Assembly: GCA_049297675.1 (NCBI GenBank)
Contig: JBAQUS010000017.1
Span: 7,456 to 71,455 of the forward strand
DNA from: Minisyncoccia bacterium
GTDB taxonomy: Bacteria > Patescibacteriota > Minisyncoccia > Phycocordibacterales > DATDWN01
Length of the DNA stretch: 64,000 bases
Reading direction: 5' to 3'
Shown piece after piece: positions 1-64,000 of this stretch. Numbering within the stretch: position 1 is the stretch's first letter; every line of letters begins with the position of its first letter. The translations under genes were made by a program, and so were the position numbers. The notes beneath the pieces were generated by a model. That model saw nothing but the letters and a program-made list of their open reading frames with translations, had not been told where the DNA came from and searched no databases.

Positions 1-716
1 CTAAACAAATGTGGGAAGAGGCAAATCATTGTGTTGCCTTTGAATATGTTTTGGAGACTTTTCCTTTCGATAGAGAAACAGTTTTCAATACTCACTTGGA
101 AATTCCTTCAATGCTCGCCAAGGAAGCTTTTATAAACAAATACATGGCTCGAATGACAGATATTAGGCTCGATATTTCAACAATAGATGGCAAAAAAGAC
201 TTCCTGCGAAACTTGGTTGCCACAAATATAGTCATGGAAGGCATATGGTTTTACTCAGGCTTTATGGTTGCTCTCTCTTTCAGACAAAGAAACCAGCTCA
301 GAAACTTTGGTTCCATGATAAATTGGGTTTTGCGAGATGAGTCGCTTCATCTGAAGTTTGGTATAAATCTAGTCCATCATATTTTGGAAGAAAACCCTGA
401 GCTCTTGACGGAGGAATTTGCGGCAGAGATTAGAAATATAGTCATAGAAGGGGTTGATTTGGAAACCGCATATAACAAAGATCTCTTTCCAAATGGAATT
501 TTGGGACTTAACGCTGATTATGTAAATCAGTATGTTCAGTATGTTGCGGACAGGAGACTTCAAGAGCTTGGGATGCCGAAATACTACAATGCCACAAATC
601 CAGCAAAGTGGATGTCGACAGCGACAGATGTATTCGAGCTCGTTAACTTTTTTGAATCTCAAAACACAAGCTACGAAGTAGATTCTCACGCAAGCACGAA
701 TAAAAAAGCAGAGTAG
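1..716 (+). CDS. nrdB: ribonucleoside-diphosphate reductase beta (R2) subunit, class I; C-terminal ~235 aa, 5-prime end outside window
   Basis: Reading frame is open to position 1. EGIWFYSGF and the diiron-helix motifs are typical of NrdB. Confidence 0.8.
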   Translation, partial: KQMWEEANHCVAFEYVLETFPFDRETVFNTHLEIPSMLAKEAFINKYMARMTDIRLDISTIDGKKDFLRNLVATNIVMEGIWFYSGFMVALSFRQRNQLRNFGSMINWVLRDESLHLKFGINLVHHILEENPELLTEEFAAEIRNIVIEGVDLETAYNKDLFPNGILGLNADYVNQYVQYVADRRLQELGMPKYYNATNPAKWMSTATDVFELVNFFESQNTSYEVDSHASTNKKAE

Positions 717-732
717 ATACAAGTGTGAAGGT

Positions 733-800
733 GTGAAAGTGGAAAGTGTGAAAGTAAATGCAAGTTCTTCTTACTCAACTTTTCACTTTCACACTTTTAA
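733..800 (+). terminator. hairpin plus T-tract after nrdB
   Basis: GAAAGTGTGAAAGT and ACTTTTCACTTTC form inverted arms, followed by a T-rich run. Confidence 0.45.
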
Positions 801-862
801 CTTCTTCGTATTTCTTTGCTATACTTTAATCATTAATCTTTAATCTTTCTTCATATGACTTG

Positions 863-961
863 TCCCGTTAGAGTTTTACAGATATAAATAAATGATAAGG
901 TTATTAAAGGTGACAAATTATAATTTTTTAGCATAAAACTATATGAAAAACTCTAACGGGA
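863..961. promoter_or_regulatory. inverted-repeat pair TCCCGTTAGAGTTTT (863-877) / AAAACTCTAACGGGA (947-961) bracketing the gap start codon (ATG 943)
   Basis: The two 15-bp arms are perfect reverse complements, 69 bp apart. The second arm encodes codons 2-6 of gap. Confidence 0.6.
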
Positions 962-1965
962 TAAAAGTTGCAATAAACGGTTTTGGAAGAATTGGCCGAG
1001 CCTTTCTTAAAGGTTCGTGGGACAGTGACGAGCTTGAGGTGGTCGCTGTAAACGATCTCGGAAGTGTCGATAACATGGCGTATCTTTTAAAGTACGACAC
1101 TGTTTATAAGACTTGGGACAAGGATGTAAAAGTGGAAGGTGGAAACCTTGTTATCGACGGCAAGACAGTAAAATTTGTCTCAGAAAAAGAACCCACAAAG
1201 CTTCCGTGGAAAGATTTGAATATTGATGTGGTCGTAGAGTCAACGGGTTTATTTACCGATTATGAAAAAGCCTCTGTGCATCTCTCAGCAGGAGCAAAAA
1301 AGGTTGTCATTACTGCTCCATCAAAAGGTGAGAGTGGGGGAGAAACTATTTTGATGGGGGTGAATGAAGAAAAGTTTGGTACTTGCGACGTAACTTCAAA
1401 CGCATCATGTACCACAAACGCAGCGTCCCCACTCATTGCAATTTTGGACGAAAACTTTGGTATTGAAAAAGCCATACTTAATACTGTTCATGGGTACACT
1501 GCCTCGCAGTCACTAGTTGATGGTCCATCTAAAAAAGATTTACGTGAAGGCAGAGCTGCCGCACAAAACATTGTGCCTAGTTCAACAGGTGCAGCTATTG
1601 CAGTGACAAAAGCTTTTACCAAGCTCGATGGTCTTTTTGACGGTATTTCCATTCGAGTGCCGGTAGTAGCTGGGTCTATCGTTGATGTCACACTTATTTC
1701 AAAAAAAACTACAACTGCAGAAGAAGTAAATGAAGTTTTGAGAGAAGCTTCTAAAACTGAAAGATGGAAAAATATTTTCTCCGCAACTGACGAGGAACTC
1801 GTCTCCTCCGACATTTTAGGGAGTCACTTTGGTTCCATCGCTGATCTCAAGATGACTCGTGTCGTTGGCGGAAATCTTGTTAAAGTCATGGCATGGTACG
1901 ATAACGAAGCGGGGTATACGCACACACTCATTGACCATGTCATAAAGACTGGTTCTACAATATAA
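943..1965 (+). CDS. gap: glyceraldehyde-3-phosphate dehydrogenase, type I
   Basis: INGFGRIGR Rossmann motif and the SNASCTTN active-site cysteine region. Confidence 0.95.
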   Translation: MKNSNGIKVAINGFGRIGRAFLKGSWDSDELEVVAVNDLGSVDNMAYLLKYDTVYKTWDKDVKVEGGNLVIDGKTVKFVSEKEPTKLPWKDLNIDVVVESTGLFTDYEKASVHLSAGAKKVVITAPSKGESGGETILMGVNEEKFGTCDVTSNASCTTNAASPLIAILDENFGIEKAILNTVHGYTASQSLVDGPSKKDLREGRAAAQNIVPSSTGAAIAVTKAFTKLDGLFDGISIRVPVVAGSIVDVTLISKKTTTAEEVNEVLREASKTERWKNIFSATDEELVSSDILGSHFGSIADLKMTRVVGGNLVKVMAWYDNEAGYTHTLIDHVIKTGSTI

Positions 1966-2135
1966 ACTTCCAAATTTGGCGAACTCCTCGTTCCCAAATT
2001 AAAAATGCTCGGAGCCTTAATCTAACTAAGACTTCTCGCCTTTTTAATTTCTCACGTCGGATTTCATCCAAATTTTGAAGTTTTTTAACTTAGTTACTAG
2101 TATTCTCATGGATAAAATTTTGGTACAATTCATGT

Positions 2136-2582
2136 ATGAAAATATACATAGGGTCGGATCATGCGGGGTTTGAACTGAAGAGACACCTTATCTCATATCT
2201 TTCGACTTTGTCACATGACTCTTATGATTGCGGTCCGTACGAGTACAATCATGATGATGATTATCCAGATTATGTGTCAAAAGTTGCAAGGGAAGTTTCC
2301 GAGGATCATGATGCATTTGGAGTAGTTATAGGAAAAAATGGTCAAGGTGAAGCCATAGTTGCCAACAGGTTTCCTTTTGTCAGGTGCATGGTTTATTATG
2401 GTGGGTCAAAACATATGATAACCTTAGGTAGAGAGCACGATGATGCTAATATGATTTCCTTTGGAGCGGATTTCATTACCACTCAAGAAGCCAAAGAGGC
2501 ACTAGAGCTGTTTATCCACACCAAATTCTCCTACGATGAAAGACATGAGAGAAGGATTCAGAAGATTGAAGATTATTCATAA
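2136..2582 (+). CDS. rpiB: ribose-5-phosphate isomerase B (RpiB/LacAB family)
   Basis: MKIYIGSDHAGFELK N-terminus and a length of ~148 aa. Confidence 0.9.
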   Translation: MKIYIGSDHAGFELKRHLISYLSTLSHDSYDCGPYEYNHDDDYPDYVSKVAREVSEDHDAFGVVIGKNGQGEAIVANRFPFVRCMVYYGGSKHMITLGREHDDANMISFGADFITTQEAKEALELFIHTKFSYDERHERRIQKIEDYS

Positions 2583-2598
2583 CAAACACGACACCAAT

Positions 2599-2670
2599 AC
2601 ACGAATGAAAACGAAATACGCGAATAAAATACAGATGCATCTTATTCGTGTCATTCGCATGAATTCGTAG
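2599..2670. repeat. intergenic CGAAT-array element, copy 1 (three CGAAT pentamers at ~10-bp phase, a central AGATGCATCT palindrome, then three ATTCG pentamers)
   Basis: Read directly. Related copies sit at 13424-13500 and 33371-33460. Confidence 0.65.
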
Positions 2671-2687
2671 ATTAGTGTCGCACTTTT

Positions 2688-3353
2688 ATGCAAGTTGTTC
2701 CAGCCATAATTCCAAAAAATAGAGAGCAGATGGAGGAGGAGATAAAAAAAGTCTCTAGTTTTGCTCACTTAGTTCAGATAGATATATCTGACGGTATTTT
2801 CACTCAATATAAAACTTGGCCATACAACGGACAGGATACGGAATATTTTGAAAAGCTAAAAAAAGAAGAGATAGGTTTGCCTAGGTGGGAAGAAGTGGAG
2901 TATGAGGTTCATCTCATGATAAAAAATCCAGAGGAGGTTGTTTTGGATTGGATACATGCCGGGGTTTCTACTATCATAGCTCACATAGAATCTACAGAAA
3001 ATTTTCAGAAAGTTATTGATATCTGCAGAGAAAACGAAGTTTTAGTTGGCGTGGCAATAAAACCCAGTACAGATATAGAGAAGATTAAAACTCTTGTGGA
3101 AAAAGTGGATTTTATACAAGTTATGGGTTCGGATTTACTCGGAAAACATGGTACAAAACTGGAAGACAGAGCCATTCTGATGATAAAAGAAATTCAAAAG
3201 TTGTATCCAAACAAAACTATAGCAGTTGATATAGGAGTTAATCAGACGACGGAAGATATCCTCAAAAATGCTGGTGCAACTAAACTTGTTTCTGGCGGGG
3301 CAATTCTCGAATCAGCAAATCCACAAGAAGTTTATAGTGACTTATCTGAATAG
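2688..3353 (+). CDS. rpe: ribulose-phosphate 3-epimerase family protein (divergent)
   Basis: HLMIKNPEE and IDISDGIF TIM-barrel motifs resemble Rpe. The DGHF metal-ligand His is replaced by Ile. Confidence 0.6.
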   Translation: MQVVPAIIPKNREQMEEEIKKVSSFAHLVQIDISDGIFTQYKTWPYNGQDTEYFEKLKKEEIGLPRWEEVEYEVHLMIKNPEEVVLDWIHAGVSTIIAHIESTENFQKVIDICRENEVLVGVAIKPSTDIEKIKTLVEKVDFIQVMGSDLLGKHGTKLEDRAILMIKEIQKLYPNKTIAVDIGVNQTTEDILKNAGATKLVSGGAILESANPQEVYSDLSE

Positions 3354-3596
3354 CTTCAAGCAATTTTATTTATAGAGCACGCATAAATCTCTGGTGAGAT
3401 TTTGCTCTCGCTCGGCAATCAAGAAAACAATCTTTCTCACTCCAGAGCCTTCTCGCGAACTCGCCAGGATTACCTGTGCTCAAACAACGCTTCAGGCTTC
3501 TTCTCGTTCGTCGTTATTTTCTAATTGCCTCCGCAGTCTCTATAAATAACATTGCTTGAAGTTTTTCCAGGGTATATAATTTATGTTAAGAAATAT

Positions 3597-4496
3597 ATGA
3601 GTGGCAACTTAAACGACGAAAAAATAAAATTTCTTGAAGATAAGGCCAAAGAAATTAGAATTTCTATAATAGAAATGCTTGTCTCGGCTGGCTCAGGGCA
3701 CTCTGCGGGACCTCTTGGTATGGCCGATATTTTTACAGCACTCTATTTTTACATACTTCGCCATGATCCAAAAAAGCCGGACTGGGAAAAAAGAGACAGA
3801 CTCATCCTCTCAAACGGTCACATAAATCCAGTTTTGTATGCCACTATGGCTCATGCAGGGTATTTTCCACTTAAAGAACTTTTGACACTTCGAAAGTTTG
3901 GTACACGTCTTCAGGGTCATCCTCATAGAGAGTACTTACCAATGCTCGAGACTTCTTCTGGACCACTTGGATGTGGACTTTCGCAGGCGGTTGGTATGGC
4001 TCTAGCAGATAGGATGAGCGTAGGAAAATCATCAGACAAGTTTTTCTATGCTCTCTTAAGTGATGGTGAGTTGGACGAAGGCAATAGTTGGGAGGCTATA
4101 ATGCTTGCGAACAAATACAAACTTGGGAATCTTATCGCCATAGTTGATCGAAACAATATTCAGATTGATGGTTTTACGGATGATGTTATGCCACTTGGGA
4201 ATGTTGCAAAAAAATTTGAAAGTTTTGGTTGGCATACTGAAGAAGTAGATGGACATAATTTTGCAAATATTATTGCGGCAGTTGGCAGAGCCCAAGCTGT
4301 CTATAATGCTCCGTCAGTTTTGGTGGCTAGAACCATCCCGGGAAAGGGCGTTTCTTTCATGGAAAAGGATTTTAAATGGCACGGCTCTCCTCCGGGGACA
4401 GAAATGAAAGGTGAGCCACCAAAGGATGAACAGGCGAAGATAGCTTTGCATGATTTACGTACATTAAAAGGCCAAATAACCGGCGAACACGAATAA
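3597..4496 (+). CDS. tktA: transketolase, N-terminal (thiamine-diphosphate-binding) subunit
   Basis: GHSAGPLGMADIFTALYF and SNGH motifs. The ATG at 3597 is preferred over the upstream TTG. Confidence 0.9.
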   Translation: MSGNLNDEKIKFLEDKAKEIRISIIEMLVSAGSGHSAGPLGMADIFTALYFYILRHDPKKPDWEKRDRLILSNGHINPVLYATMAHAGYFPLKELLTLRKFGTRLQGHPHREYLPMLETSSGPLGCGLSQAVGMALADRMSVGKSSDKFFYALLSDGELDEGNSWEAIMLANKYKLGNLIAIVDRNNIQIDGFTDDVMPLGNVAKKFESFGWHTEEVDGHNFANIIAAVGRAQAVYNAPSVLVARTIPGKGVSFMEKDFKWHGSPPGTEMKGEPPKDEQAKIALHDLRTLKGQITGEHE

Positions 4497-4497
4497 T

Positions 4498-4719
4498 ATG
4501 GAAACAATTAATGTTTTTTTTAGGATAGCACTATTGATAATAACGCCAGTTATTTTTTTTCATATAATAAAATATTTTTCATCAAAATTTGACGATTATT
4601 TAAAAAAAACAAAATCAGGTAGAATAATTAGATTAATAATAATTCCGATTGTGTTAACTATTTATTTATATTTCTTATTCATGATTATTATTACTATTTA
4701 TTCATTAAGAAATCTATGA
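4498..4719 (+). CDS. possible small hydrophobic protein (73 aa) in a ~20%-GC spacer between the transketolase halves
   Basis: ORF with two predicted TM stretches. The extreme AT bias means it may be non-coding. Confidence 0.25.
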   Translation: METINVFFRIALLIITPVIFFHIIKYFSSKFDDYLKKTKSGRIIRLIIIPIVLTIYLYFLFMIIITIYSLRNL

Positions 4720-5714
4720 TTAATACTTCTCAAAAACTAAATCCTAATCTTTTTGATAAGAGGGTAGAACAAGTGCCAATTCGTCAAGGTTTTGGACAAG
4801 GACTTTTGGAAGTGGGGGAGAAAAATCCAAATGTTGTTGGGCTTTGCGCGGATTTGACAGAGTCAACCAAAATGAATTTGTTTGCACAGAAATTTCCAGA
4901 GAGATTTGTCCAAGTCGGTGTTGCGGAGCAAAACCTGGCAGCCGTAGCCTCGGGAATGTCTGCCATGGGCAAGATTCCATATATATCGAGCTACGCCATG
5001 TTTTCTCCTGGAAGAAACTGGGAGCAGATTCGCACAACTATTTGCTACAACGATAGGGCAGTTATTATCGCAGGTAGCCACGCTGGCATAAGTGTCGGTC
5101 CTGACGGTGGAACACATCAAGCTATAGAGGATATTGCCATAACCCGAGTAATTCCAAACATGATAGTTATTTCTCCCTGCGATGCTATTGAGGCTAAAAA
5201 GGCCACAATAGCCGCGGCCGATTTAAAAAAACCAGTTTATATTCGTTTAGCTCGCGAAAAAACTCCCGTTATTACTACGAACGATACTCCTTTTGAAATA
5301 GGTAAAGCTCAGCTTTTGTTTGGCGAGGAAAGTAAAAAAGCTGATGTTGGGATTATTGCTACGGGAGCACTAGTATATAAGGCATTCAAAGTAGCTGATG
5401 AATTAGAAAAAGAAGGAACTAGTGTAAAAGTTTTAAATATCTCCACAATAAAACCACTTGATAGTGAAGCGGTGATAAATTTAGCCAAAACATGTGGTGC
5501 TATCGTAACTGTTGAAGAGCATCAAATAATCGGTGGTCTCGGAGGAGCGGTTTCAGAATGTTTAGCACAAAATTTTCATGTTCCGCAAGAATTTGTTGGA
5601 GTCAAAGATAAGTTTGGTCAGTCAGGAACACAAGATGAACTTCTAGAGCATTATGGAATGGGTGAGAAGGATATAAAAGAGGCGTGCAAGAAAGTGATGA
5701 GTAGGAAAATTTAG
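4716..5714 (+). CDS. tktB: transketolase, C-terminal (pyrimidine-binding) subunit
   Basis: Transketolase central and C-terminal domain motifs (GEDGPTHQ-like GPDGGTHQ). Confidence 0.9.
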   Translation: MINTSQKLNPNLFDKRVEQVPIRQGFGQGLLEVGEKNPNVVGLCADLTESTKMNLFAQKFPERFVQVGVAEQNLAAVASGMSAMGKIPYISSYAMFSPGRNWEQIRTTICYNDRAVIIAGSHAGISVGPDGGTHQAIEDIAITRVIPNMIVISPCDAIEAKKATIAAADLKKPVYIRLAREKTPVITTNDTPFEIGKAQLLFGEESKKADVGIIATGALVYKAFKVADELEKEGTSVKVLNISTIKPLDSEAVINLAKTCGAIVTVEEHQIIGGLGGAVSECLAQNFHVPQEFVGVKDKFGQSGTQDELLEHYGMGEKDIKEACKKVMSRKI

Positions 5715-5724
5715 AAAACTATTT

Positions 5725-6717
5725 TTAAATTTTTCTCACCCTATAATCCTCTGGGGCTTTATCTAAAAATTCTTGGATTTTTTCCTGAGCTAGAAGCCCT
5801 TCTTGGGCACCGATTTTCTGAACGACTGACATGGAATTTATTCCAGCCCAACGCATAGCTTCTCCAAAGGGTACCCCTTTGGCGAGGGCTGAGACTATTG
5901 TGGAGGCGTATGCATCCCCGGCACCAGTTCTCTCAAAGGGTTTGTGTGGGTAAATAGGCATAAACCAAAAATCTTCCGTATTACTTGCCTCATATGCATA
6001 AGCACCATTTATGCCATCTGTTATGACTACTGTTTCAGGTCCCAATTCAGACATTTTTTTAAGTAAAACTTTCAAATCCCTTGAACTTTCCCCTAGTATC
6101 TTTTGAGCTTCCTCTACGTTACAGAAAAAAATATCAGTATTTTTATATATTTTACTCAGCGCTTCTGTTCCAAACTTCATCTGGAATGTTCCCGGTTGAA
6201 AGGCCAGTTTAGTTTCGGGATTATTTTCAATGAATTCAGCTATTTGATCATGAAAATTTAAAGAATTTTCTCCAAGAGAAGAAAGATAAATCCACCTTGG
6301 GTGATTAATATCACCGAGGTCATAGTTAAATGTATCATGCTTTACTAATATTGTTCTGTCGACGTCGTACCACAAAACATAGTGATAGTTTGTGTGTTTT
6401 CCAGGGTCAACTCTTATGAAACTGACATCAACATTATTTTTTCTAAGTTCTTCAATATCTTCCTTTCCATTTTGATCGTCACCAATATATGCAAGAAGAG
6501 CAGAGTTTAATCCGAGTCGACTTGCTGAGACAGAAGCGTTGCTACTATTTCCAACTGCTTTTACAATCGTCACTGACTCGAATGGAATTTTATCGCCGAA
6601 ATTTACACAAAGTTTGCAGTTTTCGTTATCCTCATCGCATCTCACCTCAGCTTCTTTGAGTCGAATAAATGCATCAGTCGTAATATCTCCAATAGCCAAA
6701 AAATCTAGCTTTGTCAT
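5725..6717 (-). CDS. PfkB-family carbohydrate kinase (ribokinase-like)
   Basis: N-terminal GDITTD and a C-terminal GAGDAY anion-hole motif. Confidence 0.85.
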   Translation of the reverse strand: MTKLDFLAIGDITTDAFIRLKEAEVRCDEDNENCKLCVNFGDKIPFESVTIVKAVGNSSNASVSASRLGLNSALLAYIGDDQNGKEDIEELRKNNVDVSFIRVDPGKHTNYHYVLWYDVDRTILVKHDTFNYDLGDINHPRWIYLSSLGENSLNFHDQIAEFIENNPETKLAFQPGTFQMKFGTEALSKIYKNTDIFFCNVEEAQKILGESSRDLKVLLKKMSELGPETVVITDGINGAYAYEASNTEDFWFMPIYPHKPFERTGAGDAYASTIVSALAKGVPFGEAMRWAGINSMSVVQKIGAQEGLLAQEKIQEFLDKAPEDYRVRKI

Positions 6718-6754
6718 AAGGAAATTATATCACTTCTCTTTAATGCATGTAAGT

Positions 6755-6775
6755 TGTGGAAGACGGTCTTCCACA
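6755..6775. repeat. REP family 1 palindrome TGTGGAAGAC-G-GTCTTCCACA
   Basis: 10-bp perfect arms around a central G. Confidence 0.85.
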
Positions 6776-6788
6776 GTAGTATGTATTT

Positions 6789-7445
6789 ATGGAAAGAAAA
6801 ATACCATTGTTTGAGGGGGAATGCTTTCATATATATAACAGAGGTGTGGATAAAAGAAAAATTTTCTTAGATTCACACGACTATAACAGATTTATAATTT
6901 TACTTTACCTTTGTAACTCAAACTTACCTGTTGATCTTCAAAAAATTTTTCGAGAAGGACGAACATTTAATGAGATATTTAGTATTGATAGAGGCGATCG
7001 ACTTATTGACATAGGCGCTTGGGTGTTGATGCCAAATCACTTTCATCTATTGGCCAGGCAGAATTGTAGTGATGGATTGTCTGTTTTTATGAGAAAACTA
7101 TGTACCGGATACTCAAATTACTTTAATCAAAAAAATAATAGATTAGGAGCGCTTTTTCAGGGCAGATTTAAATCTGAACATGCATCTGATGATAGATATT
7201 TAAAGTATTTATTTTCCTATATTCACTTAAATCCAGTTAAACTTATTCCAGGGGAGGAAAATTGGAAGGAGGTTGGTATAAAAAATCCAGATAATGCATC
7301 TAAATTCATAAATAATTATGAATACTCCAGTCTACATGACTACAGAAATGAGACCTTGTTCAGTAGTCTAGTAAATAAGGAACTATTTAGTAGTATCTCT
7401 GACGATTTAAGGGATATGGTTGAAAGCGTGAATAATTGGCTATAA
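6789..7445 (+). CDS. REP-associated tyrosine transposase (RAYT; IS200-like Y1 HUH transposase), copy 1
   Basis: FHIYNRG, AWVLMPNHFHLL (HuH) and YIHLNPVK (catalytic Tyr) motifs, matching the E. coli RAYT pattern. Confidence 0.8.
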   Translation: MERKIPLFEGECFHIYNRGVDKRKIFLDSHDYNRFIILLYLCNSNLPVDLQKIFREGRTFNEIFSIDRGDRLIDIGAWVLMPNHFHLLARQNCSDGLSVFMRKLCTGYSNYFNQKNNRLGALFQGRFKSEHASDDRYLKYLFSYIHLNPVKLIPGEENWKEVGIKNPDNASKFINNYEYSSLHDYRNETLFSSLVNKELFSSISDDLRDMVESVNNWL

Positions 7446-7453
7446 ATAAGCTT

Positions 7454-7476
7454 TTGTGGAAGACGGTCTTCCACAA
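7454..7476. repeat. REP family 1 palindrome TTGTGGAAGAC-G-GTCTTCCACAA
   Basis: 11-bp perfect arms, in the same orientation as 6755-6775. Confidence 0.85.
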
Positions 7477-7511
7477 TTGGCGCAGGGATTATTTATTGGT
7501 ACAATTAAGTT

Positions 7512-8390
7512 ATGAAATTATTAAGAGAAAGTGTTTTTGAAGCAAAAGAGAGAAAAGTCGCTATTGGACATTTCAATATTTCAAACATTGAAGGTTTCTG
7601 GGGGGTTTTCAGAGGTGCGCAGTCACTTGGTGTACCAATAATAATAGGAGTATCTGAAAGTGAGAGGGATTTTATTGGAGTTAATCAAGTCTCTGCTTTG
7701 GTAAAAGCTACCAGAGAGCAGTATGATTATCCGATTTTTCTAAATGCTGATCACACCTATTCATTTGAAAGGGTCAAAGAAGCCATTGATACCGGATTTG
7801 ATTCTGTTATTTTCGATGGGGCGAAACTTTCTTTTGAGGAAAATGTAAAAATTGCAAAGCAGTGCGTTCAGTACGCCAAGGAGTATACAAAGAAAACTGG
7901 CAGGGAAGTTTTGGTTGAAGGGGAGTTGGGTTTTATTGGTCAGTCTTCGAAGATATTGGACGAAGTTCCAGAAGGAGTAATCCTCGACGAAAAATCTTTA
8001 ACTGACCCAGAAAAGGCAAAAGAGTTTGTAGTAGAAACTGGTGTAGACATGCTTGCCCCAGCAGTGGGGAATTTCCACGGTATGCTTCGGGGCGGGATCG
8101 ATCCTAAGCTAAATATAGATAGAATTAGAGCCATTTACGAGAGTACAAATGTTCCATTGGTTCTCCATGGTGGGTCAGGTAACTCAGAAGATGATTTTAG
8201 AGATGGAATAGCAAATGGTATTTCTATAATTCACATAAACACAGAAATACGTATAGCTTACATAGATGCCTTGAGGAAATTTCTAGAAGAAAATCCAGAC
8301 GAGGTAGCCCCATATAAATTTTTGAAGTCTTCAGTTGAGGCAATACAAAAAGTTGTTACTGAGAAACTACAATTATTCAATAACCTTTAA
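7512..8390 (+). CDS. fba: fructose-bisphosphate aldolase, class II
   Basis: AIGHFNISN and LVLHGGSG motifs of class II ketose-bisphosphate aldolases. Confidence 0.9.
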   Translation: MKLLRESVFEAKERKVAIGHFNISNIEGFWGVFRGAQSLGVPIIIGVSESERDFIGVNQVSALVKATREQYDYPIFLNADHTYSFERVKEAIDTGFDSVIFDGAKLSFEENVKIAKQCVQYAKEYTKKTGREVLVEGELGFIGQSSKILDEVPEGVILDEKSLTDPEKAKEFVVETGVDMLAPAVGNFHGMLRGGIDPKLNIDRIRAIYESTNVPLVLHGGSGNSEDDFRDGIANGISIIHINTEIRIAYIDALRKFLEENPDEVAPYKFLKSSVEAIQKVVTEKLQLFNNL

Positions 8391-8428
8391 CTATTGATTT
8401 TTATGGATGATTTGATATACTTCTTCGC

Positions 8429-9070
8429 ATGTTGATTTTGGAAGCACAAAAGAGAGATTTAAAGCTCGACAATAATGCACTGAGAAAGGAGGGTAAAATG
8501 CCTGCTGTTTTTTATGGTAAAAAAACTACCTCAACGCCCATTGTTTTTTTGGAGAAAGATTTTTTAAAGATTTGGCATAAAGCGGGGGAATCAGGTGTTG
8601 TTTCAATAAAAACTCCAGAGGGAGTGGTGGAGACCCTTATTCACGACGTTAATATTGACCCAGTCTCTGACAAGCCAAGACACGCTGATTTTTATGTCTT
8701 CGAAAAGGGAAAGAAACTGGAAGTAGATGTGCCACTTGAATTTATTGGTATCTCTCCGGCCGTAAAGGATCTTGGTGGAATATTGGTTAAAGCTCTGCAT
8801 GAAATAAAAATTAGTTCTGATCCAACAAGTATTCCGCATGATATAAAAGTAGATATTTCAAGTCTAACTGGACTGGATAGTGTTATTTTGGCAGGAGACT
8901 TGAAACTTCCTTCAGGTGTAACTTTGGTTGAGAGAGGAGAGGAGGTTGTTGCGGCGATTACTCAATATAAAGAAGAAATTCCAGAAGTTGCTCCAGTTGA
9001 CCTATCTACTATTGAAGTGGAGAAGAAGGGCAAGAAAGAAGAAGAAGCTCCAGTAGAGGAGGCAAAGTAG
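8429..9070 (+). CDS. rplY: 50S ribosomal protein L25 (Ctc form)
   Basis: N-terminal LEAQKRD...GKMPAVFYG L25 signature with an acidic C-terminal extension. Confidence 0.85.
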   Translation: MLILEAQKRDLKLDNNALRKEGKMPAVFYGKKTTSTPIVFLEKDFLKIWHKAGESGVVSIKTPEGVVETLIHDVNIDPVSDKPRHADFYVFEKGKKLEVDVPLEFIGISPAVKDLGGILVKALHEIKISSDPTSIPHDIKVDISSLTGLDSVILAGDLKLPSGVTLVERGEEVVAAITQYKEEIPEVAPVDLSTIEVEKKGKKEEEAPVEEAK

Positions 9071-9106
9071 CTATAATTGTAACCAATAGAAGTTTAACAC
9101 GTCTAC

Positions 9107-10474
9107 GTGTATAATATATTTATGATAGTAATGTTCAAACAGTCTTTTCTGTTGTCAATTTTATTTTTATTTTTGGTCTTTCAATTCCAGACGGTTTTTG
9201 CCTTGTCTCCGGAAGAGCAGGAAGCAGTTTGGAGGGAAGAACTGGCTCAAACAGAGGCCGATATTGCCAAGTGGCAGTCAATATTAGATAACACAAAAGC
9301 CAACACCAAATCTTTACAGCAAGAAGCTACTAAACTGAACGCCAAAATAAACCAGGCAAAAGCACTGATAAAAAAGAAAAATATTGCTATTGCTCAGCTT
9401 GAACAAGACATAGCTAAAAAAAATCATAGAATTAAAACTTTGGAGCAGAAAATTGAGGACGGTCATACTTCCTTAGCTCAGATTCTTAGAAAAACAAATG
9501 AAATTGACAGTTTCAGTTTACCCGAAGTTATTTTAGGAAACAAAAATATTTCAGAATTTTTCAGTGATATAGATACATTCCAGTCTGTAAATAGATCACT
9601 TCAAGATTTATTTGTCGAGGTCAGAGCTACAAAAAATCTAACACAAAAAGAGAAAGCTGAATTAGACAAACAAAAAGACAAAGAGGCTGATACGAAAGCT
9701 GCAGCTGAAGTTCAAAAAAAACAAGTGGAGGCTGATGAGAAAGAAAAGCAGTATCTTATTAAGGTAAATAAGACAAATGAGAAGACGTATACAGAGGTTA
9801 TTTCCGAGAGACAAAAAAAAGCTGGTGAGATAAGAGCTAAGCTTTTTAAGCTAGCAGGAGGTAGTAATCCTATTCCATTCGGTGATGCACTAGCTTTTGC
9901 TCAGACGGCATCGCTTAAAACAGGAGTTTCTCCATCTCTACTCCTTGCAGTTTTGACTCAAGAATCAAGTCTAGGGGCAAACGTTGGAAAATGTTATCTA
10001 ACAGATACAAACACAGGCGCCGGGGTCAATACAAGTGGTACAAAAACTTTTCCAAATGTTATGAAACCTACTAGAGATGTATCTCCTTTTTTAGAGATAA
10101 CTAATAAACTGGGTTTTAGTTATCTTAAAACTGTAGTTTCTTGTCCTATTGCAGGGGTGGCAGGATATGGTGGAGCAATGGGTCCAGCACAATTTATTCC
10201 TTCAACATGGAAACTTTTTGAAGACAGATTGCGTAATACTTTGGGTCGTGAACCAAATCCTTGGAATCCAGAGGATGCATTTTCAGCTTCGTCATTTTAC
10301 TTGGGAGACCTGGGAGCAGGAAGTGGCACATATAGCTCTGAAATTCGAGCTGCATGTAAATACTATGGTTCAGGCGGATCCACTTGTTCGTACGGAAGAA
10401 GTGTAATGAATTTAAAAAATAGTATTCAAGCAGATATAGATTATTTAGAAGAATACGGAGTTTCTAGAAGGTAA
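9107..10474 (+). CDS. secreted coiled-coil protein with a C-terminal lytic-transglycosylase-like (SLT) domain
   Basis: Signal peptide, a long coiled coil, and QESS plus GAMGPAQFIPSTW motifs resembling SLT catalytic motifs. Confidence 0.6.
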   Translation: MYNIFMIVMFKQSFLLSILFLFLVFQFQTVFALSPEEQEAVWREELAQTEADIAKWQSILDNTKANTKSLQQEATKLNAKINQAKALIKKKNIAIAQLEQDIAKKNHRIKTLEQKIEDGHTSLAQILRKTNEIDSFSLPEVILGNKNISEFFSDIDTFQSVNRSLQDLFVEVRATKNLTQKEKAELDKQKDKEADTKAAAEVQKKQVEADEKEKQYLIKVNKTNEKTYTEVISERQKKAGEIRAKLFKLAGGSNPIPFGDALAFAQTASLKTGVSPSLLLAVLTQESSLGANVGKCYLTDTNTGAGVNTSGTKTFPNVMKPTRDVSPFLEITNKLGFSYLKTVVSCPIAGVAGYGGAMGPAQFIPSTWKLFEDRLRNTLGREPNPWNPEDAFSASSFYLGDLGAGSGTYSSEIRAACKYYGSGGSTCSYGRSVMNLKNSIQADIDYLEEYGVSRR

Positions 10475-10593
10475 GTTCAGTTTATGAAATTCTTAACCGA
10501 AGTAAAGTTGGTGTTGTTTTTTCACGACTTACTTATTGACAAAAAATTATATTATGATACCGTACTTTGAAAAGCAGGTTTTCATAAGTATTA

Positions 10594-13083
10594 ATGATGA
10601 CTACAACACAAAAAATAAAAGAGTTACCTATACCTACGTATTTACTCGTGCTACTTTTGTTTATTATAGGATCAGCCCAAGTTGCCTATGCTGAGGTCTT
10701 GTCTACCGATTTCACAGAAACAACGATTATCTCCAGTGACTTAGATGGACCATCATCAATGGCTTTTACACCGGACGGCAGACTACTCATAAATGAGCTT
10801 GGAGGTCAGATAAGAGTATATAAAAATGGTATTTTACTTTCCGAACCAGCACACACTCTGCAAGTATCAAATGAAGGTGAACAAGGATTAACAGGATTAG
10901 CTATTGACCCAAATTTTGGAACAAATGGATATATTTACATTTACTATACTGCGCTTTTTCCATCACCACACAACCGTCTAAGTCGACTGACGATGTCAGG
11001 AGACACAGTCGTACCAAATAGTGAAAGGATTCTTTTAGATTTGCCTTCTGTGGGAAATCAGAACCATCATGGTGGAGACATACAGTTTGGACTAGACGGA
11101 AAACTATATGTTACTGTTGGTGATCATACTATACGAGCAAATGTTCAGTCTCTGTCGAGTCTTTTTGGAAAAGTTCTGAGGTTGAATTCTGATGGTACTA
11201 TTCCATTAGACAATCCCTTTGTTAACACCCCAGGAGCCCGAGGTGAAATATGGGCATTAGGTTTCCGTAACCCTTTTAAGTTTGCAATAGATCAAGTAAG
11301 TGGCAAGATTCATGTCAATGATGTTGGAGAAAATACTTGGGAAGAAATAAATCTTGTTCAAAGAGGAGCAAACTATGGTTGGCCAACATGTGAGGGTGTT
11401 TGTTCAAATTCAAGTTTTGTAAATCCAATACACTCATATATTCACAATGGTAATGCATCCATAACTGGCGCAACATTTTACAGAGGGTCACAGTTTCCAA
11501 GTGAATATGTGGGTAGATATTTATTTTCGGATTACAACAGCAATTGGGTCAAAGTCCTAAATGATAATGGCACTGCTTCGGATTTTATTATTAATATCCC
11601 AACCCCAATTGATCTTCTGACGGCTCCTGACGGAAGCCTTTATGTATTATCTATTTATCCTGGAAGGCTAACAAAAATTGCATATACAAAACCAAACCAA
11701 AACCATGCTCCGACAGTTACTGCCACAGCTAATCCATCTTCAGGGATATCTCCACTAAATGTTTTATTTAACGCAAATGGTAGTGATTTAGATGGTGATC
11801 TATTATCTTATGTTTGGAATTTTGGTGATGGAACTCAAAGTATCTTCGGTAAGACTCTCTCCCATATTTATAACTTAGCAGGGAATTATACTGCTGTAGT
11901 GACTGTCTCTGATGGGCGGGGTGGAACAGGAACAAGGAACATTAACATTAGTGTTGGAAGTCCACCAACAGGAGTATTTACCACTCCGCTCTCCGGAGTA
12001 AAATATAATGCGGGTGATATTATTTCCTATTCAGGTACTGCAACCGACCTTCAAGATGGTACATTAGGTGCATCAGCATTTAGTTGGACAATAATTTTTC
12101 ACCACGGCACACACATTCATCCTTTTCTTGGACCAGTCAGTGGAGTTAGAAGCGGTAGTTTTCTAATCCCACAAACTGGCGAAGTTTCTTCAGATGTTTA
12201 TTATGAGATTCAATTAAAAGTAAAAGACTCATCTGGACTAGAACATATCACTAGTCGAAATATTTTTCCTAACACAGTAAATGTGACCATTGCCACTAAC
12301 CCTACTGGTCTTTCTGTTAATCTAGATAGTCAGCCAAAAATTACTCCATATTCTTTTGTTGGTGTGACTGGATTTACAAGGGATGTTGGTTTAATTTCTC
12401 CGCAGACCCTAAATGCCAAGAAATATGAATTTATATCTTGGTCCGACAATGGCCTGCAAAATCATTCCATAAGAACACCCAACGTAAACACTACATACAC
12501 CGCAAACTTTAGAGAAGTGGTTGTCACACCACCTCCACCACCCCCACCACCATATTCACAAGCATCTTACGTAACACCACCCCCACCTCCACCTTACTCC
12601 CAATCATCCTATTATTCACAAGCATCTTACGTAACACCACCTCCTCCACCAACATATTCACAGGCGTCATACTACTCTCAATCATCATACGTCACACCTC
12701 CTCCACCGTCATATTCTCAATCATCATATATGACGCCTCCTATTCCACCTGCTGGAGGAACATCTTCATGGCAAACCCCTACTCCATGGACCACTACTCC
12801 ACAGACACAAAATTCAGGATGGTCACAACCATCGTCTTGGAATACTACACCTGTAGCTTCAGCCTCATCATGGTCACAGGAGACGACATGGCCACAACCT
12901 GTTGGTTGGACAACTACACCAGTAGGATCTGTAAGTACATGGTCACAGCCAACTGCTTGGAGTAGTTCTCCTGTTGGTGCATCGTCCTCTTGGGCATCAC
13001 CTACTTTATGGACTGTAAATACAGGTTCGACACAAAGTTCTTCTTGGCAGACAAGTGAGTGGGCTGCTCCTACCCCATGGTAA
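10594..13083 (+). CDS. cell-surface protein: signal peptide, glucose/sorbosone-dehydrogenase-like beta-propeller, PKD domain, Pro-rich and Trp-periodic C-terminal repeats
   Basis: GSDH-like motifs (GLTGLAIDPNF, NGYIYIYYT), a PKD-like WNFGDGT, then low-complexity repeats. Confidence 0.7.
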   Translation: MMTTTQKIKELPIPTYLLVLLLFIIGSAQVAYAEVLSTDFTETTIISSDLDGPSSMAFTPDGRLLINELGGQIRVYKNGILLSEPAHTLQVSNEGEQGLTGLAIDPNFGTNGYIYIYYTALFPSPHNRLSRLTMSGDTVVPNSERILLDLPSVGNQNHHGGDIQFGLDGKLYVTVGDHTIRANVQSLSSLFGKVLRLNSDGTIPLDNPFVNTPGARGEIWALGFRNPFKFAIDQVSGKIHVNDVGENTWEEINLVQRGANYGWPTCEGVCSNSSFVNPIHSYIHNGNASITGATFYRGSQFPSEYVGRYLFSDYNSNWVKVLNDNGTASDFIINIPTPIDLLTAPDGSLYVLSIYPGRLTKIAYTKPNQNHAPTVTATANPSSGISPLNVLFNANGSDLDGDLLSYVWNFGDGTQSIFGKTLSHIYNLAGNYTAVVTVSDGRGGTGTRNINISVGSPPTGVFTTPLSGVKYNAGDIISYSGTATDLQDGTLGASAFSWTIIFHHGTHIHPFLGPVSGVRSGSFLIPQTGEVSSDVYYEIQLKVKDSSGLEHITSRNIFPNTVNVTIATNPTGLSVNLDSQPKITPYSFVGVTGFTRDVGLISPQTLNAKKYEFISWSDNGLQNHSIRTPNVNTTYTANFREVVVTPPPPPPPPYSQASYVTPPPPPPYSQSSYYSQASYVTPPPPPTYSQASYYSQSSYVTPPPPSYSQSSYMTPPIPPAGGTSSWQTPTPWTTTPQTQNSGWSQPSSWNTTPVASASSWSQETTWPQPVGWTTTPVGSVSTWSQPTAWSSSPVGASSSWASPTLWTVNTGSTQSSSWQTSEWAAPTPW
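12529..13080 (+). repeat. coding tandem repeats: (YSQ[AS]SYVTPPPPP)n followed by (S[ST]W..PT.W)n
   Basis: Includes an exact 29-bp DNA duplication, TATTCACAAGCATCTTACGTAACACCACC, at ~12555 and ~12616. Confidence 0.8.
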
Positions 13084-13153
13084 ATATCTCTTGCAGGATG
13101 GTTAGATTTTTGGTAGCATACCGCTAGTTAGGTTTTATGTAATAATTAGTAAA

Positions 13154-13423
13154 ATGAAGAAAGATATACACCCTAAAAACTATAGGCCAGTTCTATTTAT
13201 AGACAACTCAAACAACGCAGAGTTTGTTATTTCCTCTGCTGTAGAAACAAAAGAAACTCTCAAAGCAAAAAACGGCAAAGAGTATCCTGTTTTTAGAGTT
13301 GAAGTTACCTCAGCTAGTCATCCTTTTTATACAGGTAACGAAAAAATGTTAGATTCTGCAGGTAGAGCAGAAAAGTTTAAGGCAAAGGTAGCCAAGGCTA
13401 CAAAGAAACAAGCTCAACACTAA
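13154..13423 (+). CDS. rpmE: 50S ribosomal protein L31, type B (no zinc ribbon)
   Basis: MKKDIHP...HPFYTG signature with no Cys ligands. Confidence 0.85.
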   Translation: MKKDIHPKNYRPVLFIDNSNNAEFVISSAVETKETLKAKNGKEYPVFRVEVTSASHPFYTGNEKMLDSAGRAEKFKAKVAKATKKQAQH

Positions 13424-13500
13424 TACACGAATTATCCCGAATGACACGAATAGAAGAATTCACTAGTGTCATTTGTTTTTATTCGTAATTCGCGTCGTGT
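13424..13500. repeat. intergenic CGAAT-array element, copy 2
   Basis: ACACGAAT, CCGAAT, ACACGAAT, then ATTCGTAATTCGCG. It fills the whole rpmE-prfA spacer. Confidence 0.65.
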
Positions 13501-13502
13501 TT

Positions 13503-14483
13503 ATGGATATAGAAAAATTTTCAAATAACTCAAAAACTTCTTACCTAGCGGGGGAGTATAAAAAACTCCTAAAACAGGAGGAGGAGACTAAAATAATGAT
13601 TGAGAGTGACCCGACTCTTAGAGATTTAGCCTACTCAGAATTTGAGTCAATTAAAATTCAGAAAGAAATTCTTCTAAAACAGATGGAAGATATTTTTAGT
13701 GAATACGACAAAGAAACAGAGGAGTTTCCAAACGAAGTTATTTTGGAAGTTAGGGCTGGAGCCGGTGGGGAAGAGGCTGCACTTTTCGCTGAGGAACTTG
13801 CCAAAATGTACACTACTTATGCTAAAAATCATGGTTGGGGAGTATACGTTGTTGACGAATCCTGGAGCAGTACAGGGGGCTATAAGGAAGCTTCATTTGA
13901 AATACGTGGCAGAGAAGTATATAAAAGTTTAAGGTTTGAAACTGGTGTTCATAGAGTTCAGAGAGTTCCTGCTACTGAGAAAAATGGTAGAGTTCATACA
14001 TCGACTGCTACGGTTGCTGTTCTTCCTGTACGAAAGAGGACAAAAATAGTTATAAATCCAGCTGACATTGAAATAGAAACTTCACGCTCAGGTGGGGCTG
14101 GTGGACAAAATGTCAATAAAATAGAATCTGCCGTCAGAATTATTCACAAACCAACTGGTCTTGATGTCCGTTCAACTGCTGAGAGAAGTCAGTTGAAAAA
14201 TAAAGAGAGAGCTATGACTATTTTGACTGCCAAGATTCAAATGCTTAAAGATGAAGAGGAGGCGAAGAAATACTCTAGTGATCGCAAGTCTCAGATTGGC
14301 ACAGCTGACAGGTCGGAGAAGATTCGCACATACAATATTTTGCAAGACCGCATAACTGATCACAGAATAAAACAATCTTGGCACAATATAGAGAAAATTC
14401 TCCTAGGTGGTATAGAACCGATTCTTTCTGTCATGGCAAATTTTGATGGAAAGTCTGTAGAAGGGGATGATTCTGATGATTGA
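13503..14483 (+). CDS. prfA: peptide chain release factor 1
   Basis: GGQ motif (SGGAGGQNVNK). Start set at the ATG at 13503 rather than the ATG at 13473, which lies inside the repeat. Confidence 0.9.
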   Translation: MDIEKFSNNSKTSYLAGEYKKLLKQEEETKIMIESDPTLRDLAYSEFESIKIQKEILLKQMEDIFSEYDKETEEFPNEVILEVRAGAGGEEAALFAEELAKMYTTYAKNHGWGVYVVDESWSSTGGYKEASFEIRGREVYKSLRFETGVHRVQRVPATEKNGRVHTSTATVAVLPVRKRTKIVINPADIEIETSRSGGAGGQNVNKIESAVRIIHKPTGLDVRSTAERSQLKNKERAMTILTAKIQMLKDEEEAKKYSSDRKSQIGTADRSEKIRTYNILQDRITDHRIKQSWHNIEKILLGGIEPILSVMANFDGKSVEGDDSDD

Positions 14484-14492
14484 CTTACAGGT

Positions 14493-15263
14493 TTAGATAA
14501 TCGCCACTAAATATCGCCATTTTCCAAATTGATCCTTATAAAACTGTGTTTGAGTGAAACTGTTGTCTTTCAAAATCCTTGAAACATCGCCTTTTTGGTT
14601 GTATCCGAATTCCATATAAATTTTTCCACCTTTATTAAGATGTTTCTCGGCTTGCTCTAAGAATTTTTTTATATAAAGAAGTCCATCACTTCCGCCGAAT
14701 AGGGCGTTGTTTGGCTCAAAGTCTAAAACTGATTTTTCCACCTCACTTTTTTTGTTTTCAGATATGTATGGTGGATTTGCAAAAATATAATCATATTTAT
14801 CCACTATATTTTCAAATATATCTGATTTTATTGTTCTTATTTTGGAATTATTTACTTTATTTTGTTTACAGTTAATTTTAATCTGCATAATCATTGCCAT
14901 TTCGGAATCAGAGAAATCCATTTTTACATTTGGACAGTTTTTAAGTACTAAAATTCCAACACATCCCGACCCGGAAAACATATCAAGACACATTTTAGGT
15001 GTTTTTGATTTGTTCATTTCCTTAATTGCTTTCTCAACCCAAAACTCGGTTTCAGGTCTAGGAATAAGTGGTCTCTTTGTGAGGTCGATTTTACATCCCA
15101 AAAAATCGGCAAAACCGATAATGTATCCAACTGGTTCGCCAGTTTGCAACCTAGAAAGGTCAGTTTTTGTTAATTTTTCCTTCCTACCTTTGTACTTTTC
15201 ATTAACAATCCAGCGGATTTCCCGGCCATATTTGTTAAATTTCTCATCTGTCCTATCTTTCAT
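14493..15263 (-). CDS. prmC: release-factor glutamine N5-methyltransferase
   Basis: NPPY motif (FANPPYI) and SAM-binding motifs. Convergent with prfA. Confidence 0.85.
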   Translation of the reverse strand: MKDRTDEKFNKYGREIRWIVNEKYKGRKEKLTKTDLSRLQTGEPVGYIIGFADFLGCKIDLTKRPLIPRPETEFWVEKAIKEMNKSKTPKMCLDMFSGSGCVGILVLKNCPNVKMDFSDSEMAMIMQIKINCKQNKVNNSKIRTIKSDIFENIVDKYDYIFANPPYISENKKSEVEKSVLDFEPNNALFGGSDGLLYIKKFLEQAEKHLNKGGKIYMEFGYNQKGDVSRILKDNSFTQTQFYKDQFGKWRYLVAII

Positions 15264-15425
15264 ATTCAGTGATCATACCTGTTTCTAATTTTTACACAAA
15301 TAAGTTGTGTTTATGTGTATTTCGTTAGTATTGACGTGTATTACTAGAGTATTGTAGTATTGTTCTTGGATAACTCATGAAGCTTTTTTGGACATTTCGT
15401 TCACAACTTAATTGAGGAGGTTCTT

Positions 15426-15809
15426 ATGATCCGTAAAACCGTCTTTACAATCTTGTTTTTTGGATGTATAGGCTGTAGCGAGATTGACACAGCTAAGTTT
15501 CGAGTTTCTGGGTTGAACAGGGACAGTCAAAGAAGGATTATCTTTGTGGTCGATGGACAAAACGTTGGCTCGGTTGTTGAACCTGGAGACACGCAATCAC
15601 CGCATGACATAAAGGTAGTATTCGACAAACCACTATGGTATGGTCTTGGACCGTCGTCCATTAAGACCGCTGACATATCACTCGGTGTTCGAGATGCTGA
15701 TACCCAAGTTGTCTTTATGGACGTAATAAGATGTCAGTTGGCGCAAGATTCGGTTACCAACTTTGTGTATAGCAGGGATGGAGGAGTTGATCGTCTCTAT
15801 TGTCGGTAG
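15426..15809 (+). CDS. hypothetical lipoprotein (127 aa), GC-elevated cassette with a GAGGAGG RBS
   Basis: Signal peptide plus lipobox (LFFGCIGC). Canonical SD. GC visibly higher than the flanks. Confidence 0.5.
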   Translation: MIRKTVFTILFFGCIGCSEIDTAKFRVSGLNRDSQRRIIFVVDGQNVGSVVEPGDTQSPHDIKVVFDKPLWYGLGPSSIKTADISLGVRDADTQVVFMDVIRCQLAQDSVTNFVYSRDGGVDRLYCR

Positions 15810-15844
15810 TAACTTGGAGGTCTAGCTATCAAATTTCGCGAGAT

Positions 15845-15880
15845 CGCGAGGCATAGCCTCAAAGCGCCTCGCGTTTTCGT
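15845..15880 (+). terminator. intrinsic terminator CGCGAGGC...GCCTCGCG followed by TTTT
   Basis: 8-bp GC stem followed by a T-run. Confidence 0.55.
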
Positions 15881-15951
15881 TTATATTAATTGGAAAACTT
15901 TTAATTCACTATTGCCTAATAGTTAAGAATTTGCTAAAGTGTCATTCACAC

Positions 15952-16668
15952 ATGATAAAAACAGAAAAAACAGGATTAGCTACAGGAGGCCTCGTTGAGG
16001 CTCTTTATTCTCATGGAGTTCATTTTGGTTTCATAAAGTCTAGAAGACATCCTTCAACCAAACCGTATATTTACGGTGTTAAGAACAAAATTGAGATCTT
16101 TGATTTAGAGAAAACTGGTAAGGCACTTGAGAGAGCTTTGAGTTTTATAGAGGAGGTTGCTTCAAAAAACGGCAAGATACTTTTTGTTAGTAGTAAAAAT
16201 GAAGCTAAAGAAGCAGTCTCTTCTATGGCTGAGAGTATTGGTGAACCATACGTTGCCGGTAGATTTATAGGTGGAACTATTACTAACTTTTCACAAATCA
16301 GGAAAAGAGTAGAGAAAATGGAGTCTCTTATTTCACAGAGAGAAAAAGGTGAGCTTTCAAAATACACAAAAAAGGAGAGGCTACTTATCGATAGAGAAAT
16401 TGATAAACTTAAAACTTTTTTCTCTGGTCTTTCGGTCATGAAAGCTCTTCCGCAGGCAGTTTTTATTGTTGATAGTAAAAAGGAATCTATAGCTGTAAAA
16501 GAGGCTCAAAAGGCGAATATACCCATTATTGCTATTTGCGGGACTGATAACAACTTAAACGAGGTGGAGTACCCTATACCCGCCAATGACGCAAGCAAAT
16601 CAAGTATAGAGTTTATACTAAAGAAAGTTGTAGAAAGTTTTAAAGCTGGACAGTTGAAGAAAGAGTAG
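15952..16668 (+). CDS. rpsB: 30S ribosomal protein S2
   Basis: GVHFGF...RRHP S2 N-terminal signature. ATG at 15952. Confidence 0.9.
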   Translation: MIKTEKTGLATGGLVEALYSHGVHFGFIKSRRHPSTKPYIYGVKNKIEIFDLEKTGKALERALSFIEEVASKNGKILFVSSKNEAKEAVSSMAESIGEPYVAGRFIGGTITNFSQIRKRVEKMESLISQREKGELSKYTKKERLLIDREIDKLKTFFSGLSVMKALPQAVFIVDSKKESIAVKEAQKANIPIIAICGTDNNLNEVEYPIPANDASKSSIEFILKKVVESFKAGQLKKE

Positions 16669-16747
16669 AATTGAAGTATGATGTAGGACGTACGTGGCAA
16701 AAAATCTGCTTCGAATATCTTAAACCTAACATTTTACATCTATCAAA

Positions 16748-17335
16748 ATGGTAATAACAACAGAACTTGTAAAAGAGTTACGAGACATTACTGGAGTCTC
16801 AATAATGCAATGTAAGAAAGCACTAGAGGAAGTCAACGGAGATTTGGAGAAAGCCAAGATGATTCTTCAGAAAAAAAGTGCTGATTCAGCCTTGAAAAAA
16901 AGTGGTAGAGTACTAGGAGCTGGAGTAGTTTCTTCTTATGTTCACTCAACTGGCTCAATCGGCACATTAGTTGAGCTTTTGTGCGAAACAGACTTTGTGG
17001 CAAAAAACGAGGAGTTCAAAACTCTGGCTAGGGATATCGCTATGCATGCCACTGCTACCAATCCTCAATTTCTAAAGTTAACAGATATAGATGAGCACTC
17101 AATGGGTTTGGCAAAAGAGATGTTCGAAAAGGAGGTGGAAGGGAAGTCAGGGGATATGAAAGAGAAGATTTTAGATGGGAAACTGGGTGCTTATTGGAAA
17201 GATAGAGTTCTTCTTGAGCAATCATTTATTAAAAATCCGGATTTAACTATTACAAATCTCATACAAAGTGCGACGCAAAAATTTGGCGAAAAAATAGAAC
17301 TGTCTCGCTTCACCAGGTTTTCTGTTTCACAATAA
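16748..17335 (+). CDS. tsf: elongation factor Ts (short form)
   Basis: TTELVKELRDITG...MQCKKAL UBA-like N-terminus. Follows rpsB. Confidence 0.9.
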   Translation: MVITTELVKELRDITGVSIMQCKKALEEVNGDLEKAKMILQKKSADSALKKSGRVLGAGVVSSYVHSTGSIGTLVELLCETDFVAKNEEFKTLARDIAMHATATNPQFLKLTDIDEHSMGLAKEMFEKEVEGKSGDMKEKILDGKLGAYWKDRVLLEQSFIKNPDLTITNLIQSATQKFGEKIELSRFTRFSVSQ

Positions 17336-17778
17336 TTTTATGATAATAACTATATTTTTAACATCCATGATTTTTTTAGTTTCAATGATATTTTCTAAGG
17401 CCATAGAGATAAAAACAGGTAATGCACATTTTATGTCTACACTATTTCAAAGATTTGATGGTAATGTTCATGTTTATTCTGACCTTTTATTTTCAAAATT
17501 TAAAAGATATAGGAAAATTTCAAACTTACTTTTTTTTGAATTTATACCCTCATTCTCTTTTGAAATATTGACTAGAATGAATGACTTTGTTTCTAAGAAA
17601 TACCATACAGCTGGCAACAATTTTCGTGGAAAAAAGGCTCTTCGGCATGATGGTTCAGTCTCTTTCTTTCTTAGTAGACTGTCCGAAGAAAAAATCAATT
17701 CAAGTGAGAGTAGAATTTAGTTTTCTTGAAAAAAGTGCTCAAGAATGTTAGATTATGTTTGTTCATTATAGATTTTTT

Positions 17779-17854
17779 GCCACCTTAGCTCAGTTGGTAG
17801 AGCGCCACTTTTGTAAAGTGGATGTCCCCAGTTCAAGCCTGGGAGGTGGCTCCA
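17779..17854 (+). tRNA. tRNA-Thr (anticodon UGU), CCA encoded
   Basis: Cloverleaf read by hand: 7-bp acceptor stem GCCACCT/AGGTGGC, anticodon stem CCACT/AGTGG, loop TTTGTAA, T-arm CCCAG-TTCAAGC-CTGGG. Confidence 0.85.
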
Positions 17855-17897
17855 GTTAAAAATCTCAGTGCATACTGGGATTTTTAAATAAGCTAAC

Positions 17898-18581
17898 CTA
17901 GTTATTCTCTGTACTCGTTGCAGTTTTAGCTTTGAGTGTTTTAAGTTCTGGGATCATTTTCTCCAAATCTTCGACACTTTTGAATCCATAGTAAACTTTA
18001 TCTTTTATTATGAGAGCTGGAAGTTCATTTTTTATTTTATTAACAGAGATTAAGGTTTTAACAGCCGAAACGTCGATATTATAATCAAAGGAATAAACTC
18101 TTAAATCCGGATAATTTTCACGAAGATGAGTTAGGACATAACCTTCTTTTTCACAATCTGGACACTTATTGTCAGTGGAATAGAAATAAATAACAGAGAA
18201 AGGCACTCTCTTACACTTTTCGTTTACTTTATTCATAAGCAAGTAATCCTTTATTTCTAAGAGTGAATAGTATTTTTTTAAAGTTATAACCTCAGGATCA
18301 TCGAATCCTCTCTGATTTTCGGTGTAGGAAAGTTTATCCTCCAACTCCCCGAGTTCCTCTGAAAGTGAACCAGTTCCGAGGTCCTTGCATGAGTACTCTT
18401 CAAGTAGGGAAAACTGGGTTTCTGAAGAGAGAATATCGATAGCTATTTTGTCCTGAATATTTCTGATCTCTTCTAGTTTTTTGTTTGCGAAAAAATTAGA
18501 TAGATAAATTGCCGAGGCAAATATAAGTGCTGTAATAAGAAAAGAGAATACATACTTTTGCCAGTTTATCTCGTTTTTCAT
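17898..18581 (-). CDS. membrane-anchored thioredoxin-fold protein with a CPDC motif (putative thiol-disulfide oxidoreductase)
   Basis: N-terminal TM segment and a CxxC (CPDC) motif. Overlaps the upstream GT2 gene by 4 nt. Confidence 0.5.
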   Translation of the reverse strand: MKNEINWQKYVFSFLITALIFASAIYLSNFFANKKLEEIRNIQDKIAIDILSSETQFSLLEEYSCKDLGTGSLSEELGELEDKLSYTENQRGFDDPEVITLKKYYSLLEIKDYLLMNKVNEKCKRVPFSVIYFYSTDNKCPDCEKEGYVLTHLRENYPDLRVYSFDYNIDVSAVKTLISVNKIKNELPALIIKDKVYYGFKSVEDLEKMIPELKTLKAKTATSTENN

Positions 18582-19819
18582 CTCCAGTTAGTTTTTACAT
18601 CGAATACTACGTTAAATAGAGCTTTACCAATCCACAGTGGGGCTATAAACATATACAAGCTTAGGTAGTAAACTACATCCATACCAATATCCAGTTTACC
18701 CTCTGACATTCTTTTCGACATAAGTATCATTGTAATTGTGCCAAGTATAACTACTATTCCAACAAGAGCCATAAACTGTGTGTTTATGTAAAACCAATCG
18801 AAACTAAGCCCACTAAAGTTGAATCCAATAGTTTGGATTCTAACAAATTCACTTAAAATATTGTTTATTATGTTAACAACAGAAACAATCGAAACAAAAA
18901 GTACAGACACTACAGAAAGTGCCGCCATAGGTAAAATAATCATTCCAACGTTACCATATTCCTTCTTAAAAAACATATCTCTGTAATCACTTGCGTTTTT
19001 TATAAATCCGTATGACCACCTAACTCTTTGTTTTAGAAGTTTCCTAATGGTTTTCGGCGGGACAGTATAAACGTAAGCATTGTGAGCATGGACAATTTTC
19101 ATTCCATTTTTTTGCATACGGAGTGCAACTTCAATATCTTCTGTGTTGTGGGCATGTTTATATCCACCAAGTTTGTCGAAAACTTCTCTTCTAAATATCG
19201 AGAATGGTCCAGGAGTGATATAGATAGCTTGCATATAGTGGAACATTTTTCTGGTGAATATTCCAAACCCGTATTCAACCTTTTGTAATAATTGCAAGAA
19301 GTTCTTTGGTTCCCAAAGTTTTATTGATGGGGCAACAGCCATAACCTGCTTATCTTCAAAATAAGTAACAATCTTTTTAAGAGCATCACCCGAGACATAT
19401 GAATCAGCGTCTAAGCATCCAACCAAGTCACTCTGGCTTTTTGATAAACCTAGATTCAGTGCGGTGTATTTTCCACCATTTTCTTTTGTGTAAAGTTCAA
19501 CCTGCGTATTACTACTGAACTTCTGGACGACCCCCCATGTATTATCGGTTGATCCATCATCAATCACCATTATTTTTAATTTATTCTTAGGGTAATCGAG
19601 TTTCAGAAGAGAGTTGATGGTTTTCGATACAGTTGTTTCTTCGTTCCAGCATGGGACTATGATAGAAACTGTAGGATACTTTGCTAGCACTCTTGAGGAT
19701 AACCTCTCCTCTTCTTTTATGTTTAGTCTGTTTTCAAAATATGTGATAAGCAAAAAAACCTCAAAGTTAAGAGACAAGAATAAAAAAGCGTATGTGATTA
19801 TATTTGTGATGTCTGCCAT
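18578..19819 (-). CDS. processive family-2 glycosyltransferase (NodC / cellulose-synthase-like)
   Basis: D, DxD and QRVRW (QxxRW) motifs, plus C-terminal TM helices. Confidence 0.8.
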   Translation of the reverse strand: MADITNIITYAFLFLSLNFEVFLLITYFENRLNIKEEERLSSRVLAKYPTVSIIVPCWNEETTVSKTINSLLKLDYPKNKLKIMVIDDGSTDNTWGVVQKFSSNTQVELYTKENGGKYTALNLGLSKSQSDLVGCLDADSYVSGDALKKIVTYFEDKQVMAVAPSIKLWEPKNFLQLLQKVEYGFGIFTRKMFHYMQAIYITPGPFSIFRREVFDKLGGYKHAHNTEDIEVALRMQKNGMKIVHAHNAYVYTVPPKTIRKLLKQRVRWSYGFIKNASDYRDMFFKKEYGNVGMIILPMAALSVVSVLFVSIVSVVNIINNILSEFVRIQTIGFNFSGLSFDWFYINTQFMALVGIVVILGTITMILMSKRMSEGKLDIGMDVVYYLSLYMFIAPLWIGKALFNVVFDVKTNWR

Positions 19820-19823
19820 TTAA

Positions 19824-20966
19824 CTACCTTACTTTAGCCCCGTAGACCTTAGTGGTTGTATCTTCCAACATTTTGTGTAAAGTGTCAACCTCCTCGTTGG
19901 TTAATGTTTTGTCGAGCGACCTATAGGTGATTCTATAAGCATAACTAATATTTCCTTCGCCGAATTTTTCAGCGTTCTCGTACTTATCTATTAGGCTAAC
20001 TTCCTCGACCATATCGGGAATAGTTTCTCTGACAATATCAAAATAATCGTTTGGCACAAAAGTGTTTTTTACTACAAAAGATATGTCACGAACTACAGGA
20101 GGAAATTTGGAAACCTCAACAAACTTTTGCCCGATCTTTAGCTGTTTAGTAACTCTAGGATCCTCTGACCAAAGTAAGCGAATGTCAGGCAAACTCATAG
20201 AGGCTATGGCAAGACGCTCCATTCCGAACCCGAAAGCCCAACCGTTGTAGCCTTCCAAACCAAAATTCGATAGTACAGATTTTCTTGGAAGTCCAGAGCC
20301 AAGCATCTCAATCCATTGGTTGTTTATAAATGCTTCCATCTCGAAGCTCGGGTCAGTGTAGGGGAATGTGTGGTCATAAAATCTAAATTCTACTCCCTCT
20401 CCAAAAACACTCTTGGCTACGTCAGTTAAAATAGCTTTAAGATCATCTGGTGTGGTGTCTTTTTTCTCGTCCGGAGCAAGGAAAAGTCCACCAATTTGAT
20501 GAAAGACATTCATATGACGAGAATCGATTTCGTCCTTTCTATAAACTTTCCCGTAGCAAATTGCTCCTATGCTCTCTTTCTTAAGAATCCTCTCTTTAAT
20601 CTCTGGAAGGTTTAAATAGTAATACCAAAAAACTGTATCATGGGTTCTAAGAACATTTTTGTCATCAACGTAGTAAGTATCAGATTTACTTCTGGCAGGG
20701 TGACCTTCAGGCATATTGAAAAGGTCAAAAAGTATATCAGTTGATATAATTTCAGGAATATTAATTATATCTAAACCGTCTAGACTTTTGACCTTAAGCG
20801 TTCTCTGTACAATCTCATTTATTGGACTTCCACAAGTTCTAGAGAGGTCAGGCATTGAGAGGTATTTTCTTATTCTCGTCGCCTCAATATCACTTCGTGT
20901 TTCAAATTTCTTCAAAACTTCCTCCTGCTTTTCCGAGGAAATAAGGTATTCCTTATGGTTGGACAT
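19824..20966 (-). CDS. pheS: phenylalanine--tRNA ligase alpha subunit
   Basis: GHPAR, LRTH, class II motif 2 KVYRKDEIDSRHMNVFHQIGGL, and motif 3 FGFGMERL. Confidence 0.8.
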   Translation of the reverse strand: MSNHKEYLISSEKQEEVLKKFETRSDIEATRIRKYLSMPDLSRTCGSPINEIVQRTLKVKSLDGLDIINIPEIISTDILFDLFNMPEGHPARSKSDTYYVDDKNVLRTHDTVFWYYYLNLPEIKERILKKESIGAICYGKVYRKDEIDSRHMNVFHQIGGLFLAPDEKKDTTPDDLKAILTDVAKSVFGEGVEFRFYDHTFPYTDPSFEMEAFINNQWIEMLGSGLPRKSVLSNFGLEGYNGWAFGFGMERLAIASMSLPDIRLLWSEDPRVTKQLKIGQKFVEVSKFPPVVRDISFVVKNTFVPNDYFDIVRETIPDMVEEVSLIDKYENAEKFGEGNISYAYRITYRSLDKTLTNEEVDTLHKMLEDTTTKVYGAKVR

Positions 20967-21020
20967 ATTTGAACTATACCAAAATCCTTCCCAAATTCCA
21001 ACATAATTATCTTTTTAATC

Positions 21021-21051
21021 TACTACCCCTACATCGGAAGTAGGAGTAGTA
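21021..21051. repeat. REP family 2 palindrome TACTACCCCTAC-ATCGGAA-GTAGGAGTAGTA
   Basis: Imperfect 12-bp arms, 7 nt upstream of the RAYT-2 start. Confidence 0.75.
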
Positions 21052-21058
21052 TCTTGGC

Positions 21059-21772
21059 ATGGCAAAAAGAAGGATAAATTTCTCATTAGATGAGTTCTAT
21101 CACTTGTATAATAGAGGAAACAGTAAGCAGAAAATATTTCTTGATGAACAGGATTATGATAGGTTTACCAAACTTCTTTTTCTCTGTAACACCATAAAAA
21201 GTATTAATTATAGGGATGATATCGTTGAAAAAGAAATTGATGCATGGGATTACGATAAAGGAGAAAGTATTGTTTCGATAGGAGCATGGGTTCTAATACC
21301 CAACCACTTTCATATACTTATAACAACACCCCCCACATCGGAAGTCGGGGAGGGGTCGATAAGTTTTTTTATGAAGAAGGTTTGTATTTCATACTCAAAG
21401 TACTTTAATAAAAAGTATGAAAGAGTAGGAGGTTTATTTGAGTCGAATTTTAAGTCTTCACACATAGATGATGATAATTATCTAAAATATATTTTTTCCT
21501 ACATTCACCTTAATCCAGTAAAAAAAGTTTTTCCCAACTGGAAAAATGATGGCATTTTGGATTATGAATTAACAAAAGAGTTTCTGAACAAATATGAGTA
21601 TAGTAGTTACACGGATTATATAAATATAAAAAGAAATCAAAGTAAAATTTTATCGATTGGAGAATTTCCAGACTACTTTTCTGATACTAAATTATTTAAG
21701 GATGAAATTTTTGATTGGCTATCATATACCCCTACTTCCGATGTAGGGGACAATGATGTAGGGGACAATTAG
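21059..21772 (+). CDS. REP-associated tyrosine transposase (RAYT), copy 2
   Basis: FYHLYNRG, AWVLIPNHFHIL and YIHLNPVK motifs. Divergent from copy 1. Confidence 0.8.
   Translation: MAKRRINFSLDEFYHLYNRGNSKQKIFLDEQDYDRFTKLLFLCNTIKSINYRDDIVEKEIDAWDYDKGESIVSIGAWVLIPNHFHILITTPPTSEVGEGSISFFMKKVCISYSKYFNKKYERVGGLFESNFKSSHIDDDNYLKYIFSYIHLNPVKKVFPNWKNDGILDYELTKEFLNKYEYSSYTDYINIKRNQSKILSIGEFPDYFSDTKLFKDEIFDWLSYTPTSDVGDNDVGDN
21329..21355. repeat. REP family 2-like sequence CCCCCCACATCGGAAGTCGGGGAGGGG, in frame inside RAYT-2 (encodes PPTSEVGEG)
   Basis: Shares the ACATCGGAAGT core with the flanking REPs. Confidence 0.6.
21729..21769. repeat. REP family 2 copy in inverse orientation (CCCCTACTTCCGATGTAGGGG) plus a 15-bp tandem duplication (GATGTAGGGGACAAT x2) forming the RAYT-2 C-terminus
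   Basis: Read directly. Encodes ...TPTSDVGDNDVGDN before the stop. Confidence 0.7.
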
Positions 21773-21858
21773 CTGATAATTCATGATGATTTAGGGGGCA
21801 TTTGGAAATATAAGGGAAATTGCTTAGCTGGGAAACAAGGAAAGGAGTGATATTCATT

Positions 21859-21880
21859 CCCCCATATCGGAAGTAGGGGG
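21859..21880. repeat. REP family 2 palindrome CCCCCATATCGGAAGTAGGGGG
   Basis: 5-bp C/G arms around the ATCGGAAGT core. Confidence 0.7.
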
Positions 21881-21907
21881 TGAAGGATTTTTGTGGTGAG
21901 CAATTTT

Positions 21908-21956
21908 AAATAAACAAAACCCCGCGCAACATCCGAGTGCGAAGCACGGGGTTTGT
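21908..21956 (-). terminator. intrinsic terminator on the minus strand (CCCCGTGC...GCGCGGGG then TTTTGTTTATTT)
   Basis: GC-rich hairpin plus a U-tract, immediately downstream of the minus-strand 79-aa gene pair. Confidence 0.55.
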
Positions 21957-21978
21957 TGGCGGGGTGGGGAGGAATGGA

Positions 21979-22218
21979 CTAATCCCTATACTGCTTCCTC
22001 CACTGGGTGAGCTCTTCTTCGGTGATGCCGAGTCTCGACATCCCGTTTTTGGGAAACTCACCGAGGTACTCATCGATGTCTTTGAGGGATGCGTACCCCA
22101 ATGACTGGTTGACTTCTCTCTCACGGAGTGTGTCGACCGCTCTTGGTCCAGTCACCATGACATCCGATGGCATTGGTCCGAACATCTGATTCGCCTTGCG
22201 TTGCCAGTAGTTCGACAT
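21979..22218 (-). CDS. hypothetical protein (79 aa), second gene of a GC-rich two-gene operon
   Basis: AAGGAGGAG RBS and ~50% GC, against a ~37% background. No recognisable domain. Confidence 0.5.
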   Translation of the reverse strand: MSNYWQRKANQMFGPMPSDVMVTGPRAVDTLREREVNQSLGYASLKDIDEYLGEFPKNGMSRLGITEEELTQWRKQYRD

Positions 22219-22251
22219 CTCTCCTCCTTTGGCTTTAGCCCTGTTATGTGG

Positions 22252-22491
22252 CTATAACTTGGCAATTCGATTGTAGCTTCGAACACAGCGACGGAGCGCG
22301 GATTCAGTGTACGCTTCATCTAAGCGATTGGGGAGACGAACAATGAACAGCTCTGCACCGTCCTTGTCATTAACCTTTGTTGCATCGAATTCCCGTGCCG
22401 TGTTGACTAGCCTGTCTTCTTCGAGAGGGAAGTCATTTTCTTCGATGATTACGAGGCCTGTTTCGAATTGTCCTGCATAACCTGGGCGCAT
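22252..22491 (-). CDS. hypothetical protein (79 aa), first gene of a GC-rich two-gene operon
   Basis: AAGGAGG RBS 4 nt from the ATG and a consensus promoter upstream. No recognisable domain. Confidence 0.5.
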   Translation of the reverse strand: MRPGYAGQFETGLVIIEENDFPLEEDRLVNTAREFDATKVNDKDGAELFIVRLPNRLDEAYTESALRRCVRSYNRIAKL

Positions 22492-22514
22492 GAAACCTCC
22501 TTTTTCTAACCGAC

Positions 22515-22543
22515 ATTCTATACTGTTTACATTAACTTGTCAA
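22515..22543 (-). promoter_or_regulatory. near-consensus sigma70 promoter TTGACA-N17-TAGAAT driving the 79-aa gene pair
   Basis: -35 at 22543..22538 and -10 at 22520..22515 on the minus strand. The same hexamers are used at 61781-61808. Confidence 0.55.
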
Positions 22544-22639
22544 GGGTAATTTTGTGGCTAGGAATATTGAATAAATGCTTGTTTGTGAGAGTAGAATTTG
22601 CTATAATTATCAGGTTAAAATGACAAAAAAATAATAAAA

Positions 22640-24727
22640 ATGGCGGAGAAAGATAAAAAAGGAAAAGATAATTACGGGGCGGATGCGATACAGATTCTAG
22701 AGGGTTTGGAGCCTGTTAGAAAGCGTCCTGGAATGTACATAGGTACAACAGGCACGGATGGACTCCACCACTTAATCACTGAGATTTTTGACAACTCTCG
22801 TGACGAAGCCATGGGAGGTTTTGCAAACGAGATTGAGGTTACGCTTCTTCCTGGAAATCGTGTGAGAGTTACTGACAATGGTCGAGGTATTCCTGTTGAT
22901 ATTCACAAGCAGACAAAAGTATCAGCACTAGAAACTATCATGACCACCTTGCACGCTGGAGGAAAATTTGGTGGTGAAGGAACTGGATACAAAGTCTCTG
23001 GTGGTCTTCATGGAGTAGGAGCATCAGTTGTAAACGCCCTTTCAATTTATTGTAAAGTTACCGTTCATAAAGATGGTGGTGAATATGTTCAAGAATACTC
23101 TCAGGGAAAGAAAAAAGCGTCAGTTAAAAAAGTTGGCTCAACAAAAAGAAACGGAACTATAGTGGTCTTTGAGCCAGATCCAGCAATATTTCCTGTAATT
23201 GATTTTTCATTTAAGAGAGTGGTTGATCATTTGAGGCAACAAGCATATTTAGTAAAAGGTCTTAGAATAATAGCCAATGATGCTTCGAAGTACGAGGGAA
23301 AAATTAAGGAGGACGAAGTCTTCAATATTTCTGAATTGGAGCTCGAGATTCCGTCCATGTCTTTTTACTTTGAGGGTGGACTTCTCTCTCTTGTGAAGTT
23401 TTATAACTCATCCTACAAGCCGATACACAAAAACGTTTTCTATGTTGAGAAGAAAACAAATGAATGGGAATCGGTGGAGATTTCGCTTCAGTACGTAGAT
23501 GACATTTCTTCACGCATGATTGGTTTTGCAAACAATATTCACACTCCAGAGGGCGGAACACATATTACTGGTTTTAAAACAGCACTGACGCGCTCACTGA
23601 ACGCTTATGGTAGAAAAAATAATTTAATAAAAGAATCAGAGGATAATTTTACAGGCGAGGATGTGCTTGAGGGAATAACAGCAGTTATTTCTATAAAACT
23701 TCGGGAGATACAGTTTGAGGGACAAACAAAAGCTAAGCTCGGAACTGTGGAGGCTCAAGCTAGTGTTTCAAATGTTTTCTCTGAAAGCTTCAACGCATTT
23801 TTAGAGGAAAATCCAGATGACGCTAAAGCTATAATAAACAAAGTAGTTTTGGCCCTCAAGGCCAGAAAGGCAGCCAAGGCGGCAAAAGATTCTGTTCTGC
23901 GAAAGGGAGCACTGGAGGGTATGACACTTCCAGGAAAGCTTGCGGACTGTCAGTCAAAGTTAGCAGAGGATTCGGAACTTTTCATTGTAGAGGGAGACTC
24001 TGCAGGAGGCACTGCAAAAACTGGTCGCGACAGACGAACGCAGGCAATACTTCCGCTTCGAGGAAAAATTCTAAATATTGAGCGTGCCAGACTCGACCGT
24101 ATGCTTGAATCCGAGCAGATTAAAAACCTAGTTATAGCTCTCGGTACTGCCATAGGGGATACATTTGATATTTCCAAACTTCGTTATCACAAAATAATCA
24201 TAGCCACAGATGCTGACGTTGACGGAGCGCACATCCGCACACTTATTTTAACCCTGCTTTACAGATTCTTCAGACCACTTATAGATGGTGGGTTTGTCTA
24301 CATTGCTCAACCACCGCTTTATAAAATAAAAAAAGGTAAGGAAATTTTTTACGCATATTCAGATGAGGAAAAAAATAAAGTTGTAGGTAAGGATGTTGTA
24401 GAAGAGATAGAAGAAGTGGAAAGTGTGAAAGATGAAAGTTTGAAAGTGGAAGGGTCAATTGAAGAGTCTGAGCAAGGGGAGTCCTTGCTCAAGGGCAAAA
24501 CGAAAGATAAGAAAGTTTCGATTCAGAGGTACAAAGGTTTGGGAGAAATGAATGCTGAAGAACTTTGGGAGACAACCATGGACCCTGTAAGGCGTGTTCT
24601 AAAGCAAGTGGCAGTTGAGGACACAGTATCAGCAGACAAAGTTTTCGATATTCTTATGGGTTCAGATGTTCCTGCAAGGAAGTCGTTTATTCAATCCAAT
24701 GCCACTAAGGCAAATTTAGATGTTTAG
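22640..24727 (+). CDS. gyrB: DNA gyrase subunit B
   Basis: GHKL ATPase motifs (GLHGVGASVVNALS), a TOPRIM domain, and a C-terminal RYKGLGEMN. Confidence 0.95.
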   Translation: MAEKDKKGKDNYGADAIQILEGLEPVRKRPGMYIGTTGTDGLHHLITEIFDNSRDEAMGGFANEIEVTLLPGNRVRVTDNGRGIPVDIHKQTKVSALETIMTTLHAGGKFGGEGTGYKVSGGLHGVGASVVNALSIYCKVTVHKDGGEYVQEYSQGKKKASVKKVGSTKRNGTIVVFEPDPAIFPVIDFSFKRVVDHLRQQAYLVKGLRIIANDASKYEGKIKEDEVFNISELELEIPSMSFYFEGGLLSLVKFYNSSYKPIHKNVFYVEKKTNEWESVEISLQYVDDISSRMIGFANNIHTPEGGTHITGFKTALTRSLNAYGRKNNLIKESEDNFTGEDVLEGITAVISIKLREIQFEGQTKAKLGTVEAQASVSNVFSESFNAFLEENPDDAKAIINKVVLALKARKAAKAAKDSVLRKGALEGMTLPGKLADCQSKLAEDSELFIVEGDSAGGTAKTGRDRRTQAILPLRGKILNIERARLDRMLESEQIKNLVIALGTAIGDTFDISKLRYHKIIIATDADVDGAHIRTLILTLLYRFFRPLIDGGFVYIAQPPLYKIKKGKEIFYAYSDEEKNKVVGKDVVEEIEEVESVKDESLKVEGSIEESEQGESLLKGKTKDKKVSIQRYKGLGEMNAEELWETTMDPVRRVLKQVAVEDTVSADKVFDILMGSDVPARKSFIQSNATKANLDV

Positions 24728-24942
24728 TTCTCAAAGTGGTGATGAGAGGGTTTTGAAGGGACTACGATGGCACCAATGAAATAACCAATGAGAGCTGGCA
24801 TAAAACCTGTGACTATACCAATCAGGATATAACCTAGACGCAAAATAGTAGGGTCCATATCGTAATACTCTCCGACACCTCCTATTACACCAAAAACAAC
24901 TTTGTTTGTGTTTGATTTGTAAATTCTTTTTGTGTTAGTCAT
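24724..24942 (-). CDS. PspC-domain membrane protein
   Basis: VFGVIGGVGEYYDMDPTILRLGYIL matches the PspC-domain signature. Confidence 0.75.
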   Translation of the reverse strand: MTNTKRIYKSNTNKVVFGVIGGVGEYYDMDPTILRLGYILIGIVTGFMPALIGYFIGAIVVPSKPSHHHFEN

Positions 24943-24963
24943 GATATTTATGTTAAATAATAA

Positions 24964-25182
24964 TTAAGCACTGACAGAAACTGGAATATTGTTTGCTGAC
25001 TTCATCTCATTTTTCTGTTTGTTGGTCTTTAGTGAAACTCCAAGTATCTCAACTCCAAGAACCTTACCATTTTTATCCAAATCTGCATTAACTAGACTCG
25101 AAAGATGAACAGTTTTTTTTACTGTTCCACTTTTTACTTTTATGTAAACAGCATCTGCTGTTTTGTCGTAATTAATTTTCAT
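24964..25182 (-). CDS. DUF2283-family protein (putative antitoxin-like partner)
   Basis: MKINYDKTADAVYIK N-terminus typical of DUF2283. Overlaps the upstream DUF4258 gene. Confidence 0.7.
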   Translation of the reverse strand: MKINYDKTADAVYIKVKSGTVKKTVHLSSLVNADLDKNGKVLGVEILGVSLKTNKQKNEMKSANNIPVSVSA

Positions 25183-25390
25183 AATATGCAGTTATTATTA
25201 TATAACTCGATCCCTGAATTTTGTATATCACATCCAGAACTTTGTTGCGTACAGCAATCTTTGCGGTAATCATACCATACCTGTCTACCTTATGCACTTG
25301 GGGTGATTTAATAGCTGTTTTCACATCACTTACAGAAACACCCCTTTCTAAAAAGCGATGTTTGGCATGATGAGTAAGAATGATCTTCAT
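25172..25390 (-). CDS. DUF4258-family protein (putative toxin-like partner)
   Basis: HAKHRFLERGVS motif typical of DUF4258. 72 aa. Confidence 0.7.
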   Translation of the reverse strand: MKIILTHHAKHRFLERGVSVSDVKTAIKSPQVHKVDRYGMITAKIAVRNKVLDVIYKIQGSSYIIITAYYEN

Positions 25391-25392
25391 AA

Positions 25393-26673
25393 CTAACTCT
25401 TTGACTTGATTTCTTCAAGGAGCTTTTTTAGGAGGTCTTCTGTTGTTATTTGTCCAAGTTTTCCACTATCTCGTGACTCAAGTGTAACTACTTCAGCCTC
25501 TACTTCTTTATCACCAATAACGATCCAGTAGGGGATTTTTTCCTCTTTTGTCTTTCGAACCTTTGTCCCCAGATTTTCATCATTATCATCAATTTCAGCT
25601 CGAATCCCAGCATCTATAAGTATGTCAAAGACAGTCCTTGACATCGTATTATGACTTTCTCTTACGGGTATGATCTTAACCTGAGTTGGCGAAAGCCAAA
25701 GAGGAAAGTTGCCTCCATATTTTTCTATAAGAAAAGCCATAATTCTTTCAATTGATCCTATAGAAGATCTGTGCACAACTACAGCTTCTTTTTCCTTACC
25801 TTCATTATTTGTGTAAACCAGATTAAATCTTTTCGGCATTACGAAGTCGTACTGTACAGTGAAAGCTGTATCTTCTTTACCTCGAACATCTTTCATCTGA
25901 ATATCTATTTTTGGTCCATAAAATGCCGCCTCATCTTCAACCTCGATAAACGGAACATCTTGCTCCTTCAAAACTTGTCTAAGCGCTCCTTCAGCTTCAT
26001 CCCAGGCCTTATCATCTTTGTAATATTTTTTATCGTCTTTTCGATCTCCTAGTGAAAGTCTGTACCAGTAGTCTTCTCCCTTTTTTAGACCAAATTTATT
26101 TTGGGCGAAAGAAATTAATTCCAATGCTCCTCTGACTTCTTGTATAGCTTGATCCCTGTCAGTACATATAATATGGGCGTCAGACAAACAAAAAGATCGC
26201 GTTCTTTCTATACCTGTTAAGACTCCAGAAAGTTCGTATCGATAAAGTTTCGCAATCTCAGCAATTTTAAATGGGAGCTCCCGATAACTCCGCGGTTTTG
26301 AAAGGTAGAGTTCAAAGTGATGTGGACAAGTCATCGGTCGTAGCATGAATTCCTCACCATCAACATCAATAGGAGAATACATCGAGCTTTTGTAGTAAGG
26401 GTAGTGTCCGGATTTTTTGTATAAATCTATCTTAGCAATGTCTGGTGTGGAGACGTGTTTATACCCACGCTTTATTTCTTCTTCTATTGCAAATTTCTCA
26501 AGCTCTCTTCTTATTGTCGCGCCCTTATCTGTGTAAAGGGGAAGTCCTTTTCCTACAATGTCAGAAAAGACAAAAAGTCCCAGTTCTTTACCGATAACCC
26601 TATGATCATTTTTGTCTAATCCCACATTTTCTTTTTCATCCTCTTTTTCTTTCATATTGAAAAATAATAGCAT
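25393..26673 (-). CDS. thrS: threonine--tRNA ligase, minimal form lacking N-terminal editing domains
   Basis: ThrRS catalytic-core motifs (RPMTCPHH, HRSSIGSIER) and an anticodon-binding domain. Only 426 aa. Confidence 0.85.
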   Translation of the reverse strand: MLLFFNMKEKEDEKENVGLDKNDHRVIGKELGLFVFSDIVGKGLPLYTDKGATIRRELEKFAIEEEIKRGYKHVSTPDIAKIDLYKKSGHYPYYKSSMYSPIDVDGEEFMLRPMTCPHHFELYLSKPRSYRELPFKIAEIAKLYRYELSGVLTGIERTRSFCLSDAHIICTDRDQAIQEVRGALELISFAQNKFGLKKGEDYWYRLSLGDRKDDKKYYKDDKAWDEAEGALRQVLKEQDVPFIEVEDEAAFYGPKIDIQMKDVRGKEDTAFTVQYDFVMPKRFNLVYTNNEGKEKEAVVVHRSSIGSIERIMAFLIEKYGGNFPLWLSPTQVKIIPVRESHNTMSRTVFDILIDAGIRAEIDDNDENLGTKVRKTKEEKIPYWIVIGDKEVEAEVVTLESRDSGKLGQITTEDLLKKLLEEIKSKS

Positions 26674-26743
26674 TATTTAAAGAGCATTATATACTTGACA
26701 TATCAAGCATTTGATTTTAAGATAAATGTTGGAGGGGGTACCT

Positions 26744-26992
26744 ATGAGTTTTTCGCTTGGAAATCGAGAAAGCCTGCCAAAGTGCCGGACTTGCCAGATT
26801 CCGATTTGGCAAAAACAGGCACCAGAGCTTGATCAAAACTTGTGCCAGTCGTGTAATCTTTTTCTGACTGGTCTAAGAAAACTTGAGAGTTCTGAACTTG
26901 AGAGGCAACTCTTAAGTCGAGATTGGCAAGACGGACTCTTTGCTGTATTTTGTGAGGAATACAAAAGGAGAGGTCTGAGACTTCCACAGTAG
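26744..26992 (+). CDS. hypothetical zinc-ribbon protein (82 aa), GC-elevated cassette
   Basis: CRTC...CQSC Cys pairs, a GGAGGG RBS, and a TTGACA-N17-TAAGAT promoter upstream. Confidence 0.4.
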   Translation: MSFSLGNRESLPKCRTCQIPIWQKQAPELDQNLCQSCNLFLTGLRKLESSELERQLLSRDWQDGLFAVFCEEYKRRGLRLPQ

Positions 26993-27005
26993 TTCACATC
27001 CCGAA

Positions 27006-27052
27006 ACGCGGGGTCTGTGAGCCCCGCGTCGAGATTTACTCGGCGTTTTTTT
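27006..27052 (+). terminator. intrinsic terminator ACGCGGGG...CCCCGCGT plus T7 run
   Basis: Strong GC hairpin followed by TTTTTTT. The T-run overlaps the dnaE stop on the opposite strand. Confidence 0.55.
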
Positions 27053-30000
27053 ATTCCATCAGTCTAATTTTATCAATAAGTACAGACTTTTCACCGTTTC
27101 TAAGTGACACTGAGCCTTTTATAACCACACAATTCTCAACAGCAAACAGTCCACTACTTTCTTCTGTCAGTATTTTTGGAAAAGCTACGGCTTCGATCGA
27201 GTCCGATAAGTCTGAGACTTTCAAAAAATACATTTTCTCCCCCTTTTTGGTCATGACAGGACGAAGTTCCTCTATGATTCCCCCAAAAACAACTTCATCT
27301 TTGTCTTTTTTACTTTCTTTTATTTTTTTTATATTTAAATTTTTATTTTCAAGTTTATCTTTGTAACTATCAAGAGGATGACCTGAAATATAAAGTCCTA
27401 AAAGTTCTTTCTCCCACATGAGTTTGTCTCCCTGGGTAGTTTTTCCATTAAGTTCGAGTTTTATTTCAGTGGCTTTTATTTCTGTACCAAAGAAAAGAGA
27501 AGTTTGGTCTCCCATGTCCTGTCTTTCTTCTCTACTAAACTGAAGCATCTTATCAATATTTGATAGAAGCATTGATCGATCATCGCTTCCACCAGCTAGG
27601 GAGTCCATCGCTCCAGCCTTTATGAGAGATTCAAGAGATTTTTTGTTCAAATTTTTATCTTTTACTCTTCTTAGAAAATCTGAAAGGGAAGTGAACTCTC
27701 CGTTTTTCTTTCTTTCCTCGACAATTGAGTGAGCGATACCTTCGCCAAAGTTTTTGATGGTTGAAAGTCCGAATCTAATAGTGTCCGGGATAGAAGTATG
27801 AAGTTCGATGTTCGATTTATTCACGCCGAAACCCTCAAATGATTTGTTTACATCTGGTGGTAGAACCGGAATTCCCATTCTTTTACATTCGTTTATAACC
27901 TCCGCCACCGTCTCTATATTTCCGGATTCTGCAGTCAGAACTGCTGACATATATATTGCAGGGAAGTTGGCCTTCATGTAAGCGGTCTGGTATGCAACTT
28001 TACCGTAGCTAACAGCGTGGGCCATATTAAAACCATAACCTTGGAAGGGCTCAAATAAATTCCAAAGTTCTTCTGCTTTTTTCTCTGACATGCCACCGTG
28101 TTTCTGACTACCCTCAACGAACTTTATATGTTGCTTCTTCATTTCTTCTGGGATTTTCTTTCCGACAGCTTTTCGAAATTTATCTACTTCTCCCCAGTCG
28201 TATCCTGCCACCTCAATAGCAGTGTAAAGAAGGTCGTCTTGGTAAACAAGTACCCCAAATGTTTTGTCTAGAAAGTTCTTCATTTTTGGATGCAAATACA
28301 CAATTGGTTTTTTCCCGTGTTTTCTGGCTATGTACTCGTTTATGTTATCCATCGGTCCTGGACGGTAAAGTGCTACCATAACGTTTATGTCATGAATGAC
28401 AGTTGGTTTTAGGTCTTTCAAGGCTCTAGTCATACCGTCGCCGTTTAATTGGAAAAGTCCTATTGTTTCTCCGCGAGCCAGCATGTCAAAAGTCTTTTTA
28501 TCATCCACAGGAACATTTTCAATATCAATTTTAATTCCCTCTATTTTTTCCACTCTTTTGACACTATCTGCCAAAATAGAAAGATTACGAATCCCAAGAA
28601 AGTCGAATTTCAGTAATCCCACGCCATCCTCACCGACTGAATGCATATCATATTGTGTGATGATCTTATGCTGTCCGTTTTCTCCACCTTTTGTATCGTA
28701 TTGAAGTGGTACATAGTCGATAAGTGGTGTTGGTGCCATAACCACTCCCGCGGCATGAACTGATATATGCCTTGCACATCCTTCGATTTTCTTAGCCATA
28801 TCAATAATTTTTTTGACATCAGGCTCTTCTTTATATCTTCGAGAAAGTTCTGGCTCTTCTTTCAGTGCTCTGTCAATTGTCATGGGGAAGCCTTGCTTAC
28901 CAAGAGGAATAAGCTTGGATATTGAGTCTCCGAGACTGTATGGAAATCCTAAAGCACGTGTGACATCTCGAACTGCCCCTCTAGCGGCCATTGTTCCAAA
29001 TGTTCCTATTTGTGCCACTTTGTCTTCACCATATTTTTTCTTGGCATATTCAATAACCTCATCGCGTCTATTATCTGCAAAGTCCATATCGATGTCCGGT
29101 GCTGATGGTCTGTAAGGATTCAGAAATCTCTCAAATGGCAAGTTGTATTCAAGTGGGTTTACGTTTGTAATTCCAGATAGGAAAGTAACTAAAGATCCAG
29201 CCACAGAGCCTCTAATAGTTGTTAAAATTCCGTTTTCATGAGCAAAATTTAAAAGATCGGAAACCACTAGAAAGTATGGCGCATAACCCTTATCTTTAAT
29301 TATTTTGAGCTCGTATTCCATTCTCTCCACAATCTCTTTAGTTTTTTCCAGCTTTCTCTTTTTTATTCCTTCCACGGTAATTCTTCGGAGTTCATCATCG
29401 TAAGAAAGTCCACTTTCCACAACGTAGTTGGGTAGCGACCATTTGCCTATCTCGATTTCCAGGTTACATCTCTCAACTATTTTCTCAATATTTTCTATTG
29501 CCTCTGGTATGTTTTTAAAAAATTCTAAAGCATCACTTTGGCTAATGAACGAAAAATTTTCTTCTTTAAATTCCAACTTCTCATCGTTTTGAGATGCAAC
29601 TGCTATGAGAGTTTGCCTAGCTTCACGATCCTCAGGGTGGAGATAATAAACATCATGTGATGCAACCAGAGGCGTGTTGGTTTTTTTTGCAAACTCAACA
29701 ACTTTTTGCATTGTTTCCTCGTGCCCCTTCATTTCTGGATGATGTGTAATTTCGAGAAAAAAATTTTCTTCACTATTCTTATTAAAAACGCTTTTATACC
29801 AATCCAATCTTTCTAGTGCTTGGTTCTGGTTTGCAAGTTTAATAGACAGAACGATATCACTCGAAAAAGATGGGGCAATAGCGATAAGCCCATCAGAGTA
29901 CTTTTCTAGTAGTTCGTTATCAATTCTCGGCTTATAATAAAAGCCTTCGAGGTGAGCATAAGTTACGAGCTTTATGAGATTTTTGTATCCAATATCATTT

Positions 30001-30278
30001 TTGGCTAGAAGGACCAGGCGATATCTTTCTTTATCAATTGACTGCTTATCTTTTCTTCCTCTTATTGCTACATAAGCGTCGATTCCAATAATTGGTTTTA
30101 CACCCTTTTTCTTACATTGAATGTAAAACTCAATTGCTCCATAGAGATTACAGTTATCCGTCAAAGCCAAGGCAGACATGTCATTTTTCTTTGCCTCGTC
30201 AATCAAATCTTTAATTTTCGGCAAGGCATTAAGAAGAGAGTAGTGGCTATGTGTATGGAGATGGGTAAATTTTGACAT
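27051..30278 (-). CDS. dnaE: DNA polymerase III alpha subunit
   Basis: PHP domain (HLHTHSHYS) and polymerase core motifs. Start placed at MSKFTHLHTHS, which has a TATAAT 6 nt upstream. Confidence 0.95.
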   Translation of the reverse strand: MSKFTHLHTHSHYSLLNALPKIKDLIDEAKKNDMSALALTDNCNLYGAIEFYIQCKKKGVKPIIGIDAYVAIRGRKDKQSIDKERYRLVLLAKNDIGYKNLIKLVTYAHLEGFYYKPRIDNELLEKYSDGLIAIAPSFSSDIVLSIKLANQNQALERLDWYKSVFNKNSEENFFLEITHHPEMKGHEETMQKVVEFAKKTNTPLVASHDVYYLHPEDREARQTLIAVASQNDEKLEFKEENFSFISQSDALEFFKNIPEAIENIEKIVERCNLEIEIGKWSLPNYVVESGLSYDDELRRITVEGIKKRKLEKTKEIVERMEYELKIIKDKGYAPYFLVVSDLLNFAHENGILTTIRGSVAGSLVTFLSGITNVNPLEYNLPFERFLNPYRPSAPDIDMDFADNRRDEVIEYAKKKYGEDKVAQIGTFGTMAARGAVRDVTRALGFPYSLGDSISKLIPLGKQGFPMTIDRALKEEPELSRRYKEEPDVKKIIDMAKKIEGCARHISVHAAGVVMAPTPLIDYVPLQYDTKGGENGQHKIITQYDMHSVGEDGVGLLKFDFLGIRNLSILADSVKRVEKIEGIKIDIENVPVDDKKTFDMLARGETIGLFQLNGDGMTRALKDLKPTVIHDINVMVALYRPGPMDNINEYIARKHGKKPIVYLHPKMKNFLDKTFGVLVYQDDLLYTAIEVAGYDWGEVDKFRKAVGKKIPEEMKKQHIKFVEGSQKHGGMSEKKAEELWNLFEPFQGYGFNMAHAVSYGKVAYQTAYMKANFPAIYMSAVLTAESGNIETVAEVINECKRMGIPVLPPDVNKSFEGFGVNKSNIELHTSIPDTIRFGLSTIKNFGEGIAHSIVEERKKNGEFTSLSDFLRRVKDKNLNKKSLESLIKAGAMDSLAGGSDDRSMLLSNIDKMLQFSREERQDMGDQTSLFFGTEIKATEIKLELNGKTTQGDKLMWEKELLGLYISGHPLDSYKDKLENKNLNIKKIKESKKDKDEVVFGGIIEELRPVMTKKGEKMYFLKVSDLSDSIEAVAFPKILTEESSGLFAVENCVVIKGSVSLRNGEKSVLIDKIRLME

Positions 30279-30369
30279 AAAAACATTATAGCATTTCAAA
30301 TTGTTTTCCTTCCTGATTATACTGTTGACTATAAGTAATTTTATTGTTATTTTGTTCTCGGAGGTTTGC

Positions 30370-30819
30370 ATGAGTTTACCGATGGTCGAAGGAAGAGAGC
30401 TTCAATGGTCGTCACTCACAGATTTTGAAAGGGCGTGTCTCGTCCAAATCGGTGAGGAGGTGGTGAGTCCGAATCCAAACACGCACCTCATCAAGATTCT
30501 CTGTGATGCGGTGCGTCTTGCGAGGCAGTGTGCGGACAATCCACCACTCATTTCCATCGAGGATGATCAAACGAGGCTCAGGAAAATCGCACTTAAGCAG
30601 ATAACCAGCGTAGTCAACAAATATCGACGGAAGGACGGATCTGGTCGTCTCCTTCCAGAGTATGATTGGGGAGGTCAGAGAAACTTCCTCATCCGTGACA
30701 TTTTAGAGACTGCTCTGAATGTTGCATTCTGCATTGAGGGTGCGTCAACCGGATTTCATTCCCGAGATTCCAATCGGGTTTATCATGACAGTCCAGTCAA
30801 CAACGCCCCTCGGGGCTAA
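30370..30819 (+). CDS. hypothetical protein (149 aa), GC-elevated cassette divergent from dnaE
   Basis: GGAGG RBS, a TTGACT-N17-TATTTT promoter, and a GGGGTCAC...GTGACCCC hairpin downstream. No recognised domain. Confidence 0.4.
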   Translation: MSLPMVEGRELQWSSLTDFERACLVQIGEEVVSPNPNTHLIKILCDAVRLARQCADNPPLISIEDDQTRLRKIALKQITSVVNKYRRKDGSGRLLPEYDWGGQRNFLIRDILETALNVAFCIEGASTGFHSRDSNRVYHDSPVNNAPRG

Positions 30820-30877
30820 ACACTGGGGTCACCGCCAAAAGCGAGTGACCCCTCACCATATGTGTTAAAATTTTGTT

Positions 30878-31519
30878 ATGAATTATGTTGTCGGTATAGA
30901 TGAAGTTGGAAGGGGACCACTGGCTGGGCCTGTCACTGTCTGTCTGGTTTGTTGCGAAGATAGATTATATAGAAAGTTAAAGCAAAATAGAAGTTTACCC
31001 AAATTAGGTCAAGACAGCAAAAAAATCTCAGAAAAAAATCGCCAGAAATACTCCTTGACCCTGAAGTCCCTAATGTCAAAGACGGTCTTTGACATTTCCA
31101 AAGGGGACCCCTTTGGGAATGAGATTGGAATGTGGTATGTAGTTAATCATGTTTCAAACAGAGTAATTGACCAAAAGGGAATTTCTTTTGCGATTGAAGG
31201 GGCTATTGCCACAGGAATTAAGGGGTTAAATTTAGATGCAAAAAATTGCATAATTTTGCTTGACGGAGGATTAAGAGTGCCGAAAAATTTTAAACAGAAA
31301 ACAATAATAAAGGGCGACGAGAGGGAAAAAATAATTAGCTGGGCTTCGATTTTGGCAAAAGTTTCGAGGGATGATCTGATGATAAATTTGAGTAGGAAGT
31401 ACTCATTTTATGGTTTTGATAAACACAAAGGCTATGGCACCAAACACCACAGAGAAATGATCCTGGAATTTGGCTTAAGCAAAATTCACCGCAAAACCTT
31501 CTGCAAAAAATTGATTTAG
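30878..31519 (+). CDS. rnhB: ribonuclease HII
   Basis: GIDEVGRGPLAGPV active-site motif. Confidence 0.9.
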   Translation: MNYVVGIDEVGRGPLAGPVTVCLVCCEDRLYRKLKQNRSLPKLGQDSKKISEKNRQKYSLTLKSLMSKTVFDISKGDPFGNEIGMWYVVNHVSNRVIDQKGISFAIEGAIATGIKGLNLDAKNCIILLDGGLRVPKNFKQKTIIKGDEREKIISWASILAKVSRDDLMINLSRKYSFYGFDKHKGYGTKHHREMILEFGLSKIHRKTFCKKLI

Positions 31520-31605
31520 TGTTGTCAATTTGCATTTATTAATTGTCTTGAAATCTTATTTTACAAGAATGTTAATTTATGATAATGTCAAATCGGAGGT
31601 AGGTC

Positions 31606-32046
31606 ATGTCCCACTTTTCCGGAGCAGTAATCTGGGAGGAGCGGGATGGAGAAATCTACCTGCTCATTCAAGAGTTTGAGACAACTAACCCTCGTTTTCG
31701 AATAAAGAAAGGAAAAAAGTTTCCTGGTGGGAGAAGTGTACCTGGAGAGTCTCCAGAACAGACCCTACACAGGGAGCTTCTCGAGGAGTTGTGGGTTTGT
31801 GTGAGTGGTGAGATGGTACAGATTGCTGTGGTTCCTTCAAACAGTAATCACACAATGTATTTTTTTCTAATCCATATCTCACAACTTAAGGGGGACATTT
31901 GGAATGAGGTTGTCGATGATGGACAGTCGAAAATTCAGCCTCTAGTTTCAGTAAGAGCTAATAAAGTCGGAAGTCTACCAGGCTTTCTTGATTCACATCA
32001 ACCTGCCTTGTTGGTTACACTTCGTCGCTTTGGACTCGTGGGATAG
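31606..32046 (+). CDS. Nudix hydrolase (GC-elevated cassette)
   Basis: Nudix box GGRSVPGESPEQTLHRELLEELWV and a GGAGG RBS. Confidence 0.7.
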   Translation: MSHFSGAVIWEERDGEIYLLIQEFETTNPRFRIKKGKKFPGGRSVPGESPEQTLHRELLEELWVCVSGEMVQIAVVPSNSNHTMYFFLIHISQLKGDIWNEVVDDGQSKIQPLVSVRANKVGSLPGFLDSHQPALLVTLRRFGLVG

Positions 32047-32159
32047 GACTCTCAATCGTTCTATTCCACGAGAAATACCCCGACACTGTCGTGGTTTTTT
32101 TATAGATAAACTGTTCTAAATTTGTAATTTCTTAGCAAACATGTTAGTCTTTTCACACT

Positions 32160-32378
32160 ATGGTAGTACGAATGCGACATACAAAAAGTCAGCGAAACAG
32201 AACGAGATCACATCATCGTTTAGACAAACCTGCCATAACTTTGGACAAAAACTCAAACGTTCCACATCTTCGTCACAGAGCTTCACTCGTGACAGGACAA
32301 TACAAAGGCAGAATGGTCATTGATGTTCAAGCTAAGATTGCTAAGAAAGCTAAGAAGAATAAAAAAGAAGGTAGATAA
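32160..32378 (+). CDS. rpmF: 50S ribosomal protein L32
   Basis: MVVRMRHTKSQRNRTRSHHRL...PHLRHR L32 signature. Confidence 0.8.
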   Translation: MVVRMRHTKSQRNRTRSHHRLDKPAITLDKNSNVPHLRHRASLVTGQYKGRMVIDVQAKIAKKAKKNKKEGR

Positions 32379-32479
32379 GAGGAATAGTACATAAATAGAT
32401 AGGATTTGGTTTTGGGGACTATGCAAATTTTTTGTTATTTGATATCCTGTAACTAGTTACTAAATGCTAGACACAAAAA

Positions 32480-33370
32480 ATGGCAAACAGGCACCTTTCC
32501 AGATCGATAGTTCTTCAATCACTCTTTGAGTGGGATTTTTCGTCCAAAAATCCTGCAGATTCAGACGAAATTTTTGATCGTAATCTGAAAGAGTTCGCTC
32601 CTGGTGCTGGGGATAAGCCTTTCATGGACAATCTCATGAAGGGTGTAATGGATAAAAGAAGAGATATAGATTTAATTATAGAAAAAGCCGCACCTGATTG
32701 GCCAATAGATAAGATAAGTGTCATAGACAGAAATATTTTAAGGATCGGTCTTTATGAACTTTTGTTTTCAGACAGAAAAGAAGTTCCTCCAAAAGTTGCT
32801 ATAAACGAGGCTATCGAGCTTTCTAAAACATTCGGTGGTGATACATCTAGCAAGTTCGTAAATGGAGTTTTGGGAGCAGTTTACAAAGAGCTTGGTGAAC
32901 CAGGCAAGGAACAAGTTTCAAAGGTTAAAAATAAAGGTGAAGGTGCTGTTGTGACAAATGAATACCTTGGTGGAGCAGTGGTCTTTGCCAGGGATGGAGA
33001 GGAGGTTTACCTTGCTCTGGTACATGATGTTTTTGGAAGGTGGACCCTATCTAAGGGTCATATTGATGATAATACAAATCAAATTGATGGGATCAAGGTC
33101 ATAATAAAGACTGAACTTGGTTTAAATATTGAAGTGAAAGAAAAGCTAGGTGAAAATGAGTATGTTGCTTATCATCCTGAAAAAGGAAAGATAAGAAAAC
33201 ATGTCATATATTATTTGGCAGAGTCTGCGTTTGTTGATATAACAAGAGAGATAAAAGGTGGTCTTGATGATGCAAAATGGTTTAAGCTCGCTGACATACT
33301 TGACCTTAATTTTTATGGTGATATATTGCCGATAGTTACGAAAGCGATTAATATATTGTTAAAGAAGTAA
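32480..33370 (+). CDS. nusB: NusB antitermination factor fused to a C-terminal Nudix-like domain
   Basis: N-terminal NusB helices (RSIVLQSLFEWDF, ILRIGLYELLF). The C-terminal ~140 aa has a Nudix-like GHIDD...ELGL segment. Confidence 0.75.
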   Translation: MANRHLSRSIVLQSLFEWDFSSKNPADSDEIFDRNLKEFAPGAGDKPFMDNLMKGVMDKRRDIDLIIEKAAPDWPIDKISVIDRNILRIGLYELLFSDRKEVPPKVAINEAIELSKTFGGDTSSKFVNGVLGAVYKELGEPGKEQVSKVKNKGEGAVVTNEYLGGAVVFARDGEEVYLALVHDVFGRWTLSKGHIDDNTNQIDGIKVIIKTELGLNIEVKEKLGENEYVAYHPEKGKIRKHVIYYLAESAFVDITREIKGGLDDAKWFKLADILDLNFYGDILPIVTKAINILLKK

Positions 33371-33460
33371 TCGCGATACGAATCTACGAATACATACGAA
33401 TAGTCAATGCTCTCACAAGTAGAGAAAAGACAAATATTCGCATTATTCGCATAAATTCGT
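33371..33460. repeat. intergenic CGAAT-array element, copy 3
   Basis: ACGAAT x3 at 9-10 bp phase, then ATTCGCATTATTCGCATAAATTCGTA. Confidence 0.65.
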
Positions 33461-33481
33461 ATATTGGCATCGGTACCATTT

Positions 33482-34171
33482 ATGGATCTTGAAGAATTTC
33501 AAAAATCAATAGGAGTAACATTTAAAGACAAAACCCTTCTTCAGCAGGCTTTTGTTCATCGTTCATACATAAACGAAAACAGAAGCTCAGGATTGTCCCA
33601 TAATGAAAGACTGGAATTTTTGGGCGATGCTGTATTAGAACTTGTTATAACCGATTTTTTATACAAAAAATATCCAGAAAAAGCAGAGGGAGAGCTGACT
33701 TCGTACAGATCTGCCTTAGTTAACGCCGACACATGTGCTGGGGTTGCAACAAAACTTAGCATGGGCGATTACCTCATGTTATCAAAAGGTGAGAGTAAGG
33801 ATACAGGAAGGGCAAGACAATATATTTTAGCAAATGCACTGGAGGCACTTATTGGTGCTACATATCTTGATCAAGGTATGGAAGGCGCTAAAGTGTTCAT
33901 CGAGAAGAATTTTACGCTCATGATAGATAAAATTATTGAGGAGAAAAGTCATGTGGATAGTAAGTCCTTTTTTCAAGAAAAAGCTCAAGAGTATGATTCT
34001 GTAACGCCTTCATATAAAACCATTAAAGAAATTGGTCCAGATCACGAAAAGAAATTTACAGTAGGAGTTTATATTGGTAAAGAATTAATTGCCAATGGTG
34101 AGGGAGTTTCCAAGCAAGAAGCAGAACAAAACGCTGCTAAATCCGCATTAGAAAAAAGAGGGTGGAACTAA
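33482..34171 (+). CDS. rnc: ribonuclease III
   Basis: ERLEFLGDAVL catalytic motif and a C-terminal dsRBD. Confidence 0.9.
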   Translation: MDLEEFQKSIGVTFKDKTLLQQAFVHRSYINENRSSGLSHNERLEFLGDAVLELVITDFLYKKYPEKAEGELTSYRSALVNADTCAGVATKLSMGDYLMLSKGESKDTGRARQYILANALEALIGATYLDQGMEGAKVFIEKNFTLMIDKIIEEKSHVDSKSFFQEKAQEYDSVTPSYKTIKEIGPDHEKKFTVGVYIGKELIANGEGVSKQEAEQNAAKSALEKRGWN

Positions 34172-34243
34172 CGCCAAGGGAAATCATACTCTTTTCCTAG
34201 AACGTGCTTTTTCCGTTATGGTAAATTTTGCTATACTTAATAT

Positions 34244-35257
34244 GTGAAAAGGAAAAATATTTCTGGAGGTAATACTCAGGACGTTGTTATTTATAGAAGT
34301 TCTGAAGGCAACGTAACTTTAAGAGCTGACATAAGTAAGGACACTATATGGGCGACACAAGCACAGATTGCTGAACTTTTCGGTGTTGATAGAACAGTAA
34401 TAACCAAACATATTCGTAATATTTTTCGTGAAAGAGAACTTCAGGAAAAGGCAGTATGTGCAAAATTTGCACATACTGCAGGTGATGGGAAAACATATAA
34501 TGTTCAGTATTATAATCTTGATGCAGTAATTTCAGTTGGATATAGAATAAATTCTAAACAAGCAACACAGTTTAGAATTTGGGCAACTGAAACTCTCCAT
34601 GATTACATTATTCATGGAATGGCAGTAAATACAGAAAGAATAAAGAAATTAAATAACTCTAAACTTCAAGATTTAAATAGTAAAATTTCTTTCATACAGG
34701 AAACAATAAGAAGAAAACAGCTTGACCAAGAAGAGGTAGATAGTTTACTTTCAGTTATTCGTGACTATGCAAATTCATGGACTTTTCTTCAGAAATACGA
34801 TGATGGGAGTTTGGAACTGACAAAGAGTAAAACAAAAGAAAAATCTGTTTTAGAGTATGGTTTTGTCAGGAGTTCGATTGATGAATTGACTAGAAAATTG
34901 AGACAAAAAGATGAGGCGGGCGATTTGTTTGGTAATGAAAGGGACGAGACTTTCAAGGGAATATTAAAGGGAATTTATCAGTCATTTGGTAGTAAGGAAA
35001 TTTATGATGGTTTGGAGGTTAAGGCTGCACATCTTCTATATTTTATAATAAAAGATCATCCATTTTCCGATGGCAACAAACGCATTGGCTCTTTTCTGTT
35101 CATTCTATTTTTAGAATTAAATAAAATATTATATAACAGAAAAGGTGATAGAAAAATTACAGATAATACACTTGTTGCTCTAGCACTTTTGGTTGCTGAA
35201 AGTGACCCAAAAGAAAAAGAAACAATGGTAGCTCTAATAACAAATCTCTTAAAATAA
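34244..35257 (+). CDS. RhuM-family N-terminal domain fused to a Doc/Fic domain (HPFSDGNKR)
   Basis: RhuM-like IWATQAQIAELFGV...YNLDAVISVGYRINS, and the C-terminal Fic/Doc motif HxFxDGNKR. GTG start. Confidence 0.75.
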   Translation: MKRKNISGGNTQDVVIYRSSEGNVTLRADISKDTIWATQAQIAELFGVDRTVITKHIRNIFRERELQEKAVCAKFAHTAGDGKTYNVQYYNLDAVISVGYRINSKQATQFRIWATETLHDYIIHGMAVNTERIKKLNNSKLQDLNSKISFIQETIRRKQLDQEEVDSLLSVIRDYANSWTFLQKYDDGSLELTKSKTKEKSVLEYGFVRSSIDELTRKLRQKDEAGDLFGNERDETFKGILKGIYQSFGSKEIYDGLEVKAAHLLYFIIKDHPFSDGNKRIGSFLFILFLELNKILYNRKGDRKITDNTLVALALLVAESDPKEKETMVALITNLLK

Positions 35258-35276
35258 AAAGAATGTATCCCGTTAG

Positions 35277-35386
35277 AGATTGTCCAGTTAAATCTTGCTA
35301 ATTTTAGTGTTATAATTTAAGTTAGTGATTTTTTTATTAATAATAATCAACTTCGGAAATTAAAAATTTCCTATCTCTAACGGGAT
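35277..35386. promoter_or_regulatory. inverted-repeat pair ATCCCGTTAGAGAT (35277-35290) / ATCTCTAACGGGAT (35373-35386) ending at the smc ATG
   Basis: 14-bp perfect arms 82 bp apart. Same CCCGTTAGAG core as at gap. Confidence 0.6.
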
Positions 35387-37637
35387 GTATCTAAAATCAA
35401 TTGAACTTTCTGGATTCAAGAGTTTTGCAAAAAAGGCAGAGCTCAGTTTTAACTCCAAAGTTTCTGCTATAGTAGGTCCGAATGGTTCGGGAAAGTCTAA
35501 CATTGCCGAAGCTTTTCGATTTGTACTAGGTGAACAGTCCATAAAGAGTTTGCGTGGTAAAAAAGGAGAGGATTTAATATTTAATGGAGCAGGGAACTTA
35601 CCAAGGTCTAATAGAGCAGGAGTTAAAGTAGTTTTCGACAATAATACAAAATTTTTACCAATTGACTTTGAGACAGTGACAATCGAAAGAGTAGTTCACA
35701 GGGACTCAGTAAACGAATATCTTATAAATGGCTCACAGGTCAGACTCCGGGATGTTATTGAGCTACTCTCATCAGCTCATATAGGCTCCTCTGGGCATCA
35801 TATTATCTCCCAAGGTGAAGCGGATAGAATTCTAAATGCCAGCACAAAAGAGAGAAAAGCTATGATCGAGGATGCACTAGGGCTCAAACTGTATCAGTAT
35901 AAAAAAGTTGAGAGTGAGAGAAAGCTAGAGAAAACAGAAGAGAACATTAAACAAGTTGGATCACTGCGTCGTGAAATTATGCCCCACATAAAGTTTCTCA
36001 AAAAACAGGTTGAGAAAGTGGAGAGGGCGATAGAGCTCAAAGATGAGCTTCAAAAAGAAGCACAAGAATATCTTCGGCGTGAGGAAGAATACATTTCTGT
36101 TAATGAGAAAAATTTAGAAAAAGAAAAAAACCCACTTTTAGAGAGTCAGAGTAATCTGGATAAGGAACTTCGTCAGGCTAAGGAGACTTTAGAGAAGGCA
36201 AAAAATAAAGATGAAAAATCTAAAGAGCTTATAGAACTTGAATCGGATTTACACAATACAAGAGAAGAAAAGGATAGTCTTTACAGAGAATTCGGAAGAG
36301 TAGATGGAGAACTTATGTCCCTAATTAGAATGGTAAAAAAGCAGGAAGAAGTAGGGCGATCTATTGAGCACAAAACAGTGGCACTCATCTTGGTTGAAAA
36401 GCTAATAAGTGACATTGAGAAAATTACTAGTGAGGCAAGACAAAAAAAGGATGTAGATTATCTGGTTACTGCAATAGATAAAACAATCCTACTATTGAAT
36501 AACTTCATTGATGAGAATAAAGATAGAGTGGATATGTCTCTTTTGGAAGAAAGCAGAAAAGAAATTGACAGTTTGAAATCAAGAAAAGAGAAAATAGAGA
36601 AGTCACTTTCTGATTTGACAGAGAAAGAGAAAGAGTTCGATAAAAGATACAGAGAACTAAAATCCAGTATTGAAAAGGAAAAAGATGTAAACCGTGATGC
36701 AGAAAAGGCTGTTTTTAGAATTATGGCTGAGAGTCAGGAAGTGCGTTCAAAAATTCATGATTTAAGTCTAAAAGAGGAGAATTTGAGGCTTGTTAGGGAA
36801 GATTTCAAAAGGGAGCTCCTTGAGCTCGGGCATATAGTCGGTGTTTCCATTTCTGAATACAAAAAATTGGACTTGGATTTTAGCGTGGAAGAGAGACGGG
36901 GGGATCAGGAAGAGAGAAGAAGGAAAATTGAGAAAATAAAAATTCGCTTGGAGGACTCGGGTGGAGCAGGTGGTGCTGAAGTTTTAAAGGAATACACTGA
37001 AGCCACTGAGAGGGATAGTTTTTTGGAGAGGGAGCTTTTGGATTTGGAAAAATCGGCAGAGTCTCTACAAGAGTTAATAAAAGATTTGGACGAAAGACTT
37101 TCAAACGAGTTCAAGCAAGGAATTAGTAAGATAAATCATCAATTTAAAGAATATTTCTCACTCATGTTTGGTGGAGGTGATGCTTCACTTTCTGTCTCTG
37201 CTCCAGTAAAAAGAAAAAAGAGAGATACAGATCTGGATTTAGAAAGTGGTGACGATCCAGAGCTAGTAGAAGAAGAGGCGGAAGAGGGAATCGATATTGA
37301 GGTCAATCTACCAAAGAAAAAAGTTAAAGGTCTTATGATGCTCTCAGGTGGTGAAAGAGCTCTGACATCCATTGCACTTTTGTTTGCCATCTCACAAGTA
37401 AATCCACCTCCTTTTATTATTCTGGATGAAACGGATGCGGCACTAGACGAGGCAAATTCTAAAAAGTATGGAGATATGGTGGAAAGTCTATCTGAGAGAT
37501 CACAGCTTATTGTCATAACTCACAACAGAGAAACAATGTCACGGGCTGGGATTCTCTACGGGGTCACTATGGGACTAGGTGGCGGGTCAAAGCTTCTCTC
37601 AGTCTCTTTTGATGAAGCTGTTACAACTGCCAAGTAA
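35385..37637 (+). CDS. smc: SMC-family chromosome-segregation ATPase, short (750 aa)
   Basis: N-terminal Walker A GPNGSGKSN, a long coiled coil, and a C-terminal LSGGERALTSIALLFA signature with Walker B. Confidence 0.75.
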   Translation: MYLKSIELSGFKSFAKKAELSFNSKVSAIVGPNGSGKSNIAEAFRFVLGEQSIKSLRGKKGEDLIFNGAGNLPRSNRAGVKVVFDNNTKFLPIDFETVTIERVVHRDSVNEYLINGSQVRLRDVIELLSSAHIGSSGHHIISQGEADRILNASTKERKAMIEDALGLKLYQYKKVESERKLEKTEENIKQVGSLRREIMPHIKFLKKQVEKVERAIELKDELQKEAQEYLRREEEYISVNEKNLEKEKNPLLESQSNLDKELRQAKETLEKAKNKDEKSKELIELESDLHNTREEKDSLYREFGRVDGELMSLIRMVKKQEEVGRSIEHKTVALILVEKLISDIEKITSEARQKKDVDYLVTAIDKTILLLNNFIDENKDRVDMSLLEESRKEIDSLKSRKEKIEKSLSDLTEKEKEFDKRYRELKSSIEKEKDVNRDAEKAVFRIMAESQEVRSKIHDLSLKEENLRLVREDFKRELLELGHIVGVSISEYKKLDLDFSVEERRGDQEERRRKIEKIKIRLEDSGGAGGAEVLKEYTEATERDSFLERELLDLEKSAESLQELIKDLDERLSNEFKQGISKINHQFKEYFSLMFGGGDASLSVSAPVKRKKRDTDLDLESGDDPELVEEEAEEGIDIEVNLPKKKVKGLMMLSGGERALTSIALLFAISQVNPPPFIILDETDAALDEANSKKYGDMVESLSERSQLIVITHNRETMSRAGILYGVTMGLGGGSKLLSVSFDEAVTTAK

Positions 37638-37670
37638 ATGTGATAAGATAGGAAATAGAAGGGGGTGGGT

Positions 37671-38033
37671 ATGTGTATTATCACAGCTATCGAGTGCGAA
37701 GTCTGCAACGACCCAATCATTGCAGTTGAACCTAGAGAAGAAAAAGTTGTAGTTACAATACTGTGTTTCAGGTGTCTGACTTTGTTAACCTACTCGATCG
37801 ACGAGTTGGCTAAATTGAACAAGGTCAGGTGCGGGAATATGAAATGCAGAAATGTAGTCATAACTACGCACAGAAAGAGTGATGAAGTAATTATCACTCT
37901 TGAATGCTCGAGTTGCCCGAATATCTCTAGTTTCTCACTTGACGGCCTGCAAAGATCGGTCGGACTAAGGTCTGATTACGACTGCATTGATCAGGCAGAA
38001 ATTGTCTACCAGATTAGCCATCTCGTCTACTAG
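37671..38033 (+). CDS. hypothetical double zinc-ribbon protein (~120 aa), GC-elevated
   Basis: Four CxxC pairs (CEVC, CFRC, CGNMKC, CSSC). G-rich RBS 5 nt upstream. Confidence 0.4.
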   Translation: MCIITAIECEVCNDPIIAVEPREEKVVVTILCFRCLTLLTYSIDELAKLNKVRCGNMKCRNVVITTHRKSDEVIITLECSSCPNISSFSLDGLQRSVGLRSDYDCIDQAEIVYQISHLVY

Positions 38034-38152
38034 GAGTCGAAGTGCTGGTGTTTCTTGAGGACCCCGCGATTGCATCAATGCATCAAAGGGTCCGTCTTTA
38101 TATATAAAAATAAATAACTAAACCACAAAACTATCTAAGTATGCTTAATGTA

Positions 38153-38200
38153 TACTCATACACTTAACTTATGCTATAGCATAAGTTAAGTGTATGAGTA
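38153..38200. repeat. 48-bp perfect palindrome (24-bp arms TACTCATACACTTAACTTATGCTA) in a convergent intergenic region
   Basis: Read directly. Flanked by A-rich direct repeats (TAGGTAAAA x2, ATAAAG.GTAAAA x2). Confidence 0.85.
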
Positions 38201-38324
38201 GTTAATAAATGCATAACGAAATTTAGGTAAAATGAAATCTAGGTAAAAATTGGGTGTGCAAAATAAAGTAAAAGCAAAAATAGGGTAAGGTTAATAAAGA
38301 GTAAAAACTTGAATTAACTATTAA

Positions 38325-40250
38325 TTATGAATTAACAAGAGAGTAGTCGAGCACTCGACGTTCGAGGTCGGCTGAAACAACTTTGAACCTGACTTTGTCG
38401 CCCAATGTGAATTTCTTACCACTACTCTGTCCCTTGATTGTGTAGTTTTTTTCGTCTAGTGACCAAAAGTCATCACCCAAATCCTTTAGCTTTATCATTC
38501 CTTCGCATTTTGTTTCTTTCTCCTCAACATAAATACCCCATTCTGTCACGCCCATTATGGTGCCATCGAATTCCTCACCAACATGCTCTTGCATGTATTC
38601 TACCTGTTTGTACTTTATAGAAGTTCTCTCGGCATCTGTTGCTTTTTTTTCAAGCTCGCTCGATGCTAGACAAAGGGTTTCATATTTTTGAAATTCATCA
38701 AGTTCTACTTTTCCACCCTTGAGCTCTCGCTCTAGAAATCTGTGAACTAATACGTCCGGGTATCTTCTTATGGGTGAAGTAAAGTGCGTATAGTAAGCGA
38801 AAGCTAAAGAGAAATGACCAATGTTTTTTGTCGAGTAAACTGCCTTTTGCATACTTCTGACAGTAGCCGTATTTATGAGTTCCTCATTTGGTGTACCTTT
38901 TACTTCAGCTAAGAGTCGATTCAAATCCTTCGACGTTACTTCACCATCTTTGTTATTTAGATCAAAGCCTAAAGCTTTTAGAAAAATTGCCAAATCTTTT
39001 ATCCTATCTTTGTCTGGATTAGCATGAATACGATAGACAGATTGTTTACCTTTTAAACCTTTGTTTTGTGACATAAAAATATGTTTTGCCACAGCACGGT
39101 TAGCTAGGAGCATAAATTCCTCCACAAGTTTATGAGTATCAAGTCTTGATTTTCTGTAAACAGAAACTGGTTTACCTTTTTCATCTAATACAAACTTTAC
39201 TTCATCAGTATCAAAAACCATTGCTCCAGATTTTATTTTATTTTTTTCAAATTTCTGAGCTATTTCTCTTAGTTTTCTTAGCTCTTTTTGAAATGGGTCT
39301 TGGAGTTTTCCATCAATAACTTCCTGTGCTTCCTCATATGTGAACCTCTTGTCGGAATGTATAACTGTTCGTCCGAACCATTCGTCAAAAACTTTTCCGC
39401 TTCCATCCATTTTAAAAATAGCAGAAAAAGTAAATTTATCCTCGTCTGGGTTTAATGAACAAAGATCATTAGATAAAACTTCAGGGAGCATGGGAATTGT
39501 TCTATCTACCAAATAAACAGAGAGTCCTCTTTTTTCGGCTTCATGATCTAGCTCTGTACCAGGTGTTACAAAATATGAGACGTCAGCGATATGTACACCT
39601 ATCTCGTATGTATCATTCCCTAAATCCACAAATGAAATGGCGTCGTCAAAATCCTTTGCATCAAATGGGTCAATTGTCATAGTAGTGACATCTCTCATAT
39701 CACGACGGTTTTTTATTTCACTTTCGAAATGACTTCTGTATTCCTTTTTTATTTTCTCTGCTTCTTCTTCAACTTTTTCTGGAAATTCAACACGAAATCC
39801 ACGCTCTAGAACAATAGACTCCATCTCTGTGTTGTTCTCTCCCTTCTTTCCTATTACCATTACCAGCTCTCCCGCTAGTGTTTGCCAGTCGACTATTTTA
39901 ACTAGAACCTTTTCATTCTTTATAACATTCTCATCGTTTGGCAAGGAAATATCCACATAAACTCTTTTATCATCGGGAACAGCGTAAACTTTTCCGTCAT
40001 GAATATCTATTGTTCCAACAAACTCATCTCTGGACCTCTTTACTATTTTTTCCACTTTACCCTGTTCACGGTTTCTTATTTTATTTCCCAAAAGAGAGAC
40101 AATCACAATGTCTCCAGAAAATGCCTTGTTTATATTTTCTGGTTGAATCTCTATACTCTCGTCTTTTTTCCTGCTCAGTGGATCAGGGTTAAAAAAACCC
40201 ACACCTTTTGTGTTCACAGATATCTGTCCCTCGAGGGTCTTTTTAGTCAT
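38325..40250 (-). CDS. rnr: ribonuclease R (RNB family exoribonuclease)
   Basis: Cold-shock/OB domain, RNB domain motifs, and a C-terminal S1 domain. Confidence 0.9.
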   Translation of the reverse strand: MTKKTLEGQISVNTKGVGFFNPDPLSRKKDESIEIQPENINKAFSGDIVIVSLLGNKIRNREQGKVEKIVKRSRDEFVGTIDIHDGKVYAVPDDKRVYVDISLPNDENVIKNEKVLVKIVDWQTLAGELVMVIGKKGENNTEMESIVLERGFRVEFPEKVEEEAEKIKKEYRSHFESEIKNRRDMRDVTTMTIDPFDAKDFDDAISFVDLGNDTYEIGVHIADVSYFVTPGTELDHEAEKRGLSVYLVDRTIPMLPEVLSNDLCSLNPDEDKFTFSAIFKMDGSGKVFDEWFGRTVIHSDKRFTYEEAQEVIDGKLQDPFQKELRKLREIAQKFEKNKIKSGAMVFDTDEVKFVLDEKGKPVSVYRKSRLDTHKLVEEFMLLANRAVAKHIFMSQNKGLKGKQSVYRIHANPDKDRIKDLAIFLKALGFDLNNKDGEVTSKDLNRLLAEVKGTPNEELINTATVRSMQKAVYSTKNIGHFSLAFAYYTHFTSPIRRYPDVLVHRFLERELKGGKVELDEFQKYETLCLASSELEKKATDAERTSIKYKQVEYMQEHVGEEFDGTIMGVTEWGIYVEEKETKCEGMIKLKDLGDDFWSLDEKNYTIKGQSSGKKFTLGDKVRFKVVSADLERRVLDYSLVNS

Positions 40251-40315
40251 ATTTTTCAGTTTAGCAAATAAGAATCAGTTTGACCATTTTGTTCTTTCTT
40301 GTTACTATAGCCAGC

Positions 40316-40699
40316 ATGTTAAAAATACGATTACAGAGAGTTGGGAGGGCACACGAGCCGGTTTACAGACTGGTTTTGACCGATTCTAAAAACGCCACAA
40401 AGAGCGGAAAATATTTGGAAAACCTGGGGTCATTTGATTCCAGAAGAGGAGAGAAAGCAGTTTTCAAAGATGATAGGGTAAAATATTGGCTTTCAAAAGG
40501 AGCACAGGCAACTGGCACAGTTCATAATCTCCTTGTTAGCAGGAAAGTTGTACAAGGCAAAAAAATAAATGTTTTGCCAAAAAAGAAGCCTATATTAAAA
40601 GAAGGTGCTGAAACTCCAACTGAAGCCAAAAAAGAGATCGTATTGGAAACTCCGGTTTCAACTCCAAAGGAGGAAGTAGTAGAAACCGTCTCCTCCTAA
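40316..40699 (+). CDS. rpsP: 30S ribosomal protein S16 with a C-terminal extension
   Basis: MLKIRLQRVG...PVYRLV S16 signature. Confidence 0.85.
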   Translation: MLKIRLQRVGRAHEPVYRLVLTDSKNATKSGKYLENLGSFDSRRGEKAVFKDDRVKYWLSKGAQATGTVHNLLVSRKVVQGKKINVLPKKKPILKEGAETPTEAKKEIVLETPVSTPKEEVVETVSS

Positions 40700-40765
40700 T
40701 TTTGACGAAAATTTCTGTTAGCCTTATAATATTACTGTTAGATTAATAATTAACTGAACGACTAA

Positions 40766-41080
40766 ATGGAACTAGACAAAAAATTTTTGGAATTTATTAT
40801 AAAGGAACTCGTTGATAATCCTTCTGACGTAAAAATAAACAGGACTGTAGATGAGATGGGTGTACTCATGACACTGGATGTAAACCCTGCTGACATGGGA
40901 AAGATTATCGGTAGAGAAGGAAATACCGCAAAGGCGATCAGAACACTCCTTCGAGTAGTCGGGATGAAAAATAACGCCAGAGTAAACCTAAAGATAAACG
41001 AACCAGAAGGGGCGGGAAGAGAGGCAAAAATGAGTGCTTCTAAGTCCCTCGACGAAGCAATGTCCGACCTAAATCTCTAA
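40766..41080 (+). CDS. KH-domain RNA-binding protein (KhpA/YlqC-like)
   Basis: KH GxxG motif (IIGREGNTAKAIRTLL). Conserved position after rpsP. Confidence 0.8.
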   Translation: MELDKKFLEFIIKELVDNPSDVKINRTVDEMGVLMTLDVNPADMGKIIGREGNTAKAIRTLLRVVGMKNNARVNLKINEPEGAGREAKMSASKSLDEAMSDLNL

Positions 41081-41099
41081 TTTTATAATTAATCACTCC

Positions 41100-41120
41100 T
41101 GTGGAAGACCGTCTTCCACA
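41100..41120. repeat. REP family 1 palindrome TGTGGAAGAC-C-GTCTTCCACA (opposite orientation to the copies at RAYT-1)
   Basis: Same 10-bp arms as 6755-6775, with central C instead of G. 20 nt after the KH gene stop. Confidence 0.85.
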
Positions 41121-41136
41121 TATTTGTCGTGTTGAC

Positions 41137-41165
41137 TTGACAATGGATTTGTGTGGTGATACAAT
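41137..41165 (+). promoter_or_regulatory. sigma70-like promoter TTGACA-N17-TACAAT inside the rpsP-trmD insert
   Basis: Hexamers and spacing read directly. Confidence 0.4.
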
Positions 41166-41214
41166 GGATAGCGGAACAACCCAAGCTGGTGCTAAGTGCA
41201 CCGAGGAGGATGGA

Positions 41215-41400
41215 ATGAACTGCAAAGGTGAAATCATGACCGGCGGTGAAGTGGCCAGTGTGTTTGCATTCTCGTTTGCCTTGCTGGTGGTCGGAGTACT
41301 CGTCTTCGGGCAGGTGCCGATTGCCCAGGCAATCGAGACAGGCTGGGGCTTCAGTGCCGCCCAGCCCATTCTCAAACTCAAAATTGTGTGGGGAGGGTGA
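41215..41400 (+). CDS. hypothetical small membrane protein (61 aa), GC-rich
   Basis: GAGGAGG RBS and one TM helix. ORF-track frame 41101..41400 trimmed to this ATG. Confidence 0.35.
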   Translation: MNCKGEIMTGGEVASVFAFSFALLVVGVLVFGQVPIAQAIETGWGFSAAQPILKLKIVWGG

Positions 41401-41401
41401 G

Positions 41402-41542
41402 ATGCCAAAAACCTTCTGGCTTTGTCTCTCGTTCATTCTCGTCACGGTTGCTGCCGCAGTGGTCTTTATCTCTTACGAGGTGAAGTACGAGCACAACAAC
41501 CCCGATCGGCCAATCACTCCCATCGCCTTTCGAAGGGCGTGA
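41402..41542 (+). CDS. hypothetical small membrane protein (46 aa), GC-rich
   Basis: GGGGAGGG RBS overlapping the upstream stop, and one TM helix. Confidence 0.3.
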   Translation: MPKTFWLCLSFILVTVAAAVVFISYEVKYEHNNPDRPITPIAFRRA

Positions 41543-41639
41543 GAATTCATGAATGCCGGAGGTGAGGTCTTAGACCACGCCTCCGGTTCGTCGTATATAC
41601 AATTTCATGCATTTGTGATATAAATCAATAGGAGGTAAC

Positions 41640-41747
41640 ATGACCACTATTGCTTTTCTTCTCTTACTTAGTCGATTGAAGATTGTACGGAAATTCATGG
41701 CGTTCTGGAGGCTACTCACTGATCTAGAGAAAAGTGCTGGTCTCTAA
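41640..41747 (+). CDS. possible micro-ORF (35 aa) with an AGGAGG RBS
   Basis: RBS-ATG spacing is ideal. Followed by the perfect hairpin CGAGGAGGAC-ATAA-GTCCTCCTCG (41748-41771). Confidence 0.2.
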   Translation: MTTIAFLLLLSRLKIVRKFMAFWRLLTDLEKSAGL

Positions 41748-41785
41748 CGAGGAGGACATAAGTCCTCCTCGAACTATTTAATATT

Positions 41786-42481
41786 ATGCGTTTCCATATA
41801 ATTACGTTATTTCCAAAGGCCTTTGATTCATATCTAAATGAGTCTATTATTTCTCGTGCCATTGAGGACAAGAAAATTAAAGTTAACTTCTACAACCCAC
41901 GAAATTTTACAAAAGACAAACACAGAAGAATTGATCAGAAGCCGTATGCTGGAGGACCTGGAATGGTCATACAAGCAGAACCTGTAATAAAAGCGATAGA
42001 GAAAGCATTGGGTAGAATATCGAAGCACGAAGCACAAAGCACGAAAAAAATTCGAATTTCGAACATCGAGCGTCGTACTTCTGCCCGAATTATTTTTTTG
42101 AGTCCGGGAGGAAAGCAGTTTGATACGAACTATGCCAAAAAAGTTAATCAAAAATTTACTGATATAATAATTGTTTGTGGTAGATATGAGGGTATTGATG
42201 CTAGAGTTAAAAAGGTGTTCAAAATGGAAGAAATATCGGTTGGGCCATATGTCCTAACAGGCGGGGAATTGCCAGCTATGATACTGATTGACTCAATTTC
42301 AAGGCAGGTTTCAGGGGTTTTAGGAAATATAGATTCTCTTGAAGAGAGAAGAGTAGCAAGCAGAGATGTTTATACAAGACCTGAGGTTCTTGTTCACAAT
42401 GATAAAAAGTACAGAGTGCCGAAAGTTTTGCTTTCCGGTAATCATGCTAAAATAATCGAGTGGAAAAAGAAAAGATCTTAA
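41786..42481 (+). CDS. trmD: tRNA (guanine37-N1)-methyltransferase
   Basis: MRFHIITLFP N-terminus and SPOUT-knot motifs. Confidence 0.9.
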   Translation: MRFHIITLFPKAFDSYLNESIISRAIEDKKIKVNFYNPRNFTKDKHRRIDQKPYAGGPGMVIQAEPVIKAIEKALGRISKHEAQSTKKIRISNIERRTSARIIFLSPGGKQFDTNYAKKVNQKFTDIIIVCGRYEGIDARVKKVFKMEEISVGPYVLTGGELPAMILIDSISRQVSGVLGNIDSLEERRVASRDVYTRPEVLVHNDKKYRVPKVLLSGNHAKIIEWKKKRS

Positions 42482-43608
42482 ACTTAATAAAAATTACTTC
42501 CAACATCGCTACGGTTTTTTTCATTGGACTGATTATTGTTGGCTTAGCAGATGATAAAAAGATAAATAGTCAAAATTGGGTCGTCTTTAAGAGCGACTCA
42601 GAAATTACAAGCAAAACCGAGCTTGCTGAAAAAGTTTCTATCTCTACACCTACAAAAAAAGTTTCAAAGGAAATTGAACCATGCCCTAAGAGTAATACTG
42701 ACTTTGATTGTTATAACGATTACTATAAAAATCTAGTTTTGAAAAAAGGTGTACCGGAAGCAATGAAGGTTTTGAAAGATGAGTACAGTAAAAATCAATA
42801 CGTGGTTGCCCAGTGTCATCCTCTGACACACGTCATAGGTCACGCCGCAGTCTCACTTTACCCGACAGTTTCAGAGGCTTTTACAAATGGTGACGCTTAT
42901 TGTTGGTCAGGATATTATCACGGGGTAATGGAAGAGGTATCAGAGAGAATCGGGCTAAATAAGATTGCCGGGGAACTAAACAATATATGTAAAGATATCC
43001 CTGGAAAGGAAAAATATAGTTTTGACTATTACAACTGTGTTCACGGGTTGGGACATGGAGTAATGGCTGTCAGTGAAAATAATTTATTTAATTCTCTAAA
43101 ACTCTGTGATAATCTAGTTGGGGGCTGGGAACAAAGTTCATGTTACGGTGGAGTATATATGGAAAATATCATTATAGAAGGCCAAGGAGAACATACTGAC
43201 TATCTGAAACCTAGCGATCCACTTTATCCATGTAACTCTGTCGAGAATAAATACAAATCATCGTGTTACCTCATGCAGACATCTTATGCTCTGAAAGTTT
43301 ACAATCAGGATTTCTCAAAAGTATTTGCTTTGTGTAGGAAAGCTGATACAGGGTTTGAAGATATATGTTGGCAGAGCCTTGGAAGAGATGCTTCTGGTTC
43401 GACATCAAGCAATGCCGAGGCAACAAGGGCTAAATGTTATTTTGGTGAAAACTATAGGGAAAGATCAAATTGTGTTGTGGGGGCGGTCAAAGATTTCATC
43501 TCATATTTCCACTCTGACATAGAAGCCAAAAAATTCTGTTCGATTCTTACTGATGATTTGAAACTAGTCTGTTTGGATGTGGCTACTGCTTACTATAAGA
43601 GTTTTTAA
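42460..43608 (+). CDS. hypothetical membrane-anchored Cys/His-rich protein (382 aa)
   Basis: N-terminal TM helix and repeated C..G.GHG / SCY motifs. No recognised family. Confidence 0.5.
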   Translation: MEKEKILNLIKITSNIATVFFIGLIIVGLADDKKINSQNWVVFKSDSEITSKTELAEKVSISTPTKKVSKEIEPCPKSNTDFDCYNDYYKNLVLKKGVPEAMKVLKDEYSKNQYVVAQCHPLTHVIGHAAVSLYPTVSEAFTNGDAYCWSGYYHGVMEEVSERIGLNKIAGELNNICKDIPGKEKYSFDYYNCVHGLGHGVMAVSENNLFNSLKLCDNLVGGWEQSSCYGGVYMENIIIEGQGEHTDYLKPSDPLYPCNSVENKYKSSCYLMQTSYALKVYNQDFSKVFALCRKADTGFEDICWQSLGRDASGSTSSNAEATRAKCYFGENYRERSNCVVGAVKDFISYFHSDIEAKKFCSILTDDLKLVCLDVATAYYKSF

Positions 43609-43644
43609 TTTTACTCTTTTATACTTTGAGTTTATACTACCGAA

Positions 43645-54500: not shown

Positions 54501-54742
54501 CTCTTCTAGGTCACGGAGCTGCTCACACCTTGCAAGAAATTTTGACCATTAAGTCTGACGATATACTTGGAAGGTCAGCAGCTTTTGATGCAATTGTTAA
54601 AGGACAGCCAATAACTCAACTTAACACCCCTGCATCGTTTAATGTTTTGTTAAATAATCTTCGTGGATTAGCACTAGATGTTCAAATAAAGAGAGGGTCG
54701 AAGGAACTACTGGATGGGCATAAGCAGGATGTAAACAGATAG
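51539..54742 (+). CDS. rpoB: DNA-directed RNA polymerase subunit beta
   Basis: Conserved beta-subunit blocks (GYNYEDA-like SNYEDA, NMQRQA). Confidence 0.95.
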   Translation: MNTTLYPQKFFGRFRKPLVSTPNFVEPQINSFKWLTDSGLKEIFDEFSSIRDYSERKFTLDFTGFELDEPKYNEYYAKDNKLSYEAPLKVKVRLKNHVLGTEKEQEIFMADFPLMTSHGTFIISGIERVIVPQLARSYGVFFTESEVRGRRFFGAKIIPSRGAWIEIETDPDGVMSVRIDRKRKFAVTTLLRVFGVRDDESIKKLFIGNTNALSAIEKTLQKDHGKTIDEAFIEIHKRLRDGDMATADNAKEFINSIFDAERYDLSPVGRHRFNKRFGKKMEEKDLKKRTISLDDLVTIVSHISTLNNTPNSLPDDIDHLGSRRVRFVGELFQQKIRTGMAQIKRNIQNRMSTIDTDVTLPVQFISPKPLQARIKEFFTTNQLSHFMDQTNPLSEIEYLRTFSALGPGGLNRTRAGFEVRDVHPSHYGRLCPINTPEGPNIGLVLRMAIYARINSFGMLETPYAKVKNGKITDEIVYLNAAEEEGFAIAHAATPVGEDGKILVEDVEVRVEGEPSTVIREKVQYIDIATNQAFSIATSMIPFLNHNEAHRALMGSNMQRQATPCVIPEAPLVATGMEVDAIKDTGRIVIAEEEGVVIYSDGKRVVVKNNKAKEKEYNLIRFSRTNNFTAFHQRPIVNVGDKVKKGDVLADTSASVNGQSAVGQNMLVAFMSWGGSNYEDAIILSERVVKDSKFTSIHIEEFVVSVRDTKLGPEVTTCDIPNVGEAKLKNLAEDGIVRVGAEVRPGDILVGKITPRGETQLTPEERLLRSLFGEKAHDVKDTSKRMEGGKKGRVIKVQIFSREKGDKLDSGIIKRIHIEVAELRNVSVGDKLAGRHGNKGVISRIMPEEDMPYMADGTPIDVILTPLGVPSRMNLGQILELHLGLAANTLGYQAIVPPFAGATGEEIKHELKSAGFPESGKIKLFDGRTGHAFEQDIAVGYMYILKLHHMVDDKIHMRSIGPYSLITQQPLGGKAQNGGQRFGEMEVWALLGHGAAHTLQEILTIKSDDILGRSAAFDAIVKGQPITQLNTPASFNVLLNNLRGLALDVQIKRGSKELLDGHKQDVNR

Positions 54743-54781
54743 TTTGATGAGATTATATATAAAATCCTTAACTTCAACAAA

Positions 54782-57700
54782 ATGAGAACAAAAAATATAG
54801 AAACAAGCGATTTCGAAACTATAACTTTAAAACTAGCTTCTCCAGAAAGAATAAAAGAGTGGTCCTTTGGTGAGGTAACAAAACCTGAAACCATCAACTA
54901 TCGTACTCAAAGATCTGAAAAAAATGGCCTTTTCGACGAGAAAATTTTTGGTCCTGATAGGGATTACGAGTGCTATTGTGGAAAGTATAGAGGAATAAGA
55001 TTTAAGGGTATTGTCTGTGAAAAGTGCGGTGTTGAAATCACACGTTCGATTGTCCGAAGGGAAAGGATGGGGCATATCGAGCTTTCTACAGTGGTTTCTC
55101 ACATCTGGTTTTTAAAATCTATGCCATCTAGAATAAGCTTAGTTCTCGGTATCCCTACTTCTGATTTAGAAAAAGTAATTTATTTTGCTGGTTATGTAAT
55201 TACAAAGGTCTCTGAAGAAGATAGAACAAGATATCTCAAGGATTTAGATTCCGAGTACAAATCAAAAATCAAATCACTTCAAGATGATAAAACCAAAGAA
55301 GCTGTAAAGGAGATGCTCCTTACTGCCAAAAGAGAGATTGAGTCAATTCAGGAAGGTAAAGTTTTAGATGAAGTCGAATATTACAATTTCGGGATGAAGT
55401 ATGGAACTATGTTTGAAGCTTCTATAGGAGCCGAGGCCATCTATAATATTTTTAAGAAAATTGATCTAAGCAAGTTACTATCGCAATTAAGAGAAGAGCT
55501 AGAAAATTCAACTAGTCTTGAGTCTGTTAAAATTAACAAAAGAATCTCTCTAGTTGCCTCAATGATCAATTCAAACACAAGGCCTGAGTGGATGTTTCTA
55601 ACAAATATTCCAGTTATTCCTCCTGCTCTGCGCCCTATGGTTCCACTTGATGGTGGAAGATATGCTACATCTGATGTTAATGATCTGTATAGAAGAGTCA
55701 TAAACAGAAACAATCGCCTTAAGAAACTTAAGGATATTCATGCTCCCGATGTTATTTTGAGAAATGAAAAAAGGATTCTTCAAGAAGCAGTTGATGCGCT
55801 TATAGATAACTCAATAAGACACGGTTCGGCATCAGGTGCTGTCAATCAATCTCAGAGGAGACCTCTAAAATCACTAGCCGATAATCTCAAGGGTAAAAGA
55901 GGAATTTTCAGACAAAATCTTTTGGGAAAAAGAGTGGATTATTCAGGAAGATCGGTTATTGTAGTTGGGCCAGATTTACATTTAAATCAGTGCGGACTGC
56001 CAAAACATATGGCCTTGGAGCTCTTTAAGCCATTTGTTATATCACAACTACTGCAAAAAGAATTAGCTTATAATATTCGTGGTGCAAGTAAACTTATCGA
56101 AGACGGTATACCGGAAGTCTGGGCCATACTTGAAGATGTGATATCTAATAAGTATGTACTTTTAAACAGAGCCCCAACTCTTCACAGGCTTGGTATTCAG
56201 GCATTCAAACCGATTCTAATTGAAGGTAATGCTATTCAGCTTCATCCACTTGTTTGTTCAGCTTTTAATGCTGACTTTGATGGTGATCAGATGGCAGTTC
56301 ATGTACCACTTTCAGACGAAGCTCAACTTGAAGCAAAAGAAATAATGGCTTCAGATAAAAATATTCTAAAACCCGGATCGGGTGATCCTACCGTTTCAGC
56401 CAAGATGCTCGATATTGTTTTAGGATGTTACTGGATGACAAAAGAAGTTCAAGGAGAGCTAGGGGAGGGAAAATATTTCTCTTCACCAAATTCTGCAATC
56501 ACAGCTTATGATATGGGGGCAGTTTCTTTTAGAGCGAAAATAAAAGTTTTGCCATCAGATTCAGAAAAATACACAGTATATGATGGAAAACTTTTTGAGA
56601 CTACTGTTGGCAGACTTTTATTTAACTCAGTTTTACCAAAGGATTATTCTTTCATGAATATGGAAATTAATCGTGATAGAATTTCTTCCCTCATTGACGA
56701 TCTCATAGAGAAGTATGGAATTGAAAATGTTTCAAAGATCATTGATCAGATAAAGTCTTTTGGATTCAAATACGCTACATATTCTGGAGTAACATGGGGG
56801 ATAGATGATGTAGTTATTCCAGAAGGAAAAAAGGAAATTGTCTCTAAAGCAAGAAGCAAAGAAGATATCCTCATAGAGCATTTTAACTCTGGACTTATTT
56901 CAAAAGATGAGAAATCGAGATTGACAATTGAGATATGGCATGGAGCAAAGGCAGACATTGAAAAATTAATACCGGGAACTCTACCTAAAAATGGTCCAGT
57001 CGCCGATATGGTGCTTTCAAAAGCCAGAGGGACAATGAGTAACATTACCCAGATGGCAGGTATGAAAGGTCTCATCACAAACACAGCCGGGGAAACAATT
57101 GAATTTCCAATTATTTCATGCTCCAAGGAAGGACTTACCCCTCTTGAATATTTTATTACTACCCACGGAGCCAGAAAGGGTTTGACCGATACCGCTCTTA
57201 ACACGGCAAAGTCCGGATATCTTACTAGGAAGATGTTCGTTGTAGCTCAAGATACCATAATAACCGAAGAAGATTGCGGAACAAAAGACGGAGTTGTCAT
57301 TGATAAATTTGCAATTTCCGGGATTGAGACACCAATTGCTAAGCATATTAAAGGTAGGTTTCTTTCGGAGGATGTCTCTGAAAACGATGGAAAGATGCTC
57401 TTTAAAAAAGGTCATTTGCTGAGCAAAAAAGATGCACAAAAGATAGAGTCATCTGGTGTCGTATCTGTTTGGGTTAGATCTCCTCTGTCATGCAAAACTC
57501 CAAACGGTATCTGCGTTAAGTGTTATGGTGTCGATTTGGGTAAAAACAAGGTTGTGGAATTGGGTGAAGCTGTCGGTACTATCGCCGCTCAAGCTATTGG
57601 TGAACCCGGAACTCAGCTTACAATGCGTACTTTCCATGCTGGAGGAACGGCATCAGTTGGTGGAGATATAGTTTCAGGTTTGCCGAGAGTGGAGGAACTT

Positions 57701-58456
57701 CTAGAGAAACGAAAGCCAAAAAATCCAGCTATTGTTTCCGGTGTATCAGGAATAATTTCCGAAATAAAGGTTAGTGAGAAGGAGAAATTAATTTTCATTA
57801 CTCCATCTCTTGAAGACAGAACAAAATTGAAAGATAAAATAGAATACTCAGTGTCACTGAACAGAGTCATTCTTGTTAAGGTTGGGGATGAAGTAAAGAA
57901 AGGAGACATAATAACTGATGGTTCAGCCGATATTGATGAGTTATTTAAGTATGCAGGTAAAGATAAAACAATCGACTATATTATTCATGAAATAAACAAA
58001 CCCTATGAGCTTCAAGGGGAGACTGTTTCAAGAAAGCATATTGAAACTATAGTTAGACAAATGTTTTCCAGAAAGAAAATTAAAGATCCAGGAGACACTA
58101 CTTTTCAAGATGGAGATGTCGTCGAGTCGGCTTTTCTATCAGAGGAGAATACCAGGGTAAGAGCACTAGGTAAGGATGAAGCAAAGGCAGAAAACATAGT
58201 TATGGGAATTATTGACGTTTCGCTTTCAAGAAAGAGTTTTCTTGCAGCTGCATCATTCCAGCATACTACTAGAATGTTAATTGCCAGTGCCTTGAGAGCT
58301 AATTCGGACCCACTTCAAGGACTAATGGAAAATGTTATCCTCGGTCGACTTATACCGGCCGGTACAGGTTTTAAAGACAGTAACAAATTCAAAATGATAC
58401 AGGAGATGAGGTCAAATAGACCAGCTGTCTATGAAGAAAGGAACAAGTTTAAGTAA
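54782..58456 (+). CDS. rpoC: DNA-directed RNA polymerase subunit beta-prime
   Basis: NADFDGDQM catalytic motif and the zinc-binding CxxC...CxxC N-terminus. Confidence 0.95.
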   Translation: MRTKNIETSDFETITLKLASPERIKEWSFGEVTKPETINYRTQRSEKNGLFDEKIFGPDRDYECYCGKYRGIRFKGIVCEKCGVEITRSIVRRERMGHIELSTVVSHIWFLKSMPSRISLVLGIPTSDLEKVIYFAGYVITKVSEEDRTRYLKDLDSEYKSKIKSLQDDKTKEAVKEMLLTAKREIESIQEGKVLDEVEYYNFGMKYGTMFEASIGAEAIYNIFKKIDLSKLLSQLREELENSTSLESVKINKRISLVASMINSNTRPEWMFLTNIPVIPPALRPMVPLDGGRYATSDVNDLYRRVINRNNRLKKLKDIHAPDVILRNEKRILQEAVDALIDNSIRHGSASGAVNQSQRRPLKSLADNLKGKRGIFRQNLLGKRVDYSGRSVIVVGPDLHLNQCGLPKHMALELFKPFVISQLLQKELAYNIRGASKLIEDGIPEVWAILEDVISNKYVLLNRAPTLHRLGIQAFKPILIEGNAIQLHPLVCSAFNADFDGDQMAVHVPLSDEAQLEAKEIMASDKNILKPGSGDPTVSAKMLDIVLGCYWMTKEVQGELGEGKYFSSPNSAITAYDMGAVSFRAKIKVLPSDSEKYTVYDGKLFETTVGRLLFNSVLPKDYSFMNMEINRDRISSLIDDLIEKYGIENVSKIIDQIKSFGFKYATYSGVTWGIDDVVIPEGKKEIVSKARSKEDILIEHFNSGLISKDEKSRLTIEIWHGAKADIEKLIPGTLPKNGPVADMVLSKARGTMSNITQMAGMKGLITNTAGETIEFPIISCSKEGLTPLEYFITTHGARKGLTDTALNTAKSGYLTRKMFVVAQDTIITEEDCGTKDGVVIDKFAISGIETPIAKHIKGRFLSEDVSENDGKMLFKKGHLLSKKDAQKIESSGVVSVWVRSPLSCKTPNGICVKCYGVDLGKNKVVELGEAVGTIAAQAIGEPGTQLTMRTFHAGGTASVGGDIVSGLPRVEELLEKRKPKNPAIVSGVSGIISEIKVSEKEKLIFITPSLEDRTKLKDKIEYSVSLNRVILVKVGDEVKKGDIITDGSADIDELFKYAGKDKTIDYIIHEINKPYELQGETVSRKHIETIVRQMFSRKKIKDPGDTTFQDGDVVESAFLSEENTRVRALGKDEAKAENIVMGIIDVSLSRKSFLAAASFQHTTRMLIASALRANSDPLQGLMENVILGRLIPAGTGFKDSNKFKMIQEMRSNRPAVYEERNKFK

Positions 58457-58534
58457 AATGTAGGTTAAAGTTTTATCTGAAAACTTTAAATCTTTACCTT
58501 ATCAACTTTATAACTTTATACTTTTAACTACAAT

Positions 58535-60304
58535 ATGTCTTCAGTTGATCAAATAAAATCAAAAATAGACATAGTCACCCTCATAAGCTCTTACATGAAG
58601 CTTGAAAAGGCTGGTTCGAACTGGAAGGGTAAATGTCCTTTTCACAATGAAAAAACACCCAGTTTTTTTGTTTCCCCTGACAGAGGTAGTTATTATTGCT
58701 TCGGTTGTCAGGCCAAGGGGGATATTTTTACTTTCGTGGAAGAGTTTGAGGGTTTGGATTTTCTTGGAGCACTAAAGGTTCTGGCAGAAAAAGCTGGTGT
58801 AGAACTGGAAAGATTCAATGGTGTGGAAAAAAACCAAGATAATCATCTATTCTCTGTACTAGAGCAAGCTACTTTCTTCTACCAAAAAAATCTATCGGAA
58901 AACAAAACTGCCTTAGATTACCTAAGAAATAGAGGAGTAAAAGAAGAGACAATTAAAGAATTTAGACTTGGGTTTGCACTGGACGAGTGGAGGAGTCTTT
59001 ACGATTTCCTTACAGATCGTGCTATAAAACCAGAAGAGATGCTTTCTGTCGGATTAATAAAAGAAAAAGATGGCAATACAAAAAAATATTACGATACTTT
59101 TAGAGGTAGAGTAATTTTCCCCATTTCGGATTCAAGCGGAAGAGTAGTTGGTTTTTCCGGAAGAATTATTAATTCAGAAGACTTTAGCGTAGGATCAAAG
59201 CTAGATACTGGGCAAGTTGATTCACCCAAATATCTCAACAGCCCAGAAACCAAATTTTTCAAGAAATCGGAGATTCTTTTTGGACTTGATAAAGCTAAGA
59301 GAGAAATTCGTCAAAAAGATTATTCCATTTTGGTTGAGGGACAGATGGATTTGATATTGATGCATCAGATTGGGCTAAAGAATACTGTGGCTACATCCGG
59401 TACGGCTCTAACTGAAACGCACTTAGTTAAGCTCAAACGATTATCGGATAGGATAACTTTCTCATTTGATTCAGACTTGGCGGGATTTAGTGCTTCGGAC
59501 AGAAGCGCAAAAATAGCTATAGGCCTTGGTATGGATCTTAAAATTGTACAAATGCCAGATGGCAAAGACCCAGCTGAATTAGCAAAGGATGACCCGAAGT
59601 TTCTTAGGGAATGCCTTAAAAACTCCAAATCTATCGTTGATTTTTACGTTGATACACTACTAGCTAAAGATTTATCACCAAAAGATTTAGCCATTGAGAT
59701 TAGGAAGAAAGTTTTACCTTATATAGCGGGAATGTCAGAAAAAACATATCAATCATTGTGGATTAATTCTATAAAAAGAAAAACATTTCTAAACGAAGAA
59801 GCTCTTTGGGATGATTTAAAAAAAATATCTCTAAATCAAAACTCTACAATTGACCAAGATTTTCCTAAAACTATCGGACCGCCTTTCAAAGATAGGATTG
59901 AATCTATAGAAAGAAAGGTTTTTGGTTTCCTATTGTGGATAAAAGGAAATAAAGTCGAGACAGAAGGTGTAGTGTTAAAGGAAATAGAAGATAGGTTGAG
60001 GGACATTTCTAAAGATAGGTTTGATAAGTTAATACAAAAGTTTGAAGAGGAAAAAACGCTATTATTGTTTGAGGTTGAGGCTTATTATAATAATAAAAAA
60101 AATTTATCTAAGGAGGTTGAGGAGCTACTTTTAGGACTTGAAGAGGAATATTTAAAAAAAGATTTCGGGGAAGCTATGATCAGCTTGCAAAAGGCTGAAC
60201 AGAAAAAAAATAGTAGTGATGTTTTAAAATATTTTGAAGAGTGTCATAGAATTTCACAAAGGATAAATACTTTAAAGACGATCAGAAATGCATATGAAAA
60301 ATAA
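58535..60304 (+). CDS. dnaG: DNA primase
   Basis: CHC2 zinc finger (CPFHNEKTPSF...CFGC) and TOPRIM (EGQMD). Confidence 0.9.
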   Translation: MSSVDQIKSKIDIVTLISSYMKLEKAGSNWKGKCPFHNEKTPSFFVSPDRGSYYCFGCQAKGDIFTFVEEFEGLDFLGALKVLAEKAGVELERFNGVEKNQDNHLFSVLEQATFFYQKNLSENKTALDYLRNRGVKEETIKEFRLGFALDEWRSLYDFLTDRAIKPEEMLSVGLIKEKDGNTKKYYDTFRGRVIFPISDSSGRVVGFSGRIINSEDFSVGSKLDTGQVDSPKYLNSPETKFFKKSEILFGLDKAKREIRQKDYSILVEGQMDLILMHQIGLKNTVATSGTALTETHLVKLKRLSDRITFSFDSDLAGFSASDRSAKIAIGLGMDLKIVQMPDGKDPAELAKDDPKFLRECLKNSKSIVDFYVDTLLAKDLSPKDLAIEIRKKVLPYIAGMSEKTYQSLWINSIKRKTFLNEEALWDDLKKISLNQNSTIDQDFPKTIGPPFKDRIESIERKVFGFLLWIKGNKVETEGVVLKEIEDRLRDISKDRFDKLIQKFEEEKTLLLFEVEAYYNNKKNLSKEVEELLLGLEEEYLKKDFGEAMISLQKAEQKKNSSDVLKYFEECHRISQRINTLKTIRNAYEK

Positions 60305-61562
60305 ATCAAAACAAAAAAAGAATAGAAAAGCCATAAAAACGCAAAAAAAAGCGTTTAAACCTGCCAAGTCAAGAAAAACAAAGAGAATTATTGTTCCCAA
60401 AATCAGGCATAGCAAAAAGGGAAAATCTTTAGCTATTAGTTCTGCCCGTAAGGAAAATAATAAACCGGTTAAACCGTTAAACAAAGCAGGCAGACAACAA
60501 AGCGGAATGGATAGGCTTTTAAGTAAGGGAAAAGAAAGGGGATATGTTACTTATGATGAAATTTTAAAGGAGTTTCCGACTATAGAAGAAGACATTACTT
60601 TTCTCGATGATATGTATGAAAAGCTCTCTACTGCGGGCGTTGACGTTTTAGAAGGAGGAGGCTTATTAGAGGCTTCAAATGAGGATTTAGTTAGTAAAAA
60701 GTTTGCCTATGGTAAAAGTGAAGAGGCCAGTTATGATTCGATCCAGATGTATCTTAAAGAAATCGGTCAATATCCGCTTATATCCGGTGGTATGGAAAAA
60801 GAGCTTGCTAGAAGGATTGAAAAAGGAGACGTGGAAGCCAAAAATCTCTTAGCAAGAGCCAATCTTCGTTTGGTTGTTTCCATTGCCAAAAAATATGCCA
60901 ATAAAAGCGCTGACCTCACTCTACTCGATCTCATCCAAGAAGGTAACCTCGGTCTCTTTAAGGCTGTCGATAAGTTTGATTGGACTAAGGGCTATAAATT
61001 TTCTACATATGCTACTTGGTGGATAAGGCAAGCTATTACTCGTGCACTAGCCGATCAGTCTAGAACTATTCGTGTGCCTGTTCACATGGTGGAGACAATA
61101 GCTAAGTATAAACAAGTTGTCAGACGTTTGTCGCAGGATTTGGGCAGGGAACCTTTGCCAGACGAAATTGCAATCGAAATGAATTTGCCTGTTGAGAAAG
61201 TGTATACAATTGAAAAAATAGACCAGTCAACTCTCTCCCTAGAGACACCGATTGGTGAAGAAGAAGACGGCAAATCAAAGCTCGGAGACTTTTTAGCAGA
61301 TGACAAAATTCTCTCTCCAGAGCAGGAGTCTATGAGAAGAATTATTTCTGATCAGGTTAAGGAAATTCTTAGTGATCTTCCTGAAAAAGAAAGAAAAATT
61401 TTAGAGCTACGTCACGGGCTACTCGACGGTGTTACTCATACTCTAGAAGAAGTTGGTAAAGAGTTTGGTGTTACCCGCGAGCGTATTCGTCAAATTGAGG
61501 CCAAGGCACATGAGAAGATCAGACAGCATGATAAGATTAACCGCTTGAGAAACTACATATAA
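60288..61562 (+). CDS. rpoD: RNA polymerase sigma-70 factor
   Basis: Region 2 (DLIQEGNLGL...YATWWIRQAI) and region 4 HTH. Basic N-terminal tail. Confidence 0.9.
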   Translation: MHMKNKSKQKKNRKAIKTQKKAFKPAKSRKTKRIIVPKIRHSKKGKSLAISSARKENNKPVKPLNKAGRQQSGMDRLLSKGKERGYVTYDEILKEFPTIEEDITFLDDMYEKLSTAGVDVLEGGGLLEASNEDLVSKKFAYGKSEEASYDSIQMYLKEIGQYPLISGGMEKELARRIEKGDVEAKNLLARANLRLVVSIAKKYANKSADLTLLDLIQEGNLGLFKAVDKFDWTKGYKFSTYATWWIRQAITRALADQSRTIRVPVHMVETIAKYKQVVRRLSQDLGREPLPDEIAIEMNLPVEKVYTIEKIDQSTLSLETPIGEEEDGKSKLGDFLADDKILSPEQESMRRIISDQVKEILSDLPEKERKILELRHGLLDGVTHTLEEVGKEFGVTRERIRQIEAKAHEKIRQHDKINRLRNYI

Positions 61563-61780
61563 TAGCTCGGGTCTTTTTACTCAATCTCATCGTCTAAAAT
61601 TTAAAAATAATCATCACCTTAGCACTAACTAAGGCTCTTCATATTTTTAAATTTTATACGCGATCTTGAGCAAAAATCCTCCGAGTTTCTTACTTGATAT
61701 CGAGGAGGATACAAAATATCCCATAAAATAAGGTTATTCTAGTTATTAAGATAGAAAAAATTAAGTTCGTCAAAAAATAC

Positions 61781-61808
61781 TTGACAAAAAAAATAACAGT
61801 GCTAGAAT
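61781..61808 (+). promoter_or_regulatory. near-consensus sigma70 promoter TTGACA-N16-TAGAAT
   Basis: Hexamers read directly. AT-rich context just upstream of a GC-rich gene. Confidence 0.55.
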
Positions 61809-61822
61809 ACATATGGAACAGA

Positions 61823-61843
61823 TTGATCGCATTCCGCGATCAA
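61823..61843. promoter_or_regulatory. palindromic operator-like site TTGATCGC-ATTCC-GCGATCAA between the -10 element and the RBS
   Basis: 8-bp perfect arms, positioned at about +15 to +35 of the predicted transcript. Confidence 0.5.
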
Positions 61844-61855
61844 AGGAGGATTCGG

Positions 61856-62506
61856 ATGGCTACCAAAGCGACTGTCAACGAGACCACCGTGCGCCAGGCC
61901 TTTGTGGACTACGCACGTGAGGCGACCCTTGCCGTCGGCAAGGACGGAGTACACCCTCGGTTTGTCGGGTTTTACATCGTTCACGAGGTCACCGATCTCG
62001 TGAATGTAGCGAAGCTCTCATACAAGGAGGGGCGCTTCGATGAGGCATTCGAGAAGATCACCAGTGCGAGGAAGTGGCTTCTCGGTGGTCAGCGCAAGTA
62101 CGTGCTGAGTTCGGTCGAGAAGTACTTCGAGGCTCGTCTCGAGGATCTACGATACTCCGAGCTCGAGCAGGATATCCTCGACGGCGTCAACTCGAAGATG
62201 AGGGAATTCGAGTCAGCTCTCGTTGCCCTCAAGGGTGGCAATGCCAGCCTCGAAGAAGTGACCGTCATGTATTGGGTGCTCAACGATGCAATCGAGAATG
62301 CACCCAAGCTCCAGGCAGAGCGCGACGAGCATCGTCGCAAGCTCGCCGACGAGGATCGTTCCCGCAAGCAACGCGAGAAGATGCTCGCCAAGAAGGCACG
62401 CGAGGCCGAAGAGGCAGAGAAGAGCCGTCAGGCTCAGATCGAAGCCAACGCTCGCTGGCGACAGGAGCGTGAGAGCTTCGTCGACGAGCTCTTCGCGGGG
62501 CTCTAG
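61856..62506 (+). CDS. hypothetical protein (216 aa), strongly GC-rich (~58% by eye), with a charged coiled-coil-like C-terminus
   Basis: AAGGAGG RBS 6 nt before the ATG. Codon usage is dominated by GAG, CTC and CGC, unlike the backbone. No recognised domain. Confidence 0.55.
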   Translation: MATKATVNETTVRQAFVDYAREATLAVGKDGVHPRFVGFYIVHEVTDLVNVAKLSYKEGRFDEAFEKITSARKWLLGGQRKYVLSSVEKYFEARLEDLRYSELEQDILDGVNSKMREFESALVALKGGNASLEEVTVMYWVLNDAIENAPKLQAERDEHRRKLADEDRSRKQREKMLAKKAREAEEAEKSRQAQIEANARWRQERESFVDELFAGL

Positions 62507-62534
62507 TACACAAGGTCGGCAAGGCCGACGAAGT

Positions 62535-62567
62535 CCGGAGAGGACAGCAAACTCTCCGGGCTTTTTT
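62535..62567 (+). terminator. intrinsic terminator CCGGAGAG...CTCTCCGG followed by GCTTTTTT
   Basis: 8-bp stem plus a T6 run. A second hairpin, GTCGGC-AAG-GCCGAC, sits just upstream. Confidence 0.6.
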
Positions 62568-62624
62568 AGTACAAAAATTTTATTTGTGATATTATTACGT
62601 TAGAAATCTTAGAGAGGAGTAAGG

Positions 62625-62756
62625 ATGTCACAGAGGACAAACACTACTATACCTTTCTCGTTAGGGTTCTTCGCCGTTTCATCCGTCTTTGTTGCGGGGG
62701 CAACATTAGTAGCACGTGGGCTAGTGATTGTTCTCAGTCAGTACTTCAACTTCTAG
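62625..62756 (+). CDS. hypothetical micro-membrane protein (43 aa)
   Basis: GAGGAG RBS and one TM helix. GC-elevated. Confidence 0.3.
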   Translation: MSQRTNTTIPFSLGFFAVSSVFVAGATLVARGLVIVLSQYFNF

Positions 62757-62766
62757 CGAGGTAAAG

Positions 62767-62925
62767 ATGGAAAAAAAGAAAGAAGTAATATGTAGTCCGG
62801 TTTGCGATAGTCGCAACATCGGTCCGTACTACTCAACAGGCTACAACATCTGCCGGAAATGCGGGAAACTTCTTGATGAGATCTTGCTCCCCCCAGAAGG
62901 GTCAGAAAGGTTGGTAAAAAAGTAA
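62767..62925 (+). CDS. hypothetical zinc-ribbon micro-protein (52 aa)
   Basis: CSPVC...CRKC Cys pairs, a GAGG RBS, and a terminator downstream. Confidence 0.35.
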   Translation: MEKKKEVICSPVCDSRNIGPYYSTGYNICRKCGKLLDEILLPPEGSERLVKK

Positions 62926-62930
62926 CAAGT

Positions 62931-62982
62931 GCTTGCGGGGGAGGGTAAAGTCAGTTTTCTTTACCCCACGCAAGGCTTTTTT
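62931..62982 (+). terminator. intrinsic terminator CTTGCGGGG.AGGGTAAAG...CTTTACCCCACGCAAG followed by TTTTTT
   Basis: Long imperfect hairpin plus a T6 run. Confidence 0.55.
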
Positions 62983-62987
62983 GTTAC

Positions 62988-63010
62988 ATGCCAAGGGGCA
63001 CCCTTGGCAT
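62988..63010. repeat. REP family 3 palindrome ATGCCAAGGG-GCA-CCCTTGGCAT
   Basis: 10-bp perfect arms with loop GCA. Confidence 0.85.
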
Positions 63011-63050
63011 AAGTGAATAATTATGGAAATATCACGACTTGGTCCTTTAA

Positions 63051-63072
63051 ATGCCAAGGGTGCCCCTTGGCA
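63051..63072. repeat. REP family 3 palindrome ATGCCAAGGG-TGC-CCCTTGGCA (inverse orientation)
   Basis: Same arms with loop TGC. Confidence 0.85.
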
Positions 63073-63174
63073 AGTAGGAAGTCAGTATTTAGTTATACAT
63101 CCCCGTCTTTCGTAGAATATTTTTCTCGAAACTTATCAATATTGTTTAAGGGCTTTTTCAGTAAGTCCACTACT

Positions 63175-63795
63175 TTACATTGGATCATTAGATAAGTTTA
63201 TTGTTTCGTCTAAGAAATCGTTACCGTCAAACAGTTCTTCAATAATTTGTCTATAAACAAGTATGAAATTCCTATCAGAAGTGTAGTCGATATAACTACT
63301 CCATTTATAATCATTAATATTACTTACAAGTCCATCTTTCAAGGGATTTGTGTGAATGTAGGCAGAAGTCCACATCAATTGTTCGTTTGAATTTATAACT
63401 TTAGACTTGAACTGATCTTGAAATAGATGACCAACTCTTTTATATTTTCTATTAATGTACATTGCATAACTTGTACAAAGTTTTAATATTAAATTTGAAA
63501 TGGGAATATTTTTCGATTGCTCGATCAATAAATGAAAATGATTTGGCATTAGACAAAAAGAGTGTAATTTAAATGCATTTTTTCCTAGCCCTTCTATCCT
63601 AATTCTGGAGTGAGGGAGATTGGTCAGTACATTTTTGTTTAATTCGGCTTCCTCAAACCCCAAAATTAGGCCTAGTCTAAATAAAAATGCCCTGTAATCC
63701 TGCTGGTCAAAGAATATTTTTTCTTTATTGTTACCCCTATTGTAGGCATGGAAGATTGAACCATCACCAACATCTTTGTAATCTCTTAGTTTCAT
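63175..63795 (-). CDS. REP-associated tyrosine transposase (RAYT), copy 3
   Basis: FHAYNRG, FCLMPNHFHLL and YIHTNPLK motifs. Confidence 0.8.
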   Translation of the reverse strand: MKLRDYKDVGDGSIFHAYNRGNNKEKIFFDQQDYRAFLFRLGLILGFEEAELNKNVLTNLPHSRIRIEGLGKNAFKLHSFCLMPNHFHLLIEQSKNIPISNLILKLCTSYAMYINRKYKRVGHLFQDQFKSKVINSNEQLMWTSAYIHTNPLKDGLVSNINDYKWSSYIDYTSDRNFILVYRQIIEELFDGNDFLDETINLSNDPM

Positions 63796-63826
63796 AGCCC
63801 ATTATAATCTAGGATTGTTAATGTAA

Positions 63827-63848
63827 TGTCAAGGGTGCCCCTTGGCAA
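63827..63848. repeat. REP family 3 palindrome TGTCAAGGG-TGC-CCCTTGGCAA (one G-T mismatch in the stem)
   Basis: ~30 nt upstream of the RAYT-3 start. Confidence 0.75.
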
Positions 63849-63902
63849 CCACTTAATTTGGGGGGGAGATTTTTTTGGTCGAAATTAATTTCATGCTATC
63901 CT

Positions 63903-64000
63903 ATGGGAATGTCAAAGGTTGCATTTCAAAGGGTACTTGAGAAAATATACAAATCACTAAACAAGGAGCAGAAAAGGGCTGTCGATACTATAGAAGGTCC
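63903..64000 (+). CDS. UvrD/PcrA/Rep-family helicase, N-terminal fragment (continues beyond window)
   Basis: Translation M(G)MSKVAFQRVLEKIYKSLNKEQKRAVDTIEGP carries the LNxEQxxAV...GP N-terminal helicase signature. The ORF is too short to appear in the six-frame track. Confidence 0.5.
   Translation, partial: MGMSKVAFQRVLEKIYKSLNKEQKRAVDTIEG

Follow-up and report, generated by a model that had tools for sequence, protein, structure and literature searches.

Phage morons are autonomous extra genes found between conserved genes in lambdoid phages. Acquired genes and genomic islets of atypical composition drift towards host composition, a process known as amelioration. With respect to translation initiation, Mycobacterium, Streptomyces and Deinococcus mix leaderless mRNAs with mRNAs led by a Shine-Dalgarno (SD) sequence; core genes fall in both classes and many of them use an SD. 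SD-poor genomes of the Bacteroidota type carry strong SDs on a few specific genes, which are ribosomal-protein genes where the SD is linked to autoregulation, and their promoters are of another type. Among Parcubacteria the CCTCCT anti-SD motif is present in only 48%, according to a survey that covered the rRNA motif only (Tsurumaki et al. 2022, PMC9297842).

Here we analysed a window of 64,000 nucleotides from a Minisyncoccia bacterium (contig JBAQUS010000017.1, an 80-kb contig from a Patescibacteria MAG). An earlier note on this DNA had distinguished SD-less backbone genes from small GC-elevated cassettes with strong SDs, and had proposed that the cassettes came from a common exogenous source or by repeated acquisition from SD-using donors.

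Results

The comparison used a curated set of ORFs, 55 from the backbone and 15 from cassettes, the latter grouped in 12 GC-elevated units, and SD:anti-SD duplex energy was computed over positions -20 to -3 against ACCUCCUUA. A strong SD was found on all 15 cassette ORFs (-7.7 to -12.9 kcal/mol, median -11.6) and on 0/55 backbone ORFs (-6.8 to +2.8, median +0.4), with no overlap between the ranges (Mann-Whitney p=4e-9; 15 vs 55 ORFs). Overall GC was 0.41-0.59 in cassette ORFs and 0.18-0.43 in backbone ORFs, while median GC3 was 0.51 vs 0.31 (p=7e-9), ranging from 0.39 to 0.73 among the cassettes; ribosomal-protein and other highly expressed genes were not elevated in GC3. Initiation regions (-20 to +40) folded with a median of -10.1 kcal/mol in cassettes vs -4.2 in the backbone (p=7e-7). 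GGAGG occurs 119 times on the two strands together; in only 12 cases does it stand 4-8 nt ahead of an ORF-initial ATG, and all 12 belong to the listed cassettes. The two initiation regimes coincide perfectly with composition, and this per-gene check of GC3 and SD energy, which sets cassette and backbone ORFs clearly apart, bears out the earlier claims of two regimes and of a backbone without SDs.

The further claim that every small GC-elevated ORF has a strong canonical SD needs correction in three cases: the SD of 37671 (AGGGGGTG) includes a G-U wobble, and those of 62625 (GGAG) and 62767 (GAGGT) are weaker. The start context GGAGGTAGG(C/T)CATG was indeed found at both 31606 and 45619, and comparison of these two units revealed no likeness beyond it. 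The units are as follows.

15331-15885, + strand: unit 1; promoter TTGACG-18-TAGTAT (15331-15360), SD GAGGAGG (15414), ORF 15426-15809 (127 aa, lipoprotein-like signal peptide), hairpin and T run 15861-15885
21915-22545, - strand: unit 2, two genes; promoter TTGACA-17-TAGAAT (22543-22515), ORFs 22252-22491 and 21979-22218 (79 aa each, AAGGAGG on both), terminator hairpin 21954-21917
26695-27053, + strand: unit 3; promoter TTGACA-17-TAAGAT, SD GGAGGGGG, ORF 26744-26992 (82 aa, CxxC zinc-ribbon-like), terminator 27000-27053
30325-30853, + strand: unit 4; TTGACT-17-TATTTT, SD GGAGG 6 nt past the -10 box, ORF 30370-30819 (149 aa), 3' hairpin 30825-30852 without T run
31560-32101, + strand: unit 5; promoter TTTACA-N-TGaTAATGT, SD GGAGGT, ORF 31606-32046 (NUDIX, 146 aa), terminator 32078-32101
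37641-38101, + strand: unit 6; -10 box TGaTAAGAT overlapping the smc stop codon, ORF 37671-38033 (120 aa, two CxxC pairs twice), 3' hairpin 38059-38101
41137-41588, + strand: unit 7; TTGACA-17-TACAAT, TG-extended, leader ~45 nt, ORFs 41215-41400 (61 aa) and 41402-41542 (46 aa), small membrane proteins with GGAGG on both, hairpin 41555-41588
41616-41780, + strand: unit 8; TGaTATAAA, SD AGGAGGT, ORF 41640-41747 (35 aa), terminator 41748-41771 with T-rich tail
45593-46030, + strand: unit 9; TGgTATAAA, SD GGAGGT 6 nt further, ORF 45619-45984 (121 aa), strong 3' hairpin (-24 kcal/mol) without T run
47380-47998, + strand: unit 10; TTTACA-17-TAGGAT, SD GGAGGG, ORF 47439-47951 (170 aa, all-helical, conserved family with Acidobacteria members), terminator 47962-47990 with 12-bp stem
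61781-62567, + strand: unit 11; TTGACA-16-TAGAAT, TG-extended, leader ~45 nt, SD AAGGAGG, ORF 61856-62506 (216 aa, GC 0.585, GC3 0.73), terminator 62535-62567
62587-62982, + strand: unit 12, two small ORFs; TGaTATTAT, ORFs 62625-62756 (43 aa, membrane) and 62767-62925 (52 aa, CxxC zinc-ribbon-like), terminator 62932-62982

All 15 cassette ORFs are intact, and the operon-internal ones (41402, 62767 and 22218) each have their own SD. Unit 2 is flanked on both sides by a 26-nt direct repeat (81%, at 21889/22550), and unit 4 is divergent to the putatively leaderless dnaE start (30278). Within the units the GC-rich block sets in at the SD, runs through the ORF and ends at the 3' hairpin, with the promoter hexamers lying in AT-rich sequence; GC averages 0.30 at -60 to -21, 0.46 at -20 to -1, 0.47 in the ORF, 0.54 in the 3' 50 nt and 0.33 further on. 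No unit lacks an AT-rich -10 box of its own. The TTGACA-like -35 previously ascribed to most units is a good hexamer in about 7 of 12, and the GC hairpin is present in 12/12 but followed by a T run in only about 8. Because the cassette promoters are often of the same TGn-extended -10 type as those of the backbone and lie in AT-rich DNA, the view that cassettes bring foreign expression signals does not hold for transcription.

Among the backbone gene identities given earlier, gap, fba, rpoC, dnaG, rpoD, gyrB, tsf, smc and trmD proved correct; dnaE, rpoB, rnr, thrS, rpiB, rpsB, prfA and bL25 were confirmed as well, and the gene called lexA was confirmed as S24/LexA-like. Operon-first backbone genes have TGnTAnnnT exactly 6 nt upstream of the start codon, an arrangement that, judged from its position, is a probable signature of leaderless mRNAs. 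The string TGNTANNNT-N6-ATG occurs 10 times vs 2.4 expected (at least 10 in 0/100 shuffles), and six of the ten matches are gene starts:

2121-2138, + strand: rpiB leaderless-type start (2136), TGGTACAAT-N6-ATG
6715-6732, - strand: leaderless-type start (6717) of the gene at 5725-6717, TGATATAAT-N6-ATG
7497-7514, + strand: fba leaderless-type start (7512), TGGTACAAT-N6-ATG
20964-20981, - strand: leaderless-type start (20966) of the gene at 19824-20966, TGGTATAGT-N6-ATG
30276-30293, - strand: dnaE leaderless-type start (ATG at 30278), TGCTATAAT-N6-ATG
30863-30880, + strand: rnhB leaderless-type start (30878), TGTTAAAAT-N6-ATG

Two GTG starts, at 34244 and 42460, also have this box ahead of them. 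The earlier note had placed -10-like boxes a few nucleotides before rpiB, fba and dnaE; for dnaE the box does lie 6 nt from the ATG, but that ATG is at 30278, and the longest-ORF start at 30371 is wrong. In two more distant relatives (L016 and L030) gyrB itself has a strong SD.

The cassette units sit at operon junctions, 11 separate ones being occupied, within a backbone that is tightly syntenic with relatives. In those relatives the same junctions are empty or filled by non-homologous GC-rich SD-led ORFs; for example, nothing is inserted at the prfA|rpsB junction (the site of unit 1) in L004. The cassettes are accessory. Two further such units lie just outside the window in the same genome. 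Across the 16 closest loci SD-led genes were GC-elevated (median +0.033 vs -0.003, p=3e-7), and an SD was found in 50% of genes with dGC of at least 0.07 vs 13% of others; the link was absent in more distant loci. No integrase or recombination site accounting for unit insertion was found at the cassettes. Identity between the window and L091 varies as a mosaic, which indicates active homologous recombination.

Individual cassettes differ in their affinities. The ORF at 47439 (c47439) falls in a conserved family that counts ~1,500 proteins, in Vicinamibacterales and other large genomes; it is 55-59% identical to tightly conserved members on Mb-size contigs of 67-69% GC (Acidobacteria), two members of the family bearing the name Vicinamibacterales. 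In the one homologue examined (69% GC) GGAGG lies 4 nt ahead of the ATG, the same spacing as in the window copy. Proteins whose amino-acid composition is of the GC-rich kind share the N-terminal domain of c30370, which is also found on a 62% GC viral contig. Most cassettes are ORFans, and no donor could be traced for them. Copies at least 90% identical were found only within this species, giving no sign of very recent import.

At least two cassettes, the NUDIX and 216-aa units, are probably lineage residents and not recent imports, since they are syntenic in related genomes or a CPR-like contig. The NUDIX unit is found at the rnhB-rpmF junction in the window, L091, L092, L028, L026 and L016, GC-elevated in each of the six genomes (by +0.04 to +0.18) and with an SD-like motif in 6/6, and is absent from the sister genomes L004 and L005. 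Between NUDIX orthologues with 57% amino-acid identity and saturated dS, GGAGG and promoter are conserved; spacer and far-upstream sequence have diverged. The 216-aa protein (c61856) has a syntenic 41%-identical homologue on a CPR-like contig (L086), whose promoter is orthologous and whose GGAGG is conserved; GC3 is 0.73 in the window copy and 0.70 in the homologue, between flanks of ~0.23-0.33. Synonymous sites of the adjacent uvrD are saturated between both lineages and c61856 GC3 is still ~0.70, an outcome not expected of an imported gene that simply drifts to the composition of its host. CPR-like contigs were the only ones in which either family was found. The SDs of these two cassettes would appear to be under selection; in a synonymous-shuffle test, avoidance of internal SD-like motifs gave z of about -1.

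Taken together, the proposal of repeated acquisition from SD-using donors fits c47439 and c30370 but not the syntenic NUDIX and 216-aa residents. The foreign-origin reading is only partly supported, only some units being demonstrably foreign.

Discussion

The explanation that we favour, and consider probable, is a Patescibacteria chromosome (Paceibacteria / Zambryskibacteria-like) composed of two layers, an SD-less core and SD-led GC-rich cassettes, part imported and part resident. The core would be inherited vertically and expressed without SDs: operon-first genes from TGn-extended -10 promoters 6 nt ahead of the start codon, so that the mRNA would start at or beside the AUG, and operon-internal genes from starts in an AU-rich, weakly structured context. 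The second layer would be the cassettes, 15 small ORFs in 12 moron-like transcription units that are autonomous and lie where operons meet. Each unit joins a native-type AT-rich promoter to a leader with a GGAGG-type SD 4-8 nt from the ATG, followed by a GC-rich ORF and its GC hairpin, and turnover across the junctions of relatives would be quick. Some cassettes may have come from GC-richer SD-using bacteria or phages, the SD lying within the transferred block, and others may be long resident. We suggest that the coupling of GC and SD is functional and not historical alone: GC-rich initiation regions fold more stably, which would close the leaderless or unstructured route to them, and only strong-SD copies of GC-rich genes would be expressed and retained. 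Such coupling would need a ribosome that has kept the CCUCC anti-SD.

Alternatively, all cassettes might be native, long-resident and lineage-specific, their high GC and SDs being actively maintained by selection on mRNA structure or stability, by a separate SD-dependent expression channel, or by GC-biased gene conversion at recombination-prone junctions. The synteny and consistent GC elevation of the NUDIX unit, the promoter, GGAGG and high GC3 that c61856 shares with its homologue, the restriction of both families to CPR-like contigs and the recombination mosaic with L091 agree with this. However, c47439 is clearly of a family seen in non-CPR bacteria, the sister genomes lack the NUDIX unit, unrelated cassettes occupy the same junction in different genomes, cassette GC3 varies as though ages differ, and ribosomal-protein and highly expressed genes show no rise in GC3; we regard this explanation as unlikely. 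Less probable again is that the SD motifs are non-functional relics, the anti-SD having been lost and the cassettes being recent, poorly expressed or silent DNA. The low frequency of the anti-SD motif in Parcubacteria, the core genes without SD use, the lack of significant avoidance of internal SD-like motifs and the several cassette ORFs left unannotated by the NCBI pipeline would be expected of relics. Against this, SDs stand at working distance in synonymously saturated orthologues while adjacent leader bases have changed, promoters are conserved, every ORF is intact with operon-internal SDs in place, and no near-identical copy occurs beyond the species.

The common exogenous source of the earlier note, whether a single donor genome or a scattered mobile element, is very improbable and largely refuted, because the cassettes lack nucleotide or protein similarity to one another, span the full GC3 range given above and differ in affinity (Acidobacteria-type for one, a phage-type domain in another, CPR-only for two). 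Uniform unit architecture, GGAGGTAGGYCATG common to two units and IS200-like Y1 transposase genes next to two clusters favour one source; however, the units occupy separate junctions and no cassette falls within the transposon hairpins. In a short-read MAG with compositionally foreign cassettes and contig breaks near some of them, one could suspect an artefact of assembly or binning by which a CPR contig received GC-rich pieces from other organisms, but this has almost no probability: independent assemblies gave the same region in two NCBI MAGs and in Logan contigs of two runs (99.4-100% identity), each unit runs on without a break from an AT-rich promoter of native type, and like units lie at the same junctions in MAGs of unrelated studies.

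Compared with known systems, the cassettes resemble phage morons in having one or a few small ORFs under a promoter and terminator of their own, a distinct composition, insertion at conserved junctions of a syntenic backbone and presence that varies between relatives. Unlike morons, they interrupt a cellular housekeeping chromosome (gyrB, dnaE, rpoBC, rpoD, smc) without phage structural or integration genes, and they differ from the backbone in translation start as well as composition. Like acquired islets they have atypical GC and codon use, patchy spread and, for c47439, kin in a distant phylum; unlike typical islets they are GC-richer than the host, of single-gene size and free of integrases or tRNA targets, and at least two have stayed GC-rich across deep divergence, contrary to amelioration.

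As in Mycobacterium, Streptomyces and Deinococcus, a -10 box lies right before the start in one gene set and SD-led leaders occur in another; here, however, the SD divide follows core versus accessory status and composition. In SD-poor genomes of the Bacteroidota type, too, initiation is independent of SDs across the genome and the rare strong SDs belong to a few special genes, but the SDs described here lie on fast-turnover ORFan cassettes with sigma-70-like promoters. Anti-SD loss in Parcubacteria (PMC9297842) concerns the same broad lineage as the window and would readily account for a core without SDs, while the SDs conserved on the cassettes argue that this sub-lineage still uses its anti-SD.

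Initiation signals and base composition

We curated two sets of genes, 55 ORFs of the core backbone and 15 small ORFs from GC-elevated blocks, here called cassettes; NCBI gene calls were taken for some backbone starts, and the dnaE start was corrected to 30278. An earlier note, made from the sequence alone, had claimed that a backbone without Shine-Dalgarno (SD) sequences coexists with SD-led cassettes of elevated GC, and had proposed comparing GC3 and SD energy between ORFs. This comparison set the two groups apart. The energy of the SD:anti-SD duplex ranged from -7.7 to -12.9 kcal/mol for the cassettes and from -6.8 to +2.8 kcal/mol for the backbone, a complete separation (p=4e-9), while GC and GC3 separated the sets almost completely (median GC3 0.51 in cassettes versus 0.31 in the backbone, p=7e-9). 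A purine-rich motif complementary to CCUCC lies 4-9 nt before the start of all 15 cassette ORFs, and none of the 55 backbone ORFs falls below -6.8 kcal/mol. Initiation regions also fold more stably in cassettes than in the backbone (median -10.1 versus -4.2 kcal/mol, p=7e-7). Two initiation regimes that track composition are thus confirmed, and the gene names in the earlier note were correct wherever checked.

Only 12 of the 119 GGAGG pentamers in the window are followed at 4-8 nt by an ORF-initial ATG, each of them part of a cassette listed in that note. The match between SD and cassette is therefore independent of how the list was drawn up. One further candidate, GGAGG-N5-ATG at 8488 inside the bL25 gene, was rejected as a start because the Pfam match already covers a longer ORF from its residue 4, and that ORF has its own TGaTATACT-N7-ATG. 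Many GGTGG/GGAGG runs also occur on the opposite strand of 12400-13083, the GC-rich repetitive 3' end (GC skew -0.28) of an 829-aa PQQ-dehydrogenase-like gene (10594-13083); this stretch is not a cassette.

The backbone carries a signature of its own. The arrangement TGNTANNNT-N6-ATG was observed 10 times against 2.4 expected, and at least 10 occurrences were reached in 0 of 100 shuffles. At six of the ten sites the ATG is that of a gene, namely rpiB, 6717(-), fba, 20966(-), dnaE and rnhB. GTG starts at 34244 and 42460 are preceded by the same -10 box. In sequence, these starts have the layout expected of leaderless genes, with a -10 element ending about 5-9 nt before the start codon. Two AT-rich loci may be recorded here:

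34244-35257: accessory gene for a RhuM-family and Fic/DOC domain protein, with the leaderless-type start TGcTATACT-N6-GTG
24724-25390, minus strand: three tandem paralogous 72-aa ORFs, SD-less and kept in relatives

Anatomy and content of the cassettes

The 15 cassette ORFs are grouped into 12 transcription units, which occupy 11 junctions of backbone operons. Every unit has a predicted -10 box, TGn-extended like that of the backbone in about half, and a predicted 3' GC hairpin. A TTGACA-like -35 hexamer at 16-18 bp spacing was found in about 7 of the 12, and a T run follows the hairpin in only about 8. Because the -10 box stands 5-45 nt upstream of GGAGG, cassette mRNAs are predicted to be leadered.

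Mean GC along the cassette units
Region, mean GC
-60 to -21: 0.30
-20 to -1: 0.46
ORF: 0.47
first 50 nt 3' of the ORF: 0.54
beyond the first 50 nt 3': 0.33

This step in GC indicates that the distinct block runs from the SD through the hairpin, with a promoter that is native in type and composition. Hence the proposed "foreign expression signals" stand for the translation signal, which differs from the backbone, and perhaps for the terminator; they do not stand for the promoters, which are AT-rich and partly TGn-extended.

Cassette contents
Class, number of ORFs
NUDIX hydrolase: 1
lipoprotein-like ORF: 1
small membrane ORFs: 4
CxxC zinc-ribbon-like ORFs (judged from translations): 3

The remaining ORFs received no family assignment from Pfam, PHROGs or PADLOC. 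Searches of ten cassette proteins against these three collections returned the NUDIX protein alone, together with a weak match of the same protein to the candidate defence family PDC-S07. An Rfam scan of the window yielded one tRNA and nothing else, which argues that the GC-rich blocks are not known RNAs. Five cassette segments lack an NCBI protein record in the annotation of this metagenome-assembled genome (MAG):

22252-22491
26744-26992
37671-38033
41215-41542
62767-62925

Some of these ORFs are known from Logan gene calls alone, and the protein collection lacks three of them entirely, so that SD-led small genes are under-annotated in this genome.

Several repeats lie in intergenic DNA:

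38153-38200: 48-bp perfect palindrome (TACTCATACACTTAACTTATGCTA plus complement) in the AT-rich spacer that separates cassette 37671 from the end of rnr
45322-45618: about 300 nt upstream of cassette 45619 in which inverted repeats are nested (18-nt perfect arms at 45364/45448; 33-nt arms at 45322/45503), without an Rfam match
6755-6775, 7455-7475 and 41100-41120: three copies (0 expected) of the 21-bp perfect palindrome TGTGGAAGACCGTCTTCCACA, all intergenic and beside promoters

The second is a candidate small RNA or miniature mobile element, the third a candidate operator or bidirectional terminator.

Genome and relatives

Candidate phyla radiation (CPR) bacteria, or Patescibacteria, make up a large and mainly uncultured share of bacterial diversity and have reduced ribosomes. 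By exact protein match the window falls on contig JBAQRY010000038.1 (80,475 bp) of assembly GCA_049296155.1, a Minisyncoccia MAG. A second MAG contains the window sequence at 99.4-100% identity, as do Logan contigs assembled independently from two sequencing runs. A scan of species-representative genomes gave only Patescibacteria among the GyrB matches, the nearest being Candidatus Zambryskibacteria and Paceibacteria (84-86% identity), with which backbone gene order is tightly conserved. Several proteins in the window are shortened, including SMC (750 aa) and ThrRS (426 aa), as expected for a reduced genome. Neither the window nor the compared loci yielded a 16S rRNA or its 3' end.

Evidence for a probable function of the SD

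The anti-SD motif is reported for only 48% of Parcubacteria (PMC9297842). Within the lineage studied here, comparative sequence evidence favours a functional SD in the cassettes. Orthologues of the NUDIX cassette (unit 5, 31606-32046) that have diverged to synonymous saturation share an unchanged -35, TGnTAATGT box and GGAGGT, and differ in the bases between SD and ATG and in the far-upstream region. Likewise, GGAGG is retained in diverged leaders of the NUDIX unit in the window and two relatives (L091 and L092), and of c61856 (unit 11, 61856-62506, 216 aa) in the window and the related locus L086. An SD-like motif is found in all six NUDIX units, whose proteins are only 27-57% identical. Moreover, cassette ORFs internal to an operon each have their own SD, and gyrB has a strong SD in two more distant relatives. 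For avoidance of internal SD-like motifs, shuffling of synonymous codons gave z of about -1 in a small sample.

We rejected synonymous selection as the reason for the low dS of NUDIX between the window and L091 (0.25, against 0.6-1.2 for its neighbours). The high-identity tract extends over rpmF and part of rnc, and the low dS is therefore attributed to a recombination mosaic. Across 31500-34200, identity to L091 is 90-96% over NUDIX-rpmF, falls to 68-83% in a nusB-like gene and is again 91-96% in the 5' half of rnc, a pattern that indicates homologous recombination between related lineages and active exchange among relatives.

Accessory status and turnover

By comparison of gene neighbourhoods, the cassettes are accessory. 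In the relative L004 the junctions prfA|rpsB, dnaE|rnhB and rnhB|rpmF are closed to 40-90 bp, and other relatives hold different small ORFs between the 19824 gene and gyrB and at gyrB|thrS, thrS|dnaE and dnaE|rnhB. These ORFs have GC raised by 0.05 to 0.18 and are mostly SD-led; except for NUDIX, no homology to the window cassettes was detectable. Atypical composition is thus combined with a patchy distribution in relatives, as defined for genomic islets.

When the 16 closest loci were pooled, SD-led genes were GC-elevated (p=3e-7), with an SD in 50% of genes whose GC excess is at least 0.07 and in 13% of the others. Paceibacteria loci at a greater distance have few SDs (about 4%), which bear no relation to GC; the pattern is thus a property of the sub-clade and not of a single assembly. 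It also extends downstream past the window in the same genome, where locus L089 carries two further SD-led small ORFs:

L089 822-1115, minus strand: GC 0.53, 97 aa
L089 1233-1556, minus strand: GC 0.50, 107 aa

Mobility and origin of the cassettes

No integrase was found. Two paralogous Y1 transposase genes (IS200/RAYT-like, PF01797), both AT-rich and SD-less, adjoin units 2 and 11-12:

21059-21772, plus strand: Y1 transposase gene, hairpins cctacatcggaagtagg at about 21030 and 21855
63175-63795, minus strand: Y1 transposase gene, hairpins GCCAAGGGGCACCCTTGGC at 62990, 63053 and 63828
21889-21914 and 22550-22575: 26-nt imperfect direct repeat (81% identity) bracketing two-gene unit 2 with its terminator and promoter

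The direct repeat could reflect either an insertion scar or duplication of a promoter segment. Transposon cargo was rejected because the cassettes are located outside the IS200-like hairpins. An integron-type or common-element origin was likewise rejected since the units have no sequence in common; integron cassettes are promoterless with an attC-type 3' site, and each unit here has its own promoter.

Deep homologue searches covered four of the 15 ORFs: NUDIX, c61856, c47439 (47439-47951) and c30370 (30370-30819). For c47439 there is good sequence evidence of import with its SD included. Its approximately 1,500 homologues (55-63% identity) are highly conserved among themselves, with a mean column identity of 75%, and the window protein is the outlier of the family; family contigs reach 3.4 Mb, and two members are named Vicinamibacterales. 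The one homologue locus examined has 69% GC, neighbours of free-living type and GGAGG 4 nt before the ATG, as in the window. The structure model is all-helical (pLDDT 70) and had no significant match in the PDB. For c30370 the evidence is suggestive of closest homologues in a distant taxon: 138 representative relatives, found mainly through a domain of about 55 N-terminal residues, have GC-rich amino-acid composition, one being fused to a Lar-like restriction-alleviation domain, and a viral scan with the family alignment placed one relative on a single viral contig of 62% GC. Viral scans with c61856 and c30370 as single sequences gave no match, nor did metagenome scans with c22218 (21979-22218, minus strand) and the c61856 alignment.

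The other two families point to old residents. NUDIX is syntenic between rnhB and rpmF in L091 (92% identity), L092 (57%), L028 (28%), L026 and L016; L004 and L005 lack the unit. The single relative found for c61856 (41% identity, on the AT-rich CPR-like contig L086) lies upstream of the same uvrD-like gene, with an alignable TTGACA/TGCTAGrAT promoter, GGAGG and terminator. Searches for distant-taxon homologues of both returned CPR-like contigs only.

A common exogenous source, as the earlier note had proposed, is not supported: no two cassette units have any sequence in common, GC3 ranges from 0.39 to 0.73, and exact-sequence look-up of ten cassette proteins found MAGs of the same species only, with no near-identical copies outside it. 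Its alternative, repeated acquisition from SD-using donors, is supported in part: some acquisitions, such as c47439, came from SD-using GC-rich donors, and some cassettes are old residents.

Coupling of GC and SD

Import of an SD along with its gene would explain some of the couplings. Import with later decay toward host composition does not predict the state of the c61856 family, whose GC3 in two lineages (0.73 and 0.70) contrasts with about 0.23-0.33 in the adjacent uvrD gene; this uvrD is 60% identical between the lineages, with saturated synonymous sites. Whole-unit transfer among Paceibacteria, synonymous-site selection or biased gene conversion are possible causes. As a general cause of the coupling, a functional filter is plausible: cassettes would be unlikely to initiate by a leaderless or unstructured-AU route because their start regions fold more stably. 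We also considered, as an improbable reading, that the sub-lineage keeps an SD channel only for fast-turnover autonomous "chromosomal morons", with a leaderless or SD-independent core, and that high GC in cassettes is actively maintained and not a remnant of import that is wearing away. Candidate forces on cassette GC would then be selection for mRNA structure and, at junctions prone to recombination, GC-biased conversion, and the cell would have a built-in means to regulate accessory genes apart from the core.

If the pattern is genome-wide, an SD with elevated GC would be a simple sequence criterion that separates accessory or imported genes from the core, and would account for missed gene calls (several cassette ORFs lie outside the NCBI annotation). 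It would also bear on whether Parcubacteria have really lost the anti-SD, and offer a natural test of whether GC-rich genes need an SD in an SD-independent host.

Relation to known systems

In the searchable literature we found no description of leaderless Parcubacteria core genes or of a core/accessory split in initiation; the sole related point was that the anti-SD motif is missing from part of the Parcubacteria (PMC9297842). We rate phage morons, ordinary horizontally acquired islets and mixed leaderless/SD genomes as the closest known systems. Like a phage moron, a cassette consists of one or a few ORFs framed by a predicted promoter and terminator of their own. Morons, however, sit in phage or prophage genomes, whereas the cassettes are flanked by cellular housekeeping genes syntenic across Paceibacteria, and a PHROGs search of cassette proteins gave no phage match apart from NUDIX. 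What seems new is that initiation mode, composition and accessory status coincide strictly in a CPR genome.

Follow-up and report, generated by a model that had tools for sequence, protein, structure and literature searches.

A private palindrome flanks a Y1/HUH tyrosine-transposase-like gene in Patescibacteria and recurs in frame within it

Introduction

Palindromes that lie in frame within the gene for their own cognate enzyme are known from one group of RAYT/TnpAREP genes. In TnpAY1 subclass 2.4 (Bertels group 4), REPs occur in frame in tnpAREP genes in the loop between strand beta3 and helix alphaC, where, in the authors' judgement, they form peripheral extensions that the protein tolerates (Quentin, Siguier, Chandler and Fichant 2018, PMC6006769). 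The loop carrying the insertion is named in Fig. S7 of that study, which calls REPs within tnpAREP unique to subclass 2.4 and lists the signatures of the subclass in its Table 1 as WQ, YIxNNP, a core of ~146 aa and a median length of ~194 aa (PMC6006769). TnpAY1 subclass 2.1 (Bertels group 1; TIRYT-TIRtron) is characterized by NH[YF]H, FQ, Y[IV]HLNP and SS in a C-terminal extension, with a median length of 238 aa (Di Nocera et al. 2013, PMC3733652; Quentin et al. 2018, PMC6006769). Genes of subclass 2.1 are low in copy number. Inverted or self-complementary repeats lie on both sides of them at fixed short distances and can extend into the ORF at its 5' or 3' end (PMC3733652; PMC6006769); these TIRs carry GGGGWSAS, and no REP-like hairpins were reported near the genes (PMC6006769).

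In the canonical REPtron, E. coli TnpAREP/RAYT acts with REP/BIME sequences (PDB 4ER8; PMC8266576), and perfect-palindrome REPs with loop-specific recognition also exist (Corneloup et al. 2021, PMC8266576). More generally, functional proteins tolerate short palindromic repeats, such as Rickettsia RPEs and intragenic REPs, that lie in frame and fall in surface loops or at termini (Di Nocera et al. 2013, PMC3733652). A search of the literature on RAYTs together with Patescibacteria or CPR found nothing relevant. Here we describe an in-frame cognate hairpin in a Patescibacterial clade of genes that resemble subclass 2.1; the phenomenon is known for subclass 2.4, and this is a new variant of it.

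Results

RAYT-2 is a Y1/HUH gene with four copies of a palindrome

The window, by which we mean the whole 64-kb stretch of DNA that was analysed, comes from a Patescibacterial bacterium with a tiny genome and contains a Y1/HUH tyrosine-transposase-like gene that we call RAYT-2 (21059..21772, + strand; 237 aa). Its product matches Pfam Y1_Tnp (E = 2e-5; 25.1 bits against a cut-off of 23), which places it in the Y1/HUH superfamily as defined by an HUH motif and a catalytic Tyr on the RNase-H-unrelated HUH fold. The HUH motif is H83-F-H85 (21305-21313), and the catalytic-type Tyr148 lies within YIHLNP (21500-21517); H83, H85 and Y148 with their motifs H-F-H and YIHLNP are invariant among the 119 homologues compared. 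There are 6482 database matches for the protein. RAYT-2 and its two paralogues in the window fall short of the cut-off of 80 for the NCBIfam equivalog NF047646 REP_Tyr_transpos, scoring 48 bits (RAYT-2), 50.6 (RAYT-1) and 65.1 (RAYT-3). A PDB sequence search gave E = 0.49 at best, to 4ER8, and the structural likeness came from a fold search: with an AF2 model of RAYT-2 (pLDDT 88.6) as the Foldseek query, the best PDB match was 4ER8 (TnpAREP with a REP hairpin), and ISDra2 and IS608 TnpA were also at the top. With its conserved HUH and YIHLNP motifs and this closest structure, RAYT-2 is predicted to be an enzyme of the hairpin-binding kind. The model has a strand at residues 83-89, a loop at 90-96 and a helix at 97-119, and the C-terminal tail is predicted to be disordered (pLDDT<50).

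The palindrome CCCCTAC-ATCGGAA-GTAGGGG has four copies in the window, every one of them at the RAYT-2 ORF: upstream, in frame shortly past the HUH motif, in the C-terminal tail, and downstream. A 19-nt pattern with up to 3 mismatches gave 5 matches at these 4 sites, compared to 0.01 expected from shuffles, and no further copy elsewhere in the 64-kb window. The upstream copy (CCCCTACATCGGAAGTAGGAG; 21026..21046, + strand) ends 12 nt 5' of the ATG and has a folding energy of -5.9 kcal/mol (z=-2.5); most homologous loci have its equivalent 8-35 nt 5' of the ATG. The internal copy (CCCCCACATCGGAAGTCGGGG, 21 nt; 21330..21350, + strand), whose core ACATCGGAAGT is at 21335-21345, codes for the loop that joins the HUH strand to the following helix. 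Its hairpin is degenerate: two synonymous third-position changes replace one T-A pair by C.C, the perfect stem is just 4 bp, and the fold is no better than that of shuffles (z=0.09). The third copy (21729..21749, - strand) has its loop inverted, reads CCCCTACTTCCGATGTAGGGG on the + strand, and is overrun by the last codons of the ORF. The fourth copy (CCCCCATATCGGAAGTAGGGG, 2 mismatches; 21859..21879, + strand) is 87 nt past the stop, where a GC-rich island has its left edge.

An earlier note on this DNA had reported the two coding copies, one encoding PPTSEVGEG and an inverse one encoding a PTSDVGD-type peptide, and had remarked on the similarity of the two peptides. All of this can be read directly from the sequence: 21329-21355 translates as PPTSEVGEG (residues 91-99), the reverse-orientation copy translates as (T)PTSDVG(D), and the peptides are similar because the codon phase relative to the hairpin is identical. 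The upstream and downstream copies are absent from that note.

Two paralogous cassettes in the window have different palindromes. The RAYT-1 cassette (6756..7474, + strand; ORF 6789-7445) has GTGGAAGACGGTCTTCCAC at 6756-6774 and 7456-7474, a hairpin that bears a GTGG...CCAC 'double foot', and TAGTAT 6 nt 5' of the ATG. The RAYT-3 cassette (62988..63848, - strand; ORF 63175-63795) has TGCCAAGGGGCACCCTTGGCA-type palindromes at 62988, 63052 and 63827, and TATAAT 5 nt 5' of the ATG. Neither gene has an internal copy, and each of the three paralogues has its own distinct palindrome. The paralogues are 35-46% identical to one another, and near-identical copies of RAYT-2 are absent from the window. 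In an alignment, the RAYT-2 loop after HUH is 5 aa longer than those of RAYT-1 and RAYT-3; more distant homologues have the short loop form HFHLLVKEKxENGIS, without an insertion of the RAYT-2 type.

The C-terminal tail and its duplication

An exact 15-bp tandem duplication (GATGTAGGGGACAAT x2; 21740..21769, + strand) overlaps the 3' copy. Its units are 21740-21754 and 21755-21769; what is duplicated is the last part of the loop together with the 3' arm and 5 nt past it, and the TAG stop of RAYT-2 (21770-21772) comes straight after the second unit. The duplication had been described as perfect, and it is: it is exact in the window and identical in independent assemblies, with the exact RAYT-2 protein, duplication included, present at 0 mismatches over 3.3-3.7 kb in the NCBI MAG GCA_049296155.1 and in the Logan assembly of SRR28011701. 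It was also said to supply the last residues of the protein and to position the stop codon. The first part is correct, since it adds five residues (DVGDN) to the tail, but the second is not, because the same TAG would follow a single unit. Arm duplications of this type are a recurrent by-product at these hairpins. Outer-arm tandem duplications are present in 15 of 200 hairpins of homologous loci, compared to 3 in the control configuration, and examples of the same kind include 12-nt duplications in the orthologue L108 and in the internal copy of locus L109.

RAYT-1 terminates in ...NWL*, with its hairpin 10 nt past the stop, and RAYT-2 goes on from ...DWL through the hairpin, which makes its tail 16 aa longer than that of RAYT-1. 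The tail is best read as read-through of the ORF into the 3' flanking hairpin. In homologous loci the 3' copy is past the stop in 26 of 42 cases, overlaps the stop in 3 and is inside the ORF in 13.

The three-hairpin layout is conserved and constrained at the nucleotide level

We compared 76 unique homologues (49-100% identity). A contig scan with the single RAYT-2 protein gave chiefly distant homologues without an internal copy, useful as an outgroup, and the clade itself called for an alignment-based metagenome scan. A palindrome occurs at RAYT-2's internal codon position in 67 of the 76, starting 2-4 codons past HUH, with a median stem of 9 bp and stems of up to 20. There are 63 distinct palindrome sequences among the homologues. 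At 42 of the 60 loci for which both flanks were available, the same palindrome is at both flanks, usually with 0-1 mismatch, about 10-35 nt 5' of the ATG and at or just past the stop. Outside the cassettes, copies are scarce (just 15 in 326 kb of sequence lying >120-150 nt from homologous genes). Hairpins flank nearly every gene of the clade and also those of more distant relatives, and more distant homologues carry an internal copy in another loop, at codons 52-60. The three-hairpin layout is conserved over a large clade of related genes and is not a local accident.

The peptide encoded by the loop varies from gene to gene, always following that gene's own non-coding flanking hairpins. For example, the loops SHKSDLW, HMSDMW, HQSDWW and HRSDLW are built from mirror codons and change by compensatory substitutions in the two arms, and two reading frames are used for the core CGGAAGCAAGGCTTCCG, giving RKQGFR in one lineage and TEARLP in another. 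In a synonymous-recoding test, 21 of the 53 loop segments did better than 99% or more of their recodings. The window's own internal copy, with its short stem, was not significant in this test, so it cannot be called a selected hairpin when taken alone. Across the clade the constraint acts on the nucleotide palindrome and not on the peptide, which is a by-product.

These comparisons bear on two readings in which the peptide matters. One is that a conserved P-x-S-x-x-G loop motif happens to look REP-like at the nucleotide level, and many loops do read [ST]P-x-S-[DE]-x-G. The earlier note had expected that, if the similarity were coincidental, homologues without nearby REPs would carry the same peptide segments. 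We found the opposite: the segments of homologues differ in peptide and match their own flanking hairpins. Unrelated peptides (SHKSDLW, PEDGLRG, RKQGFR, TEARLP and PKPGLGVVG) occupy the same site, all encoded by perfect palindromes identical to the non-coding flanks, which refutes the idea of a peptide coincidence; because the loop peptide always tracks the flanking hairpins, the nucleotide similarity is not coincidental, and we regard this reading as extremely improbable.

The other reading, which the earlier note preferred, is that a REP inserted recently into its own transposase gene in this genome and that the gene exapted the resulting peptides. Part of it stands. RAYT-2 does contain an in-frame copy of its own flanking palindrome, the copies are near-identical, and alignment confirms that the internal segment is additional, by the 5 aa noted above, relative to the paralogues and to distant homologues; the tail, 16 aa longer than that of RAYT-1, is also extra sequence, best read as read-through. 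As a whole, however, the reading is contradicted by the comparative data and is very improbable. The insertion is not private to this genome, since 67 of 76 homologues, and a syntenic orthologue among the related genes, have a palindrome at the same site, and the supposed REP family has no dispersed copies in 64 kb. Nor did we find evidence of exaptation. The peptide is hypervariable and independent of frame, the tail is predicted to be disordered and is non-coding in most homologues, with the 3' copy past the stop in the 26 of 42 loci, the window's internal copy is degenerate, and a nested clade has lost the internal copy but not its flanks.

Promoter context and possible RNA roles

A -10-like hexamer, TAGTAT (21047..21052, + strand), is located 6 nt 5' of the RAYT-2 ATG, and the extended stem of the upstream hairpin takes it in. 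A -10 hexamer with at least a 5/6 match ends 4-9 nt (mostly 6-7) 5' of the ATG in 37 of 52 clade genes, compared to 31% of control ORFs. This position points to a leaderless or near-leaderless transcript, with the upstream hairpin in the spacer/-35 zone. A consensus promoter and terminator scan at RAYT-2 gave no canonical sigma-70 site on the + strand and no canonical -35, so the inference of a leaderless promoter rests on the comparative hexamer data.

The hairpins might instead work as RNA structures, the flanking ones as terminators, insulators or 3'-end stabilizers of the mRNA, roles that have been suggested for REPs, and the internal one as a modulator of translation or decay. The 3' copy is indeed at the end of the transcript, some flanking copies at three loci (L088, L096 and L100) resemble bidirectional intrinsic terminators (A-run, hairpin, T-run), and regulation through the 3'UTR has been reported for REPs (PMC3733652). 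However, the upstream copy is outside the gene's own transcript because it is located 5' of the -10 box, the stems are perfect on both strands, and a T-run is absent from most internal copies. Rfam gave only chance-level hits in 20800-22700, and on the sense strand G.T mismatches are not in excess of A.C ones (1 of 16 mismatches in internal copies is G.T or T.G), a weak test given how few mismatches there are. We therefore consider a role as RNA structures improbable.

No GT[AG]G tetranucleotide at the hairpin foot, or other shared flanking motif that might mark a cleavage site, was found over the 63 hairpin types; the GTAG in the window hairpin sits within the 3' arm and not 5' of the stem. 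The flanking copies are oriented at random with respect to the gene (11/9/13/9 among the 42 loci), which is unexpected if a strand-specific single-strand enzyme acted on three copies in a fixed geometry.

Inheritance, concerted evolution and loss of the internal copy

The orthologue L108 is 58% identical to RAYT-2 and is located between pheS (62% identity) and gyrB, as in the window. It has the same 21-nt hairpin, loop included, at all three sites, from which it follows that the internal copy is an ancient feature under nucleotide-level constraint. The cassette is immobile, keeping its synteny over deep divergence, and its three copies change together between lineages, in a pattern of concerted evolution. 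The internal copies of L079 and L093 are chimeric, and differences between flanking and internal copies comprise 10 compensatory and 43 single-sided changes. Some homologous loci have extra local hairpin copies. Together with the copies in another loop of more distant homologues and the outer-arm duplications, these features point to continuing copying or conversion.

The internal copy can decay or vanish while the flanks persist: in a nested clade (L042-L048, on a neighbour-joining sketch of the clade tree) it has been lost and both flanks have been kept. Several loci besides the window have a decayed internal copy. At L077 the internal copy is a perfect palindrome and yet is unlike its own flanks, which hints at independent upkeep of the structure.

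These patterns can be set against the possibility that the internal hairpin is a selected cis site, at which the enzyme or its C-terminal domain binds the three palindromes to regulate its own gene, or cleaves or rearranges that gene, in the manner of HUH replication proteins with an origin in their own gene. Selection for a function of the internal copy would likewise keep a perfect palindrome at a single codon throughout a clade whose proteins are just 49-65% identical. In addition to L077, this reading is favoured by the identity of hairpin and loop in orthologues whose PheS proteins are just 62% identical, and by the upstream copy, which abuts a leaderless-type -10 box in most loci and whose stem in the window includes TAGTAT. 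The losses in the nested clade and the decay at several loci, including the window, argue against it, as does the lack of a conserved flank orientation. Among about 80 loci we found no excision or deletion products bounded by hairpins. A comparison of identities between the N- and C-terminal halves, a weak test in which the summary correlation and mean were NaN and the ranking of pairs was possibly affected, gave no outliers that would indicate recombination at the internal hairpin. On balance we think a selected cis site is possible but unlikely.

Discussion

Our preferred reading, which we hold with some reserve and consider slightly more likely than not, is that RAYT-2 belongs to a vertically inherited clade with a private three-hairpin cassette, in which the internal hairpin was copied in cis and is homogenized with the flanks, and in which the peptide and tail are passengers. 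The clade would be a large, Patescibacterial one, each member being a Y1/HUH (RAYT/TnpAREP-like) gene with a GC-rich palindrome in the promoter zone adjoining a leaderless-type -10 box, the same palindrome in frame directly past HUH in the loop between beta-strand and helix, and the same palindrome again at the 3' end, past the stop or under the last codons. By analogy with REPtrons, the palindromes may be the single-strand hairpins that the encoded enzyme recognizes as its cognate sites. The internal copy probably derives from a flanking hairpin that was copied, with a bias for cis, into a surface loop that permits it, and may persist because it is tolerated in frame and is repeatedly homogenized with the flanks; this could happen through cleavage and rejoining by the enzyme itself or through short-tract conversion, together with self-correction of the hairpin. 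The REP-coded peptide and the C-terminal tail would then be passengers and not exapted parts.

Subclass 2.4 is similar in having a cognate palindrome in frame in its own Y1 gene, in the loop between the HUH strand (beta3) and alphaC, with the same palindromes flanking the gene. In the structural model, the RAYT-2 palindrome, at residue 91, falls in this beta3-alphaC loop. By motif comparison, however, RAYT-2 lacks the signatures of subclass 2.4, having LFES (FE/FQ), YIHLNP, an SS tail motif and 237 aa, and the hosts differ (Cyanobacteria and Bacteroidetes for subclass 2.4, Patescibacteria for the RAYT-2 clade). The hairpins differ too, those of RAYT-2 being short perfect palindromes with no GT[AG]G foot that are essentially private to the gene (~3 copies) and not dispersed REP families. 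Concerted evolution of three copies within each lineage is a feature of the RAYT-2 clade that is not reported for subclass 2.4 (PMC6006769).

On motifs, again the only basis of the comparison, RAYT-2 has the signatures of subclass 2.1: NHFH, YIHLNP, the tail sequence YEYSSY (clade consensus WSSY) and a length of 237 aa. At the W-motif position it has FE, and RAYT-1 and RAYT-3 have FQ. Low copy number and repeats at fixed short distances from the gene are also shared with subclass 2.1. The difference is that subclass 2.1 as described has no REP-like hairpins near its genes, whereas hairpins are present at nearly every gene of the RAYT-2 clade, and that an internal in-frame copy was not described in it.

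Like a canonical REPtron, RAYT-2 is a single-copy, vertically inherited (domesticated) Y1/HUH gene, as its orthologue between pheS and gyrB and the 35-46% identity of its paralogues indicate, and it is flanked by gene-specific cognate palindromes (in the window and at 42 of 60 homologous loci). In both, the palindrome varies together with the enzyme from lineage to lineage, and 4ER8 is the best structural match. Unlike a REPtron, it shows no dispersed high-copy REP population in the sequence scanned (4 copies in 64 kb; 15 in 326 kb) and no GTAG guide tetranucleotide (GT[AG]G) at the 5' foot, and it has an extra C-terminal domain of ~70 aa as well as the internal in-frame copy.

IS200/IS605 elements such as IS608 and ISDra2 are structurally similar and also have a Y1/HUH gene bracketed by subterminal hairpins, which the enzyme reads as single-stranded DNA. 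RAYT-2 differs from them in being syntenic with no sign of mobility or, in the window, of near-identical copies, in having a class 2 Y motif (Y...NP) and not the class 1 Y...Q, and in having the same palindrome at both ends in either orientation. Compared to Rickettsia RPEs and intragenic REPs, the host gene here is that of the presumed mobilizing enzyme, the site is fixed in the clade, and the copy co-evolves with the flanks. HUH initiators such as phiX174 gene A and pT181 repC have their nick site or origin inside their own gene, and recognition hairpin and protein co-evolve, but those sites are essential replication origins, whereas some lineages of the RAYT-2 clade can do without the internal site, and there is no replicon.

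A further suggestion, which we make tentatively and regard as unlikely, is that the three hairpins form a minimal, self-contained control circuit of a domesticated HUH enzyme. The internal copy, directly past the HUH codons, would be a functional cis site used by the enzyme to sense, repress or cut its own gene, and its forced identity with the promoter-zone and 3' copies would lock specificity to site as the two diversify together. If this is true, the present sample contains 63 natural specificities.

The in-frame cognate hairpin, which had been reported as unique to subclass 2.4, now extends to a group resembling subclass 2.1 that was said to be hairpin-free. For annotation, the hypervariable peptides of loop and tail arise as by-products when DNA palindromes are translated and should not be called protein motifs. 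The clade addresses the question of how RAYT enzymes and their palindromes co-evolve and what domesticated transposases do. It is a clean natural data set of thousands of genes, each with ~3 private, short, perfect palindromes at fixed positions, and with dozens of distinct palindromes on a conserved protein scaffold, so that the specificity of enzyme for hairpin and the mechanism of concerted evolution are directly testable.

A private palindrome in and around RAYT-2

RAYT-2, encoded on the plus strand at 21059-21772 in a 64-kb window (38% GC) from a Minisyncoccia/Patescibacteria MAG, is a 237-aa Y1/HUH protein (Pfam Y1_Tnp, E = 2e-5) that scores 48 bits against the NCBIfam model REP_Tyr_transpos, under its cut-off of 80. 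Its HUH motif is H83-F-H85 and its tyrosine lies within YIHLNP. Four copies of a 21-nt palindrome, CCCCTAC-ATCGGAA-GTAGGGG, are present in the window, always at RAYT-2: upstream (21026-21046), in frame after HUH (21330-21350, encoding PPTSEVGEG), at the 3' end with its loop inverted (21729-21749, encoding TPTSDVGD), and downstream (21859-21879). For the 19-nt pattern used in the search, shuffles give an expectation of only 0.01 matches. The in-frame REP core and the inverse-orientation copy proposed in an earlier note on this DNA are thereby confirmed, and its nucleotide-level intuition was right: the segments are copies of the gene's own flanking palindrome. In this genome the internal copy is a degenerate hairpin, with a T-A pair changed to C.C by two synonymous third-position changes (fold z = 0.09). 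The entire locus is identical in an NCBI MAG and in a Logan assembly.

Two paralogues in the window, RAYT-1 (6789-7445; 46% identity to RAYT-2) and RAYT-3 (63175-63795, minus strand; 34% identity to RAYT-2), each have their own flanking palindrome. When aligned with RAYT-2, a check that the earlier note had proposed, both lack its five extra post-HUH residues and its tail. RAYT-1 ends in ...NWL*, with its hairpin 10 nt 3' of the stop codon, whereas the RAYT-2 reading frame passes from ...DWL right across its 3' hairpin, and the RAYT-2 tail is therefore the ORF entering a flanking copy. The tandem duplication of 15 bp is, as claimed, perfect (21740-21769); it does add the last residues (DVGDN), but the position of the stop codon does not depend on it. 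The best-supported reading is that tail and duplication are by-products. In an AlphaFold model (pLDDT 88.6) the REP-coded peptide forms a loop (residues 90-96) that joins the HUH strand (83-89) to the next helix (97-119); in the tail, from residue 227 onwards, pLDDT is <50. The top PDB match of the model is 4ER8, E. coli TnpAREP with a REP hairpin, followed by ISDra2 and IS608 TnpA.

Most homologues carry a palindrome at the same site

A database search found 6482 relatives of the protein. In the top 120 of these, the post-HUH segment is a variable peptide (for example SPTSDVG, SPRSHLG, SPKSDFG, PMSDIG or PKPGLG) that is often seen again in the tail. We sampled homologue DNA from 25 species-representative and 80 metagenomic loci. 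In most closer homologues a perfect GC-rich palindrome follows HUH directly, and it is found again 8-35 nt ahead of the ATG and at the stop codon or shortly beyond it. The final tally of 76 unique genes (49-100% identity) contains 63 distinct palindrome sequences; an internal palindrome is present in 67 of the 76, with a median stem of 9 bp and a maximum of 20 bp. Both flanks could be examined at 60 loci: 42 of these have a copy on each side, 9 have one upstream only, 2 have one at the 3' end only, and 7 lack flanking copies. The 3' copy follows the stop codon at 26 loci, overlaps it at 3 and lies inside the ORF at 13. More distant flanking DNA (326 kb) contains just 15 further copies.

At one homologous locus, L108 (58% identity to RAYT-2), the gene sits between pheS (62% identity) and gyrB, as in the window, and has the same 21-nt hairpin at the upstream, internal and tail sites, the internal one being perfect. 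Its loop orientations differ from those in the window, and a 12-nt arm duplication of its own is present. We conclude from this synteny and the shared hairpins that the cassette is old, immobile and vertically inherited, as has been described for RAYTs (PMC5581495). With L108 and the 67 homologues in view, the earlier note's idea of insertion and exaptation in this genome is not supported. In a neighbor-joining sketch, hairpin types track the protein tree. At locus L109 (nt 12162-19473), the homologue P0108 adjoins type-IV-secretion/conjugation-like genes (TraG-like P-loop, TraC-like, PrgI and TrbL) and is also near dnaA-dnaN.

More distant homologues (41-50% identity) have the two flanking hairpins and sometimes an internal copy in another loop, at codons 52-60, so intragenic carriage arose more than once. 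Four of them (L006, L007, L014 and L020; 43-51% identity) carry their own flanking hairpin in frame there, in a loop upstream of HUH, which indicates independent acquisitions. The L013 homologue (VMFK01000030.1) has a different peptide, (S)QQGRTLL, once ahead of the start region and again in mid-protein, which suggests yet another hairpin placement.

Constraint acts on the DNA

Constraint acts on the DNA and not on the encoded peptide. The loop peptides are mirror-codon products, and related lineages differ through compensatory arm changes: CCATAAGTCGGACTTATGG encodes HKSDLW, CCACATGTCTGACATGTGG HMSDMW, CCACCAGTCCGACTGGTGG HQSDWW and CCACAGGTCCGACCTGTGG HRSDLW. The hairpin core CGGAAGCAAGGCTTCCG is used in two different reading frames in different lineages, and in a synonymous-recoding test 21 of 53 loop segments were better than at least 99% of recodings. 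At L057 (nt 376-418) the 20-bp stem reaches into the conserved YITI codons, which its downstream arm mirrors (peptide ...DCNM); this extension looks like hairpin-templated copying.

The copies are dynamic. Orientation of flanking versus internal copies is random (11/9/13/9). The internal copy has disappeared from a nested clade (L042-L048) that retains both flanks; it is decayed at L064, L051, L059 and in the window, chimeric at L079 and L093 (arms of different types), and at L077 unlike its flanks yet a perfect palindrome. Differences between flanking copies and perfect internal copies comprise 10 compensatory, 43 single-sided and 3 both-sided but unpaired changes. Outer-arm tandem duplications affect 15 of 200 hairpins, compared to 3 in a control configuration, in coding and non-coding copies alike; the 15-bp repeat in the window is one case of this recurrent mutational by-product. 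Only at L046 is the cognate hairpin (CCAAGGGTGACCCTTGG) dispersed as well: six more copies lie within 3 kb (0.4-3 kb downstream), and these behave as a true REP cluster.

We also considered whether the hairpins act purely at the RNA level. In 37 of 52 clade genes, compared to 31% of control ORFs, the ATG is preceded by a -10 hexamer whose end lies 4-9 nt (mostly 6-7 nt) away from it, and Shine-Dalgarno-like motifs are almost absent; the window has TAGTAT-N6-ATG. This placement puts the upstream hairpin in the spacer/-35 zone, outside RAYT-2's own transcript. This location argues against a purely RNA-level role, as do the lack of sense-strand G.T bias in hairpin mismatches and of any Rfam match at the locus. 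Among the control ORFs, from Patescibacterial contigs of L026-L105, just 10% have a Shine-Dalgarno-like motif and 31% a -10-like hexamer, which hints that leaderless expression is widespread in these contigs.

Other elements in the window

The RNase HII gene (30878-31519, plus strand) contains two adjacent in-frame GC-rich palindromes at 31075-31117: GTCAAAGACGGTCTTTGAC, whose core AAGACGGTCTT is in common with the RAYT-1 hairpin, and CCAAAGGGGACCCCTTTGG, which is similar to the RAYT-3 hairpin. The two palindromes, translated as SKTVFD and SKGDPFG, may be hairpins inserted in frame in the manner of Rickettsia RPEs. A 1.5-kb ORF-poor gap (40251-41785), in which we found no tRNA, contains a lone exact RAYT-1 hairpin with inverted loop (41101-41119), followed by TTGACT-17-TACAAT. 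Beside RAYT-2, a GC-rich island (~21950-22550; 49-53% GC versus 33-38% around it) contains two 79-aa minus-strand ORFs, neither with a Pfam match. At its left edge lie the hairpin copy at 21859, the fourth of the set, and a hairpin resembling a terminator at about 21919-21955. The island is missing from L108. It may be foreign DNA inserted beside the cassette.

Relation to known systems

REPs inside subclass 2.4 tnpAREP genes were judged by Quentin et al. to be tolerated peripheral extensions, and no REP-like hairpins were found in subclass 2.1 (PMC6006769). Judged by motif signature (NHFH; FE/FQ; YIHLNP; SS tail motif; 237 aa), the clade described here looks like subclass 2.1 rather than 2.4. 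Di Nocera et al. (2013) described Y1 genes whose 5' or 3' ends are overlapped by flanking repeats, and REPs in frame within other genes (PMC3733652). We found no paper on RAYTs in Patescibacteria.

The best-supported reading is that RAYT-2 is a domesticated Y1/HUH enzyme in a private three-hairpin cassette. Its internal copy would be an ancient in-frame copy of the cognate site, tolerated by the protein, whose similarity to the flanking copies is maintained by concerted evolution. REPtrons (PMC8266576) serve as the model both for the hairpins as putative substrates of the encoded enzyme and for the way in which they would be homogenized. The internal copy may have a functional role.

Follow-up and report, generated by a model that had tools for sequence, protein, structure and literature searches.

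A pair of small, GC-rich genes lies beside gyrB in an otherwise AT-rich Minisyncoccia contig, and the question it raises is what kind of module the pair represents. The original prediction likened it to a toxin-antitoxin system or another small accessory module, citing its size, tight coupling and location next to mobile DNA. We examined the locus within the 64-kb stretch of DNA analysed here (the window) and at related loci. The reading we favor, with a probability of about 0.55, is that the pair is a chromosomal, moron-like accessory expression cassette, one of a pool of GC-rich orphan cassettes bounded by promoters and terminators.

Organization of the predicted transcription unit

The unit spans positions 21908-22543 on the minus strand and adjoins gyrB. 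It consists of a promoter, two Shine-Dalgarno sites, two ORFs of 79 aa and a hairpin with a T-tract:

22515-22543, minus strand: sigma-70-type promoter TTGACA-N17-TAGAAT, matching the consensus at 11 of 12 positions
22543-22538, minus strand: -35 hexamer TTGACA, followed by a 17-nt spacer
22520-22515, minus strand: -10 hexamer TAGAAT, part of the 11/12 match
22496-22502, minus strand: Shine-Dalgarno sequence AAGGAGG, 4 nt 5' of the gene 1 ATG, read directly
22252-22491, minus strand: gene 1, 79 aa, from the ORF list
22219-22251, minus strand: intercistronic spacer of 33 nt, holding AAAGGAGGAG at 22221-22230
21979-22218, minus strand: gene 2, 79 aa, from the ORF list
21908-21965, minus strand: putative intrinsic terminator, a long GC-rich hairpin (~21965-21919) followed by the U-tract UUUUGUUUAUUU, from folding

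This layout had been proposed beforehand, and the promoter, the AAGGAGG-N4-ATG site (22502-22496), both ORFs, the spacer with AAAGGAGGAG (22251-22219) and the hairpin with its U-tract were all recovered. Six sites in the window, counting both strands, scored at least 11/12 against the promoter consensus, the cassette promoter being among these, and the promoter of the orthologous locus L001 (L001:7668-7696) has identical hexamers and spacing. The spacer between the orthologous genes is 27 nt in L001. No terminator-like hairpin with a T-run was found in the 22219-22251 spacer, so gene 1 and gene 2 are probably co-transcribed. A simple scan for short stems with loops of 3-8 nt missed the putative terminator, whose hairpin is long and branched; the 101-nt 3' region of the cassette folds at -32.1 kcal/mol (z = -2.35), and an equivalent hairpin and T-run lie 3' of the gene pair in L001. 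The promoter and terminator of the cassette are predicted from consensus matches.

Coding status and age of the gene pair

The gene order gyrB, gene 1, gene 2, RAYT, pheS is common to the window and L001. Between the two loci, substitutions by codon position numbered 16/13/42 in gene 1 and 13/9/33 in gene 2, and neither gene has an indel along its 79 codons. Among the differing codons, 32 and 24 were synonymous in the proposed frames, compared with 3-7 in shifted frames. Judged by these alignments, both ORFs are real genes under purifying selection (dN/dS of 0.12 for gene 1 and 0.10 for gene 2), in keeping with the two reading frames originally called. Synonymous sites of the flanking genes are saturated between the window and L001 (pS 0.73-0.81), and the gene pair itself has a pS of 0.62-0.68. 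As read from this comparison, the cassette was already in the common ancestor of the two genomes.

Base composition

The GC content of 21979-22491 was 0.507, whereas the window as a whole averages 0.379 (sd 0.041, z = 3.1), in agreement with the roughly 50% against a 37% backbone first reported. The excess lies beyond normal gene-to-gene variance, though it is not unique: four or more further GC-rich orphan ORFs or islands occur in the window, and only about 2.5% of segments of this size came within 0.02 of the cassette GC. GC3 was 0.475 in gene 1 and 0.675 in gene 2, compared with 0.34 +/- 0.08 across the 52 ORFs that are 100 aa or longer, and the flanking genes had values of 0.29-0.43 against 0.47-0.68 in the gene pair. 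Arginine is favored over lysine, with a K/(K+R) of 0.30 in the gene pair versus 0.64. Every family member examined had a GC content of 0.47-0.56 in contexts of 0.34-0.41, the L012 contig being too short to show its context GC.

Because the pair is as old as its saturated flanks and yet retains a GC3 of 0.47-0.68, its composition appears to be maintained or renewed rather than the fading signal of a transfer. Synonymous changes polarized with outgroups numbered 22 GC-to-AT versus 11 AT-to-GC, a sample too small to tell equilibrium from decay and statistically compatible with ongoing neutral decay, so the suggestion of maintained GC rests on a rough saturation argument. Prokaryotic orphan genes have, on average, lower GC and GC3 than the rest of the genome (PMC4706650), and the GC-rich orphans of the cassette therefore oppose the trend. 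GC-biased gene conversion has been proposed for bacteria (PMC4450053).

Two orphan gene families

Relatives were sought in 5.8 billion cluster representatives and in 1.84 billion representatives. The two genes belong to two unrelated orphan families with about 7 (gene 1) and about 12 (gene 2) members among ~15 billion proteins. Neither matched a family in Pfam, NCBIfam, PADLOC or PHROGs, a PDB sequence search with the family profiles returned nothing, and a Pfam scan of every family member gave no recurrent family. No relatives of either gene were observed in viral contigs or GTDB genome representatives; tblastn against phage and plasmid records gave nothing beyond a chance-level match at E = 0.1; and Rfam gave nothing relevant, either in an E-value scan of 21000-23000 or in a gathering-threshold scan of the whole window. 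The 64-kb window contains no paralogs of gene 1 or gene 2, and the two are unrelated to each other. The earlier statement that neither protein belongs to a recognized family thus held in Pfam, NCBIfam, PADLOC, PHROGs and the PDB, with no match to any well-known housekeeping family for either protein. The suggestion of a new pair stood in part: each protein defines a new family, but the families are distributed independently and not as a pair. All contexts of family members that were long enough to judge are AT-rich CPR-like contigs, and both families appear confined to AT-rich Minisyncoccia/CPR-type genomes. The families are tiny and most contigs are short, and the absence of a partner may sometimes be a contig-end effect; both cassette borders are visible in L003, L008, L010 and L013.

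The gene 1 product is acidic (79 aa, pI 4.9), and its family, with five other members at 50-74% identity and a further one (L009) from a metagenome scan, is marked by the motifs MRPGYA.QF.TGVVIIE and DEVYTE.ALRRS. Its AlphaFold model (pLDDT 82) has an alpha/beta fold, for which no fold match was found and which resembles no antitoxin or toxin fold, including RHH, AbrB, Phd and HTH. An exact-sequence look-up of the protein listed Logan as the only source and did not list NCBI, so gene 1 apparently went uncalled in the NCBI MAG records. The gene 1 relative in L008 is solitary, with its own near-consensus promoter and terminator, while the one in L006 follows an unrelated 139-aa Cys-rich ORF and the one in L007 a membrane ORF of ~71 aa, likewise unrelated.

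The gene 2 product is likewise acidic (79 aa, pI 5.4) and predicted to be all-helical, with a conserved C-terminal motif in its family (P..GM..LGITEEEL.QW+..Y; relatives P0003, P0004 and P0010-P0017). NCBI MAGs carry it as a hypothetical protein, one record as a 68-aa version from Met12 and hence 11 codons too short. The structure model, with four helices, is of low confidence (pLDDT 57) and too poor for a fold search. Assignment of gene 2 as an HTH_Tnp_1 protein was rejected, the match reaching 13.6 bits where the Pfam gathering threshold is 24.1 (E = 0.08), spanning 18 residues only and being found in 1 of 11 family members. In three loci (L003, L010, L013) the relatives are solitary beside dnaJ, each with its own near-consensus promoter and terminator, and in L011 the relative comes after a 141-aa orphan ORF. 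The dnaJ genes of L010 and L013 are 97% identical (dS 0.38), whereas the adjacent gene 2 relatives are only 43% identical with saturated dS; the promoter, the last ~20 codons and the terminator of these relatives are conserved, a pattern that points to turnover of alleles.

Neighborhood of the cassette

The genes around the cassette are gyrB, a RAYT, pheS, a glycosyltransferase gene and thrS. The features bearing on mobility are:

21059-21772, plus strand: RAYT (Y1/IS200-like transposase, 237 aa), convergent with the cassette; Pfam Y1_Tnp, E = 2e-5
21889-21914, no strand: right-hand copy of a 26-nt imperfect direct repeat, matching the left copy at 21/26
22550-22575, no strand: left-hand copy of the repeat, just upstream of the promoter, so that the two copies bracket the cassette

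The location next to a RAYT/REP cluster was as described originally. Four copies of a 21-nt palindromic REP occur at 21026, 21330, 21729 and 21859, and inverted REP arms of 23 nt flank the RAYT (21026-21048 and 21727-21749), which is AT-rich like the host (GC 0.31). REP elements were rejected as cassette borders since the arms enclose the RAYT only, with one more element at 21859-21879 and none on the gyrB side. An IS200/IS605-type element carrying the pair as passenger genes was rejected as well, given that the REP hairpins enclose the RAYT alone and not the cassette. The proposed tie to mobile DNA survived as far as adjacency to the RAYT goes, but this neighbor is kept only in the lineage of the window and L001, cassettes of both families elsewhere have no RAYT nearby, and phage, plasmid and viral relatives were not found; the link is a weak one.

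The 21/26 match of the direct repeat was reached by none of 60 shuffles of both border regions (null maximum 17). The repeat is absent at the L001 ortholog and at eight other cassettes, so its meaning is uncertain. Direct repeats were considered as insertion scars and, being present at the window cassette alone, were not used as evidence.

A proposed wider class of GC-rich cassettes

The three GC-richest islands of the window each lie behind one of its six best promoters (binomial P 1.6e-4). The two further cassettes, both located by sequence scan, are as follows:

41137-41590, plus strand: second cassette, with a TTGACA-17-TACAAT promoter, two small membrane ORFs and a hairpin terminator
41215-41400 (61 aa) and 41402-41542 (46 aa), plus strand: the two ORFs of the second cassette
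61781-62570, plus strand: third cassette, with TTGACA-16-TAGAAT, AAAGGAGG, a 216-aa orphan ORF (61856-62506) and a hairpin with T-tract

GC content was 0.545 over the 400 nt downstream of the second-cassette promoter and 0.565 (GC3 0.71) in the listed ORF 61781-62506 of the third, near which a second RAYT (63175-63795) is found. None of the GC-rich ORFs of the window that were scanned had a Pfam match. At related loci, a GC-rich cassette follows at least 8 of the 10 promoters that reach such quality; similar cassettes lie beside gyrB, dnaJ or groEL on related contigs, and L011 carries a tandem array of such units beside gyrB. A recurring hairpin element was also observed between some units in L006, L009, L011 and L012, and is absent from the pair in the window.

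We found no prior description of GC-rich cassettes in CPR genomes in the literature. We tentatively propose, at somewhat less than even odds, that Minisyncoccia (CPR) carry an undescribed class of orphan cassettes that hold ~50-55% GC in genomes of 35-40% GC despite saturating synonymous divergence, lie beside core genes (gyrB, dnaJ) and undergo allele exchange by recombination, with GC-richness as a signature arising through GC-biased gene conversion or selection on transcripts. If so, gene 1 and gene 2 would each represent a founding family of the cassette pool. In the small genomes of CPR/Patescibacteria most genes have no known function, and an architectural class of this kind would offer a handle on an accessory, probably interaction-related, gene pool. 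The combination of consensus promoter, GC-rich orphan ORF and terminator could be mined automatically by joining GC-island detection to promoter and terminator scans. GC-rich coding sequence that persists against a strong AT bias is unusual. Given this persistence, and with orphans normally being AT-richer (PMC4706650), the cassettes may offer a natural setting in which to weigh GC-biased gene conversion against selection on composition in bacteria.

Evaluation of explanations for the gene pair

In AT-rich genomes an island of high GC often turns out to be an RNA gene, and GC-rich DNA easily produces chance ORFs, of which several overlap in other frames here; a structured RNA or spurious ORFs could on that account explain the island. 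The concentration of substitutions at codon position 3 in the proposed frames only, a dN/dS of ~0.1 with no indels relative to L001, and the lack of an Rfam match leave this explanation with hardly any credibility. A new type II toxin-antitoxin pair, with either gene as the toxin and the operon autoregulated and addictive, would account for two small genes of equal size lying close together behind one promoter and beside a transposase-like gene. Toxin-antitoxin families are known to swap partners, so the variable partners of gene 1 alone do not exclude it. However, gene 1 is solitary in L008 and gene 2 in L003, L010 and L013, under strong promoters and with terminators, and this argues that neither is a toxin needing the other, since an unneutralized toxin behind a near-consensus promoter could not be kept. 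The pair co-occurs in the window lineage and L001 only, no toxin, antitoxin or defense model of PADLOC, Pfam or NCBIfam was matched, the gene 1 model has no RHH, AbrB, Phd or HTH fold, and the weak HTH_Tnp_1 match of gene 2 (E = 0.08) recurs in 0 of 10 relatives. The genes are also 33 nt apart, each with its own Shine-Dalgarno site and neither overlapping nor coupled, and the pair has been inherited stably like ordinary genes (dN/dS ~0.1 for both). The toxin-antitoxin resemblance was thus not sustained by co-distribution, models or fold, and we regard this explanation as very unlikely. Slightly less remote, though still improbable, is a regulator-effector operon of the anti-CRISPR/Aca or other anti-defense style, in which gene 2 would be an HTH repressor and gene 1 an inhibitor of a host or rival system. 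It would fit a strong promoter followed by a small acidic orphan, the resemblance of the gene 2 C-terminus to helix 2-helix 3 of HTH_Tnp_1 (E = 0.08), the different partners of gene 1 elsewhere and the fast turnover of the N-terminal part in gene 2 relatives. The HTH signal, however, is below threshold and not reproduced in relatives, the supposed recognition helix starts with the acidic TEEEL, which we judge unfavorable for DNA contact, three loci have gene 2 relatives without an upstream effector, there is no mobile-element context, and the repeat search reported no inverted-repeat operator at the promoter.

Plain horizontal acquisition from a GC-rich donor, for instance a host organism, a plasmid or a phage, with slow decay toward the AT-rich composition of the genome, no special maintenance and no membership in a class, deserves more weight and is still unlikely. 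The GC, GC1/GC2 and arginine-over-lysine usage (0.30 vs 0.64) do resemble a GC-richer genome, the excess of GC-to-AT over AT-to-GC synonymous changes (22 vs 11) is in the direction expected, and a 26-nt direct repeat brackets the insert. Against such a donor, no relative in a GC-rich context was found among ~15 billion proteins, the contexts that could be judged being AT-rich and CPR-like, and phage, plasmid, viral and GTDB representative collections held no relatives. The cassette is older than the split of the window and L001, a divergence over which synonymous sites in the flanks are saturated, and under our own rough two-state decay model the ancestral GC3 of gene 2 would have to exceed 1, which is impossible. 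All family members, with identities of 40-75%, have a GC of 0.47-0.56, which looks like an equilibrium, and the near-consensus promoters sit in AT-rich, host-like sequence.

In the accessory-cassette reading that we favor, a sigma-70 promoter close to consensus, strong ribosome-binding sites and an intrinsic terminator would make the pair a self-contained transcription unit, expected to yield one bicistronic mRNA and from it two small, acidic, soluble proteins. The broader of the original suggestions, a small accessory module, agrees with this compact unit of foreign-looking composition and its own promoter, ribosome-binding sites and terminator. Neither family depends on the other, since each also occurs solitary or with other partners. 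Cassettes of the pool would occupy gaps between genes, next to strongly conserved housekeeping genes (gyrB in this case, dnaJ and groEL elsewhere), and this one was present before the window and L001 lineages split and was then retained by purifying selection. Its GC-richness would be a maintained property and not the trace of a recent transfer, likely caused either by GC-biased gene conversion that accompanies frequent recombinational exchange of cassette alleles or by selection acting on the sequence or its mRNA. The proteins may bind other macromolecules in an accessory role such as conflict or partner interaction, and gene 2 may have a docking module in its conserved C-terminus, joined to an N-terminal part that changes fast.

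Comparison with known systems

REP/RAYT neighborhoods resemble the locus in having a RAYT with inverted REP hairpins directly downstream, a second RAYT lying near the third cassette. Here, however, the REP copies do not bracket the cassette, the RAYT is AT-rich and, at other loci, cassettes of the two families lack a nearby RAYT. Integron cassette arrays are comparable in that small, mostly orphan genes form exchangeable units, sometimes in tandem as in L011, with a hairpin between some of them. Integron cassettes are usually promoterless, whereas each unit here has its own promoter and terminator. An integron gene cassette was rejected for the window's pair on this ground, and also because the pair lacks the hairpin element and no integrase turned up when ORFs and called genes near the cassettes were inspected. 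Type II toxin-antitoxin operons likewise present two small, adjacent, co-oriented genes behind one promoter at an accessory site near a transposase-like gene; the genes described here differ in not being co-distributed, in occurring alone elsewhere, in matching no family or fold, and in showing no overlap or coupling.

By definition, a moron has a promoter and a terminator of its own and deviates in GC content (PMC3594210). Phage morons such as HK97 gene 15 are, like the cassette, independent units of one or two small accessory genes placed between unrelated genes. Its own promoter and terminator (as consensus matches) and its deviant composition are shared with them, and a phage or prophage location is not. 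Morons sit inside prophages, whereas the cassette lies among the chromosomal genes gyrB, RAYT and pheS, and the comparison is an architectural one only, because no phage context or phage homolog was found. Unlike morons, the cassette is GC-richer than its host and apparently stays so, and it has passed vertically through a divergence that saturates synonymous sites.

Anatomy and coding status of the gene pair

Two small genes on the minus strand form a self-contained unit, and we found every element of the original prediction in place: promoter, Shine-Dalgarno (SD) sites, two 79-aa ORFs, 33-nt spacer, and hairpin with U-tract.

Elements of the gene pair (basis in parentheses)
-35 at 22543-22538, -10 at 22520-22515, minus: promoter TTGACA-N17-TAGAAT (consensus scan, 11/12)
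4 nt 5' of the ATG at 22491, minus: SD site AAGGAGG (sequence)
22491-22252, minus: gene 1, 79-aa ORF (sequence and ORF call)
Between gene 1 and gene 2, minus: 33-nt intergenic spacer with AAAGGAGGAG (sequence)
22218-21979, minus: gene 2, 79-aa ORF (sequence and ORF call)
~21965-21919, minus: terminator, a long GC-rich hairpin, then UUUUGUUUAUUU (folding)

The 101-nt region 3' of gene 2 had a folding energy of -32.1 kcal/mol (z = -2.35). The predicted GC excess was also borne out: the two genes together reach 0.507, and the window averages 0.379 (z = 3.1). GC3 was 0.475 in gene 1 and 0.675 in gene 2, compared with 0.34 +/- 0.08 for the 52 window ORFs of at least 100 aa.

The gene order gyrB, gene 1, gene 2, Y1/IS200-like transposase (RAYT), pheS and glycosyltransferase was also observed in a related genome, L001 (ENA ERZ1758444), where the -35 and -10 hexamers, the SD site of each gene and the terminator are likewise conserved. 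Protein identity was 74% for gene 1 and 75% for gene 2, with zero indels. Nucleotide differences at codon positions 1/2/3 numbered 16/13/42 (gene 1) and 13/9/33 (gene 2), and in the proposed frames the differing codons included 32 (gene 1) and 24 (gene 2) synonymous ones, versus 3-7 in shifted frames. The dN/dS values (Nei-Gojobori) were 0.12 and 0.10, and an Rfam search found nothing. This comparison indicates that gene 1 and gene 2 are real genes and that both ORFs are under purifying selection.

Neighboring genes and repeats

Upstream lies the divergent gyrB, with only 96 nt (22544-22639) between the cassette promoter and the gyrB ATG (22640). The top promoter match on the gyrB side, TTATCA-17-AATAAT (22607-22635), ends 4 nt 5' of this ATG, so gyrB may be transcribed from another promoter or give a leaderless mRNA. 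Downstream, the cassette adjoins the RAYT, with inverted 21-23-nt REP palindromes on both sides of it. A 21-nt palindromic REP (CCCCTACATCGGAAGTAGGGG-like) occurs four times within 21026-21879. One copy falls within the RAYT ORF (21330-21350), and another overlaps the 3' end of that ORF (21729-21749) and gives rise to a repeated ...TSDVG... peptide. Two tandem 15-nt repeats occur at 21740-21769. The RAYT/REP neighborhood was kept only in the lineage of the window and L001. A 26-nt direct repeat, a candidate insertion scar, brackets the cassette (21/26 positions match, a score reached by 0/60 shuffles) but was found neither at the L001 ortholog nor at eight other cassettes.

Two rare protein families

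Each gene encodes a small acidic, hydrophilic protein (pI 4.9 for gene 1, 5.4 for gene 2); the two are unrelated to each other and have no paralog in the window. Neither matched Pfam, NCBIfam, PADLOC, PHROGs or PDB sequences, and the suggestion that these could be a new pair, from families not known before, was correct. In a public protein collection (5.8 billion cluster representatives), a word-indexed search recovered just five further proteins for gene 1 (50-74% identity), and a metagenome scan added one more locus. For gene 2 the same search gave three proteins, one being the window's own gene called short, and an exhaustive HMMER search (1.84 billion representatives) gave eight further, more distant relatives. 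Both families are very rare.

The gene 1 family has an invariant N-terminus (MRPG..., G12, V14, I15, E17) and a DEVYTE.ALRR motif. Its AlphaFold model, a small alpha/beta fold, was reasonably confident (pLDDT 82, pTM 0.68) and showed no resemblance to entries in PDB or BFVD. The gene 2 family has a common C-terminal motif, P..GM..LGITEEEL.QW+..Y, and four helices were predicted with low confidence; a weak match to HTH_Tnp_1 (E = 0.08) was absent from 10/10 relatives and was rejected. Gene 1 is apparently uncalled in NCBI MAG records, since an exact-sequence look-up gave Logan as the sole source. Gene 2 is entered as hypothetical, with one record starting at Met12; conservation of the N-terminus MSNYWQRKAN, together with the SD site, supports the 79-aa start. 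NCBI names for identical proteins point to a Minisyncoccia (Patescibacteria/CPR) MAG as the source of the window.

The pair as a candidate toxin-antitoxin system

The original prediction likened the pair to a toxin-antitoxin or other small accessory module, and the toxin-antitoxin reading was not supported. No toxin-antitoxin or defense model matched either gene, no antitoxin-like fold was found, and relatives of the two genes were observed in separate settings.

Settings of family relatives at other loci
Gene 1, L008: alone between host genes, with its own TTGACT-type promoter and terminator
Gene 1, L006: behind a 139-aa Cys-rich orphan ORF
Gene 1, L007: behind a ~71-aa membrane ORF, downstream of groES/groEL
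Gene 1, L009: behind another GC-rich ORF
Gene 1, one further locus: beside relA/spoT
Gene 2, L003, L010, L013: alone, divergent from dnaJ
Gene 2, L011: behind a 141-aa orphan ORF, adjoining gyrB
Gene 2, one further locus: within a run of orphan ORFs

This distribution indicates that the two families are independent of each other. Because each gene is somewhere solitary behind a near-consensus promoter, neither can be a toxin dependent on the other. Elsewhere in the window, the interval between thrS and pspC contains two overlapping 72-aa ORFs of ordinary, AT-rich composition (25172-25390 and 24964-25182, minus); in size and overlap they look nearer to a classical small toxin-antitoxin pair than gene 1 and gene 2 do.

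A recurring class of GC-rich cassettes

Only six sites in the window scored at least 11/12 against the sigma-70 consensus, and three of the six lay directly 5' of the window's three GC-richest islands (binomial P ~1.6e-4, with a GC of 0.50 reached by only 2% of 400-nt windows).

Other GC-rich units in the window
41137-41590, plus: second cassette, TTGACA-17-TACAAT promoter, a back-to-back pair of small membrane ORFs (61 aa, 41215-41400; 46 aa, 41402-41542), hairpin terminator
61781-62570, plus: third cassette, TTGACA-16-TAGAAT promoter, AAAGGAGG, 216-aa orphan ORF, hairpin and T-tract
47439-47951, plus: 170-aa orphan ORF, GC 0.48, SD site, downstream hairpin
~30370-30819, plus: ~149-aa orphan ORF, peak local GC ~0.50, SD site, downstream hairpin

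The 61-aa and 46-aa ORFs are probably unannotated, as their exact sequences were absent from the public protein collection. In the third cassette, the listed ORF (61781-62506) had a GC of 0.565 and a GC3 of 0.71, and the 216-aa product of this cassette has a charged, coiled-coil-like C-terminus. A second RAYT (Y1_Tnp, Pfam E = 2e-11; 63175-63795, minus) lies ~600 nt away, so both window RAYTs have a GC-rich cassette nearby. The signals of the 170-aa and ~149-aa ORFs resemble those of the three main cassettes, with weaker promoter matches, and no Pfam family above threshold was found for the GC-rich ORFs scanned, including the 170-aa ORF.

Across the related loci, at least 8/10 promoters of such quality precede GC-rich cassettes, and all examined members of both families had a GC of 0.47-0.56 in surroundings of 0.34-0.41 (L012 was too short for context). 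The gyrB-upstream gap of L011 holds a tandem array of separate promoter-ORF-terminator units, one containing the gene 2 relative; the gap beside gyrB thus houses different cassettes in different lineages. Taken across loci, these comparisons place the pair in a recurring architectural class. A conserved multi-hairpin element, CCGGCYGAG..CTCRGCCGG, GTCCCAYCAAAGTTTT, a 13-20 nt loop, AAAATTYYGRTGGGAC and GAATAG-TCGTTCC, was observed between cassette genes at four loci (L006:612-700, L009:535-600, L011:2275-2355, L012:914-930), with a degenerate second copy in L009 (~195-262) and none in the window. Its possible roles include a recombination junction and a site of RNA processing or regulation.

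Age, composition and possible allele turnover

By reading of both sequences, similarity between the window and L001 continues across the promoter-side border, and the cassette therefore predates their split. Synonymous sites were saturated in flanking genes (pS 0.73-0.81; dS at least 2.8 or undefined), and pS was 0.62-0.68 in the pair. Under our own rough two-state decay calculation (host equilibrium GC3 ~0.34), an unconstrained GC3 excess is expected to fall to one quarter or less of the original over this distance. Gene 2 still has a GC3 of 0.64-0.68 in both genomes, and its composition thus seems, on this rough estimate, to be maintained or renewed. Synonymous changes polarized by an outgroup comprised 22 GC-to-AT and 11 AT-to-GC, a sample (n = 33) too small to separate equilibrium from slow decay. 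The comparison as a whole indicates vertical persistence of the cassette with its deviant composition.

At one fixed locus in L010 and L013, the gene 2 relative is hypervariable. DnaJ is 97% identical between the two (dS 0.38), whereas the neighboring gene 2 relatives share only 43% identity and their dS is saturated; the promoter, last ~20 codons and terminator are nearly identical (L010:1380-1760, L013:1700-2070). This contrast indicates either that one allele replaced another or that the N-terminal two-thirds have diversified strongly, and it points to renewal of cassette composition via recombination. GC-biased gene conversion has been proposed for bacteria (PMC4450053), and we hypothesize that, with frequent recombination, it accounts for both the lasting GC and the L010/L013 contrast.

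Proposed model and comparison with known systems

In our proposed model, gene 1 and gene 2 would be co-transcribed strongly and constitutively, yielding two soluble proteins that act independently of each other. Gene 2 may consist of a variable N-terminal part joined to a C-terminal docking module that is conserved, and the cassette proteins may serve accessory functions in conflict or in interaction with a partner. Cassettes would be exchanged through homologous recombination anchored on conserved core neighbors.

Of greater interest than the pair itself is the wider class of orphan cassettes, GC-rich and behind strong promoters, together with its lasting composition; no earlier description of such a class was found in the literature searched. 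In architecture the phage moron comes closest, being a unit of deviant GC with a promoter and a terminator of its own (PMC3594210). Unlike morons, the cassette has no prophage around it, and no relative of gene 1 or gene 2 was found in phage, plasmid and viral collections. Prokaryotic orphan genes are generally below their own genome in GC and GC3 (PMC4706650); the GC-rich orphans described here run opposite to that rule.

Follow-up and report, generated by a model that had tools for sequence, protein, structure and literature searches.

The window analyzed in this study, a 64,000-nucleotide stretch of a Minisyncoccia MAG, is ordinary core chromosome: it carries gyrB, dnaE, smc, nusB, and the genes for RNase HII and RNase III, together with rpsP, trmD, rpoB/C, dnaG, and a sigma-70 gene. 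Its best species-level relatives were Patescibacteria/Paceibacteria MAGs. The initial annotation had drawn attention to a convergent spacer between a GC-rich zinc-ribbon ORF and the 3′ end of rnr, and this setting was confirmed, with 291 bp between the two genes and a Pfam-supported RNase R (Table 1). The Cys-rich zinc-ribbon ORF has a GC content of 42%, compared with 38% for the window. It gave no match in Pfam or NCBIfam, and a tblastn search with it returned the same species only; by alignment, the closest relative found, L102, carries a shorter, diverged homologue at the equivalent place. The ORF is followed by a GC-rich hairpin (the hairpin proper spans 38059–38093, with the T-rich tail after it), which is likely its terminator, and the consensus terminator scan, in which loops of up to 8 nt are allowed, did not call it.

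Table 1. Coordinates of the features considered in the window.
Feature	Position	Strand	Description
REP1 hairpin, TGTGGAAGACGGTCTTCCACA	6755 and 7455		Beside Y1_Tnp gene 1; solitary copy at 41100, 19 nt after the stop of a KH-domain gene
Y1_Tnp gene 1	6789–7445	+	Above Pfam cut-off; sub-threshold NCBIfam match to 'REP-associated tyrosine transposase'
REP2 hairpin, CCCCTACATCGGAAGTAGGGG	Four copies around 21026–21879		Beside Y1_Tnp gene 2; no other copies seen
Y1_Tnp gene 2	21059–21772	+	Above Pfam cut-off
Cys-rich zinc-ribbon ORF	37671–38033 (alternative start 37665)	+	120/122 aa; four CxxC motifs
GC-rich hairpin, GGACCC...GGGTCC, then GTCTTTATATAT	38059–38105	+	Likely terminates the zinc-ribbon ORF; seen in sequence and fold, conserved in L102 and L103
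AT-rich block (24% GC)	38101–38324	.	224 bp; holds the palindrome and the tandem repeat
Perfect palindrome	38153–38200	.	48 bp; 24-nt arms, spacer of 0; TACTCATACACTTAACTTATGCTA and its reverse complement
Left outer arm	38153–38165	.	Mirrored at 38188–38200; specific to this genome
Invariant core, AACTTATGC-TATA-GCATAAGTT	38166–38187	.	22 bp; identical in four other Paceibacteria contigs
Tandem duplication, GAAATYTAGGTAAAAW	38218–38248	+	Two copies of 16 nt; TRF score 55, 1.9 copies
rnr (RNase R)	38325–40250	-	Pfam RNB/CSD2/OB_RNB/S1; NCBI 'ribonuclease R [Minisyncoccia bacterium]'
REP3 hairpin, TGCCAAGGGTGCCCCTTGGCA	62989, 63052, and 63827		Beside Y1_Tnp gene 3; no other copies seen
Y1_Tnp gene 3	63175–63795	-	Above Pfam cut-off

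The 48-bp perfect palindrome with 24-bp arms that had been claimed for this spacer is present as an inverted repeat without a spacer, reading TACTCATACACTTAACTTATGCTA followed directly by TAGCATAAGTTAAGTGTATGAGTA, and it is real and non-random. It is separated from the rnr stop codon by 124 nt and lies 516 bp downstream of smc. It folds into a 22-bp stem with a TATA loop, with a free energy of -21.3 kcal/mol as a DNA hairpin (z = -12) and of about -36 to -37.5 kcal/mol as an RNA hairpin, the fold being the same on either strand. The stem has a GC content of 29% and the core at its apex one of 27%. In the left outer arm, a second ACTTA lies beside the ACTTA of the core, and the right arm carries the mirror image of this duplication.

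A single copy of the palindrome was found in the 64-kb window with three mismatches allowed, and the next-longest perfect palindrome of the window has 14-nt arms, compared with 24 nt here. The description of such a palindrome as rare holds against chance, since arms of at least 24 nt are expected 8e-10 times in 64 kb at the window composition, but it needs qualification within the group: in related Patescibacteria loci totaling 1.28 Mb, a perfect palindrome with arms of 19–27 nt was found roughly every 80 kb. Terminators with an A-tract, a GC stem, and a T-tract make up most of these, and the window palindrome differs from them. Rfam searches at gathering and permissive thresholds returned only sub-threshold matches resembling microRNA precursors, as a generic hairpin does, and in plasmid and phage records, BLAST with the palindrome region gave chance matches only. 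A literature search with the palindrome sequence yielded nothing relevant, and the promoter and terminator scans placed no site at the palindrome.

The AT-rich block that holds the palindrome contains no ORF of at least 20 aa wholly within it. By alignment, the entire block is missing in L102, whose RNase R is 86% identical and whose gene order is rnr, the homologous hairpin (starting 4 nt after the rnr stop codon), the shorter Cys-rich homologue, and smc. In L103 (RNase R 81%), the same spot is occupied by a different insert with a 192-aa membrane ORF, which has no similarity to the block, and more distant relatives have still other contents at the rnr/smc spacer. No homologue of the spacer was found by blastn at 80 rnr loci from related species. 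The absence from L102, the insert in L103, and the other contents elsewhere indicate that the block is lineage-specific and that the rnr/smc spacer is variable.

A-rich direct repeats had also been described as flanking the palindrome. What stands of this is one 16-nt unit, GAAATYTAGGTAAAA, duplicated in tandem on one side of the palindrome only, which is modestly unusual (shuffle p of about 0.003–0.03) and has no further copies in the window; the second repeat that had been named needs an indel and was reported by no repeat finder. Taken as iterons beside a palindrome, these repeats had suggested a replication-associated site, either an origin or a plasmid-like ori, and an AT-rich block that combines a palindrome with a short tandem repeat does recall such sites. 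However, the repeat has just two copies and weak significance, no DnaA/Rep gene is nearby, the flanks are housekeeping genes, and the cumulative GC skew rises steadily through 38 kb with no inflection. Moreover, L102 does without the block, and the related palindromes described below have neither an AT-rich block nor repeats. An iteron-type origin would present at least three directly repeated iterons, DnaA boxes or a gene for Rep or DnaA, and a signature in skew or coverage, and this locus does not fit that description, so that we consider a role in replication hardly credible.

The assembly evidence was considered separately. Logan contigs built at k=31 from three runs (L001/L084, L002, and L003) match the flanking genes at 100% identity and all end 6 nt beyond the palindrome center, with L001 covering the rnr flank and L002, L003, and L084 the smc flank. 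These breaks are explained by the method, since, with 24-nt arms, a de Bruijn graph built at k=31 has to branch once 30 bases are shared (24 + 6). Alone, contigs unable to cross the palindrome are also compatible with extra sequence between the arms, and one project may have produced both the MAG and the Logan runs; both points would allow a collapsed inverted repeat, a fold-back chimera, or an adaptor. Against this, the join links syntenic neighbors, as smc, a small ORF, and rnr are adjacent in L102, L103, L013, and L015, where smc or a small ORF likewise converges on rnr, and the palindrome is not a fold-back of one flank. At other loci of the family described below, palindromes with the same center come from different groups and assemblers, and k=141 and JGI/NCBI assemblies read through them. 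The plasmid and phage records did not match, and we know of no library adaptor with this sequence. The syntenic join and the shared center in independent assemblies therefore answer the concern, raised in the initial annotation, that the sequence might be an assembly or adaptor artefact, which we regard as very improbable.

A metagenome scan with the central 20-mer of the palindrome returned five contigs, four of them independent, and revealed a small family. The window copy (host GC 38%, 48 bp) reads TACTCATACACTT-core-AAGTGTATGAGTA. A contig from the 0.1-µm fraction of groundwater, L085 (host GC 30%), reads CTCCA-core-TGGAG over 32 bp, and the contigs L086/L087 from Ca. Sungbacteria (host GC 53%) read AAA-core-TTT, recorded as 26 bp. 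The remaining two, L088 (host GC 48%) and L089 (host GC 43%), both belong to the metagenome Ga0247727 and read ATTCCCTCCG-core-CGGAGGGAAT, recorded as 42 bp, and CCTCCA-core-TGGAGG over 34 bp, respectively. All hosts are Paceibacteria/Parcubacteria: besides the Minisyncoccia MAG of the window, a protein next to the L087 copy is 100% identical to a Ca. Sungbacteria protein, and the best matches of the MsrA on L088 are named Paceibacterota and Parcubacteria proteins. The proteins beside the L085, L088, and L089 copies have no recorded names.

At all five loci, the invariant core is the exact center of a longer perfect palindrome, with arm extensions of 3, 5, 6, 9, and 13 bp beyond it. The outer arms vary among the members and are always exactly complementary, so that every arm pair beyond the core (36 of 36) is Watson–Crick, without wobble. 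The arms of L088 and L089 are near-identical and differ by one symmetric G-C/A-T exchange. Similarity among the loci ends at the palindrome edge, and neither a shared tag nor a target duplication was found at the flanks of the five copies. As a control, a 16-mer from the center had about six independent matches in viral contigs, with arms of 8–9 nt and once 11 nt; since these show no palindromic extension, the extensions beyond the core in the family are not due to chance. The exact 22-mer was absent from the viral contigs, and no core variant (up to four mismatches, variable loops) was found in 1.5 Mb of other Patescibacteria loci. The uniform Watson–Crick pairing, together with the mirrored ACTTA of the window copy, argues that the arms were copied from each other and that the hairpin, beyond a mere protein footprint, matters.

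Concerning genomic position, the other copies follow unrelated genes (a MerR-type HTH gene, a PaaX-like gene, an MsrA gene facing a cation-efflux gene, and an epimerase gene), 5–16 nt past the stop codon and mostly between convergent genes. In L085 and L088, a canonical terminator hairpin adjoins the palindrome. The Sungbacteria copy, 5 nt past a stop codon, has TTTTT after its stem and in this resembles a normal intrinsic terminator. Near the same copy, an IS located 30 nt from the palindrome is present or absent depending on the assembly. Based on these features, the window palindrome belongs to a small, previously unnoted family of Paceibacteria that behaves like a REP-type variant.

The convergent position raises the question of whether the palindrome is a structural RNA element that arose in place, namely a two-strand 3′ hairpin that would act on the convergent transcripts of rnr and the zinc-ribbon ORF as a barrier or terminator and would block exonucleases. 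The spacer, the identical and very stable fold on both strands, and the lack of any other obvious rnr terminator within 124 nt agree with this; pairing by Watson–Crick bases only would be expected if the hairpin were needed on both strands, and the Sungbacteria stem with its T-run fits as well. Bidirectional intrinsic terminators, which are common in related genomes, share the convergent position and the perfect Watson–Crick stem on both strands, but they have A- and T-tract flanks and GC-rich stems, both missing in the window palindrome, which also has a conserved 22-nt sequence. The AT-rich stem is followed by GTTAATAAAT on the + strand and by TACATTAAGC on the - strand, and it does not have the form of an intrinsic terminator, as the empty terminator scan also indicates. 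A T-run after the stem is missing from the window copy, L085, L088, and L089; L085 and L088 have canonical terminators next to the palindrome; L102 does without it; and a terminator would not need 22 identical nucleotides across genomes of 30–53% GC. The earlier proposal of a bidirectional terminator is weakly supported; the zinc-ribbon ORF has a hairpin of its own, and the family is not a ubiquitous family of simple terminators, as had been considered possible. We judge an RNA element arisen in place to be quite unlikely as the explanation of the palindrome.

The window also contains candidates for enzymes that act on hairpins. The three Y1_Tnp genes (IS200/RAYT-like) are paralogues with 35–46% mutual identity, and each encodes an HUH motif (NHFH) and a YIH.NP tyrosine motif and has a 21-nt palindrome of its own on either side. 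In relatives, the same arrangement of Y1 genes and hairpins was observed with other hairpins, and in the relative L004 two RAYT-flanking hairpins have a common core and different symmetric outer arms. In published REPtrons, each REP type has its own tnpA, and a genome may hold several types (PMC6006769, PMC8266576); the arrangement in the window matches this layout. Since the Y1 genes come with their own hairpins, and L004 repeats the style of a common core with varying arms, hairpin-mobilizing enzymes and REP-like hairpins are native to this lineage. The hairpins that flank the Y1 genes here are GC-rich, in contrast to the AT-rich core, and none of the three window Y1_Tnp genes or of three from relatives is flanked by the palindrome core; other hairpins take its place, and no gene of any other kind was seen with the core on its flanks.

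The palindrome has several features in common with REPs and REPINs, which RAYT (TnpA_REP) Y1 transposases mobilize. It is a short extragenic hairpin just downstream of genes, and it belongs to a sequence family spread over unrelated loci, in which the apex is conserved and the stem co-varies symmetrically; the window genome, in addition, has RAYT-like genes, each with its own hairpin type (PMC8266576, PMC6006769). The description of a REP as an extragenic stem-loop palindrome applies to the window palindrome directly. REPs also have a conserved GT[AG]G (or CGTC) at the 5′ foot of the hairpin (PMC8266576, PMC3733652), and this tag is absent at the 5′ foot of the five members, with a GTAG in the window that overlaps the 3′ end of the palindrome only. 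Further differences concern abundance and form. The palindrome has one copy per 64 kb, whereas REPs have tens to hundreds per genome, and no cognate transposase was found for its core. It is a spacer-less perfect palindrome of up to 48 bp instead of the usual 20–40-nt stem-loop, and its core is identical across hosts of diverse GC content, whereas REP types are usually lineage-specific.

Taken together, the invariant apex, the symmetric variable stems, the positions after genes, the absence from L102, and the GC-diverse hosts make it the best reading, with a probability of roughly 0.4, that the palindrome is a copy of a small, non-autonomous REP-like hairpin element whose arms were copied from each other. 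The probability is kept at this level because the GTAG/CGTC tag and any flank motif are missing, the window has one copy in 64 kb, and no transposase flanked by the core was found. In addition, 22-bp identity across GC-diverse hosts requires either horizontal spread or a very conserved recognizer, and the instances known number five, four of them independent of the window.

According to this reading, the functional unit would be the 22-nt apex, composed of a 9-bp stem (AACTTATGC/GCATAAGTT) and a TATA loop, and a trans-acting enzyme would recognize it as a hairpin of single-stranded DNA. The likeliest enzyme would be an HUH/Y1 transposase of the type carried here in several copies, which may place the element in short spacers downstream of genes. 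Below the apex, one arm of the stem might serve as template for the other, through fold-back synthesis, template switching, or hairpin-templated repair, and such copying would make every copy a perfect Watson–Crick palindrome despite the differing outer arms. A template-switch-type mechanism that makes perfect hairpins in one step has been described (10.1101/2023.04.19.537475). The AT-rich block that contains the window element, between the convergent rnr and zinc-ribbon ORF, would then be a recent acquisition. As an incidental effect, and not as its raison d'être, the element would give transcripts of either strand a very stable hairpin in the 3′ region, and it probably acts as a strong hairpin of this kind on either transcript strand.

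Among mobile elements, the subterminal hairpins of IS200/IS605 elements and of their gene-less derivatives (PATEs) were also compared. These are hairpins of 20–25 nt that Y1 enzymes recognize as single-stranded DNA, and the window Y1_Tnp genes, with identical hairpins on both sides, resemble them. The palindrome differs in that it has no paired second end, no recognizable guide or target tetranucleotide, and no adjacent tnpA or tnpB. The suggestion of a MITE remnant came nearest to the REP-like reading, as it likewise supposes a small, non-autonomous palindromic element; the features that define a MITE are not there, as the arms abut without internal sequence, the window copy is single, and terminal repeats and target duplications are missing, with no direct repeats flanking any of the five copies, and the hairpin as such forms the unit. 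An integron attC site, an imperfect palindrome with extrahelical bases that recurs behind successive cassettes near intI, was rejected, since the ACTTAAC...GTTAAGT of the window appears to be fortuitous (the other members have CCAAAC...GTTTGG, unlike RYYYAAC...GTTRRRY), the family palindromes are perfect and occur singly, and an integrase is missing. A parS site, a DNA-uptake sequence, a homing-endonuclease site, and a phage-type promoter were considered and dropped.

In place of a REP-like hairpin, the palindrome may be read as a double-stranded DNA site for a symmetric dimeric protein. This protein might be a regulator, act in partition or condensin loading, or be a site-specific recombinase or hairpin-telomere resolvase. 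The 9-4-9 core would suit this, with half-sites one helical turn apart as in the operators of HTH dimers, and so would the strict 22-bp conservation across genomes, the low copy number, and the location 516 bp downstream of smc. Telomere-resolvase targets share the architecture of a conserved central palindrome inside a longer perfect one: the N15-type telRL sites have a 22-bp central palindrome within palindromes of 42–56 bp, with outer parts that are specific to the replicon, and at such sites perfect symmetry would follow automatically from replication through the hairpin. However, the palindrome lies inside a housekeeping chromosome with two unlike flanks in every assembly, and it is not known to resemble the telRL sequence; as contigs run through into different flanks, it is probably not a chromosome end.

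More generally, a protein footprint leaves the palindromic, copy-specific outer arms unexplained, and the positions after stop codons, mostly between convergent genes, offer nothing to regulate. The window ORFs scanned and the surroundings of the other copies yielded no recombinase, resolvase, or ParB, and there is no change of skew at the palindrome. The proposal of a recombinase or resolvase site is retained as one of these joint candidates; among the approximately 50 window ORFs scanned, none matched a Pfam resolvase, and none was a recombinase. A Xer/dif or tyrosine-recombinase core can be set aside, as it needs an asymmetric spacer of 6–8 bp between arms of 11–13 bp and the center here is fully symmetric; for dif in particular, no skew switch occurs at the palindrome and the ORFs scanned included no recombinase. 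On balance, we consider a double-stranded protein site unlikely. If the palindrome were such a site, it would be a rare conserved cis-element in a group with almost no regulation known.

In a variant of the REP-like reading that we find doubtful, the family would be an undescribed hairpin class of Paceibacteria, in which an invariant 22-nt apex has spread across GC-diverse genomes and the stem is rebuilt from one arm at each copying, which would make every copy a perfect palindrome. The class would be mobilized by an enzyme other than the canonical GTAG-reading RAYT, such as another HUH/Y1 subclass or a hairpin-making or hairpin-resolving enzyme.

If the REP-like reading is correct, it would mean that the ultra-small, gene-poor Patescibacteria keep and exchange miniature hairpin replicators, and that several pairs of Y1 transposases and hairpins are kept within 64 kb despite strong genome reduction. 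The family would then show cleanly, in nature, how arm-to-arm copying keeps palindromes perfect, and its short invariant apex could serve to find the enzyme that recognizes it. The palindrome itself is a modest curiosity, and the local consequence for rnr and its neighbor is probably small under either reading. For practical work, the points at which palindromes of this kind interrupt k=31 assemblies of such genomes can be predicted.

The analysis of the window identified three paralogous IS200/RAYT-like Y1 transposase genes within 64 kb, and both sides of each gene carried a 21-nt palindrome, the type of which (REP1, REP2 or REP3) was distinct for each gene. This arrangement of genes and hairpins is REPtron-like and is located in a Patescibacteria genome, and the density of such units in a 64-kb window is unusually high. 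The coordinates of the genes, of a solitary REP1 copy and of further palindromes are listed in the table.

Positions of Y1 transposase genes, hairpins and other palindromes (window positions, or positions in the named locus of a related genome)
Feature	Position	Strand	Sequence	Context
Y1 transposase gene 1	6789-7445	+		Array including hairpins 6755-7475
Y1 transposase gene 2	21059-21772	+		Array including hairpins 21026-21879
Y1 transposase gene 3	63175-63795	-		Array including hairpins 62989-63847
REP1			TGTGGAAGACGGTCTTCCACA	Beside Y1 gene 1
REP2			CCCCTACATCGGAAGTAGGGG	Beside Y1 gene 2
REP3			TGCCAAGGGTGCCCCTTGGCA	Beside Y1 gene 3
Solitary REP1 copy	41100-41120			Shortly 3' of KH-domain gene
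Perfect palindrome	31074-31094		AATGTCAAAGACGGTCTTTGACATT	In frame, within RNase HII ORF 30878-31519
Second-longest perfect palindrome of the window	34451-34479		GCAGTATGTGCAAAATTTGCACATACTGC	Inside RhuM-Fic/DOC ORF
TCGAT-NN-ATCGA palindrome	L050 15323-15362			Related genome
TCGAT-NN-ATCGA palindrome	L067 13405-13446			Related genome
TCGAT-NN-ATCGA palindrome	L083 5364-5397			Related genome

Concerning the variation of the hairpins, the third Y1 protein was compared with that of L004, a relative locus carrying a RAYT-like gene between two hairpins. The two proteins share 58% identity, and their flanking hairpins, REP3 and those of L004 (2792-2814 and 3425-3453), differ by symmetric changes (TGCCAAGGG.. 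vs TGTCAAAGAG.., respectively). These sequence comparisons suggest that enzyme and hairpin have co-evolved in this pair through paired substitutions. For the palindrome in the RNase HII ORF, the centre corresponds to that of REP1 and the arms to those of the L004 hairpin TGTCAAAGAGACTCTTTGACA, which flanks the RAYT-like gene.

In related genomes, a TCGAT-NN-ATCGA centre is common to other perfect palindromes that lack a spacer and differ in their symmetric arms; these may represent a second family with a conserved centre and variable arms. Beside the Ca. Sungbacteria copy of the main palindrome family, the assemblies part 30 nt from the palindrome (L087 1-120 vs L105 10780-10967). In one of them the apparent 3' end of a transposase gene follows, in the other the sequence that follows is unrelated, and several long contigs stop at this same point. 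Judged from the assembled sequences, this looks like an insertion-sequence polymorphism adjoining the palindrome.

Among the neighbouring proteins, the Cys-rich ORF (37671-38033) consists of two zinc-ribbon-like halves, with CxxC...CxxC occurring twice; it matched no known family, and tblastn found no relatives outside the same species. An internal duplication is suggested, since the homologue in the closest relative, L102 (about 3634-3860), is shorter than the window form. The NCBIfam SMC model is about 1,180 aa long; the SMC protein of the window (35385-37637) has only 750 aa and matched this model in two stretches, slightly under the cut-off. As the short form was also observed in L102 (747 aa) and in a second relative, L103 (753 aa), the shortened coiled coil seems to be typical of the clade.

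The 337-aa ORF at 34244-35257 joins an N-terminal RhuM-family segment and a Fic/DOC (death-on-curing toxin-like) C-terminus in one reading frame. The kilobase 62001-63000, which adjoins the third Y1 gene, has 52% GC against 38% for the window, and a Pfam search with the 241-aa ORF located there (61781-62506) gave no match. Finally, two exact tandem copies of TGCATCAA (8 nt each, 38071-38086) lie in the loop of the terminator-like hairpin.
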